In this document: piece by piece, positions 1 through 64,000 of the stretch
Position numbering within the stretch: position 1 is the stretch's first letter
Layout of the letters: every line of letters starts with the position of its first letter
Assembly (NCBI GenBank): GCA_032718475.1
Contig: JAUCBJ010000448.1
Span: 1 to 64,000, forward strand
Length of the DNA: 64,000 nucleotides
Direction of reading: 5' to 3'
Source: Nemertoderma westbladi
Lineage: Eukaryota > Animalia > Xenacoelomorpha
Made by a program: the position numbers and the translations under genes
Notes under the pieces: generated by a model
Told to the model about the DNA's origin: nothing
Databases searched by the model: none
The model's input: only the letters and a program-made list of their open reading frames with translations

Positions 1-3
1 TGT

Positions 4-3000
4 AGGGTCTCACCACCGGGTAGGTTGTACTGTTCCGGAGGAACTATAACAAGAAGACCAGACCCCGTGATACATGCGTAGCACATGATCTAGTCTAATC
101 CCGAACTGGGATTTTAGAGATAGCCTTTTTGAGAGCTAAGAAGCTTATCTGGAGAAATAGGCCAAAACCACCAATAAGATGTTCCTATACCCCCCCCTGG
201 AATTCACTGACTTGAGCAATGAACTATATTTGGGTCGATTCCGACATTCGGTTCTCCGTGTAGGGCCAATTTGAGGCCAAAAAATGGCCAATTCCGAAAT
301 TTGCAAAAATCTCAAGAACCGCTAAAGCTACAGACTCGGGACCGGCGCCAAAATGTAGGCAGCATATGGGTTTATATTGACAACCGTTTTTTTAAAGCGT
401 TCCGATCATGATCTTGGCCGCGATCAGTAAAGATCGTGTTTGATCGAAATTCGGACACTCAAGAATTGCTCCAATCGAAAAACTTAACATTACAAAAAGA
501 TTCAGTGACCCCACATTAGTTATGATTCCCGTTAAAAGATTTTCAAAAAAGTGAATTCTTCCTGATCAAAACACAAGATCCGGATCGGGCGAAGATCGGA
601 CGTCATAAAATCGTAACTATGCATTTTGGGTATAAACAATTACTGTAGGAAACGTTCAGAACACCGCCCTGATTCGATTAAAAAAAAAATTGGCTCGTGA
701 ATCCCAACGGTTCTCCGGCTAGGGCCAATTGAAGAAAAAGACGCTCGTCCCCTAGCAACAGCCGTTGCTATGGAGCTACAGTCCAGAACCGCTAACGCTA
801 CGGACTCGGGACCGGCGCCAATCGATAGGCAGCATATGGGTTTACCTTCACAGAGCTTCTTTTTTGGAGCGATGCCCGATCATGATCTTGGCCGCGATCA
901 GTAAAGATCAGTTTTGATCAGCAATCGGACACTCAAGGCTTGCTCCAATCGAAAAACTTAACATTACAAAAAGATTCGCGACCTCATCGATTTAGGCGGG
1001 GGTCGCCGTTAAAGTTTGGAAACAAAGAAATGAATTCTTCCTGATCAAAACGCAAGATCATGATCGTGCAAAGATCGGACTTTATAAAATCGTAACTATA
1101 CATTTTGGATATAAAACAATCAATGTAAAAAACGTTTAGAACGCCGCCCTGAGTTGATTAAAAAAAAAATTGGCACGATCGGCCAACCGGTTCTCGAGAT
1201 ATGCTTCCTGATCGTAAAAGATCGTGTTTTTTTGGTTTTTTGAGCTACAATCTCGAAAACTTTTCAACGAGACCCCCAATTTTTTTTTTTTTAATCGACT
1301 AGCATTTAGTAAGGGGCAACTTTTGTATCATTTTGAAATTTTCTAAAAGCGAATCTGATCAGCCGCGATCAGCAAAGATCGTGTTTTTCGGTGTTTTTTC
1401 GAAGATCAAGTCCTGTGAGTTCACCGTATCGAAAAACTTAACATCACAAAAAGATTCCTCACCCTCGAATTATGGGGGGTAGCCAAAATTTGGGCATAAA
1501 AAAGTTCAAGTCTAGTGGGTCAAAACTCAAGATCATGATCGCGAAAAGATCAGTACTTTTAAAATCGAATCTAAGCATTTTTCTAATAAACATTCATTGT
1601 AGGAAATGTTTACTGGACCATTCTGAGTTGATTAAAAAGAAAATTGGCTCGATCGGCCTAACCGGTTCTCGAGATCGGCTTCCTGATCGTAAAAGATCGT
1701 GTTTTTTTAGTTTTTTCGAATTTTCTCAAAAACTTTGTTTGAGACCCCCGATTTTTTTTTTACGAATCGACTTCTATGGTGAAGGAGCAACTTTTGTATA
1801 TTTCGAAATTTTCAAAAAGCGATTTGATCAGGCCGTGATCAGAAAAGATCGTGTTTTCGGTTTTATTTCAAAGAGCAAGTCCTGTGAGTTCACCGTATGG
1901 AAAAACTTAACATCACAAAAAGATTCCTCACCCTCGAATTAGGGGGGGTAGCCAAAATTTGGGCATAAAAAAGTTCAATTCTAGAGGGTCAAAAGATCAT
2001 GATCGCGAAAAGATCAGTTTTTTCGAAATTACTTCTAAGCATTTTGGGGCAAAACTTTCAAACTAAAAAACATTCACTGGAGTGTTCTAAGTAGATTAAA
2101 AAAAATTTCGACTCAATAGGCCTACCGGTACCGGAGATATGGTCGTTCAAAGTCTGCTTCCGGTAATTCGAAAATATTTCGAAAACCCTTGATCTAATTT
2201 TTTCCTTGAAAATATGTGAATGTACAGTTAGTGGACCCGCATCTAACGATATATCACAATCCATATTTCGGATGACAGGTACCGGTAAAATCAGACTTTA
2301 CCAAAAAAAATTCAAATTTTTTCTACTCATGTCTGACTTTCTCTAAAACTATAACAGGTATGAAAATACTTTCGCCCCAAGAAATGTTCGCCTATCCAAT
2401 GCGCTTCTAACGATGTATTCAGATTTGTACAACGGTCAATAGTTTTCGAGATATTAACAACTTAGGCCCTGATCACCATGATCGCAAAAGATCAGTTTTT
2501 TAGAATTTTGATGTAAGCCTTTTCAGACAAAATTTTCAAACTAAAAAACATTCACTGGAGTGTTCTAAGTAGATTAAAAAAAAATTCGACTCAATAGGCC
2601 TACCGGTACCGGAGATATGGTCGTTCAAAATCTGCTTCCGGTAATTCGAAAATATTTCGAAAATCCTTGATCGAATTTTTTCCTTGAAAATATGTGAATG
2701 TACAGTTAGTGGACCTGCATTTAACGATATATCACAATCCATATTTTAGATGACAGGTACCGGTCAAATCAGACTTTACCAAAAAAAATTCAAATTTTTG
2801 CAACTCATGTCTGACTATCTTGAAAACTATAATAGGTATGAAAACACTTTCGCCCCAAGAAATGTTCGCCTATCCAATGTGCTTCTAACGCTGTGCTCGG
2901 ATTTTGCATAGTATCAAAATCGACTACTTAACCCCCCCGCGGAGGGAACGGAGTGACCGGAGCGCAAAGGGTGGTGGGAGGGGTAGGTGGCAAACACTAT

Positions 3001-4226
3001 TTATAGGGTGGAGGGAGGGGCTAGTATATTACTTTAGGGTATTTGATTTTCTTTCAATATAGTTTAGGTACCTCAGTCTTATTTATAATATATTATACAT
3101 TATTCCAAATTATATGAAGTTCTAATAAACTAGATTTTCCACCTGTAGGATGAATATATAATGTTGGGCTCATAATATATTTGAAAAATAGATTTTAGTA
3201 TTTATATTGTATAACAGATTGCTAATTGATATTATTATGGTACTATACTAAAGACGCTTTGATTATCTGATCAAAAGTCAAGTACTGGCATATTTTTTAA
3301 TTCTTTAATCATTCTCTAAACTCTAAATCTCTAAAATCACACTAAATCTAAGATAAGAAACATTTGCTTTACTTATTGTTTGCTTGTGAGGTTATATTAA
3401 TATATAATGCCGCAGTATAATATCAAATGGGGTGAAACCCGTATTAACTGGAAAATGTTTCATTATTATTACAATTGGCACATTCAAGTATGTAGTATTA
3501 ATAAAGGATAAGTTAATAAAGGATAAATTAATTATTAATCCATATCTTCAACTTTGTCTATATGGTTGCATTAATAATAATGTTACTTTATCAATTGGGT
3601 CTAAAACAATCTTCTTTACTCCAAAATTATGATAACTTATAAGAGGACGGGGTTCGTGATTACTTGTCATTATTATATACTGCCCCCACTCGGCTTTAGA
3701 GAGTGCACCCTCGGTTGCTTACCGGACATATGGGCCACACATCGACAGGGTAATGTCCGTGGGACTACTCAACCAACCCGGCCATGCGAACGCAACCATT
3801 CCAAAGCACCTACATGAACTGGTTTCAGAATTGTTAAGATTTTTGAGAGAGTAGAGCCCAACATGCACTTTAAAGTAAAGAGTAATAAAAAATAATTATA
3901 TCTACCCATTAGAATATATATATATAACAATCATACATAACATATCACTAAATATGAATCCTTCTATCATTGTCATAACTTCTTGTAGTTTGTTTACGCA
4001 GTTGCATTACTAATATGTTATTATATTGATCGGGGCCAAACCCGCATGACACGACACAAGCCGATCCCAAATCGTCCCATAAATTCTACTCGCCAGCGCC
4101 ACCCGCCACTCGCCACCACTATTATTTGATTAATAGAGGGTTATGATATTTTTTTTGTTTTGGGGTTGGGAATAAAGTGCCCCCACTCGGCTATAGAGAG
4201 TACCTCTTGGTGGTTTCACTGGATGT
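4..4226 (+). mobile_element. Unit 1, non-coding family A (4223 bp)
   Basis: Window starts inside a junction (tgt|agggtctc, same as 29855 onward) and the unit ends at CTGGATGT 4219-4226. Six about 470-bp modules plus the A tail. Confidence 0.8.
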
Positions 4227-7200
4227 ATGGGCCAGTTCCGTTTACGTAAGGTCCGTAGGACTACGAACATCACTCCGGCCCAAAGCCCGACGACGGCCAC
4301 CTCGCTGAACTGGTTCGGAAAATTAATGATAGCCTTTTTTAGAGAATAGAAGGTTATCTCGAGAACTAGGCCAAAACCACCAATAAAATGTTCCTAGACC
4401 CCCCCCCAAAATTTAATTATAAGACTTTTAGTGAAACTCGGCGACTCGTGAATCTCGACGGTTCTCCGGCTAGAGCCAATTTGAGTCAAAAAGTCAGCTT
4501 CCCTAGCAACCTCGTTGCTATGGAGCTACAGCCAAAACGGCTAATGCTACGGAGTTGGGACCGGTGCCAATCGATAGGCAGCATATGGGTTTACCTTCAC
4601 AACTTCGAGTTTGAAGTTGCCCGATCATGATCTTGACCATGATCTTCAAAGATCAGTTTTGATCTGCAATCGGACACTCACCGCTTGCTCCAATCGAAAA
4701 ACTTAACATTACAAAAAGATTCAGAGACCCCACATTAGTCATGATTCCCGTTAAAAGATTTAAAAAAAAGTGAATTCTTCCCGGTCAAAACGCAAGATCA
4801 TGATCGCGCAAAGATCGGACTTTGTAAAATCGTAACTAAGCATTTTGGATATAAACAATTACTGTAGGAAACGTTCAGAACACCGCCCTAAGTCGATTAA
4901 AAAAAAAATTGGTTCGATCGGACAACCGGTTCTCGAGATCTGATACCTGATCATTAAAGATCGTATTTTTCGGTTTTTTCAAATTTTCTCGAAAACTTTG
5001 TTTGAGACCCCCGATTTTTTTTTTACGAATCGACTTCTATGGTGAAGGGGCACCTTTTGTGCATTTCGAAATTTCCAAAAAGCGATTTGATCAGGCCGTG
5101 ATCAGAAAAGATCGTGTTTTCGGTTTTATTTCGAAGACCAAGTCCTGTGAGTTCACCGTATGGAAAAACTTAACATCACAAAAAGATTCCTCACCCTCGA
5201 ATTAGGGGGGGTAGCCAAAATTTGGGCATAAAAAAGTTCAAGTCTAGTGGGTCAAAACTCAAGATCATGATCGCGAAAAGATCAGTACTTTTAAAATCGA
5301 ATCTAAGCATTTTTCTAATAAACATTCATTGTAGGAAATGTTTACTGGACCATTCTGAGTTGATTAAAAAAAAAATTGGCTCGATCGGACCAATGGTTCT
5401 CGAGATCTGATACCTGATCATAAGAGATCGTGTTTTTTTAGTTTTTTTGAATTTTCTCGAAAACTTTGTTTGAGACCCCCGATTTTTTTTTTACAAATCG
5501 ACTCCTATGGTGAAGGGGCAACGTTTGTGCATTTCGAAATTTTCAAAAAGCGATTTGATCAGGCCGTGATCAGAAAAGATCGTGTTTTCGGTTTTATTTC
5601 GAAGACCAAGTCCTGTGAGTTCACCGTATGGAAAAACTTAACATTACAAAAAGATTCCTCACCCTCGAATTATGGGGGGTAGCCAAAATTTGGGCATAAA
5701 AAAGTTCAAGTCTAGCGGGTCAAAACTCAAGATCATGATCGCGAAAAGATCAGTTCTTTTAAAATTGAATCTAAGCATTTTTCTAATAAACATTCATTGT
5801 AGGAAATGTTTACTGGACCATTCTGAGTTGATTAAAAAAAAATTGGCTCGATCGGACAACCGGTTCTCGAGATCTGATACCTGATCATTAAAGATCGTGT
5901 TTTTCGGTTTTTTGAAATTTTCTCGAAAACTTTGTTTGAGACCCCCAATTTTTTTTTTACTAAACGACTTCTATTAGGAAGGGGCAACTTTTGTGCATTT
6001 CGAAATTTTCAAAAAGCGATTTGATCAGGCCGTGATCAGGAAAGATCATGTTTTCGATTTTATTTCGAAGACCAAGTCCCGTGAGTTCACCGTATGGAAA
6101 AACTTAACATCACAAAAAGATTCCTTACCCTCGAATTAGGGGGGGTAGCCAAAATTTGGGCATAAAAAAGTTCAATTCTAGAGGGTCAAAAGATCATGAT
6201 CGCAAAAGATCAGTTTTTAAGAAATCTGATGTATGCATTTTCAGACAAAAATTTCTAAATAAGAAACATTCACTGGACCGTTCTGAGTAAGTTAAAACAA
6301 AATTCAACTCAATAGGCCTACTGGTACCGGAGATATGGTCGTCCAAAGTCAGCTTCCGGTAATTCGATAATATTTCGAGAACCGTTGATCGAATTTTTTT
6401 TTTGAAAAAATGTGATTGTACAGTTAGGGGACCCGCATCCAACGATATATCACAACTCATATTTCGGATGACAGGTACCGGTAAAATCAGACTTTACCAA
6501 AAAAAATTCAAATTTTTTCTACTCATGTCTGACTTTCTCTAAAACTATAATAGGTATGAAAATACTTTCACTGTAAGAAATGTTCGCCTATCCAATGCGC
6601 TTCTAACCATGCATTCAGATTTTTACCACGGTGAATAGTTTTCGAGATATAAACAACTTAAGCCCTGATCACCATGATCGCAAAAGATCACTTTTTTAGA
6701 ATTTTGATGTAAGCCTTTTCAGACAAAATTTTCAAACTAAGAAACATTCAATGGACCGTTCTAAGTAAGTTTTAAAAAAATTCAACTCAATAGGCCTACC
6801 GGTACCAGAGATATGGTCGTCCAAAGTCTGATTCTTGTAATTTCATGATAACTCGAGGACCATTTATCGAAAATTTTTTTTGAAAACATGTGAATGTACA
6901 GTTTGGTGGCCCGCATCCAGCGATATATCACAATCCATATTTCGCATGGCAGGTACCGGTAAAATCAGACTTTACCAAAAAAAATTCAAATTTTTGTTAC
7001 TCATGTCTGACTATCTTGAAAACTATAATAGGTATGAAAATACTTTCACCCAAAGAAATGTTCGCCTATCCAATGTGCTTCTAACGCTGTGCTCGGATTT
7101 TGCATAGTATCAAAATCGACTACTTAACCCCCCCGCGGAGGGAACGGAGTGACCGGAGCGCCACGGGTGGTGGGCGGGGTAGGTGGCAAACACTATTTAT

Positions 7201-8422
7201 AGGGTGGAGGGAGGGGCTAGTATATTATTTTCGAGTATTTGATTTCTTTTCAATATAGTTTAGGTACCTCGGTCTTATTTATAATATATTATACATTATA
7301 CCAAATTATATGAAGTTCTAATAAACTAGATTCTCCACCTGTAGGATAAATATACAATGTTGGGCTCATAATATATTTGAAAAATGGATTTTAGTATTTA
7401 TATTATATAACAGATTGCTAATTGATATTATTATGGTACTATACTAAAGACGCTTTGATTATCTGATCAAAAGGCAAGTACTGGCATATTTTTTAATTCT
7501 CTAATCAATCACTAAACTCTAAATCTCTAAAATCACTCTAAATCTAAGATAAGAAACATTTGCTTTACTTCTTGTTTGCTTGTGAGGTTATATTAATATA
7601 TAATGCCGCAGTATAATATCAAATGGGGTGAAACCCGTATTAACTGGAAAATGTTTCATTATTATTACAATTGGCACATTGAAGTATGTAGTATTAATAA
7701 AGGATAAGTTAATAAAGGATAAATTAATTATTAATCCATATCTTGAACTTTGTCTATATGGTTGCATTAATAATAATTTTACTTTATCAATTGGGTTTAA
7801 AACAATCTTCTTTACTCCAAAATTATGATAACTTATAAGAGGACGGGGTTCGTGATTACTTGTTATTATTATAAACTGCCCCCCACTCGGCTTTAGAGAG
7901 TGCACCCTCGGTTGCTTACCGGACATATGGGCCACACATCGACAGGGTAATGTCCGTATGACTACTCAACCAACCCGGCCATACGGACGCAGCCATTCCA
8001 ACGCACCTACATGAACTGGTTTCAGAATTGTTAAGATTTTTGAGAGAGTAGAGCCCAACATGCACTTTAAAGTAAAGAGTAATAAAAAATAATTACATCT
8101 ACCCATTAGAATATATATATATATATATATAACAATCATACGTAACATATCACTAAATATGAACCCTTCAATCATTGTCATAACTTCTTGTAGTTTGTTT
8201 ACACAGTTGCATTACTAATATGTTACTATATCAATCGGGGCCAAACCCGTATGACGCGACACAATCCGAACCCAATTCGTTCCATAAATTCTACTCGCCA
8301 GCTCCCACCCACCACTATTATTTGATTGATAGAGGGTTATGATATTTTTTTTGCTTTGGGGTTGGGAATTAAGTGCCCCCACTCGGCTATAGAGAGTGCC
8401 TCTCGGTACGTTCACTGGATGT
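4227..8422 (+). mobile_element. Unit 2, non-coding family A (4196 bp)
   Basis: Junction to junction (ends 8415-8422). Homologous to units 1 and 12 and to the ends of unit 13. Confidence 0.8.
8371..8422 (+). other. Conserved unit junction (exemplar): CACTC/GAGTG hairpin followed by invariant CTGGATGT; putative Rep origin/terminator
   Basis: 13 full copies, with CTGGATGT ending at 4226, 8422, 10532, 12646, 16850, 19072, 21193, 23413, 25632, 27745, 29857, 34075 and 63225. Function is inferred. Confidence 0.8.
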
Positions 8423-10532
8423 TCTGGCCCCAAAACGAAGTGTTCGCGTATGCGCAGCAATATTAAATCTAAAACGGCCACAAAGACGAAGACAAAGTCG
8501 AAGACGGCCACCCTAGTCTTGCGTTAGCTCTTTAGGGATACCAGAATCACGGAGGAGAAGCTTATCTCAGAAAGTAAGCAAGAACCACCAATAAGATGTT
8601 CCTAGACCCCCCCCCAGAATCGGCTCAATAGTCCATAGAGGTTTTTTTGGAGCGATCCGGCCGACGGGTAACCCGCTGGGTCCATTTTGACCCGTTTTTT
8701 CCCATTTTTCGGAGAAGAAATTTTTAAAGCATTTGTTTGAGAGAACCGCGTAACCCCTGAACATGGGACCAACGCAGTTCGAAAGAGCAAGGTCCAAACC
8801 CCCCAAAAAGTCTTTTTGGTGTAATATCGATCAACTTTGCGTCCGTGATCAGTAAAAGATCATAAAGATCGTGTTTGATCGCGAATCGGACAGAGAAGGA
8901 GTTTCCACATCTGAAAATGGTCTAGCCCATCGTCTTTCTCGTCCCCGAATTGTGGGGGGTAGCCGGAAGCCCAATTTCTCAAATTTAATTCTTGACCAAG
9001 ATCACGATCGTCGAAAAGATCATAAATGATCTTTAACTTTAAAGCTATTTGGGACTTAATTTTCTTAATAGAAATTGTTGACAGGACTGTTGCGAGTTGA
9101 TTAAAAGAAATTTCAACTCGATAGGCCTACCCGTACCGGAGATACAAAGATCCAAAGTCTGATGTATGATCTTTAAAGATCACCCTATGATGACTCGGTC
9201 GGTAATTTTTTTTAAATTAAATGAATGTTTAGAAAGGTCGCGAGCATCCAACCATGCATCGCGTTCCACGTTGCGGATGACTGCTGCTCCGGAAATCAGA
9301 CTTTACCAAAAAAAAACCGGATCTTCAAAGATCATTGCCGAATAAGTCGAGAACCGTAAGGGCTATGAAAAAACTTTCAACGGCAATAATATTCGCCTCT
9401 CCAATGCGCTTCCAACCATGTATTTGGATTTTTCGTAGCGTCGATATTTTTCGAGATATAGCCTTCGAAACGTGGGTATGCCAAAACGGGTCTTTGTACC
9501 GGTACCTAGGCCTAGCTGTACACGATTGGAGCGATTTAAACATTGGAATCTTAATGATTCGCGACTGGCTATACGCCAGTTTTTAAATTTCTGAAAAAGA
9601 CCCAGCGGTTGCAGAGATATGAAAATTTTTCAAATGTACCTCGCGTCGATCGAAAAGTGCCATCGTCGAAAACGAAAAATTTTAAATCTCAATTTTCACC
9701 ATGAAGAATTGATTTTGATGAAAAAGTCTCCAGACGAAAAGTGCTCAGAATCATTAATTACCTACAAGGGGATGAAATTCGAGTCACTAAAATGAATTTT
9801 AAAATTTTTTTTGGTTAAAATTTAGTTTGGACCAGGAACGAGGCTTAATCTAATATACAGTCAGTTGGCGGAGGGAGCGGAGCGACCGGAGCCCCCAAAA
9901 CTAAAACCCCTGGGTTACTGCCCCCCCTTGGGGGGGATGGGGGGGGATTATATAAATGGGTTGGTAGGTTCGGTGGTTCTAGAATTTTACAATTTACGTT
10001 AAAAAAAAAGTAAAAAATTTTTCGCTCGCTTCGCTCGCGCCCCCCCCCCCCCCCCCCCCGCGCGGATTTTACCTACAATATTATTAACTACATGTTCATT
10101 GAAGCTTACGATAATTTCCTACAGCGTCATATCAATATTTTCCATCCTTACAACTCATAATACTTTTCGCAAAAAATAAATTGTTAATAATATTCAAGTC
10201 ACATATACAACTACTTGGGTGAGTGTTTGTTACATAGTTGCATATATTTACAACATTAAACCTTTGACAAAAAGTATACAATGTGATGGGCTTACAGAAT
10301 TTCACAAGAAGAAATCTATTTTCGCCAGCAATGGCGGGGGTGTCATAATATGCCCCCCAACCTGTCCTCCTCCTCAGCCTGCTGTTGGACTCCCTGTTTT
10401 ACTAACACTTTACTATACGACCCTCTGGTAGTATACCCCCTGGTGGGGTCCTACTGCACGACGCCATACGTCTGTGACTTATAAGTGCCCCACTCGGCTA
10501 TAAAGAGTGCCCCTAGTTTTTTCCCTGGATGT
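8423..10532 (+). mobile_element. Unit 3, non-coding family B (2110 bp)
   Basis: Ends at junction 10525-10532. Near-identical to units 4, 7, 10 and 11. Confidence 0.8.
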
Positions 10533-12646
10533 TCTGGCCCCAAAACGAAGTGTTCGCGTATGCGCAGCAATATTAAATCTAAAACGGCCACAAAGACGAA
10601 GACAAAGTCGAAGACGGCCACCCTAGTCTTGCGTTAGCTCTTTAGGGATACAGAAATCAAGGAGATGAAGCTTATCTCGAGAAGTAAGCAAGAACCACCA
10701 ATAAGATGTTCCTAGACCCCCCCCCAGAATCGGCTGAAAAGTCCATAGAGGTTTTTTTGGAGCGATCCGGCCGACGGGTAACCCGCTGGGTCCATTTTGA
10801 CCCGTTTTTTCCCATTTTTCGGAGAAGAAATTTTTAAAGCATTTGTTTGAGAAAACCGCATAACTAGTGAACAAGGGGCCAACGCAGTTCGAAAGAGCAA
10901 GGTCCAAACCCCCCAAAAAGTCTTTTTGGTGTAATATCGATCAACTTTGAGTCCGTGATCAGTAAAAGATCATGAAGATCGTGTTTGATCGCGAATCGGA
11001 CAGAGAAGGAGTTTCCACATCTGAAAATGGTCTAGCCCATCGTCTTTCTCGTCCCCGAATTGTGGGGGGTAGCCGGAAGCCCAATTTCTCAAAATTAATT
11101 CTTGACCAAGATCATGATCGTCGAAAAGATCGTAAATGATCTTTAACTTTAAAGCTATTTGGGACTTAATTTTCTTAATAGAAATTGTTGACTGGACTGT
11201 TGCGAGTTGATTAAAAGAAATTTCAACTCGATAGGCCTACCCGTACCGGAGATACAAAGATCCAAAGTCTGACGTATGATCTTTAAAGATCACCCCATGA
11301 TGACTCGGTCGGTAATTTTTTTTAAATTAAATGAATGTTTAGAAAGGTCGCGCGCACCCAACCACGCATCGCGTTCCACGTTGCGGATGACAGCTGCTCC
11401 GGAAATCAGACTTTACCAAAAAAAAACCGGATCTTCAAAGATCATTGCCGAATAAGTCGAGAACCGTAGGGGCTATGAAAAAACTTTCAACGGCAATAAT
11501 ATTCGCCTCTTCAATGCGCTTCCAACCATGTATTTGGATTTTTCGTAGCGTCGATATTTTTCGAGATATAGCCTTCGAAACGTGGGTATGCCAAAACGGG
11601 TCTTTGTACCGGTACCTAGGCCTAGCTGTACACGATTGGAGTGATTTAAACATTGGAATCTTAATGATTCGCGACGGGCTACACGCCAGTTTTTAAATTT
11701 CTGAAAAAGACCCAGCGGTTGCAGAGATATGAAAATTTTTCAAATGTACCTCGCGTCGATCGAAAAGTGCCATCGTCGAAAACGAAAAATTTTAAATCTC
11801 AATTTTCACCATGAAGAATTGATTTTGATGAAAAAGTCTCCAGATGAAAAGTGCTCAGAATCATAAATTACATACAAGGGGATGAAATTCGAGTCACTAA
11901 AATGAATTTTAAAATTTTTTTTGGTTAAAATTTAGTTTGGACCAGGAACGAGGCTTAATCTAATATACAGTCAGTTGGCGGAGGGAGCGGAGCGACCGGA
12001 GCCCCCAAAACTAAAACCCCTGGGTTACTGCCCCCCCTTGGGGGGGATGGGGGGGGATTATATGAATGGGTTGGTAGGTTCGGTGGTTCTAGAATTTTAC
12101 AATTTACGTAAAAAAAAAAGTACAAAAATTTTTCGCTCGCTTCGCTCGCCCCCCCCCCCCCCCCCTCCCCCGCGCGCATTTTACCTACAATATTATTAAC
12201 TACATGTAAATCGAAGCTTGCGATAATTTCCAACAGCGTCATATAAATATTTTCCATCCTTACAACTCATAATACTTTTCGCAAAAAATAAATTGTTAAT
12301 AATATTCAAGTCACATATACAACTACTTGGGTGAGTGTTTGTTACATAGTTGCATATATTTACAACATTAAACCTTTGACAAAAAGTATACAATGTGATG
12401 GGCTTACAGAAATTCACAATAAGAAATCTATTCTCGCCAGCAATGGCGGGGGTGTCATAATATGCCCCCCAACCTGTCCTCCTCCTCAGCCTGCTGTTGG
12501 ACTCCCTGTTTTACTAACACTTTACTATACGACCCTCTGGTAGTATACCCCCTGGTGGGGTCCTACTGCACGGCGACGCCATACGTCTGTGACTTATAAG
12601 TGCCCCACTCGGCTATAAAGAGTGCCCTAGTTTTTTCCCTGGATGT
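10533..12646 (+). mobile_element. Unit 4, non-coding family B (2114 bp)
   Basis: Ends at junction 12639-12646. Confidence 0.8.
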
Positions 12647-15600
12647 ATTGGCCCAAAAACGAAGTGTTCGCGTGTGCGCAGCAATATTAAATCTAAAACG
12701 GCCACAAAGACGAAGACAAAGTCGAAGACGGCCACCCTAGTCTTGCGTTAGCTCTTTAGGGATACCAGAATGACGGAGGAGAAGCGTATCTCAGAAAGTA
12801 AGCGAGAACCACCAATAAGATGTTCCTAAACCCCCCCCTCGAATTCGCCAACTAGTGTACAAAACTACTTTTGGGTTGATTCCGTCAAAGGGTTCTCCGT
12901 CTAGGGCCTTTTTGTAGCCTTTTTTGGACCCCTTTCCAAATTGGGAACTTCTACAAGAGATACGGAGATGCGGTTAACGCCATCGGATAGAGAATAAAAA
13001 TTAATGGTACCATAATCTTTTTTGGGAAATTTCCCCCAAGATCTTGTCCGTGATCAGTAAAAGATCAAAAGATCAAAAGATCGGACACACAGGACTTGCT
13101 CCTTTTCAAAAGTGTTGAAAGTCAAAAATGTTTATCTCGGTCTGTTTAGGGGGGTTCTAGTAAGAAAATCTCCAAAAATCAATTTTTGACCAAGATCCGG
13201 ATCTCCAAAGATCAGTGATCTCGGAATCGATTATCTTTATAATGAAGCAGTTTCTTCCAATAAAGATGTATGTAAACACCCCCTAGAATCACCCGATAAG
13301 TCTACCCTAGAAATTTTGGACCGATCCCACAGACGGGTCTCTGGCTAGACACCTTTTGACCAAAATTTTGAAATTTTTCGCTATTTTTGGCCATTTTTTG
13401 CTATTTAATTGTCAAAATGTCAGAAAGTAAGCAAAAACCACCAATAAGATGTTCCGAGAACCCCCACAGAATCGGCCGAGGATCAGCTGAGAGTTTTTTG
13501 GGAGCGATCTGGCCGACGGGTAACCCGCTGGGTCCATTTTGACCCGTTTTTTGACTCTCTTTTTTTAAAAGGTTTGTTCTCGGAAACCGCGTAACTAGCG
13601 ACATTGGGATTAACGCCATTGGAAAGAGCGATAAAACTTGTGTGGAAAACTACCTTTTTGTAGCATGCCGATCAAAATTTCGTCCGTGATCAGCAAAAGA
13701 TCAAAAGATCACAAGATCGGACATACAGGACTTGTTCCTTTTCAAAAGTGATGACAGTAAAAAATGTTTCTCTCGGTCCGTTTAGGGGGGTAGTAAAAAG
13801 AAAAATTCAAAAAAATCAATTTTTGACCAAGATCCGGATCTCCAAAGATCAGTGATCGCGGAATCGATTATCTTCATAATGAAGCAGTTTCTTCCAATAA
13901 AGATGTATGTAAACACCCCCTAGAATCACTCGAGGAATCTACGTTATAAATTTTGGACCGATCCGACAGACGGGTCTCTGGCTAGACACCTTTTGACCAA
14001 AATTTTGCCAATTTTGGCATTTTTTGACCATTTTTTTTTACATAAAATTATCTGTGGAGAAACTAAGCAAATACCACCAATAAGATGTTCCTAGACCCCC
14101 CCTGGAATCGGTCAAGGAATCCAAAGGTTTTTTTTTAAACTGATCCGATTAACGGGTAACCCGCTGGGTCAGTTTTGACCCAAATTTTGACCAATTTTTG
14201 ACTTTCTTTTTTTAAAAGATTTGTTCTCGGAAACCGCGTAACTAGCGACATTGGGACCAACACCATTGGAAAGAGCATAGGCCAAACCCCCAGAAAGATC
14301 TTTTTTGTGGTATATCGACTAAAATTGTGGCGGTGGTCGCGATCATGATCTTGAAAATGATCTTTTCCATAAAATCTTTTCCGAGGACTTTGGGACTAAA
14401 TTTTCTCCATAGAAATCTTTACTGGAATGTTTCCGAGCGATTAAAAGAAATCCCAACTCGCTAGGCCTACCGGTTCCGGAGATATGATCTTTCAAAGTTT
14501 GACCGTCTGATCGCGGGTTATTTTTAATTTAAACGAGTTTTTAGCCAAAACGGCGATAGCTACAACCGTGGGACCAAGGCCATTGGCGAGAGCAGCATCG
14601 AAAACCCCACCTAAGGTTTTTTTGTGCTGTCTTGATCGTAACTTTGGACTTTATGATCTTTACGATCTTTAAAATGATCTTTTGAATAAAAATTTTTCCA
14701 AGTGTTTTTGGATATCATTTTCATAATAGAAATTGTTCACTGGACTGTTCCAAGTTGATTAAATGAAATTTCAACTCGATAGGCCTACCAACGCCAGAGA
14801 TACGAAGATCCAAAATGTGACGTATGATCTTTAAAGATCACTCTATGAAGACTCGGTCGATAATTTTTTTTAAATTAAATGAATGTTAAGAAAGGTCGCG
14901 CGCATCCCACCATTCATCGCGTTCCACGTTGCGGATGACAGCTGCTCCGGAAATCAGACTTTACCAAAAAAAAACCGGATCTTCAAAGATCATTGCTGAA
15001 TAAGTCGAGAACCATGAGGGGTATTAAATAACTTTCAACGGCAATAATATTCGGCTCTTCAATGCGCTTCCAACCATGTATTCGGATTTTTCATAGCATC
15101 GATAGTTTTCGAGATATAGCCTTCGAAACATGGGCATGCCTAAACGGGTGTTTGTACCGGTACCTAGGCCTAGCTGTACATCATTGGAGTGATTTAAACA
15201 TTCAAATCTTAATCATTCGCGACGGGCTACACGCCAGTATTTAAATTTCTGAAAAAGACCCAGAGGTTCCAGAGATATGAAAATTTTTCAAATGTACCTT
15301 GCGTCGATCCATCGTCAAAAACGAAAATTTTTACATCTCAATTTTCACCTTGAAGAATTGATTTTAATGAAAAAGTTTCCAGATGAAAAGTGCCGAGAAT
15401 CATTAATTACCTTCAAGGGGATGAAATTCGAGTCACTAAAATGAATTTTAAAATTTTTTTTGGTTAAAATTTAGTTTGGACCAGGAACGAGGCTTAATCT
15501 AATATACAGTCAGTTGGCGGAGGGAGCGGAGCGACCGGAGCCCCCAAAACTAAAACCCCTGGGTTACTGCCCCCCTTGGGGGGGGATGGGGGGGGAACTA

Positions 15601-16850
15601 TATAAATGGGTTGGTAGGTTCGGTGGTTCTAGAATTTTAGAAATTTACGTAAAAAAAAGTGCAAAAATTTTTCGCTCGCTTCGCTCGCGCCCCCCGCGCG
15701 CATTTTAACTTGTTACTTTTTCAATACCAGTCCTACAATATTATTAACTACATGTTAATCTTAGCTTACGATAATTTCCAACAGCGTCATATAAATATTT
15801 TCCATCCTTACAACTCTAATACTTTTCGCAAAAAATAAATTGTTAATAATATTCAAGTCACATATACAATTACTTGGGTGAGTGTTTGTAACATAGTTGC
15901 ATATATTTACAACATTAAACCTTTGACAAAAAGTCTACAATGTGATGGGCTTACAGAATTTCTCAACAGACAATTATGCTCGCCAGCAATGGTGGGGTGT
16001 CATAATGTCCCCCCCCCCTGGTAGTATACCATCTGGTGGTACTGCATGCCATACGTCTGTGACTTATTAAAATCTCAAAAAAAAATTGTATTTCTTACTT
16101 ATAGTGTTTAGATTAAGTCAATAAATACATACTTTATTTATATTCACATTTTAAATGTTTAAAAACTCAAAAAAATTTTCGCTCGATTTGCTTGTGCAGC
16201 ACCCTGTCTTTTGAAATGTAAAAAAACGTCAAAAAATTTTCCGCTCGCTTCGCTCGCGCAGCGCCCTCCCTTTTTAACTGTCAAAAAAATTTAAAAGTTT
16301 TCCGCTCGCTTCGCTCGCAAGTGGTCCTTGCATTCAGTGTTTTCACAAAGTAAATAAATACATACTTTACACTATTTTTCAGGTGATATATATTATTCGT
16401 GTGACGAAATGATTCCATCTTGCACACTGCGTATATTCTACATTACAGGTGTGCAATAATAATAAATGAGGGGTTTTTAGACCACCTCTTGACATCTACT
16501 TTAGTAACATATATATAACATACATGTGCAATGCACATTTTGTCCCTCCACGTGGATTGAAAGTGTACAACATTCTACCCCCCCCCCCCCCCTTCCACAT
16601 TTACACTCCCAGGAGTTCCCTATGCTTGCCTTTTTGCTTGCCTTTTTATTAACACTTTACTATACGACCCTAGGGTAGTATACCCCCTGGTGGGGTCCTA
16701 CTGCATGCCATACGTCTGTGACTTACAAGTGCCCCACTCGGCTATAGAAGTATACCCCCTGGTGGGGTCCTACTGCTGTACGCCATACGTCTGTGACTCT
16801 AAGTGCCCCACTCGGCTATAAAGAGTGCCCCTAGTTTTTTCCCTGGATGT
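12647..16850 (+). mobile_element. Unit 5, long family B variant (4204 bp)
   Basis: B head and B tail. The ACCACCAATAAGATGTTCC box occurs three times (12808, 13437, 14073), with extra 3' sequence at about 16060-16620. Ends at junction 16843-16850. Confidence 0.78.
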
Positions 16851-19072
16851 TTTGGGCCCAATCGGCAAGGATTGTTGATCTACGATCGTCTTATATCCCC
16901 CCGCCCCCCCACCCTTCGAGTTGTTCCTCGAACCATATGTTAGGCGTTTATCGCGCTTTAGGGGTAGCCTTTTTTAGATTGAAGAAGGCTATCTCTGAAA
17001 GTAGGCGAAAACCACCAATAAGATGTTCCTAGACCCCCCCCAGAATGGGCCAACTAAGAACAGAGAAATTTTTGGGACCGATCCGATGGACCGTTAACCC
17101 GCTGGGTCGATTTTGACCCGTTTTTGACCCATTTTTAGGGTAGCAATTTTAAAAAGCTTAATTTTTTGGGAAGATCGTCACCCCGGAAGATGGGACCAAC
17201 GCAGTTGGATAGAGGAAGGTCCAAACCCTTGGAAAGTAATGTTTCAGTTAATATCGATCAACTTTCCGTCCGTGATCAGTAAAAGATCGTAAAGATCGTG
17301 TTTGACCGCGAATCGGACAGAGAAGGAGTGCTCCAATCGAAAAGTGGTCAAAGTCAAAAGTGTTTCTCATCCCCGATTTAGGGGGGGTAGCCAAAATTTC
17401 AAAACGTCAAAATTAATTTTTCATCAAGATCATGATCTTCGAAAAGATCATAAAAATAAAATTTTTTCCAAGACATTTGGAGCTTAATTTTCTTAATAGA
17501 AATTGTTTACTGGACTGTTTCGAGGTGATTAAAAGAAATTCCAACTCGATTGGCCTACCGGTACCGGAGATATGAAGATCCAAAGTCTGACGTTTGATCT
17601 TTGAAGATCGCTCTATGAAGACTCGGTCGATAAATTTTTTTAAATAATATGAATGTTTAGAAAGGTGGCGCGCTTCCAACAATGTATCGCGTTTCAAGAT
17701 GCGGATGACAGCTGCTCCGGAAATCAGACTTTACCAAAAAAAAACCGGATCTCCAAAGATCATTGATGAATAAGTCGAGAACCGTAAGAGATATTGGAAA
17801 ACTTTCAACGGCAATAATATTCGCCTCTTCAATACGCTTCGAACCATGTATTCGGATTTTTCATACTGTCGATATTTTTCGAGATACAGCCTTCGGAACA
17901 TTGGTATGCCTAAACGGGTGTTTGTACCGGTACCTAGGCCTAGCTGTGCTTATTTTATTTCAATTATACATTCGGATCGTCATCATTTGCGACGGGCTAC
18001 ACGCCAGTTTTTAAATTTTTGAAAAAGACCCAGCGGTTCCAGAGATATGAAAATTTTTCAAATGTACCTCGCGTCGATCGAAAAGTGCCGTCGTCGAAAA
18101 CGGAAAATTTTAAAACTCAATTTTCACCAAGAAGAATTCACTTTGGTGAAAAAGTTTCCAGATGAAAAGTGCTTAGAATCATTAATTACATACAAGGAGA
18201 TGAAATTCGAGTCACTAAAATGAATTAAAAAAAAAAAAATTTCAAAAAGTAAAATTTTTCCAAGTATTGATATTAGATAGGTTTATTAGTTATGCATTTG
18301 AATTTAACTTTAACCTTATGATATTGTATTGACTATAGAGAGTATTAGAAGGTTGTATAATGTTCTTTAAAAGTCAAAAAATTTTTCGCTCGCTTCGCTC
18401 GCAGGTCGCCCCCTTTACATTACTCAAACCATTTGGCGGAGGGAGCGGAAGCGACCGACGCCCCCTTTTTGGAGGGGGGGTATGGGGGGGGCGATTCCCC
18501 GCCCCCCACATGCTGTTTTTAAAATGGGATGGTGGGTGGGTTTATTTATTCATTAACATTTCCGTTCATTGTAAGTTTAGTGATTGGTGGGGGTGGTGGG
18601 GGTTAACCCCCACATTATTCGAAGTTTAGTTAGTGGTAAGTTTGGTGGGGGTGGTGGGGGTCATCCCCCACTTTCGCATTTCATTATATGGGATGTTTTT
18701 TTGAACCTTATTCTGAAAACTCTTGCATTCTCCTATAAAAGAGCACTTTGATTTATAAAAGAGCGCTTTGATTTCTAAATGTCACTGTGCCGGGGAGGCA
18801 CCAGACATAATAATATTAGTACTAAGGACTGGTGCATGAGGAGGGCGGCTGCCAAGTATAACGTCTGTGACCTACTTCTGCGACATACGTCTGTGACTTA
18901 TATCTGTGACTTACGTCTGTGACATATGACCTACATCTATCTGTGACCTACGTCTGTGACCTACGTCTGTGACTGACTTACGTCTGTGACTAAAAAGAGG
19001 GTTTTTGATCCCTACCCACTACACAAGTGCCCCACTCGGCTACAGAGAGTGCTAGTGGATTTACCTGGATGT
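16851..19072 (+). mobile_element. Unit 6, non-coding family C (2222 bp)
   Basis: Ends at junction 19065-19072. Near-identical to units 8 and 9. Confidence 0.8.
18861..18992 (+). repeat. About 13-bp TACGTCTGTGAC tandem repeats in the family C tail
   Basis: About 9 degenerate copies, also at about 23200-23335 and 25420-25552. Single copy in B tails. Confidence 0.85.
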
Positions 19073-21193
19073 TCTGGCCCCAAAACGAAGTGTTCGCGTA
19101 TGCGCAGCAATATTAAATCTAAAACGGCCACAAAGACGAAGACAAAGTCGAAGACGGCCACCCTAGTCTTGCGTTAGCTCTTTAGGGATACCATTTTTGC
19201 GGAGGAGAAGCTTATCTCAGAAAGTAAGCTAGAACCACCAATAAGATGTTCCTAGACCCCCCCCCAGAATCGACTGAAAAGTCCGCAAGACTTTTTTTGG
19301 AGCGATCCGGCCGACGGGTAACCCGCTGGGTCCATTTTGACCCGTTTTTTCCCATTTTTCGGAGTAGAAATTTTTAAAGCATTTGTTTGAGAGAACGACG
19401 CTCTCCCCCCAACAAGGGGCCAACGCAGTTCGAAAGAGCAAGGTCCAAACCCCCCAAAAGTACCTTTTGGGTATACGCCGACAAATATTTTGTCCGCGAT
19501 CAGTAAAAGATCATGAAGATCGTGTTTGATCGCGAATCGGACAGAGAAGGAGTTTCCACATCTGAAAATGGTCTAGCCCATCGTCTTTCTCGTCCCCGAA
19601 TTGTGGGGGGTAGCCGGAAGCCCAATTTCTCAAAATTTATTCTTGACCATGATCGCGATCGTCGAAAAGATCGTAAATGATCTTTAACTTTAAAGCTATT
19701 TGGGACTTAATTTTCTTAATAGAAATTGTTGACTGGACTGTTGCGAGTTGATTAAAAGAAATTTCAACTCGATAGGCCTACCCGTACCGGAGATACAAAG
19801 ATCCAAAGTCTGACGTATGATCTTTAAAGATCACCCTATGATGACTCGGTCGGTAATTTTTTTTAAATTAAATGAATGTTTAGAAAGGTCGCGCGCATCC
19901 AACCATGCATCGCGTTCCACGTTGCGGATGACAGCTGCTCCGGAAATCAGACTTTACCAAAAAAAAACCGGATCTTCAAAGATCATTGCCGAATAAGTCG
20001 AGAACCGTAAGGGCTATGAAAAAACTTTCAACGGCAATAATATTCGCCTCTTCAATGCGCTTCCAACCATGTATTTGGATTTTTCGTAGCGTCGATATTT
20101 TTCGAGATATAGCCTTCGAAACGTGGGTATGCCAAAACGGGTCTTTGTACCGGTACCTAGGCCTAGCTGTACACGATTGGAGTGATTTAAACAGTGGAAT
20201 CTTAATGATTCGCGACGGGCTACACGCCAGTTTTTAAATTTCTGAAAAAGACCCAGCGGTTGCAGAGATATGAAAATTTTTCAAATGTACCTCGCGTCGA
20301 TCGAAAAGTGCCATCGTCGAAAACGAAAAATTTTAAATCTCAATTTTCACCATGAAGAATTGATTTTGATGAAAAAGTCTCCAGATGAAAAGTGCTCAGA
20401 ATCATTAATTACCTACAAGGGGATGAAATTCGAGTCACTAAAATGAATTTTAAAATTTTTTTTGGTTAAAATTTAGTTTGGACCAGGAACGAGGCTTAAT
20501 CTAATATACAGTCAGTTGGCGGAGGGAGCGGAGCGACCGGAGCCCCCAAAACTAAAACCCCTGGGTTACTGCCCCCCCTTGGGGGGGATGGGGGGGGGGG
20601 ACTATATAAATGGGTTGGTAGGTTCGGTGGTTCTAGAATTTTACAATTTACGTAAAAAAAAAGTGCAAAAATTTTTCGCTCGCTTCGCTCGCGCCCCCCG
20701 CGCGCATTTTCACTTGTTACTTTTTCAATAAAGTCCTACAATATTATTAACTACATGTAAATCGAAGCTTACGATAATTTCCAACAGCGTCATATAAATA
20801 TTTTCCATCCTTACAACTCTAATACTTTTCGCAAAAAATAAATTGTTAATAATATTCAAGTCACATATACAACTACTTGGGTGAGTGTTTGTAACATAGT
20901 TGCATATATTTACAACATTAAACCTTTGACAAAAAGTATACAATGTGATGGGCTTACAGAATTTCACAATAAGAAATCTATTCTCGCCAGCAATGGCGGG
21001 GGTGTCATAATATGCCCCCCAACCTGTCCTCCTCCTCAGCCTGCTGTTGGACTCCCTGTTTTAACAACACTTTACTATACGACCCTCTGGTAGTATACCC
21101 CCTGGTGGGGTCCTACTGCTGTACGCCATACGTCTGTGACTACAAGTGCCCCACTCGGCTATAAAGAGTGCCCCTAGTTTTTTCCCTGGATGT
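19073..21193 (+). mobile_element. Unit 7, non-coding family B (2121 bp)
   Basis: Ends at junction 21186-21193. Confidence 0.8.
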
Positions 21194-23413
21194 TTTGGGC
21201 CTCAATCGGAAAGGATTGTTGATCTACGATCGTCTTATATCCCCCCGCCCCCCCACCCTTCGAGTTGTTCCTCGAACCATATGTTAGGCGTTTATCGCGC
21301 TTTAGGGATAGCCTTTTTTAGATTGAAGAAGGCTATCTCTGAAAGTAGGCGAAAACCACCAATAAGATGTTCCTAGACCCCCCCCAGAATGGGCCAACTA
21401 AGCCACAGAGACTTTTTTGGGACCGATCCGATCGACCGTTAACCCGCTGGGTCGATTTTGACCCGTTTTTGACCCATTTTTAGGGTAGCAATTTTAAAAA
21501 GCTTAATTTTTTGGGAAGATCGTCACCCCGGAAGATGGGACCAACGCAGTTGGATAGAGGAAGGTCCAAACCCTAGGAAAGTAATGTTTCAGTTCATATC
21601 GATCAACTTTCCGTCCGTGATCAGTAAAAGATCGTAAAGATCGTGTTTGACCGCGAATCGGACAGAGAAGGAGTGCTCCAATCGAAAAGTGGTCAAAGTC
21701 AAAAGTGTTTCTCATCCCCGATTTAGGGGGGGTAGCCAAAATTTCAAAACGTCAAAATTAATTTTTCATCAAGATCATGATCTTCGAAAAGATCGTAAAA
21801 ATAAAATTTTTTCCAAGACATTTGGAGCTTAATTATCTTAATAGAAATTGTTTACTGGACTGTTTCGAGGTGATTAAAAGAAATTCCAACTCGATTGGCC
21901 TACCGGTACCGGAGATATGAAGATCCAAAGTCTGACGTATGATCTTTGAAGATCGCTCTATGAAGACTCGGTCGATAAATTTATTTAAATAATATGAATG
22001 TTTAGAAAGGTGGCGCGCTTCCAACAATGTATCGCGTTTCAAGATGCGGATGACTGCTGCTCCGGAAATCAGACTTTACCAAAAAAAAACCGGATCTCCA
22101 AAGATCATTGATGAATAAGTCGAGAACCGTAAGAGGTATTAGAAAACTTTCAACGGCAATAATATTCGCCTCTTCAATACGCTTCGAACCATGTATTCGG
22201 AATTTTCGTACTGTTGATAGTTTTCGAGATACAGCCTTCGGAACATTGGTATGCCTAAACGCGTGTTTGTACCGGTACCTAGGCCTAGCTGTGCTTATTT
22301 TATTTCAATTATACATTCGGATCGTCATCATTTGCGACGGGCTACCCGCCAGTCTTTAAATTTTTGAAAAAGACCCAGCGGTTCCAGAGATATGAAAATT
22401 TTTCAAATGTACCTCGCGTCGATCGAAAAGTGCCGTCGTTGAAAACGGAAAATTTTAAAACTCAATTTTCACCAAAAAGAATTGACTTTGGTGAAAAAGT
22501 TTCCAGATGAAAAGTGCTTAGAATCATTAATTACATACAAGGAGATGAAATTCGAGTCACTAAAATGAATTAAAAAAAAAAAATTTCAAAAAGTAAAATT
22601 TTTCCAAGTATTGATATTAGATAGGTTTATTAGTTATGCATTTGAATTTAACTTTAACCTATGATATTGTATTGACTCTAGAGAGTAATGGAAGGTTGTA
22701 TAATGTTCTTTAAAAGTCAAAAAAATTTTCGCTCGCTTCGCTCGCGGGTCGCCCCCTTTACATTTCTCAAACCATTTGGCGGAGGGAGCGGAAGCGACCG
22801 ACGCCCCCTTTTTGGAGGGGGGGTATGGGGGGGCGATTCCCCGCCCCCCACATGCTGTTTTTAAAATGGGATGGTGGGTGGGTTTATTTATTCATTATCA
22901 TTTCTGTTCATTGTAAGTTTAGTTATTGGTGGGGGTGGTGGGGGTTAACCCCCACATTATTCAAAGTTTAGTTAGTGGTAAGTTTGGTGGGGGTGGTGGG
23001 GGTTATCCCCCACTTTCTCATTTCATTATATGGGATGTTTTTTTGAACCTTATTCTGAAAACTCTTGCATTCTCCTATAAAAGAGCACTTTGATTTATAA
23101 AAGAGCGCTTTGATTTCTAAATGTCACTGTGCCGGGGAGGCACCAGACATAATAATATTAGTACAAGGACTGGTGCATGAGGAGGGCGGCTGCCAAGTAT
23201 AACGTCTGTGACCTACTTCTGCGACATACGTCTGTGACTTATATCTGTGACTTACGTCTGTGACATATGACCTACATCTATCTGTGACCTACGTCTGTGA
23301 CCTACGTCTGTGACTGACTTACGTCTGTGACTAAAAAGAGGGTTTTTGATCCCTACCCACTACAAAAGTGCCCCACTCGGCTACAGAGAGTGCTAGTGGA
23401 TTTACCTGGATGT
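21194..23413 (+). mobile_element. Unit 8, non-coding family C (2220 bp)
   Basis: Ends at junction 23406-23413. Confidence 0.8.
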
Positions 23414-25632
23414 TTTGGGCCCAATCGAGAAGGATTGTTGATCTACGATCGTCTTATATCCCCCCGCCCCCCCACCCTTCGAGTTGTTCCTCGAACCATA
23501 TGTTAGGCGTTTATCGCGCTTTAGGGATAGCCTTTTTTAGATTGAAGAAGGCTATCTCTGAAAGTAGGCGAAAACCACCAATAAGATGTTCCTAGACCCC
23601 CCCCAGAATGGGCCAACTAAGAACAGAGAAATTTTTGGGACCGATCCGATGGACCGTTAACCCGCTGGGTCGATTTTGACCCGTTTTTGACCCATTTTTA
23701 GGGTAGCAATTTTAAAAAGCTTAATTTTTTGGGAAGATCGTCACCCCGGAAGATGGGACCAACGCAGTTGGATAGAGGAAGGTCCAAACCCTAGGAAAGT
23801 CTTTTTGGTTAATATCGATCAACTTTCCGTCCGTGATCAGTAAAAGATCGTAAAGATCGTGTTTGACCGCGAATCGGACAGAGAAGGAGTGCTCCAATCG
23901 AAAAGTGGTCAAAGTCAAAAGTGTTTCTCATCCCCGATTTAGGGGGGGTAGCCAAAATTTCAAAACGTCAAAATTAATTTTTCATCAAGATCATGATCTT
24001 CGAAAAGATCATAAAAATAAAATTTTTTCTAAGACATTTGGAGCTTAATTTTCTTAATAGAAATTGTTTACTGGACTGTTTCGAGGTGATTAAAAGAAAT
24101 TCCAACTCGATTGGCCTACCGGTACCGGAGATATGAAGATCCAAAGTCTGACGTATGATCTTTGAAGATCGCTCTATGAAGACTCGGTCGATAAATTTTT
24201 TTAAATAATATGAATGTTTAGAAAGGTGGCGCGCTTCCAACAATGTATCGCGTTTCAAGATGCGGATGACAGCTGCTCCGGAAATCAGACTTTACAAAAA
24301 AAAAACCGGATCTCCAAAGATCATTGATGAATAAGTCGAGAACCATAAGAGATATTCGAAAACTTTCAACGGCAATAATATTCGCCTCTTCAATACGCTT
24401 CGAACCATGTATTCGGATTTTCCATACTGTCGATATTTTTCGAGATACAGCCTTCGGAACATTGGTATGCCTAAACGGGTGTTTGTACCGGTACCTAGGC
24501 CTAGCTGTGCTTATTTTATTTCAATTATACATTCGGATCGTCATCATTTGCGACGGGCTACACGCCAGTTTTTAAATTTTTGAAAAAGACCCAACGGTTC
24601 CAGAGATATGAAAATTTTTCAAATGTACCTCGCGTCGATCGAAAAGTGGCGTCGTCGAAAACGGAAAATTTTAAAACTCAATTTTCACCAAGAAGAATTG
24701 ACTTTGGTGAAAAAGTTTCCAGATGAAAAGTGCTTAGAATCATTAATTACATACAAGGAGATGAAATTCGAGTCACTAAAATGAATTAAAAAAAAAAAAA
24801 TTTCAAAAAGTAAAATTTTTCCAAGTATTGATATTAGATAGGTTTATTAGTTATGCATTTGAATTTAACTTTAACCTTATGATATTGTATTGACTATAGA
24901 GAGTATTAGAAGGTTGTATAATGTTCTTTAAAAGTCAAAAAATTTTTCGCTCGCTTCGCTCGCAGGTCGCCCCCTTTACATTACTCAAACCATTTGGCGG
25001 AGGGAGCGGAAGCGACCGACGCCCCCTTTTTGGAGGGGGGGTATGGGGGGGGCGATTCCCCGCCCCCCACATGCTGTTTTTAAAATGGGATGGTGGGTGG
25101 GTTTACTTATTCATTATCATTTCTGTTCATTGTAAGTTTAGTTATTGGTGGGGGTGGTGGGGGTTAACCCCCACATTATTCAAAGTTTAGTTAGTGGTAA
25201 GTTTGGTGGGGGTGGTGGGGGTTATCCCCCACTTGCACATTTCATTATATGGGATGTTTTTTTGAACCTTATTCTGAAAACTCTTGCATTCTCCTATAAA
25301 AGAGCACTTTGATTTATAAAAGAGCGCTTTGATTTCTAAATGTCACTGTGCCGGGGAGGCACCAGACATAATAATATTAGTACAAGGACTGGTGCATGAG
25401 GAGGGCGGCTGCCAAGTATAACGTCTGTGACCTACTTCTGCGACATACGTCTGTGACTTATATCTGTGACTTACGTCTGTGACGTATGACCTACATCTAT
25501 CTGTGACCTACGTCTGTGACCTACGTCTGTGACTGACTTACGTCTGTGACTAAAAAGAGGGTTTTTGATCCCTACCTACTACTAAAGTGCCCCACTCGGC
25601 TACAGAGAGTGCTAGTCGATTTCCCTGGATGT
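23414..25632 (+). mobile_element. Unit 9, non-coding family C (2219 bp)
   Basis: Ends at junction 25625-25632. Confidence 0.8.
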
Positions 25633-27745
25633 ATTGGCCCCAAAAACGGAGTGTTCGCAGGTGCGCAGCACTATTAAATCTAAAACGGCCACAAAGACGA
25701 AGACAAAGTCGAAGACGGCCACCCTAGTCTTGCGTTAGCTCTTTAGGGATACAAAACGCGAAGGGCAGTTCATTAACTCAGAAGGTAAGCGAGAACCACC
25801 AATAAGATGTTCCTAGACCCCCCCCCAGAATCGACTGAAAAGTTGCTGAGAAATTTTTGGGACCGATCCGGACGACGGGTAACCCGCTGGGTCCATTTTG
25901 ACCCGTTTTTACCCATTTTTCGGAGTAGATATCTTTAAAGCATTTGTTTGAGAAAACGAGCTCTCCCCCCAACAAGGGGCCAACGCAGTTCGAAAGAGCA
26001 AGGTCCAAACCCCCCAAAAAGTCTTTTTGGGTATACGCCGACAAATATTTTGTCCGCGATCAGTAAAAGATCATGAAGATCGTGTTTGATCGCGAATCGG
26101 ACAGAGAAGGAGTTTCCACATCTGAAAATGGTCTAGCCCATCGTCTTTCTCGTCCCCGAATTGTGGGGGGTAGCCGGAAGCCCAATTTCTCAAAATTAAT
26201 TCTTGACCAAGATCACGATCGTCGAAAAGATCGTAAATGATCTTTAACTTTAAAGCTATTTGGGACTTAATTTTCTTAATAGAAATTGTTGACTGGACTG
26301 TTGCGAGTTGATTAAAAGAAATTTCAACTCGATAGGCCTACCCGTACCGGAGATACAAAGATCCAAAGTCTGACGTATGATCTTTAAAGATCACCCTATG
26401 ATGACTCGGTCGGTAATTTTTTTTAAATTAAATGAATGTTTAGAAAGGTCGCGCGCATCCAACCACGCATCGCGTTCCACGTTGCGGATGACAGCTGCTC
26501 CGGAAATCAGACTTTACCAAAAAAAAACCGGATCTTCAAAGATCATTGCCTAATAAGTCGAGAACCGTAAGGGCTATGAAAAAACTTTCAACGGCAATAA
26601 TATTCGCCTCTTCAATGCGCTTCCAACCATGTATTTGGATTTTTCGTAGCGTCGATATTTTTCGAGATATAGCCTTCGAAACGTGGGTATGCCAAAACGG
26701 GTCTTTGTACCGGTACCTAGGCCTAGCTGTACACGATTGGAGTGATTTAAACATTGGAATCTTAATGATTCGCGACGGGCTACACGCCAGTTTTTAAATT
26801 TCTGAAAAAGACCCAGCGGTTGCAGAGATATGAAAATTTTTCAAATGTACCTCGCGTCGATCGAAAAGTGCCATCGTCGAAAACGAAAAATTTTAAATCT
26901 CAATTTTCACCATGAAGAATTGATTTTGATGAAAAAGTCTCCAGACGAAAAGTGCTCAGAATCATTAATTACCTACAAGGGGATGAAATTCGAGTCACTA
27001 AAATGAATTTTAAAATTTTTTTTGGTTAAAATTTAGTTTGGACCAGGAACGAGGCTTAATCTAATATACAGTCAGTTGGCGGAGGGAGCGGAGCGACCGG
27101 AGCCCCCAAAACTAAAACCCCTGGGTTACTGCCCCCCCTTGGGGGGGATGGGGGGGGGATTATATAAATGGGTTGGTAGGTTCGGTGGTTCTAGAATTTT
27201 ACAATTTACGTTAAAAAAAAAGTAAAAAATTTTTCGCTCGCTTCGCTCGCGCCCCCCCCCCCCCCCCCCCCGCGCGGATTTTACCTACAATATTATTAAC
27301 TACATGTTCATTTAAGCTTACGATAATTTCCTACAGCGTCATATCAATATTTTCCATCCTTACAACTCATAATACTTTTCGCAAAAAATAAATTGTTAAT
27401 AATATTAAAGTCACATATACAACTACTTGGGTGAGTGTTTGTTACATAGTTGCATATATTTACAACATTAAACCTTTGACAAAAAGTATACAATGTGATG
27501 GGCTTACAGAATTTCACAAGAAGAAATCTATTTTCGCCAGCAATGGCGGGGGTGTCATAATATGCCCCCCAACCTGTCCTCCTCCTCAGCCTGCTGTTGG
27601 ACTCCCTGTTTTACTAACACTTTACTATACGACCCTCTGGTAGTATACCCCCTGGTGGGGTCCTACTGCACGTACGCCATACGTCTGTGACTTATAAGTG
27701 CCCCACTCGGCTATAAAGAGTGCCCCTAGTTTTTTCCCTGGATGT
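25633..27745 (+). mobile_element. Unit 10, non-coding family B (2113 bp)
   Basis: Ends at junction 27738-27745. Confidence 0.8.
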
Positions 27746-29857
27746 ATTGGCCCATAAACACAGAGTGTTCGCGTGCGCAGCACTATTAAAACAGAAACGG
27801 CCACAAAGACGAAGACAAAGTCGAAGACGGACGCCCTAGTCTTGCGTTAGCTCTTTAGGGATACCATTTTTTCGACGGAGAGCAAAATGTCAGAAAGTAA
27901 GCAAGAACCACCAATAAGATGTTCCTAGACCCCCCCCCAGAATCGACTGAAAAGTCCAAAGGTTTTTTTTTAGAGCGATCCGGACGACGGGTAACCCGCT
28001 GGGTCCATTTTGACCCGTTTTTTCCCATTTTTCGGAGTAGAAATTTTTAAAGCATTTCTTTGAGAGAACGGGCTCTCCCCCCAACAAGGGGCCAACGCAG
28101 TTCGAAAGAGCAAGGTCCAAACCCCCCAAAAAGTCTTTTTGGGTATACGCCGACAAATATTTTGTCCGCGATCAGTAAAAGATCATGAAGATCGTGTTTG
28201 ATCGCGAATCGGACAGAGAAGGAGTTTCCACATCTGAAAATGGTCTAGCCCATCGTCTTTCTCGTCCCCGAATTGTGTGGGGTAGCCGGAAGCCCAATTT
28301 CTCAAAATTAATTCTTGACCAAGATCACGATCGTCGAAAAGATCGTAAATGATCTTTAACTTTAAAGCTATTTGGGACTTAATTTTCTTAATAGAAATTG
28401 TTGACAGGACTGTTGCGAGTTGATTAAAAGAAATTTCAACTCGATAGGCCTACCCGTACCGGAGATACAAAGATCCAAAGTCTGACGTATGATCTTTAAA
28501 GATCACCCTATGATGACTCGGTCGGTAATTTTTTTTAAATTAAATGAATGTTTAGAAAGGTCGCGCGCACCCAACCATGCATCGCGTTCCACGTTGCGGA
28601 TGACAGCTGCTCCGGAAATCAGACTTTACCAAAAAAAAACCGGATCTTCAAAGATCATTGCCGAATAAGTCGAGAACCGTAAGGGCTATGAAAAAACTTT
28701 CAACGGCAATAATATTCGCCTCTTCAATGCGCTTCCAACCATGTATTTGGATTTTTCGTAGCGTCGATATTTTTCGAGATATAGCCTTCGAAACATGGGT
28801 ATGCCAAAACGGGTCTTTGTACCGGTACCTAGGCCTAGCTGTACACGATTGGAGTCGATTTAAACAGTGGAATCTTAATGATTCGCGACGGGCTACACGC
28901 CAGTTTTTAAATTTCTGAAAAAGACCCAGCGGTTGCAGAGATATGAAAATTTTTCAAATGTACCTCGCGTCGATCGAAAAGTGCCATCGTCGAAAACGAA
29001 AAATTTTAAATCTCAATTTTCACCATGAAGAATTGATTTTGATGAAAAAGTCTCCAGACGAAAAGTGCTCAGAATCATTAATTACCTACAAGGGGATGAA
29101 ATTCGAGTCACTAAAATGAATTTTAAAATTTTTTTTGGTTAAAATTTAGTTTGGACCAGGAACGAGGCTTAATCTAATATACAGTCAGTTGGCGGAGGGA
29201 GCGGAGCGACCGGAGCCCCCAAAACTAAAACCCCTGGGTTACTGCCCCCCCTTGGGGGGGATGGGGGGGGATTATATAAATGGGTTGGTAGGTTCGGTGG
29301 TTCTAGAATTTTACAATTTACGTTAAAAAAAAAGTACAAAAATTTTTCGCTCGCTTCGCTCGCGCCCCCCCCCCCCCCCCCCCCGCGCGGATTTTACCTA
29401 CAATATTATTAACTACATGTAAATCTAAGCTTACGATAATTTCCAACAGCGTCATATCAATATTTTCCATCCTTACAACTCATAATACTTTTCGCAAAAA
29501 ATAAATTGTTAATAATATTCAAGTCACATATACAACTACTTGGGTGAGTGTTTGTTACATAGTTGCATATATTTACAACATTAAACCTTTGACAAAAAGT
29601 ATACAATGTGATGGGCTTACAGAATTTCACAAGAAGAAATCTATTTTCGCCAGCAATGGCGGGGGTGTCATAATATGCCCCCCAACCTGTCCTCCTCCTC
29701 AGCCTGCTGTTGGACTCCCTGTTTTACTAACACTTTACTATACGACCCTCTGGTAGTATACCCCCTGGTGGGGTCCTACTGCTGTACGCCATACGTCTGT
29801 GACTACAAGTGCCCCACTCGGCTATAGAGAGTGCCTCTAGGTTTTTTCACTGGATGT
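27746..29857 (+). mobile_element. Unit 11, non-coding family B (2112 bp)
   Basis: Ends at junction 29850-29857. Confidence 0.8.
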
Positions 29858-32800
29858 AGGGTCTCACCACCGGTCAGGTTGTACTGTTCCGGAGGAACTA
29901 TAACAAGAAGACCAGACCCCGTGATACATGCGTAGCACATGATCTAGTCTAATCCCGAACTGGGATTCTATAGATAGCCTTTTTGAGAGGAGAGAAGGTT
30001 ATCTGGAGAACTAAGCCAAAACGACCAATAAGATGTTCCTATACCCCCCCCCAAAAATTAATTCTAAGAACTTTTCTCATATATATTGCGCTTCAAATAT
30101 TTACGGTTCTCCGGCTAGGGCCAATTTGAGTCAAAAAGTCAGCCTCCCTGGCAACCTCGTTGCTATGGAGATAAGTCCAGAACCGCTAATGCTACGGACT
30201 TGGGACCGGCGCCAATCGATAGGCAGCATATGGGTTTACCTTCAAGAGCTTTTTTTTGGAGCGATCAGATCATGATCTTGGCGGCGATCAGTAAAGATCA
30301 GTTTTGATCTGCAATCGGACACTCAAGGCTTGCTCCAATCGAAAAACTTAACATTACAAAAAGATTCAGCGACCCCACATTAGTCATAATTCCCGTTAAA
30401 AGATTTTCAAAAAAGTGAATTTTTCTTGATCAAAACGCAAGATCATGATCGCGCAAAGATCGGACTTCGTAAAATCGTAACTAAGCATTTTGGATATAAA
30501 CAATTACTGTAGGAAACGTTCAGAACACCGCCCTGAGTCGATTAAAAAAAAAAATGGCTCGATCGGACAACCGGTTCTCGAGATCTGATACCTGATCATT
30601 AAAGATCATATTTTTCGTTTTTTTCAAATTTTCTCGAAAACTTTGTTTGAGACCCCCGATTTTTTTTTTACGAATCGACTTCTATGATGAAGGGGCAACT
30701 TTTGAGCATTTCGAAATTTTCAAAAATCGATTTGATCAGGCCGCGATCAGAAAAGATCGTGTTTTTGGTTTTATTTCGAAGACCAAGTCCTGGGAGTTCA
30801 CCGTATGGAAAAACTTTACATCACAAAAAGATTCCTCACCCTCGAATTATGGGGGGTAGCCAAAATTTGGGCATAAAAAAGTTCAAGTCTAGTGGGTCAA
30901 AACTCAAGATCATGATCGCGAAAAGATCAGTACTTTTAAAATCGAATCTAAGCATTTTTCTAATAAACATTCATTGTAGGAAATGTTTACTGGACCATTC
31001 TGAGTTGATTAAAAAAAAAATTGGCTCGATCGGACCAATGGTTCTCGAGATCTGATACCTGATCATAAAAGATCGTGTTTTTTTAGTTTTTTTGAATTTT
31101 CTCGAAAACTTTGTTTGAGACCCCCGATTTTTTTTTTTACAAATCGACTCCTATGGTGAAGGGGCAACGTTTGTGCATTTCGAAATTTTCAAAAAGCGAT
31201 TTGATCAGGCCGTGATCAGAAAAGATCGTGTTTTCGGTTTTATTTCGAAGACCAAGTCCTGTGAGTTCACCGTATGGAAAAACTTAACATCACAAAAAGA
31301 TTCCTCACCCTCGAATTATGGGGGGTAGCCAAAATTTGGGCATAAAAAAGTTCAAGTCTAGTGGGTCAAAACTCAAGATCATGATCGCGAAAAGATCAGT
31401 ATTATTAAAATTGAATCTAAGCATTTTTCTAATAAACATTCATTGTATGAAATATTCACTGGACCATTCTGAGTTGATTAAAAAAAAAATTGGCTCGATC
31501 GGCCAACCGGTTCTCGAGATCGGCTTCCTGATCGTAAAAGATCGTGTTTTTTTAGTTTTTTCGAATTTTCTCAAAAACTTTGTTTGAGACCCCCGATTTT
31601 TTTTTTACGAATCGACTTCTATGGTGAAGGAGCAACTTTTGTATATTTCGAAATTTTCAAAAAGCGATTTGATCAGGCCGTGATCAGAAAAGATCGTGTT
31701 TTCGGCTTTATTTCAAAGAGCAAGTCCTGTGAGTTCACCGTATGGAAAAACTTAACATCACAAAAAGATTCCTCACCCTCGAATTAGGGGGGGTAGCCAA
31801 AATTTGGGCATAAAAAAGTTCAATTCTAGAGGGTCAAAAGATCATGATCGCGAAAAGATCAGTTTTTTCGAAATTACTTCTAAGCATTTTGGGGCAAAAC
31901 TTTCAAACTAAAAAACATTCACTGGAGTGTTCTAAGTAGATTAAAAAAAATTTCGACTCAATAGGCCTACCGGTACCGGAGATATGGTCGTTTAAAGTCT
32001 GCTTCCGGTAATTCGAAAATATTTCGAAAACCCTTGATCTAATTTTTTCCTTGAAAATATGTGAATGTACAGTTAGTGGACCCGCATCTAACGATATATC
32101 ACAATCCATATTTCGGATGACAGGTACCGGTAAAATCAGACTTTACCAAAAAAAATTCAAATTTTTTCTACTCATGTCTGACTTTCTCTAAAACTATAAC
32201 AGGTATGAAAATACTTTCGCCCCAAGAAATGTTCGCCTATCCAATGCGCTTCTAACGATGTATTCAGATTTGTACAACGGTCAATAGTTTTCGAGATATT
32301 AACAACTTAGGCCCTGATCACCATGATCGCAAAAGATCAGTTTTTTAGAATTTTGATGTAAGCCTTTTCAGACAAAATTTTCAAACTAAGAAACTTTTAA
32401 TGGAGCGTTCTAAGTAAGTTAAAAAAAAATTCAACTCAATAGGCCTACCGGTACCGGAGATATGGTCGTCCAAAGTCTGCTTCCGGTAATTCGATAATAT
32501 TTTGAGAACCGTTGATGGAATTTTTTTTTTGAAAAAATGTGATTGTACAGTTAGGGGACCTGCATCTAACGCTGTATTACAATCCATATTTCGGATGACA
32601 GGTACCGGTAAAATCAGACTTTACCAAAAAAAATTCAAATTTTTGCTACTCATGTCTGACTTTCTCGAAAACTATAATATGTATGAAAATACTTTCACCC
32701 CAAGAAATGTTCACCTATCCAATGTGCTTCTAACGCTGTTCTCGGATTTTGCATAGTATCAAAATCGACTACTTAACCCTCCCGCGGAGGGAACGGAGTG

Positions 32801-34075
32801 ACCGGAGCGCCAAGGGTGGTGGGCGGGGTAGGTGGCAAACACTATTTATAGGGTGGAGGGAGGGGCTAGTATATTACTTTCGGGTATTTGAATTCTTTTC
32901 AATATAGTTTAGGTACCTCAGTCTTATTTATAATATATTATACATTATACCAAATTATATGAAGTTCTAATAAACTAGATTCTCCACCTGTAGGATAAAT
33001 ATACAATGTTGGGCTCATAATATATTTGAAAAATCGATTTTAGTATTTATATTGTATAACAGATTGCTAATTGATATTATTATGGTACTATACTAAAGAC
33101 GCTTTGATTATCTGATCAAAAGGCAAGTACTGGTATATTTTTTAATTCTCTAATCATTCTCTAAACTCTAAATCTCTAAAATCACTCTAAATCTAAGATA
33201 AGAAACATTTGCTTTACTTCTTGTTTGCTTGCGAGGTGATATTAATATATAATACCACAGTATAAAATCAAATGGGGTGAAACCCGTATTAACTGGAAAA
33301 TGTTTCATTATTATTACAATTGGCACATTGATGTAAGTAGTATTAATAAAGGATAAGTTAATAAAGGATAAGTTAATAAAGGATAAGTTAATTATTAATC
33401 CATATCTTCAACTTTGTCTATGACGTTGCATTAATAATAATGTTACTTTATAAATTAGGTCTAAAACCATCTTCTTTACCAAAAAATTATGATAACTTAT
33501 AAGAGGACGGGGTTCGTGATTACTTGTTATTATTATAAATTGCCCCCACTCGGCTTTAGAGAGTGCACCCTTGGTTGCTTACCGGATGTATGGACCACAC
33601 ACTGACAGGGAGGGTAATGTCTGTAGGAGTACTCAAACCAACCCGGCCATTCTAACACAGCCAATCCAACACACTTACCTGAACTGGTTTCAGGATTTTT
33701 GAGGAGAGAGTAGAAGGGTATCTCGAGAACTAAGCATAAACCACCAATAAAATATTCATCGACCCCCCCCCCCCCCCCCCCTCCCCACCCAAATTAAATT
33801 CCAAGTATTTAAGTGAAACTTGCTGACTCGTGAACCTTAACAGTTCTAGCTTTCATGTAAATAATGTTACTTTATAAATTGGGGCCAAACCCACATACCC
33901 ACACAAATATAAGCACCAATTCGCACCATAAATTGTACTCACCTACCTTATAATAAATTTTATTTTATTTTATTTTATTTGATAGAGGGTTATGATATTT
34001 TGTTTGTTTTGGGGTTGGGAATTAAGTGCCCCCACTCGGCTATAGAGAGTACCTCTTGGTGGTTTCACTGGATGT
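29858..34075 (+). mobile_element. Unit 12, non-coding family A (4218 bp)
   Basis: Ends at junction 34068-34075. Same head as unit 1. Confidence 0.8.
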
Positions 34076-36693
34076 ATGGGCCAGTTCCGTTTACGTAAGG
34101 TCCGTAGGACTACGAACATCACTCCGGCCCAAAGCCCGACGACGGCCACCTCGCTGAACTGGTTTCGGAAAATTAATGATAGCCTTTTTGAGGGAGTAGA
34201 AGGTTATCTGGAGAACTAAGCCAAAACGACCAATAAGATGTTCCTATACCCCCCCCCAAAAATTAATTCTAAGAACTTTTCTCATATATATTGCGCTTCA
34301 AATATTAACGGTTCTCCGGCTAGGGCCAATTTGAGTCAAAAAGTCAGCCTCCCTGGCAACCTCGTTGCTATGGAGATAAGTCCAGAACCGCTAATGCTAC
34401 GGACTTGGGACCGGCGCCAATCGATAGGCAGCATATGGGTTTACCTTCAAGAGCTTTTTTTTGGAGCGATCAGATCATGATCTTGACCATGATCAGCAAA
34501 GATCAGTTTTGATCTGCAATCGGACACTCAAGGCTTGCTCCAATCGAAAAAGTTAACATTACAAAAAGATTCAGCGACCCCACATTAGTCATAATTCCCG
34601 TTAAAAGATTTTCAAAAAAGTGAATTTTTCTTGATCAAAACGCAAGATCATGATCGCGCAAAGATCGGACTTTGTAAAATCGTAACTAAGCATTTTGGAT
34701 ATAAACAATTACTGTAGGAAACGTTCAGAACACCGCCCTGAGTCGATTAAAAAAAAAATTGGCTCGATCGGACAACCGGTTCTCGAGATCTGATACCTGA
34801 TCATTAAAGATCATATTTTTCGGTTTTTTCCCATTTTCTCGAAAACTTTGTTTGAGACCCCCGATTTTTTTTTTACGAATCGACTTCTATGGTGAAGGGG
34901 CAACTTTTAAGCATTTCGAAATTTTCAAAAAGCGATTTGATCAGGCCGCGATCAGAAAAGATCGTGTTTTTGGTTTTATTTCGAAGACCAAGTCCTGGGA
35001 GTTCACCGTATGGAAAAACTTAACATCACAAAAAGATTCCTCACCCTCGAATTATGGGGGGTAGCCAAAATTTGGGCATAAAAAAGTTCAAGTTTAGTGG
35101 GTCAAAACTCAAGATCATGATCGCGAAAAGATCAGTATATTTAAAATCGAATCTAAGCATTTTTCTAATAAATATTCATTGTAAGAAATGTTCAATGGTC
35201 TATTCTGAGTTGATTAAAAAAAAAATTGGCTCGATCGGACAACCGGTTCTCGAGATCTGATACCTGATCATAAAAGATCGTGTTTTTTTAGTTTTTTTGA
35301 ATTTTCTCGAAAACTTTGTTTGAGACCCCCGATTTTTTTTTTACAAATCGACTCCTCTGGTGAAGGGGCAACGTTTGTGCATTTCGAAATTTTCAAAAAG
35401 CGATTTGATCAAACCGTGATCAGAAAAGATCGTGTTTTCGGTTTTATTTCGAAGACCAAGTCCTGTGAGTTCACCGTATGGAAAAACTTAACATCACAAA
35501 AAGATTCCTCACCTTCGAAATAGGGGGGTAGCCAAAATTTGGGCATAAAAAAGTTCAAGTCAAGTGGGTCAAAACTCAAGATCATGATCGCGAAAAGATC
35601 AGTATATTTAAAATCGAATCTAAGCATTTTTCTAATAAACATTCATTGTAAGAAATGTTTACTGGTCCATTCTCAGCTGATCAAAAAAAAAATTGGCTCG
35701 ATCGGACAACCGGATCTCGAGATATGCTACCTGATCGTAAAAGATCGTGTTTTTTGGTATTTTCAAATTTTCTCGAAAACTATCTTCGAGACCCCAAATT
35801 TTTTTTTTACTAATCGACTTCTATTAGGAAGGGGCAACTTTTGAGTATTTCGAAATTTCCAAAAAGTGATTTGATCAGGCGGCGATCAGGAAAGATCATG
35901 TTTTCGGTTTTATTTCAAAGAGCAAGTCCTGTGAGTTTACCGTATGGAAAAACTTAACATCACAAAAAGATTCCTTACCCTCAAATTAGGGGGGGTAGCC
36001 AAAATTTGGGCATAAAAAAGTTCAATTCTAGAGGGTCAAAAGATCATGATCGCAAAAGATCAGTTTTTAAGAAATCGGATGTATGCCTTTTCAGACAAAA
36101 ATTTATAAATAAGAAACATTCACTGGACCGTACTGAGTAAGTTAAAACAAAATTCAACTCAATAGGCCTACCGGTACCGGAGATATGGTCGTCCAAAGTC
36201 TGCTTCCGGTAATTCGATAATATTTCGAGAACCGTTGATGGAATGTGATTGTACAGTTACGGGACACGCAACCAACGATATATCACAACCCATATTTCGG
36301 ATGACAGGTACCGGTAAAATCAGACTTTACCAAAAAAAATTCAAATTTTTGCTACTCATGTCTGAAATCTCTAAAATTATAACTGGTATGAAAAATACTT
36401 CACTGCAACAAATGTTCGCCTATCCAATGCGCTTGTAACACTTTATTTCAGATTAGATTAGATTCAGATATGGACCCCCTTCCTCTCATGTAGTTTTCTC
36501 AGTAACTATTACTTAATCAGTTCAGCGGAGGGAACGGAGTGACCGGAGCGCCCTTATCTAAATAGTAATAGAGCACACCTGTAGATAACTTTTTTTGTCA
36601 ACCATTAGTGAGTGTCCAGTATACACCAACACTAGCGTATCGGTGTTTACCACTCTCGTTTAATTAATCTTAACTATGTTGTGTGCGTTCATA

Positions 36694-38040
36694 AAGTGCG
36701 TAACATACCGTGGTTGTAGTAATTCATTAAGTGTGTATAATAATTCATTAAGTGCGTAACATGCCGCGGTTGTAGTAATTCATTAAGTGCGTAAAATGCC
36801 GTGGTTGTAGTTATTCATTAAGTAAGTGCGTAACATGCCGCGGTTGTAATAATTCATTAAGTGTGTATAATAATTAATAAAGTGCGTAACATACCGCGGT
36901 TGTAGTAATTCATCAAGTGTGTATAGTAATTCATTAAGTGCGTAACATGCCGCGGTTGTAGTAATTCATTAAGTGTGTATAATAATTCATTAAGTGCGTA
37001 ACATGCCGCGGTTGTAGTAATTCATTAAGTGCGTAACATGCTGCGGTTGTAGTAATTAATTAAGTGTGTATAATAATTCATTAAGTGCATAACATGCTGC
37101 GGTTGTAGTAATCATTAAGTGTGTATAATAATTTATTAAGTGCTTAACATGCCGCGGTTGTAGTAATTCATTAAGTGCGTAACATGCCGCGGTTGTAGTA
37201 ATTCATTAAGTGCGTAACATGCCGCGGTTGTAGTAATTCATTAAGTGCGTAACATGCCGCGGTTGTAGTAATTCATTAAGTGCGTAACATGCCGCGGTTG
37301 TAGTAATTCATTAAGTGTGTATAATAATTCATTAAGTGCATAACATGCTGCGGTTGTAGTAATTCATTAAGTGCGTAAAATGCCGTGGTTGTAGTAATTC
37401 ATTAAGTGTGTATAATAATTCATTAAGTGCGTAACATGCCGCGGTTGTAGTAATTCATTAAGTGCGTAACATGCTGCGGTTGTAGTAATTAATTAAGTGT
37501 GTATAATAATTCATTAAGTGCATAACATGCTGCGGTTGTAGTAATTCATTAAGTGTGAATAATAATTCATTAAGTGCATAACATGCTGCGGTTGTAGTAA
37601 TTCATTAAGTGTGTATAATAATTCATTAAGTGCGTAACATGCCGCGGTTGTAGTAATTCATTAAGTGCGTAACATGCCGCGGTTGTAGTAATTCATTAAG
37701 TGCGTAACATGCCGCGGTTGTAGTAATTCATTAAGTGTGTATAATAATTTATTAAGTGCGTAACATGCCGTGGTTGTAGTAATTCATTAAGTGCGTAACA
37801 TGCCGCGGTTGTAGTAATTAATTAAGTGCGTAACATGCCGCGGTTGTAGTAATTCATTAAGTGTGTATAATAATGTATTAAGTGCGTAACATGCCGTGGT
37901 TGTAGTAATTCATTAAGTGCGTATAATGCCGTGGTTGTAGTAATTCATTAAGTGTGTATAATAATTTATTAAGTGCTTAACATGCCGTGGTTGTAGTAAT
38001 TCATTAAGTGTGTATAATAATTTATTAAGTGCTTAACATT
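36694..38040. repeat. Minisatellite of interspersed 35-bp and 21-bp monomers
   Basis: AAGTGCGTAACATGCCGCGGTTGTAGTAATTCATT and AAGTGTGTATAATAATTCATT. Confidence 0.97.
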
Positions 38041-38221
38041 AACATTCAAACTGTCCGTCTTGCGGTTCAACACCCCCCCCCCCCCCCCCCCCCCCCACTA
38101 CCCCCGTATTAGTATACTTTACACCCTTAAATTGGTCAATAAAGGCTATAGCTAGAGTAGGTCATATAGAGTTAATGTTGCAAAAATTGTATCAAATAAC
38201 AAATAAGTGTTTAGTATTTAC

Positions 38222-38642
38222 CGGTGCACTCAACATGTTTGTGTATTAATTCGTAACATACATTGCGGTGCACTCAATATGTTTGTGTATTAATTCGTAA
38301 CATACATTGCGGTGCACTCAACATGTTTGTGTATTAGTCCGTAACATACATTGCGGTGCACTAAACATGTTTGTGTATTAATTCGTAACATACATTGCTG
38401 TGCACTCAACATGTTTGTGTATTAATTCGTAACATACATTGTGGTCCACTCAACATGTTTGTGTATTAATTTGTAACATACATTGTGGTGCACTCTACAT
38501 GTTTGTGTAATTCGTAACATACATTGCGGTGCACTGAACATGTTTATGTATTAATTCGTAACATACATTGCGGTGCATTCAACATGTTTGTGTGTTAATT
38601 CGTAACATACAATGCGGTGCACTCAACATGTTTGTGTATTAA
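38222..38642. repeat. 44-bp minisatellite, about 9.5 copies
   Basis: CGGTGCACTCAACATGTTTGTGTATTAATTCGTAACATACATTG at 38222, 38266 and onward. Confidence 0.95.
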
Positions 38643-38647
38643 ATTAT

Positions 38648-38836
38648 TACTTACATAATGTAACAATATACAGTCACCACGATTCTAACTGTGTACTTAT
38701 ATAATGTAACAATATACAGTAACAATATACAGTAACAACATACACTCACCGCGATTCTAACTGTGTACTTATATAATGTAACAATATACACTCACCGCGA
38801 TTCTAACTGTGTACTTATATAATGTAACAATATACA
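38648..38836. repeat. About 46-bp tandem repeat, 3-4 copies
   Basis: ACTTATATAATGTAACAATATACACTCACCGCGATTCTAACTGTGT. Confidence 0.85.
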
Positions 38837-39394
38837 CGCCCCCATCCGTTTGCCCCCCCCCCCCCTCCCCCTCTCAAGTTGAATAGTTGTTTATACTTTG
38901 TAATCCTACACCCCCCCCCCTCCCCCCACTCCCATCCGGTTCCCCCCTCCCCCCATGCCACCATCCGGTCCCCCCCTCCCCTACGCCACCATCTGGTCCC
39001 CCCCCCCCCTCTCAAGTTGAATATTTGTTTATAATGTGTAACGCGAACCTTCCCATACACTTTGTAATCCCCCCCCCCCCCCCGCGCCCCCATTCGGTTG
39101 TTAATTAAGATAAACTGGTTGAACATGGCTATTTGCTCACGATTGTCAATCGTTATCCCGCTAATTGGTTGTACTGTCACATTCGTCCGACTAAAGAAAT
39201 ACATACACCAAACATCATATAATAATTTGTTTTTAATGTATGTACATATACATTCTGTTGGTGTATGTATAATGATGAATGCTGAGCTGAGTACGGAACC
39301 TGCCATATATAATTAGCATTAGTCCTGAAAAGGACTGTTTTGGTTGTAAATTTTGAAGGTCCATAGATAGATAGTTAGTTATGTAGTTAGTTAG

Positions 39395-40021
39395 TTAGTT
39401 AGACATGAGAGTTGTAGTTTGCTTCAAGGCGAAGAAGAGTTTCCTTTCAGCATTAGCGTTTAGATGTATTCGGTCAGATTTTAATAAAGAATGTTCGGGT
39501 GCAACCAAACCCCGAATAGCTAAGGTTGACCCGAACCCGCTGTCTTTAAACCAAGTTCTCATTCGCTCGTTTAAGACTTGCCAACGTTCGTTATGGTTTG
39601 GGGGGCACTTACCGAACCTTGGAAAAGCTTCCAACCACACAATCTTTGATCCTGTAACAGTGTGGAATGCAGTGATGGCGGTCTGCAACTGTTCGTGAAC
39701 TTCCACACTGTTACAGAGATCATTGCCCCCCATACAGATGAATGATATGCATGGTTTAAGGACAGCGGAACTACTGTACGTATTAATTACTAGGGGGAAA
39801 TCCTTTAGTGTACGTATGTATTTATTGTTAGGAAAGTAATAGTTTATGTTAGCGGTAGGAGATAGTTCAGCAATATTGTAGTTTGTAGTAAAACGACGGA
39901 AATGGGAGTCACCCGTAAGTAGTATCTCATGTGTAGTGTGGTTAGAAGTGCAGTGTATAGCGTCTAGATCTAGATAATTAACATTAGATAGGTAGGGAGT
40001 TTGTTTATGTGTATGAGGCAT
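39395..40021 (-). CDS. SGNH/GDSL hydrolase-like protein (208 aa)
   Basis: Block I LLTGDSH, block III MGGNDL and block V DRIH are in the correct order. SGNH domains are known Helentron cargo. Confidence 0.8.
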   Translation of the reverse strand: MPHTHKQTPYLSNVNYLDLDAIHCTSNHTTHEILLTGDSHFRRFTTNYNIAELSPTANINYYFPNNKYIRTLKDFPLVINTYSSSAVLKPCISFICMGGNDLCNSVEVHEQLQTAITAFHTVTGSKIVWLEAFPRFGKCPPNHNERWQVLNERMRTWFKDSGFGSTLAIRGLVAPEHSLLKSDRIHLNANAERKLFFALKQTTTLMSN

Positions 40022-40759
40022 CGTGTTGAATTAGTAAGGTCCAACCAAGTGTTATGTATAATTAGAATTTTAGTTAGATTTAGATAGAGTTCCTCAGAAA
40101 TTTTATCACACAACATTTATCCCCAGATAAATGCTCTAACGATAAACTTGTATTCCTACACTATATATATGTGATGTAGACAAGGGATAATTCATGTGTT
40201 TATGTTAGTGGGAAAAGTGTTGATTCAATTCGAAGCAACCTCACTAAACTTCAACCAAAGTTAAAACCCATAAAATATTATCTTGGCGCCAATAGTCTGT
40301 ATCGAGTACCTGATCAGCTCTTACTTGTCAAACAATTTGCAACTAATTACAGTATAATAGATCAGTGTTGATATTTTGGCGACAGAAAGTCTGTATCAAC
40401 ATTCCGTTCTCAGCATAGCTTTAGACTAACTTTAATCTTGTTTGACCAAGTATTCGCAGACTCCATTTCTCCATTAATTACAGTGTTACACAACTTTAAC
40501 ATGGGTTAAGTTTCCACAGTTAAGGACCTAACCAGTATGGTGGTGGCTCATGGAGGCCAAACAACTGAAAAATAATAAATCGCATCAACAAGTAAATCAC
40601 GAAATTTAGCATGTGTTACCCATAACTCCCATCCATCCTGTTCATTGATTTGGTTAGTGGCAATTTCGCCCTCGTCTATAATACCAGGTGTTAACTTTTC
40701 AGTCCAAACATAATGTAATTTAAAATATGAAGAATGTATTTTAATGATTTTACAGTACA

Positions 40760-42172
40760 GCCACACACCACGTCACACGCCACGGCACACGCCACGCTAC
40801 ACGCTATGCCACACGCAACGCCACACCACACCACACGCCACGCCACATGCCATGCCACGCCACGCCACACCACACGCCATGCCACACGCTATGCCAAACG
40901 CCATGCCACACGTCACATGCAACACCACACGCCACGCCACACACCACGCCACACGCCACGAAACCCACCACGCCAAACGCCATGCCACACGCAACGCCAT
41001 GCCACACGCCACGCCACACACCACGTCACACGCCACGGCACACGCCACGCCACACGCAACGCCACACGCCACGCCACACCACACGCAACTCCACATGCCA
41101 CGCCACGCCACACGCCATGCCACACGTCATGCCACACGCCATGCCACACGTCACATGCAACACAACACGCCACGCCACACACCACGCCACACGCCACGAA
41201 ACCCACAACGCCACATGCCATGCCGCACGCCATGCCACACGCAACGCCACACGCCACGCCACACACCATGTCACACGCCACGGCACACGCCACGCCACAC
41301 GCTACGCCACATGCCACGCCACACCACACGCCACTCCACATGCCACGCCACGCAACACCACACACCATGCCACACGCCATGCCACACGCCATGCCACACG
41401 CCATGCCACATGCCATGCCACACGTCACATGCAACACCACACGCCACGCCACACACCACGCCACACGCCACGAAACCCACCACGCCACATGCCTTGCCGC
41501 ACGCCATGCCACACGCAACGCCACACGCCACGCCACACACAATGTCACACGCCACGGCACACGCCACGCCGCACGCTACGCCACATGCCACGCCACACCA
41601 CACGCCACACGCAACTCCACATGCCACGCCACGCCACACCACACACCATGCCACACGCCATGCCACACGCCATGCCACACGTCACATGCAACACCACACG
41701 CCACGCGCTACACACCACGCCACGCCACACGCCATGCCACACGCCATGCCACACGCCATGCCACACGTCACATGCAACACCACACGCCACGCCACACACC
41801 ACGCCACACGCAACGAAACCCACCACGCCACACGCCATTGCCACACGCCATGCCACACGCCATGCCACACGCCATGCCACACGCAACGCCACACCACACG
41901 CCACGCCACAAACCACGTCACACGCCACGGCACACGCCACGCCACACGCTACGCCACATGCCACGCCACACCACACGCAACACGCAACGCCACATGCCAC
42001 GCCACGCCATGCCACACATCACATGCAACACTACATGTCACGCCACACACTACGCCACACGCCACGAAATCCACCACGCCACACGCCACGCCTCACACCA
42101 CGCCACACGCCACGCCACACACAACGCCACACGCCATGCCACACACAACGCCACACGACACGCCACGCCCCA
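40760..42172. repeat. GCCAC/ACAC/GCCAT low-complexity strand-asymmetric repeat
   Basis: T-poor mosaic of 5-7 bp words with longer reiterated blocks. Confidence 0.95.
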
Positions 42173-42564
42173 CAATTTAATATTTCAGAAGAAGTAATAC
42201 GATTAATTATTATTAAAGAATGATTTATATTAATATCTTACTGCATATAATTTATCATGTATATCATTAATTCATTATCATACATTATCAATATCAATAT
42301 CAGTACCGTACCTACCTGCCATTCTATTTTTAACCCACTTAGAACCACCCACAATGAATGTTTATAATATTATAAATTATTATTTGCCAGTAAAACACAG
42401 ACAGGATTTAATTTGCCTTTAGCTAAGACATGGGAAGTAGCCTAACGCACGTGCACAGAGTTCGTTCAACTAATGTGGTTCTAAGAAATTTTCCATGTGA
42501 AAGCTCTCACCTTTTGAACTCTTACTCGTTCTCTCACACGGCCAGCATGTCTACCTCGTCACCC

Positions 42565-42610
42565 ATTGGATGATAGCAGGAAGAGGTGTACAGGTGGCTT
42601 CTATATAAGC
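42565..42610 (+). promoter_or_regulatory. Candidate Pol II promoter (inverted CCAAT + TATA) for the RepHel-like gene
   Basis: ATTGG at 42565 and TATATAA at 42602, upstream of an ATG exon that has its own splice acceptor, implying a non-coding first exon. Motif inference only. Confidence 0.35.
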
Positions 42611-43928
42611 AAGTTAGCAGGCAACAACTATGTGGAATTTCAACTGAAATACCGTTCGTTTCATTCTGTTCTTGCTAACTGAACTTAGTTTGCTACGTAC
42701 CGGTAGTTTTTTTTATTTAATTTTTATTGCTTGCATCCATACCAGCAGACCGATACTGTTTCTTGGTAGCCTCTAGCATTGAGTAGGCCTATAGCATATG
42801 TTATGGCATTTTATAATACGGTACCGGTATTTACTAGTACTGAAGGCCTACTTGTACTATGATTAATAGGCCTACTGTAATAATTTAATGCATACACTAC
42901 ACTACACTACCAACAGGACCAATTCCAATGTAGGCCTAGCTTTGGGAAGTACCCTACTGAACTATTACACTGTTACAGTACAGCAGTATACAGTATCAAT
43001 GCAGCAATGTCAAAATGCAAAGCTGTAGGCCTAGGCTTCCTGTACGCTGTACCTACCTAGGTTGCTATAATTTATCACTTTCTTTTTGAATGTGGAAGGG
43101 AAAAAGTGTTATTTTTTAGTGTACCGTAGTCCCACTTAGTTGCTTAGTGCTTGAATGGTTGAATTCAATTTATTCATTCAGGGCTTAAGCCAGCCAGCAG
43201 CCCTAATTCTGTAATAACCGGTACAATAGCCTACCGGTACCGGGTACTTTCTATGTTTATTATTTAGGCTTGATTGATTGCGATTGATTGATATTGATTG
43301 CGATTATTATTATTATTATTATTATTGGATATTATATTATTATTTATTTACGTGGTTGCGATAGCTGAAACTAACTCGAAGCTTTGGTGGATTGCCATCG
43401 ATTTTCTTGGCTTCTTCTTCCGGTTCTGTGGAAGCTATTGCGACTTAACTTTTTTATTGTTTTATTTTATCGCTGTGCGTCGTGGAACACTAAACGTTTG
43501 ACCGTTCATTTGCTTCATTCACCAGGTTAGTCAATAAATCCCAAACTGCCAACACAGGCCTATCTGTAACGGACAACGGCAGCGTAGCCCATAGTCAGCC
43601 CACAGTCAGATAGTAGTAGCATAGGCCTGGATATGAAGTACCGGTTGGCGAATCTTATTTTTCTGGTATAGGGCTTTAATATATTATTAAATAAATGAAT
43701 TGTAGTAGAATATAGTGTGCGCTTTCTCATTTTTTTCATTTCTGAACTACCGGTATTTATTGGTTCTACAATATCATTCATATATTATGTCTGTTATTGT
43801 TAAAAATTTGTATTGACATGTCCAAGTCTTTAACACTATTTATATTCACCATTTTAATATTACAGCTCAACTACCTTTTATATTAGCCTACTTGGTGGTC
43901 TCCCTTAATGTCTGTATTTTCTTTTAGA

Positions 43929-44114
43929 ATGGGTAAATCTAGAATACGAAAAAACGTGTGTTCGTACTGCCATGGCCAAGTACCTCCGACACGCCACACT
44001 AAGGCTACGTGCCGCGTTCGTAGGGAACACCGAGCGTTGGGGATCTTTGAGGATACCATTGAGGAGGGGATTGGGATGGAAGCTCGGATCCGGCTTAGCC
44101 TTCAACAGGAGCGG
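43929..44114 (+). CDS. Predicted first coding exon of the RepHel-like gene (62 aa, C-x2-C-x8-H-x4-C zinc knuckle)
   Basis: Acceptor ttttcttttag ending 43927, ATG at 43929, peptide CSYCHGQVPPTRHTKATC, canonical donor gtaagt at 44115 in phase 0. Confidence 0.65.
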
Positions 44115-44137
44115 GTAAGTTAACCGATATACCGATA

Positions 44138-44295
44138 ATTTGTATACTATTTGTACGCCCCCCCCCCCCCCCCAGCCGTGTCAATTTGTATTCTATTTGT
44201 ACACCCCCCCCCCCCCCAGCCGTGTCAATTTGTATTCTATTTGTACACCCCCCCCCCCCCCCCAGCCGTGTCAATTTGTATACTATTTGTACACC
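44138..44295. repeat. About 44-bp poly-C-containing repeat, about 3.5 copies
   Basis: ATTTGTATTCTATTTGTACA(C)nAGCCGTGTCA. Confidence 0.85.
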
Positions 44296-44304
44296 GCATA
44301 CATC

Positions 44305-47300
44305 GCGTAACATGCCGCGGTTGCAGTAATTTATTAAGTGTGTATAATAATTTATTAAGTGCGTAACATGCCGCGGTTGCAGTAATTTATTAAGTGCGTA
44401 TAATAATTTATTAAGTGCGTAACATGCCGCGGTTGCAGTAATTTATTAAGTGTGTATAATAATTTATTAAGTGCGTAACATGCCGCGGTTGCAGTAATTT
44501 ATTAAGTGCGTAAAATGCCGCGGTTGCAGTAATTTATTAAGTGTGTATAATAATTTATTAAGTGCGTAACATGCCGCGGTTGCAGTAATTTATTAAGTGT
44601 GTATAATAATTTATTAAGTGCGTAACATGCCGCGGTTGCAGTAATTTATTAAGTGCGTAAAATGCCGCGGTTGCAGTAATTTATTAAGTGTGTATAATAA
44701 TTTATTAAGTGCGTAACATGCCGCGGTTGCAGTAATTTATTAAGTGTGTATAATAATTTATTAAGTGCGTAACATGCCGCGGTTGCAGTAATTTATTAAG
44801 TGCGTAAAATGCCGCGGTTGCAGTAATTTATTAAGTGTGTATAATAATTTATTAAGTGCGTAACATGCCGCGGTTGCAGTAATTTATTAAGTGTGTATAA
44901 TAATTTATTAAGTGCGTAACATGCCGCGGTTGCAGTAATTTATTAAGTGTGTATAATAATTTATTAAGTGCGTAAAATGCCGCGGTTGCAGTAATTTATT
45001 AAGTGTGTATAATAATTTATTAAGTGCGTAACATGCCGCGGTTGCAGTAATTTATTAAGTGTGTATAATAATTTATTAAGTGCGTAACATGCCGCGGTTG
45101 CAGTAATTTATTAAGTGTGTATAATAATTTATTAAGTGCGTAACATGCCGCGGTTGCAGTAATTTATTAAGTGTGTATAATAATTTATTAAGTGCGTAAA
45201 ATGCCGCGGTTGCAGTAATTTATTAAGTGTGTATAATAATTTATTAAGTGCGTAACATGCCGCGGTTGCAGTAATTTATTAAGTGCGTAAAATGCCGCGG
45301 TTGCAGTAATTTATTAAGTGTGTATAATAATTTATTAAGTGCGTAACATGCCGTGGTTGTAGTAATTCATTAAGTGTGTATAATAATTCATTAAGTGCGT
45401 AACATGCCGCGGTTGCAGTAATTTATTAAGTGTGTATAATAATTTATTAAGTGCGTAACATGCCGCGGTTGCAGTAATTTATTAAGTGCGTAAAATGCCG
45501 CGGTTGCAGTAATTTATTAAGTGTGTATAATAATTTATTAAGTGCGTAACATGCCGCGGTTGCAGTAATTTATTAAGTGTGTATAATAATTTATTAAGTG
45601 CGTAACATGCCGCGGTTGCAGTAATTTATTAAGTGCGTAAAATGCCGCGGTTGCAGTAATTTATTAAGTGTGTATAATAATTTATTAAGTGCGTAACATG
45701 CCGCGGTTGCAGTAATTTATTAAGTGTGTATAATAATTTATTAAGTGCGTAACATGCCGTGGTTGTAGTAATTCATTAAGTGTGTATAATAATTCATTAA
45801 GTGCGTAACATGCCGCGGTTGCAGTAATTTATTAAGTGTGTATAATAATTTATTAAGTGCGTAACATGCCGCGGTTGCAGTAATTTATTAAGTGCGTAAA
45901 ATGCCGCGGTTGCAGTAATTTATTAAGTGTGTATAATAATTTATTAAGTGCGTAACATGCCGCGGTTGCAGTAATTTATTAAGTGTGTATAATAATTTAT
46001 TAAGTGCGTAACATGCCGCGGTTGCAGTAATTTATTAAGTGCGTAAAATGCCGCGGTTGCAGTAATTTATTAAGTGTGTATAATAATTTATTAAGTGCGT
46101 AACATGCCGCGGTTGCAGTAATTTATTAAGTGTGTATAATAATTTATTAAGTGCGTAACATGCCGCGGTTGCAGTAATTTATTAAGTGCGTAAAATGCCG
46201 CGGTTGCAGTAATTTATTAAGTGTGTATAATAATTTATTAAGTGCGTAACATGCCGCGGTTGCAGTAATTTATTAAGTGTGTATAATAATTTATTAAGTG
46301 CGTAACATGCCGCGGTTGCAGTAATTTATTAAGTGTGTATAATAATTTATTAAGTGCGTAACATGCCGCGGTTGCAGTAATTTATTAAGTGTGTATAATA
46401 ATTTATTAAGTGCGTAACATGCCGCGGTTGCAGTAATTTATTAAGTGTGTATAATAATTTATTAAGTGCGTAACATGCCGCGGTTGCAGTAATTTATTAA
46501 GTGCGTAAAATGCCGCGGTTGCAGTAATTTATTAAGTGTGTATAATAATTTATTAAGTGCGTAACATGCCGTGGTTGTAGTAATTCATTAAGTGTGTATA
46601 ATAATTCATTAAGTGCGTAACATGCCGCGGTTGCAGTAATTTATTAAGTGTGTATAATAATTTATTAAGTGCGTAACATGCCGCGGTTGCAGTAATTTAT
46701 TAAGTGCGTAAAATGCCGCGGTTGCAGTAATTTATTAAGTGTGTATAATAATTTATTAAGTGCGTAACATGCCGCGGTTGCAGTAATTTATTAAGTGTGT
46801 ATAATAATTTATTAAGTGCGTAACATGCCGCGGTTGCAGTAATTTATTAAGTGCGTAAAATGCCGCGGTTGCAGTAATTTATTAAGTGTGTATAATAATT
46901 TATTAAGTGCTGCGTAACATGCCGCGGTTGTAGTAATTCATTAAGTGTGTATAATAATTCATTAAGTGCGTAACATGCCGTGGTTGTAGTAATTCATTAA
47001 GTGCGTAACATGCCGCGGTTGTAGTAATTCATTAAGTGTGTATAATAATTCATTAAGTGCGTAACATGCCGTGGTTGTAGTAATTCATTAAGTGCGTAAC
47101 ATGCCGCGGTTGCAGTAATTTATTAAGTGTGTATAATAATTTATTAAGTGCGTAACATGCCGCGGTTGCAGTAATTTATTAAGTGTGTATAATAATTCAT
47201 TAAGTGCTTAACATGCCGCGGTTGTAGTAATTCATTAAGTGTGTATAATAATTCATTAAGTGCGTAACATGCCGCGGTTGTAGTAATTCATTAAGTGCGT

Positions 47301-50300
47301 AACATGCCGCGGTTGTAGTAATTCATTAAGTGTGTATAATAATTCATTAAGTGCTTAACATGCCGCAGTTGTAGTAATTCATTAAGTGTGTATAATAATT
47401 CATTAAGTGCGTAACATGCCGTGGTTGTAGTAATTCATTAAGTGCTTAACATGCCGTGGTTGTAGTAATTCATTAAGTGTGTATAATAATTCATTAAGTG
47501 CGTAACATGCCGCGGTTGCAGTAATTTATTAAGTGTGTATAATAATTTATTAAGTGCGTAACATGCCGCGGTTGCAGTAATTTATTAAGTGCGTAAAATG
47601 CCGCGGTTGCAGTAATTTATTAAGTGTGTATAATAATTTATTAAGTGCGTAACATGCCGCGGTTGCAGTAATTTATTAAGTGTGTATAATAATTTATTAA
47701 GTGCGTAACATGCCGCGGTTGCAGTAATTTATTAAGTGCGTATAATAATTTATTAAGTGCGTAACATGCCGCGGTTGCAGTAATTTATTAAGTGCGTAAA
47801 ATGCCGCGGTTGCAGTAATTTATTAAGTGTGTATAATAATTTATTAAGTGCGTAACATGCCGTGGTTGTAGTAATTCATTAAGTGTGTATAATAATTCAT
47901 TAAGTGCGTAACATGCCGCGGTTGCAGTAATTTATTAAGTGTGTATAATAATTTATTAAGTGCGTAACATGCCGCGGTTGCAGTAATTTATTAAGTGCGT
48001 AAAATGCCGCGGTTGCAGTAATTTATTAAGTGTGTATAATAATTTATTAAGTGCGTAACATGCCGCGGTTGCAGTAATTTATTAAGTGTGTATAATAATT
48101 TATTAAGTGCGTAACATGCCGCGGTTGCAGTAATTTATTAAGTGCGTAAAATGCCGCGGTTGCAGTAATTTATTAAGTGTGTATAATAATTTATTAAGTG
48201 CGTAACATGCCGCGGTTGTAGTAATTCATTAAGTGTGTATAATAATTCATTAAGTGCGTAACATGCCGTGGTTGTAGTAATTCATTAAGTGCGTAACATG
48301 CCGCGGTTGCAGTAATTTATTAAGTGTGTATAATAATTTATTAAGTGCGTAACATGCCGCGGTTGCAGTAATTTATTAAGTGTGTATAATAATTCATTAA
48401 GTGCTTAACATGCCGCGGTTGTAGTAATTCATTAAGTGTGTATAATAATTCATTAAGTGCGTAACATGCCGCGGTTGTAGTAATTCATTAAGTGCGTAAC
48501 ATGCCGCGGTTGTAGTAATTCATTAAGTGTGTATAATAATTCATTAAGTGCTTAACATGCCGCAGTTGTAGTAATTCATTAAGTGTGTATAATAATTCAT
48601 TAAGTGCGTAACATGCCGCGGTTGTAGTAATTCATTAAGTGCGTAACATGCCGCGGTTGTAGTAATTCATTAAGTGTGTATAATAATTCATTAAGTGCTT
48701 AACATGCCGCAGTTGTAGTAATTCATTAAGTGTGTATAATAATTCATTAAGTGCGTAACATGCCGTGGTTGTAGTAATTCATTAAGTGCTTAACATGCCG
48801 TGGTTGTAGTAATTCATTAAGTGTGTATAATAATTCATTAAGTGCGTAACATGCCGCGGTTGCAGTAATTTATTAAGTGTGTATAATAATTTATTAAGTG
48901 CGTAACATGCCGCGGTTGCAGTAATTTATTAAGTGCGTAAAATGCCGCGGTTGCAGTAATTTATTAAGTGTGTATAATAATTTATTAAGTGCGTAACATG
49001 CCGCGGTTGCAGTAATTTATTAAGTGTGTATAATAATTTATTAAGTGCGTAACATGCCGCGGTTGCAGTAATTTATTAAGTGCGTATAATAATTTATTAA
49101 GTGCGTAACATGCCGCGGTTGCAGTAATTTATTAAGTGCGTAAAATGCCGCGGTTGCAGTAATTTATTAAGTGTGTATAATAATTTATTAAGTGCGTAAC
49201 ATGCCGTGGTTGTAGTAATTCATTAAGTGTGTATAATAATTCATTAAGTGCGTAACATGCCGCGGTTGCAGTAATTTATTAAGTGTGTATAATAATTTAT
49301 TAAGTGCGTAACATGCCGCGGTTGCAGTAATTTATTAAGTGCGTAAAATGCCGCGGTTGCAGTAATTTATTAAGTGTGTATAATAATTTATTAAGTGCGT
49401 AACATGCCGCGGTTGCAGTAATTTATTAAGTGTGTATAATAATTTATTAAGTGCGTAACATGCCGCGGTTGCAGTAATTTATTAAGTGCGTAAAATGCCG
49501 CGGTTGCAGTAATTTATTAAGTGTGTATAATAATTTATTAAGTGCGTAACATGCCGCGGTTGTAGTAATTCATTAAGTGTGTATAATAATTCATTAAGTG
49601 CGTAACATGCCGTGGTTGTAGTAATTCATTAAGTGCGTAACATGCCGCGGTTGCAGTAATTTATTAAGTGTGTATAATAATTTATTAAGTGCGTAACATG
49701 CCGCGGTTGCAGTAATTTATTAAGTGTGTATAATAATTCATTAAGTGCTTAACATGCCGCGGTTGTAGTAATTCATTAAGTGCTTAACATACCGCGGTTG
49801 TAGTAATTCATTAAGTGTGTATAATAATTCATTAAGTGCGTAACATGATGCGGTTGTAGTAATTCATTAAGTGCTTAACATACCGCGGTTGTAGTAATTC
49901 ATTAAGTGTGTATAATAATTCATTAAGTGCGTAACATGCTGCGGTTGTAGTAATTCATTAAGTGTGTATAATAATTCATTAAGTGCGTAACATACCGCGG
50001 TTGTAGTAATTCATTAAGTGTGTATAATAATTTATTAAGTGCTTAACATACCGCGGTTGTAGTAATTCATTAAGTGTGTATAATAATTTATTAAGTGCTT
50101 AACATACCGCGGTTGTAGTAATTCATTAAGTGTGTATAATAATTTATTAAGTGCGTAACATACCGCGGTTGTAGTAATTCATTAAGTGTGTATAATAATT
50201 TAATAAGTGCTTAACATACCGCGGTTGTAGTAATTCATTAAGTGTGAATAATAATTTATTAAGTGCGTAACATACCGCGGTTGTAGTAATTCATTAAGTG

Positions 50301-51093
50301 TGTATAATAATTTATTAAGTGCTTAACATACCGCGGTTGTAGTAATTCATTAAGTGTGTATAATAATTTATTAAGTGCTTAACATACCGCGGTTGTAGTA
50401 ATTCATTAAGTGTGTATAATAATTTATTAAGTGCTTAACATACCGCGGTTGTAGTAATTCATTAAGTGTGTATAATAATTTAATAAGTGCTTAACATGCT
50501 GCGGTTGTAGTAATTCATTAAGTGTGTATAATAATTTATTAAGTGCGTAACATACCGCGGTTGTAGTAATTCATTAAGTGTGTATAATAATTTATTAAGT
50601 GCGTAACATACCGTGGTTGTAGTAATTCATTAACTGTGTATAATAATTTAATAAGTGCTTAACATACCGCGGTTGTAGTAATTCATTAAGTGTGTATAAT
50701 AATTTAATAAGTGCTTAACATGCTGCGGTTGTAGTAATTCATTAAGTGTGTATAATAATTTATTAAGTGCGTAACATACCGCGGTTGTAGTAATTCATTA
50801 AGTGTGAATAATAATTCATTAAGTGCGTAACATGCCGCGGTTGTAGTAATTCATTAAGTGTGTATAATAATTCATTAAGTGCGTAACATGCTGCGGTTGT
50901 AGTAATTCATTAAGTGCTTAACATACCGCGGTTGTAGTAATTCATTAAGTGTGAATAATAATTCATTAAGTGCTTAACATGTCGCGGTTGTAGTAATTCA
51001 TTAAGTGTGAATAATAATTCATTAAGTGCATAACATGCTGCGGTTGTAGTAATTAATTAAGTGTGTATAATAATTCATAAATTCATTAAGTGT
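44305..51093. repeat. 6.8-kb array of the same 35/21-bp minisatellite, inside predicted intron 44115-51153
   Basis: Same monomers and orientation as 36694-38040, with homogenised variant blocks. Confidence 0.97.
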
Positions 51094-51153
51094 GAATTTA
51101 CTTATGTATGTACATTGTACATATAGGTTATTATTGATAAATATTGTATATAG

Positions 51154-51468
51154 GAGAGAGTTGAGGATTCCAATAGGGCTGAAGCTTCAACTCAACCCAT
51201 GGATACTTCTGATGGAGGAGCCCCTAACCCTCCCATCTTCTCTCCTGCTGCTGGTGACGAGACATCCACCTCTGCCCCGTCCTCAGATCCTCTAACCTCG
51301 GAATGTGGGGAAGAATCCTTTTCTGCCCACAACTTTCTCTCCACGTTTACATTGCAACCTGGAGAGCAAACCCCTCGCTTTACCCCCAAGCGTCCAATGC
51401 CTTACGTGATTCCATCATGTGTCATTGGCGGACCAAGGGGCGTAATCCGAGGGGCACGTCCTGTAACA
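51154..51468 (+). CDS. Predicted exon 2 of the RepHel-like gene (105 aa, Ser/Pro-rich linker)
   Basis: tag acceptor at 51153, open frame including ORF 51199, donor gtgagt at 51469. Phase 0 at both ends, compatible with exons 1 and 3. Confidence 0.7.
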
Positions 51469-51757
51469 GTGAGTTTAATGTATTTCTATATATATAATAA
51501 ATATACAGTTGTCATATAGTTCCTATGTGTATCAGTGTATTAAATATAATCTAGACCAACTATATAGTTGTTTTTTAGATGTCATTGTGTTGTACTTGTA
51601 TCTATACGTTGTATAGGTTGTCTACGGTTTTAATATTTATGTACCATTCATATGGAATGTTGATTAATTAGTTTATAGTTTTAAATTAAAGTCAGATTTG
51701 TACATAGATTTAAATAATTGTACTTCATTTTATATGGAATTTTTTTATTTTTTTTAG

Positions 51758-54700
51758 CCAACAGGATTCAACCTTCAAGGTTCAATTAGAACCCCCTGGA
51801 TTAGACCGGTAGTTTCTGGACCTCGGTTTACTGGTTATGATACTGCAAGGTCATCTGCAGTACCCGCCACTGGAGGTGCACCACAACCCACTGCATCATC
51901 TGAAACGCCCAGATGCTCATCCTCAGAAAGGGTTTCATCAATGGCTATTCAGACTAATGCAGCAGCTTGGTTCCGTGTTGAAGCTGAAAAGCGCAATATG
52001 GAATTGGTGTGGGTACGTGGCGATGGAAATTGCATGTTTAATGCATTCCGTATTTCATCACAAGGAATTACTGATTCCCCTCTGTTGATGAGAAAGAAAG
52101 TACGGGACTATCTCCGGGAGCATTCTCAGGAATTTTCTGATAAGTATGCTCCTGGGCCATATGAACTGCCTTTTGCGGAATTTGTCGCACAGCTAATAAA
52201 CCAATCTCATGACGTGGTATTTGGTAACTCCATTGTCCTTGAAGCCCTCGGTAGAATTTACTCACGTTTATTCGTGGTATTGACTACTGAGTTTGGCAAT
52301 CATATGGAACAAGTTGGGGTGCCAGGAATGCCCAACGTCCTGATTGGCCATGATTATGTTGGCGCGCATTATTATGCTTTTAGACCGTTGCCATTATGTG
52401 GAGTTACCCGTGTGGAACCACCTTCTTCGAGTGCAAGTGCAATACCGCTTCCTCACCCACAACTGTCCACAACCACTGCATCAACTTCACCTCATGTTGA
52501 ACAACAGCAACCACCTCCACCTCAACCTTCAACATCCCAACCCCAAGCAGGAGAATTTGGGGAATGTGATGATAGAATGGATTGGTCTGCATTTGAAGAG
52601 GACGAGGAGACCCTTCGATATGACTCAATCCGTATCGATCATTTGAATCTTCCCGATATTGACCTGAGTGAGGAAAGTGATGAGGATATGGTTGAAGAGG
52701 TGGATATTGTTGTTGAAGACAATGATGGTGAAGTTGCAATGGAAGTTGATGGTGACTATCAACATGATAGTGTGGTCATTCTAGAGAATGAGGAGGTATG
52801 TGTGAATTGCAGGCGCATTAAAACTCCAGAACATCCATTAGAGTTACGCATGAGTAGGAAAGCAGTTAATCGGGAATATGGTTCGCTCCGCCATGCCAAT
52901 GAGATGGATTATGTGCTTTGTAAGGAGTGCTCCATCTATTTGGGAGGAAAGGGTTCTCATGGTCCTTGGGCCAGTGGCTGGCCATCCTTTATATATTCAG
53001 GTCTAGTAAATAGGGTTGCTGGTTTGGGTAATCCGACCAACTTACTTGATTTACTGCCAGAAGAGTTAAGGGACAGCTGGAGGTTTGTCATTGATGAATT
53101 TGATCTTCGTCCTACGAAGACTGTTCTCAAGGACTTTACCAAGGATCTTCGTGAGTACCATGAAGTGATGGAGGAAATCGACTTAGGAAAGCTTACCAGT
53201 TTAATGAACAATGGTTGCTTTCCTAGTGTTGTGTGTGGTATGGGATGTGTCCAGTACATGGAAGCATGCCGACCCATTCCATTCAATCACTTCTTGGCGA
53301 GCCGTTTCCCAATTAAACAGGTATTTCATGCTAAGCCAGATCAAGTACGGTCCTTCAGGAGTGATTGGCCATATACATTCAAGGAACTCGATTGGGAAGC
53401 GATGGGTGGTACGATTGTAACTAGTAAAGGCTTGGGTATCTTGGTATGCAAGAAGCACAAGTCAACTAACAAGTTAGTCTTCCACCTTCCAAACAACCCT
53501 GTATCTCCTGATGACCCTATTATTTACCCAGACATGTTTGCCATGGCCACTTTAACTCCTCATATAGTGCGTGGCCCACGTGATGGTGTTTATTCGAACA
53601 GTTTCCATACTGTAAAGGCTGAAGGAAATTCCTATGGGTTGTCGTCGTGCTATATCGAGCTTGATCCTGTGCACCAATACTTCCCTGAAGAAGCCCTCAG
53701 GGATGGCAAGTTGTACCACGCTGAATCTCTCACATTAGAATGTCGTCCTGATGTGAACGAGTTCATGCGACAGGGACGACATCGCCATCTTGATCCTGGA
53801 TATATTGAACATGTCACTGGCTATTATAAACCACCGGAACAACACTTCATTCAGGAAGCCTTGGAAGGAGCTACATACATGGATGTGTATGACTGCTACA
53901 GGCTTCATGAACGAATTTTGAATAAGGGAACGGAAGAGAACGAAAGAGATAGATTTTCTTTCAAGGATATCTGTCTCGATGAAATGCCAATTATGCAACC
54001 TTGTAATGCTATCGGCAGAAGGTCATGGTGTATTCATAATGAGACAGGTTTCTCTACTGGCCTTAGACTACAGATGCTATCATTTTCAGTGATGCATTGC
54101 CGAGTGATGCATAGTATCCTCCAGGCTTTGGAAGTTAAGAGTGATGCCCAAAAGGCACTTCTTAAATATCTGAAGTTTGGGGTGTATGCTGCGTATTGCA
54201 CAGCACAGCAGAGACGTATGTATGCCTTTCATGTTCTTGAGCGATTAGAGGAGGACATTGATCTTGGTTTACATCGTCAAACTGTTGACAGCCAAGTAGC
54301 TCTAATGCTGGAAGAACTTATTCCAGGTTGTATTGAGGTTAATAGTATTGATGACATAATCAATGATGACATTTATGTCCTTAGCAAGCCACATAATACT
54401 GGCAGAGGGGAGCCATTCCCTTTGCAGTTACGTGGTTATTACCTTCACGCTGCTTTGACGGTTAGCTTTGATAAGTTGTCAGGAATCTTTCGATGGAGTG
54501 ATGATCATTCATTCCAGCACTTCTTACATGAGGGAAATAAACTGGTGCCACCTATGGTAGATGATCCTGAGGGTGCCATTAAGAAGGCGCAACTTTACAT
54601 CTATGTAAAGAAGGGCTGCTATAATCTTACTGAAATACAGCGTGATCTGTTCATTGCAAATTTCGCTGATCAAAGTAAAGTTAAGTGTTCCCAGCATAAA

Positions 54701-57700
54701 ACATTACTCCGTAGAGAAAACTTTAGGGAGGATAATGGATTATGTGTTAAGTCGCACTCTGGTACTAGTGTGAGTAAGAATATCCGCTGGCGGTGCCCTT
54801 ATGGGTTTCCTGAAAATCAGTGTGAGGTTGGTTTGTGTCTTAGTCACTGGAAGGATGTGATTGTTCAACCTGAGATTGAGATACTTATTGGTCCTTGCAA
54901 TGACCAGAGTAATGTTCAAATTCAACACTCGAGAGGTCTACAAGTAGGTGGCGATCAGCGCCGTCCTGATGATGACTCAGATGATGAGGAAGTGGAGGAT
55001 CCTCTAGATAGGGCAAGCAGAATTTTTGGTGGTGATTTTCAAACTGATGATTCTGCTATTCCTATGGAAGACTATGTGGTGGGGATAAACGATGGTGACT
55101 ATGATGACGATGAGTATCCATTAGTAGGATTGGCAACTGGTGCCACTATTCCTATTTATGATGTTGGACGGGTCTCTTCTCATTGTCTTTTGAACAATCA
55201 GAATGGCCTCCAGATACTTAAGCGTACACGTGGTTATGGGGGTAAAGGTAGCGCCTATGTAAATAAGGTGCTGTATCATATTGCCTCCCGTTCACCTGGC
55301 ATCCATTTGCCCCTTATGTACATTGAAGGATTACTGTTTCCAAGAAACTTCTGGTACATGAAGGCTAATGGAAGCGTTGTTGGTGCTATTCCATCATTCT
55401 TGTATGGCCTTCCATTCAATGCTCCTAATTATGGTATTGCATCACTACGGGATCATATGCATATCAGGACATTTGATGAACGGCTGTTTTCGTCAAAGGA
55501 TCCAGCCTATCTTCATTACTGGTTTGATGTGTACATGAACTCAGTATTGAACCATACTTCTGCTCAGCTTGTTCTCCGTAAGGGATTTGAACAAGTCTGT
55601 GAGGGGGAGGAAAGGCTTCAATCTGGTGCTTCAGATACCATTTTACGTTTCGACGAAATGGAATCACGGCGTCGTGTGAGGGAGCTTTGTGCACTTTTGC
55701 GGTATGGTTACTGGAATTATTTTTTCACAGCCACCTGTAATAATGCGCATACTCCAGGTGTTTCACCAGTTTATGATGCAGTTCGGAGGCTCTATGAGCA
55801 TCTGGATGGCAGAAAGCTGGCGTTAGCTATGGAGAAGTATACTGCTTTATTCACACGCTGTTGGAATCGTTTCGCAGATCACCTTCACCATTGGATTGAA
55901 CGAGGTATTGATAAACCCTTTGGTGATGTGAAGTATATATGGACACGAATGGAGGCTCAAGATCAGGGATCCCCTGTAGCAAATATGCTACATATCCATG
56001 GTGGAATAACCCTCCACCCGGAGTCTATAGAGGAGACACGCGATAGGATTTGCTGTCGAACCACTGACTTGTTATCTCCTTTCTTTGGGACAGATCGTCC
56101 TCAATTGGTTGAGCAAGGAATCATTGAGGATGACGAATGGTCTCAGCTGTTCAGCCTAAAGCACCTGCAAACGCATAACTGCGACCGAGCTGGCAGTCGG
56201 TGCCATAAACGTATTGACGAGGCTGGAAATACGTTTTGCCGAATGCCTCGTCATGTTGCTAGTATGGATAATGGCTTTAAACCTAAGACTGACATGTACA
56301 CCGATGATGCCCTCAATGATCTGGAATCTATAGACCTTCTTCAAAGAAATGATGATGGGTCTCTTAGATTAGATGATCAGGGTAATCGATTGGCACATAT
56401 AAATCTTATTGGAGGTCGCCATACTTATTCTGCTAGTGGTTTTGAGTTTGCGGTACCAACGATACCTAGGTATTGGGTGGCTTTGAGATCATCCACCAAT
56501 GTACAGGCTTGTGATACAAAGTTTTGCACTTCGTATTGTGCCAAGTACTTGGGGGGTCCTGAAGAACGGCGTGCAGTTAAAATTGACGGACAAAAGAATC
56601 TGACCTCAGTGAAGGTCACTCATACTGAACAGGAAGGAATAAAGATATCTGGGGTTAATTATCTCAAGAAGCAGGCAGATATGAAGGATAGCAATAAGAG
56701 TGGCATCAAAGCTCGGGAGATGGGATATCCAGAGATTCTTCATAATCTTCTGGGCTTCCCATACATCAGATCAAATGTGGACTTTGTCCATGTTTCCACT
56801 CTGAGTCCTGAGTACCGGCACGGCATTGTGAAACAACAAACAAGAGATGTTCATTTAGGAGTTCTTGAAGCTGTTCAAACACGATTAATGATGCCAGGTT
56901 TACCAGAATGGCGTAACTTCACAAATAATCAAATTCTTACTGTCAATGAGATGGGTAAGAGTGATTATATTGCTGATGGTTTAACTTCTTTCAGCATAAG
57001 AGCTCCTGAGCTTCGAATCTTTGACAAACTTGACGTATTCTACGAATGCTTTGCTCTTTCAGCAAGGGTCAAGAAAAGTCAATGTGATTTGGAGCTGAAG
57101 AAGTGCCATTGGATAGATGGTAATAACCGTCTATGGAAGCTACGACCTTCTGGCATTCCGATAGCTGTAGAATTTCTAACAAGAAAGGCTACAACTGGTA
57201 ATGTTATCGCTAGGCAGTTATTGGATGAGGTATTCTTACCTATATCCAGAGGAGAACTTCATAAGATCTTTGTGAGTTCGCTTGAGAAACATAAGAAACC
57301 TGCCATAGTTGTGTTCTCAAGTGTTAGCCCATTGCAAATGGGACGTTTCTTGTTTCACCTTGCCTATTCCCTTGGAAGTTTTGAGACTGAACTAGATTTA
57401 TTAGATGTTCAGGATATTCGTACAACTTTCAAGAAGGCAAGTCTAATATCAGATGATGTTATTGTGCCGGAATGTGAAGTCACTGACTTATTGAAATCCT
57501 ATGTCATGAGAGACTTGCATTATCAATCTATTGGTAATGCACAATTCCAACGTTATCTACATCTTGCAATCACTGGTATTCGGCAATTCTTTGCTGGTGA
57601 TGGCTTGTTATATGAGGCTATTCCTCTATTTTATGAGGATAGTATTCGTGTGCAAGCTACGAAAGAAGTAGAAAGGTTAGAGGAGGTCAGCCATGTCAAT

Positions 57701-59806
57701 CTTATGGAGGCTTTATACGGGCAGGAGGGATTGATATTGCCAGATATGGCTGATTTAGCACGTGCTACACGGGCCCATCCTCTAGAGTGGCAACCTTTAC
57801 TGGATGTGGCTAGTGGCCAAACAGGGGAATCTGTTTCTGAGCAAAAGAACATGCTACAAGTATTGGTGAATGCTGTTGATGCTTATTGTCATCCATCATC
57901 AACATTTGTTAAATCCCCTTGGTTGGTTGGCGCACCTGGTGTTGGCAAGACTCATGTTATGCTAATGGGACTGGCATATAGCCTCTCGCGTGGTTTAAAT
58001 GTGCAGCTAACTGCTATTACCAGCGAGAGAGCTAGGTTGCTTGGTGGTGTACATCTACATCTACTGATGCCATTCAGTGTTGGAAGAGGTTCACGCTCAT
58101 TAACTAGCACTTGTTTAGCCCAGGATTGCTTATTAGCACTGGCAAAGAATCCATCCAAACTTGCATATCTCCAAAGATTGAATGTTATCTTCTTTGAGGA
58201 ATGTGGAATGCTCTCATGTGAGTATCTTGCAGCTATTGACTTGGTATTACGCCGAATCTGTAACACACAGAGACCCTTCGGTGGCAAACTCTTCATTGGG
58301 TGTGGAGATCATCTACAATTAGAACCTGTGGATGGTAGGGTTGTATGGCTCAGCACACATTTTTTAACAACATTCACTGTTTGTGTGGCGAGACATTATG
58401 TTCGTAGTGCTAATGACGAGGAATTGCAACACGTCATTAATATTATGCGAAGCACCAACCCAAGTCCAAACCTTATTGATGAAGTGATTGCTATATTGAA
58501 GCGGCGGTGTAACTTTGTTGATAGTTGGGATGAAGTCCCTGATGATGTCTTGAAGGTTGTTGGCACTAGAGCTGCAGAGCAAGAGGTACTACAGAAATAC
58601 CTAAACCTTCATAGGAATGAGCCTGGGACAGTTGTAATAAGCGGCCATGATGAGGTTAGTTCTACTGCTTCTAATACTAGCTCATGGAAGCCTACAAACA
58701 CTCCCAGCATTATCAGTTCAATCACGAGATCTTGTCGGGAACCCATGGAGTTGGTTTTATTTCTAAACCAGATCCTTAGGTTCACATACAATCAGCTTTC
58801 TGGACAACCTCAATTTTCCAATGGTCAATTGTCTGTTGTTAAAGCAGTACCAGCTGATTGCGATGATTTCTTGGAATTGGCTGTTGTTCCAAAAGGTTGT
58901 CGTCAAATTGAAGAGGTTGAGAGTACCTGGCCTGTGGCTAAAGTTAAGCAACGGCCTTGTGCTGCCACTTCTACTGGTTTTGGTAGCAATCTTCTTGGCA
59001 GACGGGTGCAGTTTCCGGTGCGCTACTTTGGGGCAGGAACTGTCCATGGTATACAAGGACAAGATGCCCCAAGCTTAGCAACACAGATCTCCTCTGATGC
59101 CAAGAGTAAGTATAGGCTATGGCTAAAAACCCAGATAACAACCTTAATATCGAGGGTACGGTATCTCAACACATTTACATTTGTTGGCAAGATGGATGAG
59201 GCCTTTAATTGTATCCGCATCTTGCTTAGCATGAAGTCGCCCAATCAAGATTATATAGACCAGTTATTAAGACGTCTTAATATTCTTATTGGGCCCCCTC
59301 AGGTACCTCTCATGTTTGAATATCACCCCTTCCGACCCTTCTTTAGGGAAATCCCTGGTGCACAAATTGGATTTGTGTATATGCTTATCAGCATTCGGTT
59401 GCCTAATGTGAATTACACTGGTCAAACTGAGAACCTGAAAATGAGACTTCAGAGTCACCAAAATAAAACAGGTTCGGAGTTTACAAAGAATCCTGTTTTA
59501 CATCCTTGGTCTCTGTATGCTTTCATATACGGGTTTCCTGGTGACGCCAAGAGTAAACTCAATACAGAAAACCGTAAGGGATTTGAGACTAGGTGGCATC
59601 ATATGGCAGAGACTGGACCTGCAGGTGGGGATATGACCAAAGGACGAGACCAGGTGTATGCTATGGGTGTTGAGATTGTGCGTCAATATAATGCTGAGTT
59701 TTATGTTGATGCAGATGGAAATGCAAAGCGTTTTGAACTAACAATGGTTAAATGCCAAGAGTTAATTCAAGATAATTTGCAAGCCGAGATCCCAATGTCT
59801 CAATAG
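51758..59806 (+). CDS. Exon 3 of RepHel-like polyprotein: OTU + Cys-rich + HUH Rep + Pif1-like helicase + GIY-YIG (contains the 2621-aa ORF 51941-59806)
   Basis: OTU VRGDGNC...HYY (about 52012-52380). CVNC and CKEC pairs (about 52800, 52918). Rep motif I YFFTATCN (55718), II HIH (55991), III YCAKY (56534). Walker A GAPGVGKT (57929), Walker B FFEECG (about 58190), PFGGK...GDHLQLEPV, QFPV...TVHGIQG, LISRV. C-terminal FVY...YTG...RLQSH...PW...GF...FE. Acceptor ttttttag at 51757 is open in frame to the ATG at 51941 (183 nt). Confidence 0.93.
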   Translation, partial: PTGFNLQGSIRTPWIRPVVSGPRFTGYDTARSSAVPATGGAPQPTASSETPRCSSSERVSSMAIQTNAAAWFRVEAEKRNMELVWVRGDGNCMFNAFRISSQGITDSPLLMRKKVRDYLREHSQEFSDKYAPGPYELPFAEFVAQLINQSHDVVFGNSIVLEALGRIYSRLFVVLTTEFGNHMEQVGVPGMPNVLIGHDYVGAHYYAFRPLPLCGVTRVEPPSSSASAIPLPHPQLSTTTASTSPHVEQQQPPPPQPSTSQPQAGEFGECDDRMDWSAFEEDEETLRYDSIRIDHLNLPDIDLSEESDEDMVEEVDIVVEDNDGEVAMEVDGDYQHDSVVILENEEVCVNCRRIKTPEHPLELRMSRKAVNREYGSLRHANEMDYVLCKECSIYLGGKGSHGPWASGWPSFIYSGLVNRVAGLGNPTNLLDLLPEELRDSWRFVIDEFDLRPTKTVLKDFTKDLREYHEVMEEIDLGKLTSLMNNGCFPSVVCGMGCVQYMEACRPIPFNHFLASRFPIKQVFHAKPDQVRSFRSDWPYTFKELDWEAMGGTIVTSKGLGILVCKKHKSTNKLVFHLPNNPVSPDDPIIYPDMFAMATLTPHIVRGPRDGVYSNSFHTVKAEGNSYGLSSCYIELDPVHQYFPEEALRDGKLYHAESLTLECRPDVNEFMRQGRHRHLDPGYIEHVTGYYKPPEQHFIQEALEGATYMDVYDCYRLHERILNKGTEENERDRFSFKDICLDEMPIMQPCNAIGRRSWCIHNETGFSTGLRLQMLSFSVMHCRVMHSILQALEVKSDAQKALLKYLKFGVYAAYCTAQQRRMYAFHVLERLEEDIDLGLHRQTVDSQVALMLEELIPGCIEVNSIDDIINDDIYVLSKPHNTGRGEPFPLQLRGYYLHAALTVSFDKLSGIFRWSDDHSFQHFLHEGNKLVPPMVDDPEGAIKKAQLYIYVKKGCYNLTEIQRDLFIANFADQSKVKCSQHKTLLRRENFREDNGLCVKSHSGTSVSKNIRWRCPYGFPENQCEVGLCLSHWKDVIVQPEIEILIGPCNDQSNVQIQHSRGLQVGGDQRRPDDDSDDEEVEDPLDRASRIFGGDFQTDDSAIPMEDYVVGINDGDYDDDEYPLVGLATGATIPIYDVGRVSSHCLLNNQNGLQILKRTRGYGGKGSAYVNKVLYHIASRSPGIHLPLMYIEGLLFPRNFWYMKANGSVVGAIPSFLYGLPFNAPNYGIASLRDHMHIRTFDERLFSSKDPAYLHYWFDVYMNSVLNHTSAQLVLRKGFEQVCEGEERLQSGASDTILRFDEMESRRRVRELCALLRYGYWNYFFTATCNNAHTPGVSPVYDAVRRLYEHLDGRKLALAMEKYTALFTRCWNRFADHLHHWIERGIDKPFGDVKYIWTRMEAQDQGSPVANMLHIHGGITLHPESIEETRDRICCRTTDLLSPFFGTDRPQLVEQGIIEDDEWSQLFSLKHLQTHNCDRAGSRCHKRIDEAGNTFCRMPRHVASMDNGFKPKTDMYTDDALNDLESIDLLQRNDDGSLRLDDQGNRLAHINLIGGRHTYSASGFEFAVPTIPRYWVALRSSTNVQACDTKFCTSYCAKYLGGPEERRAVKIDGQKNLTSVKVTHTEQEGIKISGVNYLKKQADMKDSNKSGIKAREMGYPEILHNLLGFPYIRSNVDFVHVSTLSPEYRHGIVKQQTRDVHLGVLEAVQTRLMMPGLPEWRNFTNNQILTVNEMGKSDYIADGLTSFSIRAPELRIFDKLDVFYECFALSARVKKSQCDLELKKCHWIDGNNRLWKLRPSGIPIAVEFLTRKATTGNVIARQLLDEVFLPISRGELHKIFVSSLEKHKKPAIVVFSSVSPLQMGRFLFHLAYSLGSFETELDLLDVQDIRTTFKKASLISDDVIVPECEVTDLLKSYVMRDLHYQSIGNAQFQRYLHLAITGIRQFFAGDGLLYEAIPLFYEDSIRVQATKEVERLEEVSHVNLMEALYGQEGLILPDMADLARATRAHPLEWQPLLDVASGQTGESVSEQKNMLQVLVNAVDAYCHPSSTFVKSPWLVGAPGVGKTHVMLMGLAYSLSRGLNVQLTAITSERARLLGGVHLHLLMPFSVGRGSRSLTSTCLAQDCLLALAKNPSKLAYLQRLNVIFFEECGMLSCEYLAAIDLVLRRICNTQRPFGGKLFIGCGDHLQLEPVDGRVVWLSTHFLTTFTVCVARHYVRSANDEELQHVINIMRSTNPSPNLIDEVIAILKRRCNFVDSWDEVPDDVLKVVGTRAAEQEVLQKYLNLHRNEPGTVVISGHDEVSSTASNTSSWKPTNTPSIISSITRSCREPMELVLFLNQILRFTYNQLSGQPQFSNGQLSVVKAVPADCDDFLELAVVPKGCRQIEEVESTWPVAKVKQRPCAATSTGFGSNLLGRRVQFPVRYFGAGTVHGIQGQDAPSLATQISSDAKSKYRLWLKTQITTLISRVRYLNTFTFVGKMDEAFNCIRILLSMKSPNQDYIDQLLRRLNILIGPPQVPLMFEYHPFRPFFREIPGAQIGFVYMLISIRLPNVNYTGQTENLKMRLQSHQNKTGSEFTKNPVLHPWSLYAFIYGFPGDAKSKLNTENRKGFETRWHHMAETGPAGGDMTKGRDQVYAMGVEIVRQYNAEFYVDADGNAKRFELTMVKCQELIQDNLQAEIPMSQ

Positions 59807-59984
59807 AGTACTGTGTCTTGTTTCTTCTTCGTCTTCTAATGTCCGTGTCCTGTGTACCTATGCTTATGCAGCTATGCCAAACTTGCAACTTTCCAAACTT
59901 ACCTTCCCATCTTGTTCAGGCTTAAAATTAAGAATTCTGCCTTATAAATGCAGGCTTTATCAAGGTTATTATATTTTTATATAC

Positions 59985-60545
59985 TTTTTCTTTTGTATTT
60001 TGTCTTTTTACTTTTATCTTTTTCTTTGACTTTCGTCTTTTCACTTTTGTCTTTTAACTTCCTTATAAATACTGGCTTTATCAAGGTTATTTATATTTTT
60101 ATATTTTTTTGTATTTTGTCTTTTTACTTTTATCTTTTTCTTTGACTTTCGTCTTTTGACTTTTGTCTTTTCACTTTTGTCTTTTAACTTTAGTCTTTTG
60201 ACTTTTGTCTTTTGTTGTTTGACTTTTGTCTTATAACTTTGGTCATTTGTCTTTTGACTTTTGTTTTTTGACTTTTGTGATTTGACTTTTGTCTTTTGAC
60301 TTCAGTCATTTTACTTTTGTTTTTTTATTTTTGTCTTTTGACTTCAGTCATTTTACTTTTGTCGTTTTACTTTTGTCTTGTTATTTTTGTCTTTTGACTT
60401 GTTATTTTTCTTTTGTCTTTTTACTTTTTACTTTTGTCTTTTTTGTTTTTGATTATTGTATTATATTGTATTATTGTATTTTTACTTTTGTTTTTTTACT
60501 TTTTCTTATATATTTTTACATTTTTAGTTTTTATTTTTGTTTTTT
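59985..60545. repeat. Degenerate TTTTGAC/TTTTGTC heptamer tract
   Basis: Direct reading of the sequence. Confidence 0.85.
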
Positions 60546-61157
60546 CTTATGCCTTGATAATTAAAATAGTATTTTTCAATTCTCCAATGGTGGGTCGCTT
60601 GAGGAGAGTTGTTGTTCTATGTTTATTGTTTATGCCTGCATAATTAAGGCAGGAAAGAATTAAAATCTCATGATAAGAATACTGGTATAATAAGATCTAC
60701 TTTCTTTGAGAATTCGTAAGAACAATTACTCTAGAGGTGAGCATTTTAGTTGGCCCGGGTGTTGTTCATTACATTTTCTCATTGTTAAGAATTTAGGAAA
60801 GAATTAAAATCTCATGATAAGAATACTGGTATAATAAGATCTTACAATAAGAATGTGTTTCTGTCAATATGTCTGCACCATCATCTCTCTTACCATGCTA
60901 ACTCTCTCTCTAATCCAGGGTGGTCAGGAACCAAACCCGTCTTTTTAAGGCGGGTGGCTGGAATTTGGTCAATTCTAGCCAAACCATGTTTCTCCTTGAT
61001 GACACAGTGTTCTTGCCGTATTATCAATTTTGTGTTTTAAAGACATTCTATTATCTTTTTAACATAATTGTAAATATGGTTAACCGAATATTGACAAATA
61101 TTTTTGTCAATACCCATGGCGTTCATATTTTTACCTAACAGACATTTGGTTGATATA

Positions 61158-61402
61158 CTTTTGTCTTTTGACTTTTGTCTTTTGACTTTTTTCTTTTGAC
61201 TCTTGTTATTTCACTTTTGCCTTTTGACTTTTGTCTTTTGACTTTAGTCTTTTGACTTTTGACTTTTGTCGTTTGACTTTTGTCTTATGACTTTTGTCAT
61301 TTGTCGTTTGACTTTTGTCTTTTGACTTTTGTCCATTGACATTTGTGATTTGACTTTTGTCTTTTGATTTTTGTCTTTTGACTTTTGTCTTTTGACTTTT
61401 GT
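61158..61402. repeat. TTTTGAC/TTTTGTC heptamer tract
   Basis: Direct reading of the sequence. Confidence 0.9.
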
Positions 61403-62094
61403 TAAATATCTTTACACCATAATTTGTTGGTATGTGTAATTTAATGGACACATGGCCTACTTGGAAAGGACACTGAGGAGAATACAATAAGTAGGAAATG
61501 CACTATGCTTTGTGATACTTACTATTTTACTATCATATCGTCAATCTCTGATAGAAGGTGGTAGTAGAAATGTAAATTAATATTGCAAGACATAAGAGTC
61601 CAAAGTCTCTGTAAAGCATGATGGCTACTTCTTCTTCATAATCATATCATTATTGTGATTATTATAATTATATATAGATATATGTTGTTTTGAAGTTATC
61701 GAAGATGGTAAGTTACTAAATTTACTAGTAATGGTAAGTTTGTTATATAATTATAGTATGTATGTATGTGATTAATTATGATTATTGAATTATTGTTAGA
61801 AGAGAAACTTTTTATTAACTTTTTGATTAATTTATCTCTATTATATCTTTTATTTAATTTTTATTTATAGACATTTCTTCATAATTAGTCAATTTATAGT
61901 TTTAAACATGTGGATTATTTAAATGATTCTGGAAATAGTTGTCATCTATCAACTCTTTGTTTACATATTTTATTCTGGAGAATGCAATTTCTAGGTAAGT
62001 TGTTAATGGGGGTTGTTATAAAGTAATGTGGAAGAGTGGAAGGGTTTAATATGGAAGATTAACGAGCCTACAAAATTCTCCCATTCTTATAAAG

Positions 62095-62232
62095 TAATGA
62101 GGGTGGTGGGCGGGGTTGGTGGACAATAAATATTATAAAGTTATTAGGGTGGTGGGCGGGGTTGGAGGACAACAAATATTATAATTTAATGAGGGTGGTG
62201 GGTGGGGTTGGAGGACAATAAATATTGTAAAG
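62095..62232 (+). repeat. Three G-rich about 45-bp repeats
   Basis: GAGGGTGGTGGGCGGGGTTGGAGGACAATAAATATT. A related single copy lies in family A at about 2968, 7165 and 32814. Confidence 0.8.
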
Positions 62233-63225
62233 TAATGGAAAGGCATTCCAGATGTTTTATGATTATTATCTTACTCATTATCATTTACTTCATTACCATT
62301 CTATATTATATACCTATACTCTAAATCTCTAAAATCACTGTAAATCTAAGATTAGATAAAATCACTGTAAATCTAAGATTAGAAGCATTTGCTTTACTTC
62401 TTGTTTACTTGCAAGGTTATTTTAATATATAATGCCTCAGTATAATATCAAATGGGGTGAAACCCGGATTAACTGGAAAATGTTTCATTATTATTACAGT
62501 AGTGTTTAAGTAAGTAGTATTAATAAAGGATAAGTTAATTATTAATACATATCTTCAACTTTGTTTGTATGGTTGTATTAATAATAATGTTACTTTATAA
62601 ATTGGGTCTAATACCATCTTCTTTACTCCAAAATTATGATAACTTATAAGAGGATGGGGTTCGTGATTACTTGTTATTATTATAAAGTTCGGCCACTCGT
62701 CCCACTCGGCTTTAAAGAGTCCTGCTTACCATACATATGGGCCACACATCGACAGGGTAATGTCCGTAGGACCACTCAACCAACCCGGCCATGCAAACGC
62801 AGCCATTCCAATGCACCTACATGAACTGGTTTCAGAATTGTTAAGATTTTTGAGAGAGTAGAGCCCAACATGCACTTTAAATTAAAGAGTAATACAAAAT
62901 AATTATATCTACCCATTAGAATATATAGATAACAATCATACGTAACATAAATCACTAAATATTAATCCTTCAATCATTGTCATAACTTCTTGTAGTTTTT
63001 TTTACGCAGTTGAATTACTATTATGTTACTATATCGATCGGGGCCAAACCCGCATCACGCGATACAAGCCGAACCCAATTCGTGCCATAAATTCTACTCG
63101 TCAGCTCCCACCCACAGCTATTATTTGATTGATAGAGGGTTATGATATTTTTTTTGCTTTGGGGTTGGGAATTAAGTGCCCCCACTCGGCTATAGAGAGT
63201 GCCTCTCGGTACGTTCACTGGATGT

Positions 63226-64000
63226 ATGGGCCGTTCACCGACAGGTATAATGTCCGTAGGACTACTTACATCACTCTGGCCGCGATCCCGTCGACGGCGA
63301 CCTAGCTGAACTGGCTTCGGAAAATTAGAGATAGCCTTTTTGAGAGAATAGAAGGTTTTCTCGAGAACTAGGCAAAAACCACCAATAAAATGTTCCTAGA
63401 CCCCCCCCTAAAATTTAATTACAAGACTTTTAGTGAAACTCGGCGACTCGTGAATCTCGACGGTTCTCCGGCTAGGGCCAATTTGAGGCGAAAAAACTGG
63501 TTCCTTGGCAACTGCCGTTGCTATGCAAAAATCTCAAGAACCGCTAACGCTACGGACTCGGGACCGACGCCAAACTGTAGGCAGCATATGGGTTTACCTT
63601 CACAATTTAGTTTTTGGAGCGAACCGATCATGATCTTGGCCGCGATCAGCAAAGATCAGTTTTGATCAGCAATCGGACACTCAAGGCTTGCTCCAATCGA
63701 AAAACTTAACATTACAAAAAGATTCAGCGACCCCACATTAGTTATGATTCCCGTTAAAAAAATTTAAAAAAAGTGAATTCTTCCTGGTCAAAACGCAAGA
63801 TCCGGATCGCGCAAAGATCGGACTTTGTAAAATCGTAACTAAGCATTTTGGATATAAACAATTACTGTAAGAAACGTTCAGAACACCGCCCTGAGTCAAT
63901 TAAAAAAAAAATTGGCTCGATCGGACAACCGGTTCTCGAGATATGCTTCCTGATCGAAAAAGATCGTGTTTTTTGGTTTTTTCCAATTTTCTCGAAAACT
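63226..64000 (+). mobile_element. Unit 14, family A-type start (truncated by window end)
   Basis: Follows junction 63218-63225. The start of its body matches unit 2. Confidence 0.75.

Follow-up and report, generated by a model that had tools for sequence, protein, structure and literature searches.

Background

Helitrons joined end to end have been described before. As far as the cited passages go, head-to-tail pairs and tandem arrays are found in the bat Myotis lucifugus, and two unlike Helitrons lie side by side in maize B73, a pair that was read as the product of consecutive insertions (PMC2267711, PMC4067079). Within HLE2 (Helitron2/Helentron), the family HelenSM92 of Sphagnum has a GIY-YIG domain (PMC3627910, PMC4067079, PMC11417382). 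Telomere-targeted Helitrons of Paramecium take telomeric repeats as their target, and their transposases form a separate clade (PMC13085455). Finally, the Helraiser transposase forms and precisely cleaves junctions between RTS and LTS, and circles with precise junctions are transposition donors (PMC5876387).

We describe here a 64-kb window, the whole stretch of 64,000 nucleotides that was analysed, from Nemertoderma westbladi. It is one continuous, same-direction series of Helitron-like rolling-circle elements that belong to several families.

Results

Layout of the array

The window holds 13 complete units and one that is cut by its end, in a single orientation throughout. The 8-mer CTGGATGT occurs 14 times, always on the + strand, against an expectation of 1.37, and none of 100 shuffles reached 14; the longer motif CACTCGGCTAYARAGAGT-N12-20-CTGGATGT has 13 matches for 0 expected. 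These 13 sites divide the window into 14 units, and 13 of the 14 copies of the 8-mer are unit joints. The remaining copy, at 57800-57807, lies in frame within the open reading frame 51758-59806 (codons ...LLDVAS...) and is not a joint; one additional chance match is expected. With up to 3 mismatches, the 3' hairpin motif has 17 matches, all 17 on the + strand. Helitron-like elements leave no target-site duplication; duplicated letters were found at none of the 13 joints, but no element of the window has a host flank.

All units lie on the + strand. Unit 1 (4..4226), non-autonomous and of type A1, has the head AGGGTCTCACCACC and a tail spacer that ends in CTCTTGGTGGTTTCA followed by CTGGATGT; the window opens with TGT (letters 1-3), the last letters of an 8-mer that comes before this unit. 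Unit 2 (4227..8422), of type A2, is a non-autonomous, internal-deletion relative of the autonomous element AUTO, which it matches at 100% identity over the first 110 letters and the last 60. Units 3 (8423..10532) and 4 (10533..12646) belong to family B and share the head TCTGGCCCC; unit 5 (12647..16850), called B*, is a long rearranged relative of B with three partial tail modules, at 16016-16066, 16670-16749 and 16750-16850. Then come unit 6 (16851..19072) of family C, unit 7 (19073..21193) of family B, again with head TCTGGCCCC, and two more C units, 8 (21194..23413) and 9 (23414..25632), the latter with the variant tail spacer GCTAGTCGATTTCC. Units 10 (25633..27745; head ATTGGCCC) and 11 (27746..29857; tail spacer between the A and B types) are again of family B. 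Unit 12 (29858..34075) combines A1-type termini with an AUTO-like interior, 97.9% like AUTO at +120..+700. Unit 13 (34076..63225) is AUTO itself, autonomous and 29,150 bp long, with minisatellites in its interior along with a transposase frame, and unit 14 (63226..64000) has an A3-type head and is cut by the window end.

The 13 motif sites thus reproduce, on a single assembly, the succession A A B B B* C B C C B B A AUTO A that was proposed in the initial annotation, with its boundaries. The treatment of A as one family in that annotation does not hold at the heads: A1 (AGGGTCTC...) is found in units 1 and 12, A2 (ATGGGCC...) in unit 2 and AUTO, and a third variant, A3, which also begins ATGGGCC, in unit 14. 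No higher-order repeat fits the array. Transposon-derived satellites of the DINE-TR1 type are homogeneous tandem repeats of part of an element, multiplied without transposition; the units here are whole elements, with both termini, from several interleaved families.

The transposase of AUTO

The single autonomous RepHel element that had been proposed is borne out by an intact frame of 2,682 codons (51758..59806, + strand, first ATG at 51941) that encodes OTU, Rep, PIF1 and GIY-YIG domains. On the + strand, the OTU domain lies at 52016-52309, the Rep stretch at 55670-55999, with HIH at 55991 and SYCAKY at 56531, the PIF1 domain at 57839-58330, with a Walker A motif at 57929, and the GIY-YIG nuclease domain at 59369-59548. 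In Pfam profile scores, PIF1 reaches 36.7 bits (cut-off 25.9) and GIY-YIG 26.3 (cut-off 22.6). The Rep stretch scores 17.3 bits against Helitron_like_N, below the cut-off of 28.9; it aligns to two homologues that pass the cut-off (39.2 and 32.7 bits), and HxH and Y-x3-Y are conserved. One protein thus joins an HUH two-tyrosine Rep to a PIF1-type helicase, as in Helitron-like elements. Pfam detects no Exo_endo_phos (AP endonuclease) domain in this transposase, which sets it apart from Helentrons proper. Only two homologues were found, at 32% and 26% identity, and the match to Helraiser (7lcc) is weak, with E=4.9e-5, and confined to the helicase part.

There are nine frames of at least 150 amino acids in the window: five lie inside a 12-letter repeat, and the rest have no Pfam match or only weak ones. 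Units other than AUTO are non-coding repeats, without reading frames like AUTO's, and the window contains no Rfam match and no tRNA gene.

Conserved ends

The non-autonomous families A1, A2, B and C share with AUTO only a 3' signal of about 45 letters and a short structured 5' end. The 3' end of unit 3 (10491..10532, + strand) is an example: the hairpin CACTC-N9-GAGTG, with a stem of 5 bp, is followed by 13-16 spacer letters that are specific to the family and then by the invariant CTGGATGT. Ends with this layout are also present at 4226, 8422, 12646, 16850, 19072, 21193, 23413, 25632, 27745, 29857, 34075 and 63225. This Helitron-like 3' hairpin is placed 21-24 letters before the end of 12 of the 13 units; units 1 and 12 have A instead of its last G. 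As the stem is otherwise invariant, it offers no covariation to test. All 13 unit ends read GGATGT, and only three of 14 heads begin with TC, at variance with canonical Helitrons (HLE1), which have 5'-TC and CTRR-3' and insert between A and T.

At the 5' end, predicted DNA folds bring letters 2-7 together with a stretch about 45-50 letters further on in A1 (GGGTCT/AGACCC) and in A2 and AUTO (TGGGCC/GGCCCA), and the difference between the A1 and A2 stems is compensatory. In the predicted hairpin of the A2-type head of AUTO (34077..34131, + strand), TGGGCC pairs with GGCCCA about 45 letters on, around an inner stem GGTCC-GTA-GGAC. Four of six B heads pair likewise, through TGGCC/GGCCA. Such a 5' hairpin is of the HLE2 kind; the folds give none for C, A3 and two B heads. 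Heads (+9..+15) and tails (-12..-18) also contain candidate complementary runs in the same register (ACCACC/GGTGGT, AAAAC/GTTTT, AATCGA/TCGATT), of 4-6 letters within a family versus 1-4 across families. Shuffle controls lend this pairing weak support: out of 5000 shuffled tails, those that match the observed run number 328 for A1, 46 for C9, 1543 for C6, 1631-3920 for B and 1701 for A2.

The block at -60..-27 is 70-91% identical between units with unrelated bodies (about 50-55%), and A-type units agree, within each type, at 98-100% over their first 110 letters and last 60, against 61-94% for the interiors. The termini are thus under constraint. A terminal block of about 50 letters (hairpin, 8-mer, TGGSCC) is the sole sequence common to all families.

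Families switch at the 8-mer

The 13 joints display 10 distinct pairings of a tail type with a head type: three head types occur after B tails, three after C tails and two after A2 tails. The observation that the same tail precedes different heads is confirmed both for A2-type tails, which meet a B head at 8422 but an A3 head at 63225, and for C tails, where the next head is of type B at 19072 and of type C at 23413. The spacer is of the type of the upstream body at 12 of 13 joints, the head is of the type of the downstream body at all 13, and the switch of family falls within or directly after the 8-mer at 12 of 13. The intermediate A/B tail about which the initial annotation cautioned is real, and lies at 29815-29857.

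Families B and C share about 1250 bp at 83-85% identity. Yet, leaving out B*, none of the eight B and C units is a chimera: at 561 of 566-578 diagnostic columns each has the base typical of its family, and bases of the other family form runs of at most 3. Ordinary homologous exchange is thus apparently not behind the B/C joints. Together with the switch of family at the 8-mer and the divergence of C relative to B, this supports the earlier claim that simple concatemer rolling or unequal crossover is insufficient.

Relative ages and exchange between neighbours

All three C-C pairs differ by 1.4-2.2%, and all ten B-B pairs by 2.4-4.9%. Units C6 and C9 have 31 mismatches in 2219 positions, and their neighbours B7 and B10 have 87 in 2109 (Fisher p=3e-8); the two [C B] blocks are therefore not block duplicates. 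On these divergences, the C units are younger than the adjoining B units and were presumably placed next to them.

There is also resemblance between neighbours. The closest two of the ten B pairs are the two adjacent ones, B3-B4 (2.42%) and B10-B11 (3.37%), and adjacent A-type units have near-identical interior stretches (97.9% for unit 12 and AUTO, 97.0% for units 1 and 2). The A1-A2 joint occurs twice with similar flanks (4122-6607 and 33970-36439, 92.8%), and a B-tail-C joint recurs (16749-19083 and 21092-23424, 97.9% identity). The hybrid A/B spacer of unit 11 and the three partial tails of B*, which has a tail duplication of 72-74 bp, indicate that exchange within the conserved 3' block does occur. 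Local duplication or gene conversion clearly also shapes the array, counter to a model of pure insertion.

Fossil joints

Each of the four complete A-type units contains a decayed internal joint between a long element and a mini element of about 490 bp, and is thus a fusion of two elements. On the + strand of unit 1, the fossil joint (3687..3729) has a hairpin variant, a spacer and CCGGACAT, and the mini element (3730-4226) begins with the head ATGGGCCACACA at 3730. In unit 2 the joint (7884..7926, +), also with CCGGACAT, precedes a mini element at 7927-8422; in unit 12 (33547..33589, +) it reads CCGGATGT, with one change, before a mini element at 33590-34075. In AUTO (62703..62736, +), the hairpin has 3 changes, the spacer is shortened, and the 8-mer reads CCATACAT; the working 3' end of AUTO comes from the mini element 62737-63225. 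An intact 8-mer matters: at the four altered joints, both flanking elements are inherited as one unit.

Other sequencing runs

In three other runs from this organism, contigs contain additional spacer, tail and head variants joined via the same 8-mer, and lead across it from spacers of type B or C into heads of types B, C and others. Six of the 17 loose-end rows listed read through or abut the 8-mer; none of the listed contigs spans a joint with 31 letters on each side. These public runs are present as short contigs, and bear on joint types rather than on unit order or absence of solo copies.

Discussion

Origin of the array

Judging from the end product alone, the array may well have been built by repeated, transposase-mediated insertion of single elements, exactly at resident joints between a 3' end and a 5' end. 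The HUH Rep would cut and rejoin directly after CTGGATGT. Assuming that a chromosomal tail-head joint is identical in sequence to the closed joint of a free circle, Rep would cut the chromosomal joint as readily, and would ligate the excised unit into it, giving tail a/head x ... tail x/head b without host letters or duplication. Decay of the 8-mer would turn two neighbours into one mobile unit through end bypass, as may have happened in every A-type unit, and neighbouring units would swap interior sequence via gene conversion or unequal exchange. If insertion does target resident joints, new copies would stay out of host genes, and the array would be a kind of safe harbour.

An alternative, rather unlikely in our view, is that the array grew mainly by end bypass, multi-unit rolling-circle copying and unequal exchange, the few heterologous joints having arisen once from side-by-side landings, before blocks were amplified and reshuffled with no preference for joints. 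The adjacent B pairs, the most alike of the ten, the 97-98% identical interiors of adjacent A-type units and the two recurrent joints all favour it, as do the fossil joints, which indicate that bypass fusions occur; tandem Helitron arrays are indeed attributed to a bypassed termination signal in a passage of PMC4067079. However, each of the 10 distinct pairings found in 64 kb would require its own precise join, and other runs add more; [C6 B7] and [C9 B10], with their unequal divergence, are not copies of one block, and B/C chimeras are absent despite the shared 1250 bp. It is still less probable that homologous or microhomology recombination within the terminal block reordered the units with the transposase uninvolved. 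Such recombination would use the only sequence common to all families, and both the hybrid spacer of unit 11 and the tail duplication of B* resemble exchange or slippage, but the spacer between hairpin and 8-mer goes with the body upstream of it at 12 of 13 joints, which leaves about 8 letters for the exchange point, less than homologous recombination needs, and the much longer B/C homology shows no exchange.

A further reading is an assembly artefact, with real units in a wrong order or adjacency: the window consists of repeats to 100%, its first letter lies 3 letters ahead of a unit start, and none of the listed contigs spans a joint as specified above. We consider this very improbable, since differences of 1.4-5% among units suffice for long-read assembly and contigs from independent runs cross the 8-mer from B and C spacers into several heads, which makes the joint types real even if the order were wrong. 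Hardly credible, finally, is a platform that is integron-like in the full sense, in which the host or an element would capture functional cassettes at one attachment site and express them. In integrons, circular units that carry genes enter one defined site through a tyrosine recombinase. The likeness is formal (circular units, a hairpin-bearing joint, one orientation): the window has no tyrosine recombinase, attI, attC or promoter, its only long frame is that of the transposase, and the supposed cassettes other than AUTO carry no genes. The term "integron-like" used in the initial annotation was thus overstated, and stands as an analogy.

Comparison with known systems

AAV is integrated site-specifically by its HUH Rep, at a genomic look-alike of its own origin and nick site. 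Unlike the elements of the window, AAV is viral and has one locus in its host; the likeness lies in an HUH Rep that uses a look-alike of its own site.

Helitrons joined head to tail, as pairs or arrays, and Helitrons with a specific insertion site have been published before; new here are the internal fusions of A-type units, the further joint variants in other runs, and the exchange of interior sequence among neighbours. As in the bat and maize pairs, a 3' end meets the next 5' end with no host letter between them. Those cases, as the cited passages present them, are pairs or single-family arrays of dispersed families with TC...CTRR termini, whereas the window interleaves at least four families over 64 kb, every one of its ends sits in a joint, and its termini are not TC/CTRR.

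With HLE2, in the portions of the literature cited, the elements share an OTU domain that lies upstream of RepHel, a further nuclease domain, a hairpin at either end, and non-autonomous partners rich in internal tandem repeats. However, Helentrons are defined by an AP endonuclease and the nuclease of AUTO is GIY-YIG, and the candidate pairing of the termini maps downstream of the 3' hairpin here, upstream there. HLE2 elements also have terminal inverted repeats that are short and asymmetric, and insert within TT (or TC); the window offers no host flank for a comparison of the insertion site.

The Paramecium Helitrons, in the passages cited, resemble the present elements in apparent site-specific integration, absolute orientation bias, many non-autonomous copies, and satellites between the left end and the reading frame (PMC13085455); their target is telomeric, while the elements here presumably target the joint that they themselves form. 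For Helraiser, integration takes place at AT dinucleotides genome-wide, with no preference for resident junctions reported in the passages cited, unlike the joint targeting proposed for the window, but its RTS-LTS junction chemistry would provide the biochemical basis of the proposed mechanism (PMC5876387).

Structure of the array

The 8-mer CTGGATGT found at unit ends has 14 matches in the window, all on the + strand, where 1.37 are expected; none of 100 shuffles reached 14. The longer motif of the initial annotation has 13 matches in the window against none expected. Used as cuts, these 13 sites yield 14 units in the order A A B B B* C B C C B B A AUTO A, which confirms the array that had been listed. 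Units 1 (4-4226) and 12 (29858-34075) are of type A1, and unit 2 (4227-8422) of type A2; the B units are 3 (8423-10532), 4 (10533-12646), 7 (19073-21193), 10 (25633-27745) and 11 (27746-29857), with B* as unit 5 (12647-16850); the C units are 6 (16851-19072), 8 (21194-23413) and 9 (23414-25632). Unit 13 (34076-63225) is AUTO, the autonomous element, and unit 14 (63226-64000), truncated by the window end, carries the head variant A3.

The units cover the whole window, with no sequence left outside them, and the 3' hairpin motif has all 17 of its matches in the window on the + strand. The fourteenth 8-mer, at 57800-57807, lies in frame within the long ORF of AUTO and is the one match expected by chance. 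The first three letters of the window, TGT, are the last three of the 8-mer, so that the window starts almost exactly at a unit boundary: the contig or the assembly may have broken at a joint, where the tail of one unit abuts the head of the next. Rfam and tRNA scans of the window were empty.

Terminal signals

At the 3' end of each complete unit, a 5-bp hairpin, CACTC-N9-GAGTG (with A as its final letter in units 1 and 12), is followed by a family-specific spacer of 13-16 letters and the invariant 8-mer. The spacer is ...CCTCTTGGTGGTTTCA in A1, ...CCTCTCGGTACGTTCA in A2, CCCCTAGTTTTTTCC in B and CTAGTGGATTTAC in C. Heads start with W/Y-N-TGGSCC in most families and with AGGGTCTC in A1. DNA folding predicts a 5' stem in which head letters 2-7 pair with a stretch 45-50 letters downstream: GGGTCT/AGACCC in A1, TGGGCC/GGCCCA in A2 and AUTO, and TGGCC/GGCCA in four of the six B heads; C, A3 and the other two B heads have no predicted stem of this kind. 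Between families the bodies cannot be aligned (50-55% when forced), despite which the block from -60 to -27 is 70-91% alike across families.

A stem spanning the junction was considered as the Rep origin hairpin. Head positions +9 to +15 could pair with tail positions -12 to -18 of the same family, in the same register (ACCACC/GGTGGT, AAAAC/GTTTT and AATCGA/TCGATT), which would set the 8-mer in a loop of about 20 letters, like other HUH origins. The controls were weak, and this candidate is retained as no more than a hint.

Alternation of the families

The 13 joints display 10 distinct pairings of tail type and head type. B tails and C tails each stand before three head types, namely B(TC), B(AT) and C, and A2 tails before B and A3 heads: one tail type does stand before different heads, as the initial annotation had it. 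The spacer matches the upstream body at 12 of the 13 joints, the exception being unit 11, whose spacer is indeed the A/B intermediate that had been pointed out, and the head matches the downstream body at all 13. Since the spacer tracks one side and the head the other, the exchange point is limited to about 8 letters.

Families B and C have in common an interior stretch of about 1250 bp with 83-85% identity, within which homologous exchange is expected, yet their units stay unmixed. With B*, which is rearranged, left aside, the base at 561 of 566-578 diagnostic columns is that of the unit's own family in all eight B and C units, and runs of other-family bases never exceed 3. The claim that families switch at the 8-mer, and are not scattered over shared homology, is upheld.

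Could whole blocks have been copied, as in a higher-order repeat? For blocks of one C and one B unit, this is ruled out by divergence: the C units 6 and 9 differ at 31 of 2219 sites, and the neighbouring B units 7 and 10 at 87 of 2109 (p=3e-8), and blocks whose C members are so much closer than their B members are not block duplicates. Blocks of A1 and A2 may have been copied as a whole. All three C-C pairs (1.4-2.2% mismatch) are closer than all ten B-B pairs (2.4-4.9%), and younger C units sit between older B units. The joint pairings, the confined switch point and the relative ages of C and B units speak for single units having been placed at joints repeatedly and precisely; block amplification with bypass seems to us an unlikely alternative account.

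Precise placement could work as follows. Immediately after CTGGATGT would lie the site at which Rep cuts and joins. A tail-to-head joint in the chromosome is identical in sequence to the joint that closes an excised circle, and Rep, having cut a resident joint, could join an excised unit into it, which would leave the scarless, same-orientation, any-tail-to-any-head pattern. The Helraiser transposase, according to excerpts of its description, both makes such joints and cleaves them precisely, and circles whose joint is precise serve as donors (PMC5876387). The mechanism put forward in the initial annotation, insertion of single units at resident joints, is thus the best available reading, inferred from the end product, and we hold its truth to be about evenly balanced. 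A stronger version is possible and, in our opinion, rather doubtful: that at least four Helitron-like families relying on a GIY-YIG-bearing RepHel transposase use the resident 3'-to-5' joint as their only integration site, living solely in self-made arrays.

Fossil joints and remodelling in place

Every A-type unit contains an extra hairpin motif about 500 bp before its end, at 3687, 7884, 33547 and 62703. After this hairpin and a spacer comes a decayed 8-mer, which is CCGGACAT at both 3687 and 7884, CCGGATGT at 33547 and CCATACAT at 62703, and each decayed 8-mer is followed by a complete head, ATGGGCCACACA..., with inner stem GTCC-GTR-GGAC. It follows that each A-type unit, AUTO among them, is an old pair, formed by a long element and a mini element of about 490 bp and inherited as one. 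The functional 3' end of these units belongs to the mini element. We read the pairs as end-bypass fusions, a reading that would tie the loss of a unit boundary to changes in the 8-mer. A-type units also hold 2.3-3.1 copies each of an internal tandem repeat of about 469 bp (948-2018, 4783-6214, 30430-31863 and 34635-36064).

Three observations indicate that the array was also remodelled in place. The closest two of the ten B pairs are the two adjacent ones. The termini of A-type units, far better kept than their interiors, pair unit 1 with unit 12 and unit 2 with AUTO (98-100% over the first 110 and last 60 letters), and the interiors group by neighbourhood: unit 12 and AUTO are 97.9% identical at +120..+700, and units 1 and 2 are 97.0% identical before the fossil joint. 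Lastly, B* has three partial 3' modules (16016-16850), the first of which stops short of the hairpin; the second breaks off within the hairpin loop at GGCTATAGA, directly followed by the third, resulting in a 72-74-bp tandem duplication that could be due to slippage or aborted termination. Between unit 12 and the remaining three A-type units, the mini bodies are only 61-64% alike.

The autonomous element

AUTO spans 29,150 bp. A2 matches its first 2.4 kb (92.8%) and last 0.9 kb (88%) and is thus a deletion relative of AUTO. Its open frame has 2682 codons (51758-59806, first ATG at 51941). Pfam matches are above cut-off for PIF1 (residues 2028-2191, 36.7 bits, cut-off 25.9) and GIY-YIG (2538-2597, 26.3 bits, cut-off 22.6), and below it for OTU (87-184, 20.7 bits, cut-off 23.3) and Helitron_like_N (1305-1414, 17.3 bits, cut-off 28.9). 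In a set of 5.8 billion proteins, just two of 4121 candidates proved related, with 32% and 26% identity; in both, the aligned stretch scores above the Helitron_like_N cut-off (39.2 and 32.7 bits), and the HxH, S-Y-x3-Y, Walker A and GIY...YxG motifs are common to all three proteins. A search of viral contigs with the AUTO transposase gave no match.

Clusters with both PIF1 and GIY-YIG are on record in the Atlas, and a Sphagnum HLE2 family with a GIY-YIG domain is described in the available part of PMC11417382. By these precedents, its domain matches and the motifs of its homologues, AUTO belongs with the Helitron-like elements and shows HLE2-like traits. The lack of TC...CTRR termini sets it apart from canonical Helitrons, and the absence of the AP endonuclease from Helentrons in the strict sense. 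The GIY-YIG domain might, as a guess, nick the target or the second strand.

Inside AUTO, a minisatellite forms two arrays (36688-38039 and 44305-51078, about 8 kb together) that cross-match at 80-90%; its basic unit of 56 bp consists of sub-repeats of 35 and 21 letters, with higher periods of 91, 147 and 203. The arrays sit between the 5' end and the ORF, the same placement as reported in Paramecium Helitrons. A 1.4-kb (GCCACACGCCAC)n-like repeat at 40757-42173 (GC 0.53, GC skew -0.43) explains three overlapping frames of about 490 codons there and two of three minus-strand frames. T-rich 14-bp repeats (TTTTGTCTTTTGAC-like) lie immediately 3' of the transposase stop codon, at 59937-60545 and 61157-61402, in a region with GC as low as 0.27 and AT skew down to -0.35.

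On the minus strand, 38815-40030 contains an open frame of 165 codons and another of 211. The latter, at 39395-40030, may be a captured, decayed fragment of a host gene; it was dropped as a clue to the host, its GDSL-lipase matches being weak (20.4 and 19.6 bits, under the Pfam cut-offs) and the large protein set holding no homologue.

Other samples

B and C sequence is present at high summed depth in three public runs of the same organism: depths are in the thousands for B and the hundreds for C, and are not convertible to copy number. The run contigs matched to 16700-21300 and 10413-10652 are 38-744 letters long, too short to bear on unit order or solo copies; the order rests on the assembly. 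Among the contig records listed for these two regions, none bridges a joint with 31 letters on each side, and the apparent joints in 16700-21300 fall in sequence shared by B and C and look like repeat cross-matches.

At the B-to-B joint, where 17 of 19 loose-end rows are listed, six of those 17 run through the 8-mer or adjoin it, with other spacers or heads beyond. They include AAGGGTTTTTCCC-CTGGATG, GTACGCTTA-CTGGATGT-A, ATCCCGGTTTCACT adjoining the 8-mer (in two runs), GTTTCACT-CTGGATGT-ATTGGCCCCAA, and a C spacer that leads into CTGGATGT-GTGGGCCCCA. The joint types thus exist independently of this assembly, and so do further families. None of the 17 ends exactly at 10532/10533; contigs drop rare variants, so solo copies could be missed.

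A scan of metagenomes for the hairpin motif returned three contigs, none with CTGGATGT after the motif, and these were judged chance matches. The exact 20-mer CACTCGGCTATAGAGAGTGC, followed by TAA and without the 8-mer, occurs in two unrelated metagenome contigs (L002 at 2344 and L003 at 4000, reverse strand), likewise put down to chance.

Significance and known systems

To our knowledge, target choice and the ending of transposition in Helitron-like elements are known from one reconstructed bat element, and we know of no biochemical model for the HLE2 branch. The array unites an apparently intact autonomous copy and several non-autonomous partners, among which the terminal signals vary naturally, and its fossil joints are 'natural mutants', in which 8-mer changes coincide with the loss of a unit boundary. 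Should joint insertion be confirmed, DNA transposons would have a new means of sparing their host, there would be a direct path leading from transposons to long complex satellites, and eukaryotes would supply a candidate system of site-specific single-strand integrases. Integration only at joints, if true, would be the first case of a eukaryotic DNA transposon targeting its own junction, and an HUH-driven counterpart of cassette insertion; the likeness to integrons drawn in the initial annotation is an analogy only.

Our literature search, with subscription journals outside its coverage and sources available partly as excerpts, found no mixed-family array joined at a single invariant motif, and so none that also has fossil joints and an intact autonomous member. 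Parts of this picture are on record, as far as those excerpts extend. In bat, Helitrons are reported in tandem arrays and with perfect head-to-tail junctions, and in maize one case of two unlike Helitrons that abut directly is read as consecutive insertions (PMC2267711, PMC4067079). At Paramecium telomeres, site-specific Helitrons have an absolute orientation bias (PMC13085455).

Follow-up and report, generated by a model that had tools for sequence, protein, structure and literature searches.

Likely shape-encoded left ends in a tandem array of a little-described Helitron lineage

The window, a stretch of 64,000 nucleotides from Nemertoderma westbladi (contig JAUCBJ010000448.1), comprises 14 units of a Helitron-like family, arranged head to tail. 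The units measure 2.1-4.2 kb, apart from one of 29 kb and the last one, which is cut. Their borders were set by the copies of the junction 8-mer CTGGATGT and by the window start, which reads TGT. The 8-mer is present in 14 copies on the + strand of the window; 13 copies are preceded by a common hairpin motif and one lies within a large frame. Window position 1 corresponds to the TGT of a head and may reflect either the true end of a molecule or a break in the assembly at a junction. In the junction described here in most detail the 8-mer is located at 4219..4226 (+ strand), and the putative nick falls at 4223|4224 or 4222|4223. At 13/13 junctions the head pairs with the downstream body and the right-end variant with the upstream body, indicating that unit types switch inside the 8-mer. 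We further observed an alternation of three body types and four head types, joined exactly at 13/13 junctions (window 1-34072 and 63223). Simple rolling-circle concatemers are expected to repeat a single unit. The tandem junctions read A|T, and a target-site duplication is absent at 13/13 of these tandem junctions.

The preceding unit likely terminates on its right in the sequence 4184..4223 (+ strand), which consists of a hairpin with a G...A closed 9-nt loop, followed by CTGG(A). A hairpin and then CTGG were found at 13/13 junctions with a spacing of 14-18 nt. Many contigs from four DNA runs carry the right-end motif behind unlike upstream sequence, and at a single loose end (n=1) CCGGA is followed by T and unrelated letters. 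A search of viral, metagenome and prokaryote collections yielded 0 matches to the motif. Each long unit is closed by a second right end, which follows an inner, decayed junction at a distance of about 500 nt (3687-4223, 7884-8419, 33547-34072 and 62703-63222), as expected from an end bypass that absorbed a short neighbouring unit. In addition, the B-type right end (4205-4216) is complementary over 10-12 nt to a conserved CCACCAA motif (165-176), a length not above that of the control.

The 29-kb unit (34073-63222) harbors an apparently intact open frame of 2,621 aa (51941..59806, + strand), encoding an OTU domain, an HUH Rep domain with the motifs LHIHG and YCAKY, a PIF1 helicase and an SLX1-like GIY-YIG domain. 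The PIF1 match (E 4e-9) together with the HUH and YxxKY motifs identifies the product as a RepHel protein. The Helitron_like_N domain, for which the match (E 0.005) stays below the cut-off, was matched in 6/7 family members, and the GIY-YIG domain likewise in 6/7 proteins of the family. No Pfam match to DUF6570 or an AP endonuclease was obtained in 7/7 proteins at E 0.05. The best structure matches of the 2,621-aa protein are PIF1 helicases, Helraiser (E 1e-4; helicase match to PDB 7lcc) and SLX1 (E 0.01), and six relatives of 24-34% identity were found among 4,249 candidates. Based on the repeated junctions, the transposase frame and these relatives, we consider the window a tandem array of a single Helitron-like family whose bodies are filled with satellites. 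Both sides of the transposase frame are occupied by long satellites of 21/35-nt, CAC-rich and pyrimidine-rich type (36626-38114, 40734-42170, 44191-51100 and 60000-61420). Upstream of this frame, a possible splice acceptor and a short frame (51199-51940) suggest that earlier exons of the transposase gene may exist. A 208-aa frame on the - strand of the same unit (39395-40021) gave a weak match to GDSL/SGNH hydrolases (E 8e-4), below the cut-off.

The first ~115 nt of each unit, termed here the head, fall into four types, A (2 copies), B (3), C (3) and D (6), all on the + strand. Type B is represented by 4224..4327, a variable structured cassette that is likely the left terminal sequence of unit U01, with further copies at 34073 and, as variant B', at 63223..63330. 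Type A is found at 1..118 and 29855, type C at 16848..16962, 21191 and 23411, and type D at 8420..8535, 10530, 12644, 19070, 25630 and 27743. Inner, decayed heads follow the inner right-end copies at 3727..3791, 7924, 33587 and 62734 (+ strand). A head model run over the window returned, below E 1, only these 14 + 4 sites. Among four metagenome loci no head was detected by motif or model, and among viral contigs no related locus.

The heads are organized around an outer stem, P1, which in the 4224 copy spans 4228..4282 and pairs 4228-4233 with 4277-4282 (6 bp); other heads form 4-6 bp. The original prediction had placed outer stems 1-3 nt past the 8-mer, at 5-10/60-65, 4228-33/4277-82, 8425-29/8476-80 and 16854/16903, and all of them were found there. 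The third core pair of P1 differs by lineage, being C-G, G-C or T-A. P1 encloses hairpin 1 (4236..4249), which is weak in the 4224 copy (2 bp, a mismatch and 2 bp), where the predicted minimum-energy fold is an extended single hairpin. It comprises 3-5 bp in A, B', C and one D head and is weak in B and most D heads. The three C heads indeed keep a fixed 5-bp stem with three loop variants, as had been claimed. Hairpin 2 (4251..4261) consists of 4 bp capped by a c-GTA-g triloop, that is, GTA closed by a C-G pair. The triloop is GGA in A, GTA in B, GCA in D and the reversed TAC in C. All four small hairpins of the original prediction are present, but the D hairpin in register is not GCG-tatg-CGC but TGC-GCA-GCA, located at head positions 32-40 in 6/6 D heads, two of which add an extra G-C pair.

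Hairpin 2 is followed by an unpaired linker (4262..4276) with a partly conserved A(C/T/A)ATC motif. This motif (4267-4271 and equivalents) is complementary to the junction GATGT, lies 5-6 nt before the P1 3' arm in B, C and D, and could form a pseudoknot or serve as a guide. The linker-junction match amounts to 5/5 in B (3 heads), 4.5 in C, 4 in five D heads and 3.5 in A and one D head; such pairing is indistinguishable from a conserved motif, since the junction partner never varies. Outside P1, two small hairpins occupy 4287..4318 (4287-4296 and 4305-4318, + strand), and A and D heads carry a c-GNA-g hairpin at the first of these sites. A sequence-conserved block follows (4328..4407, + strand), containing a 7-bp stem (4328-34/4352-58) and then the CCACCAATAA motif.

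The start of this block is the point of head exchange. Over 66 nt the head types are 55-62% alike, compared with shuffled medians of 45-50%, and the block after them is 76-86% alike between types. The A unit at 29855 and the B unit at 34073 are 90-100% alike between positions 151 and 550, but over the two initial 50-nt blocks the values are 56% and 50%. Judged by these alignments, the heads appear to behave as swappable cassettes, in that either the head was swapped or the body was homogenised around it.

Outer stem, hairpin 1 and hairpin 2 occur together in 14/14 heads, whereas the share is 4.4% among 10,229 control windows and 2.1-5.3% among shuffles, under position limits chosen after the heads were inspected. 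On an alignment made from sequence alone (11 of 14 heads), RNAalifold predicted only hairpin 2, with 3/4 pairs changed on both sides; the outer stem was not recovered from these 11 heads. In this alignment 90.9% of 44 hairpin 2 cells are paired, as opposed to 62.9% after shuffling (0/500 reached this value), and 25-66% when the arms are slid. With hand registration and one representative head for each of the four lineages, 34/36 cells of P1 and hairpin 2 are Watson-Crick pairs (permutation mean 25.0; 12/100,000), and seven double-sided changes stand against two broken cells. These structure tests ignore shared ancestry, and the four lineages are related. The compensatory changes of the original prediction are present but few in number, because the 14 heads represent only four lineages.

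P1 has only 4-6 bp and a largely invariant G-C core. Moreover, 0/18 heads (14 terminal and 4 inner) exceeded dinucleotide shuffles in folding energy at p<0.05, whether folded as DNA or RNA and on either strand, and a further set gave 0/8 stretches above shuffles. Thus, architecture and covariation go beyond chance, as had been proposed, but folding energy does not. With regard to global stability shuffled controls fold equally well, an outcome that the original prediction itself had named as speaking against it. The lack of an energy signal indicates a set of short stems rather than a stable fold.

We observed five c-GNA-g hairpins of at least 3 bp on the + strand of the four representative heads (4 x 110 nt), which is a new observation; the null mean is 0.11 and 0/20,000 shuffles reached this number. 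As a look-elsewhere control, the best of all 64 triloop classes reached four in 0/5,000 shuffles. The - strand of the same heads contains one such hairpin. Window-wide, 19/33 c-GNA-g sites on the + strand and 3/5 on the - strand lie in heads, which make up 2.4% of the window. A and D heads carry a second c-GNA-g hairpin near position 78, and the GCGTTAGC motif is present in the D head. The motif is kept in 11/11 terminal A, B and D heads compared with 1/4 inner heads (Fisher p 0.009, with copies that are not independent). C heads show no c-GNA-g on the + strand (0/3), their hairpin 2 loop being its reverse complement. In addition, units of type C (5 bp) and type D (3 bp) contain a further c-GCA-g hairpin on the + strand, some 350 nt from their start (17200-17212, 21545, 23763 and 8773). 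The middle base of the triloop varies among heads (G, T or C), which the GNA motif permits; GNA is the only one of 64 triloops to give a very stable mini-hairpin in DNA, and the tetraloop hairpin made of RNA melts far lower, as described in the excerpted review PMC13037366. As c-GNA-g is stable in DNA, a single-stranded DNA signal fits the heads better than an RNA; type C, with its reversed loop, counts against this mini-hairpin reading. Substitution asymmetry marks no strand (C>T 52, G>A 39, p 0.21).

Taken together, the heads are likely the left ends of tandem Helitron-like units, and their stems and hairpins, predicted on the single-stranded + strand, likely provide a shape signal for the Rep-helicase at the nick; we assign this reading a probability of roughly 0.6. 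Since the frame reads on the + strand and the junction is preceded by a hairpin and CTGG, the simplest assignment of the head is to the left terminal sequence. Direct support comes from the array, the transposase frame, the switch of types within the 8-mer, the covarying pairs, the + strand c-GNA-g hairpins and the exchange of heads. Recognition by Rep is a likely function by analogy. The single-stranded DNA signal contemplated in the original prediction is supported, as the heads adjoin the junction of an HUH Rep-helicase family and carry the mini-hairpins on the + strand. The transposase would nick the + strand at CTGGA|TGT, remain on the TGT end and peel the strand off, and the displaced head would fold into a short branched structure, in which the mini-hairpins may withstand nucleases, keep off single-strand binding protein and offer the end to Rep. 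Copying would halt at the right-end hairpin and CTGG(A), and each junction, reading A|T, would rebuild the nick site, so that joining or recombination of new copies could occur at precisely this site and produce mixed-family arrays. For Helraiser, the text of PMC5876387 describes a + strand nick at the left end, a requirement for the left end, a stop at the right-end hairpin and precise joining. Left ends of Helitron-like elements are more diverse than right ends according to the cited part of PMC11417382.

Among the other explanations, a reversed polarity, by which the element would lie on the - strand, start with TC and use the head as right-end terminator structure, appears unlikely to us. 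The - strand units do begin with TC after A, the canonical Helitron start, and the C heads carry c-GTA-g on that strand. Moreover, frames opposite to the element (PMC13085455, PMC5148889, PMC3627910) and right-end stems with compensatory changes (PMC13085455) are known from the cited portions of these studies. However, the transposase frame, the G...A closed end hairpin and CTGG are all on the + strand, as are 5/6 c-GNA-g hairpins of the representative heads, and the - strand end lacks CTRR. It is likewise improbable that the heads merely combine inherited similarity with short chance stems, without selection on structure. In its favor, there is no energy signal, the heads are still slightly alike (55-62% vs shuffled medians of 45-50%), and only four lineages with partly hand-chosen windows and registers are available; it is at odds with a ratio of seven double-sided changes to two broken cells among the representatives of the four lineages, with a triloop enrichment that survives the look-elsewhere control and with the decay of the inner heads.

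The several mini-hairpins found together in the heads would also suit a second-strand priming signal on the displaced strand, comparable to phage G4 or plasmid single-strand origins. Plasmid single-strand origins are usually exposed last, and to our knowledge priming by a eukaryotic host needs no dedicated site of that kind. The head would be displaced first, not last, which makes priming less likely, and we give it a low probability. Mini-hairpins with poor SSB binding do occur at the priming sites of G4, St-1, alpha3 and ssiA (excerpts of PMC13037366), yet Helraiser is modelled with ordinary lagging-strand synthesis in the text cited from PMC5876387. A small structured RNA or ribozyme at the transcript start, also considered in the original prediction, is highly improbable. 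The outer stem with an inner hairpin is often the RNA minimum-energy fold, and C hairpin 1 loops resemble GNRA; on the other hand, an Rfam scan of the window returned four weak matches, none at a head and all far under threshold, 0 G-T pairs occur in 126 core cells, and the GNA triloop is a DNA motif whose matching RNA tetraloop hairpin is far weaker (PMC13037366, in part). In a comparison by eye, the layouts of HDV-like, hammerhead and twister ribozymes did not fit.

The left end is essential for Helraiser (as stated in sections of PMC5876387), although it varies more than the right end. If the heads are shape-encoded left ends, the array offers four natural, interchangeable versions with different letters and one shape beside an apparently intact transposase frame, and thus ready substrates and compensatory variants for tests of shape recognition. 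We also envisage, as a doubtful extension, a GIY-YIG Helitron lineage in which the left end would be read as a branched single-stranded DNA shape and the junction shape would serve as landing pad. The SLX1-like nuclease or Rep might cut folded heads, possibly guided by the linker as in IS200/IS605, and subfamilies might insert end to end and trade head cassettes.

Compared with known systems, the heads resemble Helitron2/HLE2 in having a hairpin close to the 5' terminus of an element that encodes RepHel, compensatory changes, which Helitron2 5' hairpins carry as well (PMC3627910, in part), a 5' T and an OTU domain. A 5'-terminal hairpin was found in 14/14 heads, but it is branched and not an inverted-repeat arm. 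Unlike HLE2, the heads contain several stems, branched over ~115 nt, with the main hairpin 30 nt inside the end. A search for asymmetric terminal inverted repeats (8-18 nt) gave best matches of 9-12 nt in 13 units against control medians of 10-13 nt, and none at the 5' end. The protein differs as well, possessing a C-terminal GIY-YIG and no DUF6570/AP endonuclease match. Without inverted repeats and marker domains, the family cannot be placed in HLE2. The right end resembles HLE1/Helraiser, with a hairpin followed by CTRR-like CTGG. HLE1 inserts between A and T, which the A|T of the tandem junctions would fit, and HLE2 between T and T; head-to-tail arrays are also known for Helraiser (PMC5876387, in part). 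The spacing of 14-18 nt compares with a usual 10-15 nt in the cited part of a wheat paper describing canonical Helitron ends (PMC13286980). Unlike HLE1, the + strand start is TGT or ATGT, and TC is obtained only under reversed polarity; the absence of a 5' TC speaks against membership in HLE1, which the cited text of PMC3627910 describes without a 5' hairpin.

In the main texts searched, which included few subscription papers, we found no precedent for a branched Helitron left end that lacks asymmetric inverted repeats and lies in mixed-family arrays, and no report of mini-hairpins at Helitron ends. GIY-YIG in a Helitron is mentioned once in the part of PMC11417382 cited here, for a moss family. 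The Paramecium Helitrons, a third clade with satellites and alternative ends, share with the array a very long transposase frame, satellites on both sides, non-autonomous derivatives and alternative terminal sequences; unlike the array, they end in CCAA and sit in telomeric repeats, and the excerpted text makes no mention of GIY-YIG (PMC13085455). The mini-hairpins match those of single-stranded DNA origins and the N4 promoter, as GCGNAGC, CCGNAGG and GCGTTAGC recur without any change in heads of types A, B and D; a C-G closed GNA triloop on a G-C rich stem is found in 11/11 A, B and D heads and 0/3 C heads. In these phages and plasmids they are signals for primase or RNA polymerase, and the cited portion of the review does not mention transposons (PMC13037366). 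The 5' hairpins of FoHeli1/2 from Fusarium have, as printed, GAA loops, which sit on a C-G pair, and one of their stems is nearly identical to type B hairpin 2 (PMC5148889, in part). By analogy, the heads may work like the 5' hairpins of Helitron2 and FoHeli1/2, and the Fusarium loops raise the possibility that Helitron ends, and the strand that moves, could generally be recognized in searches by their mini-hairpins. The array thus likely presents the shape-encoded left end of a little-described Helitron lineage.

Follow-up and report, generated by a model that had tools for sequence, protein, structure and literature searches.

Helitron-like elements are sorted by what comes after the helicase of the transposase: nothing in Helitrons and Helitron2, but in Helentrons an AP endonuclease, often accompanied by an OTU domain. 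For this AP endonuclease, nicking of the target or of the second strand has been proposed. HLE1 proteins are not known to carry a nuclease after the helicase. Replitrons have an HUH Rep transposase without a helicase. SLX1, a GIY-YIG nuclease, prefers branched DNA and needs SLX4, to which its RING finger binds.

Two signatures have been described for the Helentron Rep, (F/Y)xR before motif 2 and an S between the G and the P that precede HxH, in the motif descriptions of Thomas et al. (2014; PMC4067079). A GIY-YIG domain is attributed to one HLE2 family, HelenSM92 of Sphagnum magellanicum, in the legend of Fig. S8 of the HELIANO paper (PMC11417382). Its listed copies are 16–19 kb long, it is reported to have TT as target and short inverted repeats at its termini, and its GIY-YIG domain is presented as a capture event in a single moss family, HLEs being described in the same source as capturing many domains (PMC11417382). 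A literature search for Helitrons with GIY-YIG or SLX1 and for Helentrons with GIY-YIG found this Sphagnum example only, so that the published record of the layout, as far as the accounts cited here go, consists of one “captured domain” case. In Penelope-like retroelements, on the description in PMC6431247, a reverse transcriptase is joined to a C-terminal GIY-YIG endonuclease for target cutting.

The window analyzed here is a stretch of 64,000 nucleotides from Nemertoderma westbladi (contig JAUCBJ010000448.1 of assembly GCA_032718475.1). We favor, with a probability of roughly 0.6, the reading that the transposase gene in it is intact and comes from a Helitron-like (rolling-circle) transposon with multiple copies, one of a large family that has been little described, and that the C-terminal SLX1-type GIY-YIG nuclease of this protein would make an extra cut that Rep cannot. 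Like Helentrons and HLE2 elements, the locus has one giant open reading frame with Rep, a Pif1-like helicase, a C-terminal endonuclease and an N-terminal OTU, and there are tandem repeats inside the element; the difference lies in the nuclease, which is SLX1-type GIY-YIG rather than an AP endonuclease. Compared by description only, HelenSM92 resembles it in the joining of RepHel to GIY-YIG and in being a long element. The Penelope-like elements also have a GIY-YIG endonuclease C-terminal on the main enzyme of a transposable element, but they are retroelements without Rep or helicase. The sequence-only reading had proposed a separate lineage. The published Sphagnum HLE2 family with a GIY-YIG domain speaks in part against this (PMC11417382, Fig. 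S8 legend), and the layout is thus better called little described than a new kind.

The open frame and its domains

The gene comprises the following features.

51199..51468, plus strand: predicted first exon of 90 aa, which starts at an ATG (51199) and stays in frame up to the GTGAGT donor at 51469
51469..51757, plus strand: predicted intron, GT...AG, AT-rich, read from the sequence
51758..59806, plus strand: main reading frame for the transposase, open over 2682 codons and then closed by a stop, first ATG at 51941
52016..52309, plus strand: probable OTU cysteine protease domain, aa 26–123, with a GDGNC motif
52778..53935, plus strand: family-specific N-terminal domain with no recognized fold, aa ~280–665
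54686..54838, plus strand: Cys/His module, likely a zinc finger (C916, H919, C935, C952, C961, C966)
55703..56575, plus strand: HUH Rep nuclease domain (FFTATCN motif 1, E1338/Q1340, H1351/H1353, Y1532-x3-Y1536), from the family alignment
57839..59155, plus strand: Pif1-like SF1 helicase (Walker A GAPGVGKT, Walker B FFEE; Pfam PIF1)
59354..59695, plus strand: SLX1/HIGLE-type GIY-YIG nuclease domain (Y2480, Y2492, R2502, H2506, E2549)

From the ATG at 51941 the frame encodes 2621 aa, and the order of domains from the N-terminus is OTU (probable), family-specific domain, Cys/His module, Rep, Pif1-like helicase and GIY-YIG. The uninterrupted frame with OTU, Rep and Pif1 motifs that the sequence-only reading had claimed was borne out, and its C-terminal motifs lie where it had placed them (GFVYML at 59369, NYTGQT at 59411, RLQSH at 59444, HPWSL at 59501 and GFETRW at 59579). 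Other motifs start at 52019 (GDGNC of the OTU), 55721 (FFTATCN), 55991 (HIHGG), 56531 (SYCAKY), 57929 (GAPGVGKT) and 58187 (IFFEEC). A chance open frame was ruled out, as 8 kb are open and there are many homologues. Read from the sequence, 51758 is a plausible splice acceptor, and the 90-aa exon upstream is likely joined to the main frame by a splice that we infer; a Pfam search with this exon returned no family.

In the N-terminal half, the Pfam OTU family scored 20.7 bits in the window protein, below its cut-off of 23.3, and a search of the PDB with the region matched OTUD3 at E 0.002 and OTUD5 at E 0.005. The roughly 1000 aa between OTU and Rep had been described as free of any recognizable domain. 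Pfam agrees, with no family covering this stretch, the domain at aa ~280–665 included; yet the stretch is conserved among relatives. By local phmmer, the aa ~280–665 domain was matched in 42 of the 150 best relatives, while an Atlas look-up with it gave no useful lead. The family thus provides a conserved N-terminal domain of ~390 aa without an assigned fold. The six residues of the Cys/His module are invariant in an alignment of 40 full-length members.

The HUH features FFTATCN, H1351-I-H1353 and Y1532-CAK-Y1536 are all present in the window protein. All 40 full-length members have E1338, Q1340, H1351, H1353, Y1532, Walker A and E2087 without exception, and their YxxKY motif is conserved as well. 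Pfam Helitron_like_N reached 17.4 bits in the window protein, below the cut-off of 28.9, and 33.6 bits in the relative P0002, above it; among 18 full-length relatives it was above the cut-off in 7 and at E ≤ 0.01 in 10. PIF1 was above its cut-off in the window protein, at E 4e-9. A search of the PDB with the family profile gave Pif1 at 4e-27 and the helicase of Helraiser at 3e-25.

The core motifs of the window protein had been regarded as atypical, and they do not define a lineage. The family consensus around ExQ and HxH, E[FY]Q...GN[LK][PS]H[IV]H, is near the Helitron motif; the window Rep motif deviates from its own family, an A replacing F/Y and one additional residue standing before HIH, and this form is private to the window copy. 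The more distant half of its members have the usual DE in Walker B, EE being limited to the subclade of the window copy.

Directly before ExQ the family has [FW]xR (W-T-R in the window), a likeness in kind to the first Helentron signature as given in PMC4067079. Before HxH, the family reads GN[LK][PS] and the window PVANMLH, as against GSP in Helentrons. With Helitrons/HLE1, as represented by Helraiser (PDB 7lcc), the protein shares the Cys/His module ahead of Rep, the Rep motifs (motif 1, HxH and YxxKY) and a helicase of the Pif1 type. In contrast to this overall likeness, the match of the family profile to Helraiser at E ≤ 0.01 is confined to the helicase; the Rep domain of Helraiser gave no match at this threshold, and a third, weak stretch appeared at E ≤ 10. 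A Replitron identity was rejected, since a Pif1-like helicase is fused within the one open frame.

The C-terminal nuclease

The earlier proposal that the protein ends in an SLX1-type GIY-YIG domain was upheld by both sequence profile and predicted fold. Pfam GIY-YIG matched the window protein at E 9e-6 and, with 26.4 bits, exceeded its cut-off of 22.6. When the C-terminal 201 aa were compared with the PDB, six sequences were found at E ≤ 10, the top five of which were all SLX1 (best 4xlg, E 3.5e-4). The family profile matched five SLX1 sequences at E 1e-9 to 3e-8, and the sole further GIY-YIG match was 1ywl at 7e-3. An AlphaFold2 model of the C-terminus, built from a 42-row alignment, had a pLDDT of 85.4, compared with 37 for single-sequence folding, and folded as GIY-YIG. 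In a fold search with VIA-align over 48,161 chains, the model matched At-HIGLE with a Z of 11.9 and Slx1 with Z of 11.6 and 10.9 (23–25% identity); the next match was at 7.4, and UvrC at 4.4. An Atlas look-up with the C-terminus gave a lead to a GIY-YIG cluster at 0.89, below 0.9. Judged from profiles and model, the domain belongs to the SLX1/HIGLE type of GIY-YIG.

The likeness to SLX1 and At-HIGLE includes the catalytic residues: Y2480, Y2492, R2502, H2506 and E2549 align with residues of Slx1. E2549 aligns to position 79 of 4xlg, a chain that has Q there. Unlike these enzymes, the domain forms the end of a transposase and is not followed by the C-terminal RING/PHD zinc finger of the SLX1 type; the ~60 residues after it contain one Cys and are predicted in the model to form helices plus a small sheet. 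The sequence-only reading had also placed the nuclease in the position of the Helentron AP endonuclease. In agreement, an AP endonuclease gave no Pfam match at E ≤ 1 in the window protein, and Exo_endo_phos was found at E ≤ 0.01 in none of 18 full-length relatives.

If the protein works as Helraiser does, Rep would nick one strand at the left end and become covalently bound through a tyrosine, the helicase would unwind in the 5′→3′ direction, and the right end would be cut by the second tyrosine. The tethered GIY-YIG domain would place a nick in the target, or in the second strand, with duplex or branched DNA as its substrate, and this nick would expose single-stranded DNA for strand transfer by Rep. 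Such a nick is what has been proposed for the Helentron AP endonuclease and what the Penelope-like GIY-YIG domain carries out. The part given here to the nuclease in transposition is purely what we infer.

The alternative that survives best, though we consider it unlikely, is that the nuclease acts as SLX1 proper, resolving flaps, forks or Holliday-junction-like intermediates at the donor or integration site and leaving the intact target un-nicked. Its closest solved relatives in both sequence and fold, Slx1 and HIGLE, are structure-specific nucleases, and a helicase peeling off a strand would create forked substrates beside the tethered domain. Against it stand the missing RING finger and the fact that a fold indicates kinship, not substrate. 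Junction-specific integration and flap resolution, as suggested earlier for this locus, would likewise draw on the likeness to SLX1.

An SLX1-type GIY-YIG domain is a third post-helicase solution, kept in far more than a hundred proteins that have diverged deeply. That two unrelated nucleases were recruited to one position argues for a genuine requirement of such transposons for a second DNA cut. The long-open question of the Helentron endonuclease thereby becomes testable through a small, well-understood catalytic domain, and the family offers enzymology a compact helicase-nuclease fusion.

The family of relatives

An exhaustive HMMER search yielded 2506 cluster representatives at E ≤ 1e-3, of which 335 also passed E ≤ 1e-30. 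Word-based protein searches produced one match among 5344 candidates and none among 254 or among 7993 scored. Related loci were sought by pattern in metagenome contigs (378 matches) and in viral contigs (46 matches), with none confirmed in either set. All 150 best relatives were assigned to the GIY-YIG family. Judged by sequence, a large, deep family has the OTU/Rep/helicase/GIY-YIG layout, and the fusion of RepHel with GIY-YIG is ancestral to it.

Could the nuclease be a captured passenger, its fold kept and movement proceeding without need of it? This is the wording used for Sphagnum in the HELIANO paper, a source that also describes domain capture as common in HLEs (PMC11417382, in the passages cited above), and other add-on domains do vary in the family, with Peptidase_C48 after GIY-YIG in P0061 and OTU after GIY-YIG in P0032. 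Furthermore, catalytic residues are lost in about 30 of 124 relatives, several of the closest included (P0002, P0006, P0024, P0027, P0035 and P0038), so that the nuclease may be dispensable, or such copies dead. However, the domain stands at an equal position in 124 of the 150 best relatives, at 26–42% identity. Every residue of the catalytic set Y-G-R-H-E is retained by 92 of 125 domains, the window copy among them, and the first catalytic Tyr is present in 108 of 113; intact domains are scattered over the whole family tree. Constant position and a catalytic set intact across the tree argue for long purifying selection, and we regard the passenger explanation as improbable.

A broader proposal, which we put forward tentatively as a possibility, is that RepHel-GIY-YIG proteins make up a third major lineage of eukaryotic rolling-circle elements beside Helitrons and Helentron/Helitron2. 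Such a lineage would have an ancient SLX1-type fusion, its own N-terminal domain and its own rules for ends and targets; it would extend from protists to tunicates and have been largely missed by annotation. As a marker, the family would improve the annotation of transposons.

The insertion and its ends

The gene belongs to an inserted segment that paralogous sites lack. The features around it are listed here.

36553..62099, plus strand: insertion of ~25.5 kb containing the gene, defined by paralogous empty sites; it may be the entire element and may include nested material
44305..51078, plus strand: compound satellite of 35-bp and 21-bp units immediately upstream of the gene, with a second block at 36688–38039
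59984..61402, plus strand: two T-rich 14-bp arrays (59984–60507 and 61157–61402) downstream of the stop codon
62026..62091, plus strand: 3′-terminal ~65 bp common to a far more abundant repeat, from contig depth in three DNA runs

Three paralogous copies of the flanking repeat have the empty site, reading GGAGCGCC(A)|AGGGTGGTGGG at 2965|2968, 7162|7165 and 32811|32813, where the bar marks the junction. At the occupied site the left side reads ...GGAGCGCCC|TTATCTAAATAG... and the right side ...TTATAAAGTAATG|AGGGTGGTGG. Comparison of the two, with a precision of 1–2 nt, showed that a target duplication is absent, as in insertions of Helitrons/HLE1. A contig of one DNA run, X5, has the empty form at 62100. 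For this one insertion the target is GCGCC(A)|AGGG, neither A|T nor T|T. The ends read TTATCTAAAT... on the left and ...TTATAAAGTAATG on the right; in contrast to Helitrons/HLE1, they are not 5′-TC...CTRR-3′ and the target is CC(A)|AGGG, not A|T. The TT target, subterminal inverted repeats and 3′ palindrome of Helentrons were not found in this one insertion, nor were the TT targets and short terminal inverted repeats described for HelenSM92 (PMC11417382) seen in the window element. There was no inverted match of at least 12 nt between 38000–51200 and 59806–62400, and no inverted repeat of at least 60 nt anywhere in 36–64 kb. The last 100 nt and first 108 nt, taken from a single copy with the right end within 62086–62099, fold like shuffles (z −0.4). 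The 25.5-kb insertion may include nested elements.

Summed contig depth at 62026..62091 was ~8,000–15,000 in the three DNA runs, compared with tens to ~1,350 in other bins; the terminal ~65 bp is some tens of times deeper than the element body. Loose contig ends occur before 62026 and behind 62086–62091. This segment is likely the right end, used by non-autonomous relatives too.

Domestication, in which a transposase of this kind has become a host gene, is highly improbable: one relative from Styela clava carries the annotation “uncharacterized protein LOC120334012”, as a single protein, and the main frame is the sole copy of the gene within the window, but many diverged copies are present in the organism, three DNA runs of which contain hundreds of short contigs of 90–99% identity, the gene sits inside an insertion missing from paralogous sites, and satellites and a high-copy terminal segment flank it.

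The window copy is intact, multi-copy and provided with an empty site, which makes it a good candidate for a transposition assay. The contig joints 51172→61161 and 51172→61350 could be deletion derivatives; only 23 letters lie on one side, and they were not used. Of the 33 coding variants listed, 18 were synonymous, against 22% expected. The compound satellite comprises 127 units of 35 bp and 97 units of 21 bp.

The transposase and its C-terminal nuclease

In this window, whose sequence looks eukaryotic, the gene at 51758-59806 (+) is intact and multi-copy, and belongs to a large and ancient Helitron-like family, little described so far, that carries an SLX1-type nuclease. Its open frame, already claimed by the sequence-only reading, was confirmed and runs for 2682 codons without interruption, with 2621 aa counted from the first ATG (51941). 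A T-rich tract and AG directly precede 51758, and an ATG at 51199 opens an ORF that reaches GTGAGT at 51469 in frame; therefore the transposase gene probably has a 90-aa first exon followed by a 289-bp intron.

Pfam matches of the window protein
PIF1: aa 1967-2130, E 4e-9
GIY-YIG: aa 2477-2536, 26.4 bits (cut-off 22.6)
OTU: 20.7, below the cut-off of 23.3
Helitron_like_N: 17.4, below the cut-off of 28.9
AP endonuclease: none

The OTU assignment is also supported by a GDGNC motif and by PDB matches to OTUD3 and OTUD5 (E 0.002-0.005). The Rep call is supported by relatives that pass the Helitron_like_N cut-off: 7 of 18 full-length relatives, and P0002, which shares 30% identity with the window protein over 1772 aligned positions. 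Across 40 aligned full-length members, E1338, Q1340, H1351, H1353 and Y1532 do not vary, nor do six Cys/His at 916-966, and the YxxKY motif is conserved. The roughly 1000 aa between OTU and Rep had been described as having no recognisable domain. Residues ~280-665 indeed have no Pfam family, yet they are conserved in 42 of 150 relatives; together with the invariant Cys/His they mark this stretch as one that the family conserves.

The C-terminal 201 aa matched five SLX1 sequences in the PDB (best E 3.5e-4). The family profile found the same five at E 1e-9 to 3e-8, its only other GIY-YIG match there being 1ywl (7e-3). The fold predicted from a 42-row alignment had a pLDDT of 85.4, exceeding 90 in the beta-beta-alpha-beta-alpha core, and was compared with 48,161 PDB chains.

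Closest folds to the predicted nuclease domain
At-HIGLE: Z 11.9, rmsd 2.9 over 111 residues, 25% identity
Slx1 (6seh): Z 11.6, rmsd 2.1 over 105 residues
Slx1 (7cq2): Z 10.9

The next match had Z 7.4, and UvrC and T4 EndoII scored 4.4 and 4.3. Y2480, Y2492, R2502, H2506 and E2549 correspond in alignment to the active site of SLX1. Profile and predicted structure thus both bear out the earlier proposal that the protein ends in an SLX1-like GIY-YIG domain. Fold and active-site residues are shared with SLX1, but the RING finger of SLX1 is absent, since the protein extends just ~60 residues past the domain, with one Cys among them.

Relatives and published elements

Of the cluster representatives searched exhaustively with HMMER (query: aa 1422-2621 of the window protein), 2506 matched at E<=1e-3, among them 335 at E<=1e-30; the best 150 are 26-42% identical to the window protein. 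A C-terminal GIY-YIG domain was found in 112 of these 150 by single-sequence search and in 124 by HMM; most of those lacking it are fragments that do not extend beyond the helicase.

Pfam domains in 18 full-length relatives
GIY-YIG: 17 at E<=0.01, 14 above the Pfam cut-off
PIF1: 17
OTU: 4
Peptidase_C48: 1, placed after the nuclease domain
AP endonuclease: 0

As had been suggested, the nuclease stands in place of the Helentron AP endonuclease, which is missing from the window protein and from all 18 relatives. The catalytic set of YIG-Tyr, Gly, Arg, His and Glu is complete in 92 of 125 domains, and the first Tyr is kept in 108 of 113. Because intact domains are scattered throughout a 40-member tree, the fusion of Rep-helicase and GIY-YIG is, on this phylogeny, ancestral to the family. 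Catalytic residues have been lost in a subclade that branches close to the window protein (P0002, P0006, P0024, P0027, P0035 and P0038). In these and ~25 more relatives the catalytic Tyr, Arg, His or Glu is lost; such degenerate domains are still recognisable as the fold (HMM E down to 4e-21). Relative P0061 has a Ulp1 Peptidase_C48 (E 2.5e-10) and P0032 a weak OTU, each placed C-terminal to the nuclease rather than at the N-terminus; protease add-ons were thus acquired more than once. Source annotations call some members "predicted GIY-YIG superfamily endonuclease"; the family also has an uncharacterised protein from the tunicate Styela clava, and P0043 has five copies of identical length on different long contigs.

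The family-wide consensus near the Rep histidines is E[FY]Q...GN[LK][PS]H[IV]H. In the window Rep, EAQDQGSPVANMLHIH retains E, Q and both H, and departs from its own relatives by A for F/Y and one extra residue. Walker B reads EE in the clade of the window protein and the usual DE in the half of the family that is more distant from it, with an invariant second E. Therefore these oddities, which the sequence-only reading took as marks of a separate lineage, do not define it: the first is specific to this copy and the second to its clade. That interpretation is supported in part: its SLX1-type nuclease stands, and the protein belongs to a large family with this layout.

A full-text literature search for GIY-YIG or SLX1 in Helitrons or Helentrons gave one relevant case, an HLE2 family of Sphagnum with a GIY-YIG domain (PMC11417382, Fig. 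S8). Of the Helentron Rep signatures given in PMC4067079, the [FY]xR triplet is present in kind, as [FW]xR, and the G-S-P position is not matched. Matches between the family profile and Helraiser, a canonical Helitron, at E<=0.01 are confined to the helicase.

Proposed role of the nuclease

The Rep of Helraiser nicks a strand and holds it covalently while the helicase unwinds. By analogy, the Rep of the window protein would nick one strand and remain covalently bound to it, and the helicase would unwind the strand so held. For the GIY-YIG domain the main alternative is the resolution of flaps or junctions, as first suggested; kinship with SLX1 is its basis and its sole support. We propose instead that the domain would nick the target or second strand, and so open DNA to the single-strand-specific Rep. 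The unrelated AP endonuclease and GIY-YIG domains hold the same position in related transposases, and Penelope-like retroelements cut their targets with a GIY-YIG domain.

The insertion, its copies and its ends

The halves GGAGCGCC and AGGGTGGTGGG are separated by 25.5 kb (36553-62099), and target duplication is absent. Three further copies of the flanking repeat in the window lack the insertion and read GGAGCGCC(A)|AGGGTGGTGGG; the empty-site form is also present in one contig of run X5. The insertion lies in a repeat family (1-36552 and 62100-64000) with several more copies within the window (e.g. 1651-4997, 5850-8422, 31497-34847; 82-92% identity), which are the source of paralogous empty sites.

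Components of the insertion, in order
36688-38039 and 44305-51078: compound 35/21-bp satellite
between the two satellite blocks, ~6 kb: other material
51758-59806 (+): transposase gene
59984-60507 and 61157-61402, past the stop codon: two arrays built from a 14-bp T-rich unit, ACTTTTGTCTTTTG

The 35-bp unit of the satellite is TAATTYATTAAGTGCGTAACATGCCGCGGTTGYAG, and the 21-bp unit has the same first 14 bp; in both blocks the L/s order is irregular and GC skew is strong, and the larger one holds 127 35-bp and 97 21-bp units. Within the insertion, on the strand opposite to the gene, a 208-aa ORF at 39398-40021 (-) weakly resembles GDSL lipases (E 8e-4 and 1e-3, both under the cut-offs), and a 163-aa ORF beside it matched no family. 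Three overlapping mechanical ORFs are due to a long imperfect (CCACACG/GCCACACGCCAC)n microsatellite at 40760-42170 (53% GC, extreme GC skew).

The insertion begins TTATCTAAAT... and ends ...TTATAAAGTAATG. Its ends and target depart both from the Helitron rule (TC...CTRR, A|T) and from the Helentron rule given in PMC4067079 (T|T, subterminal inverted repeats, 3' palindrome), a reading of a single insertion that may hold nested elements. A search for hairpins and inverted repeats at the ends of the one insertion examined gave nothing significant. At 62087-62237 a 46-bp unit, repeated 3.3 times, combines the final 13 bp of the insertion, TTATAAAGTAATG, with G-rich flanking sequence, AGGGTGGTGGGCGGGG...; in the empty paralogues there are just two looser G-rich copies. 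This repeat may be what had been called "junction arrays".

Hundreds of short contigs from three DNA runs of the same organism match the gene at 90-99% identity. Synonymous changes make up 18 of the 33 coding variants listed (of ~690 in all), against 22% expected by chance, an excess that fits copies diverged under selection on the protein. Contig joints from 51172 to the second 14-bp array, each resting on only 23 letters, might represent deletion derivatives. Over the last ~65 bp (62026-62091) summed contig depth reaches 8,000-15,000, compared with tens to ~1,350 in other bins; loose contig ends flank this segment on either side, and identical foreign sequence precedes 62026 in all three runs. 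The segment probably forms the terminus of a non-autonomous repeat of very high copy number, and the depth and loose ends are what a right end common to abundant non-autonomous relatives would give.
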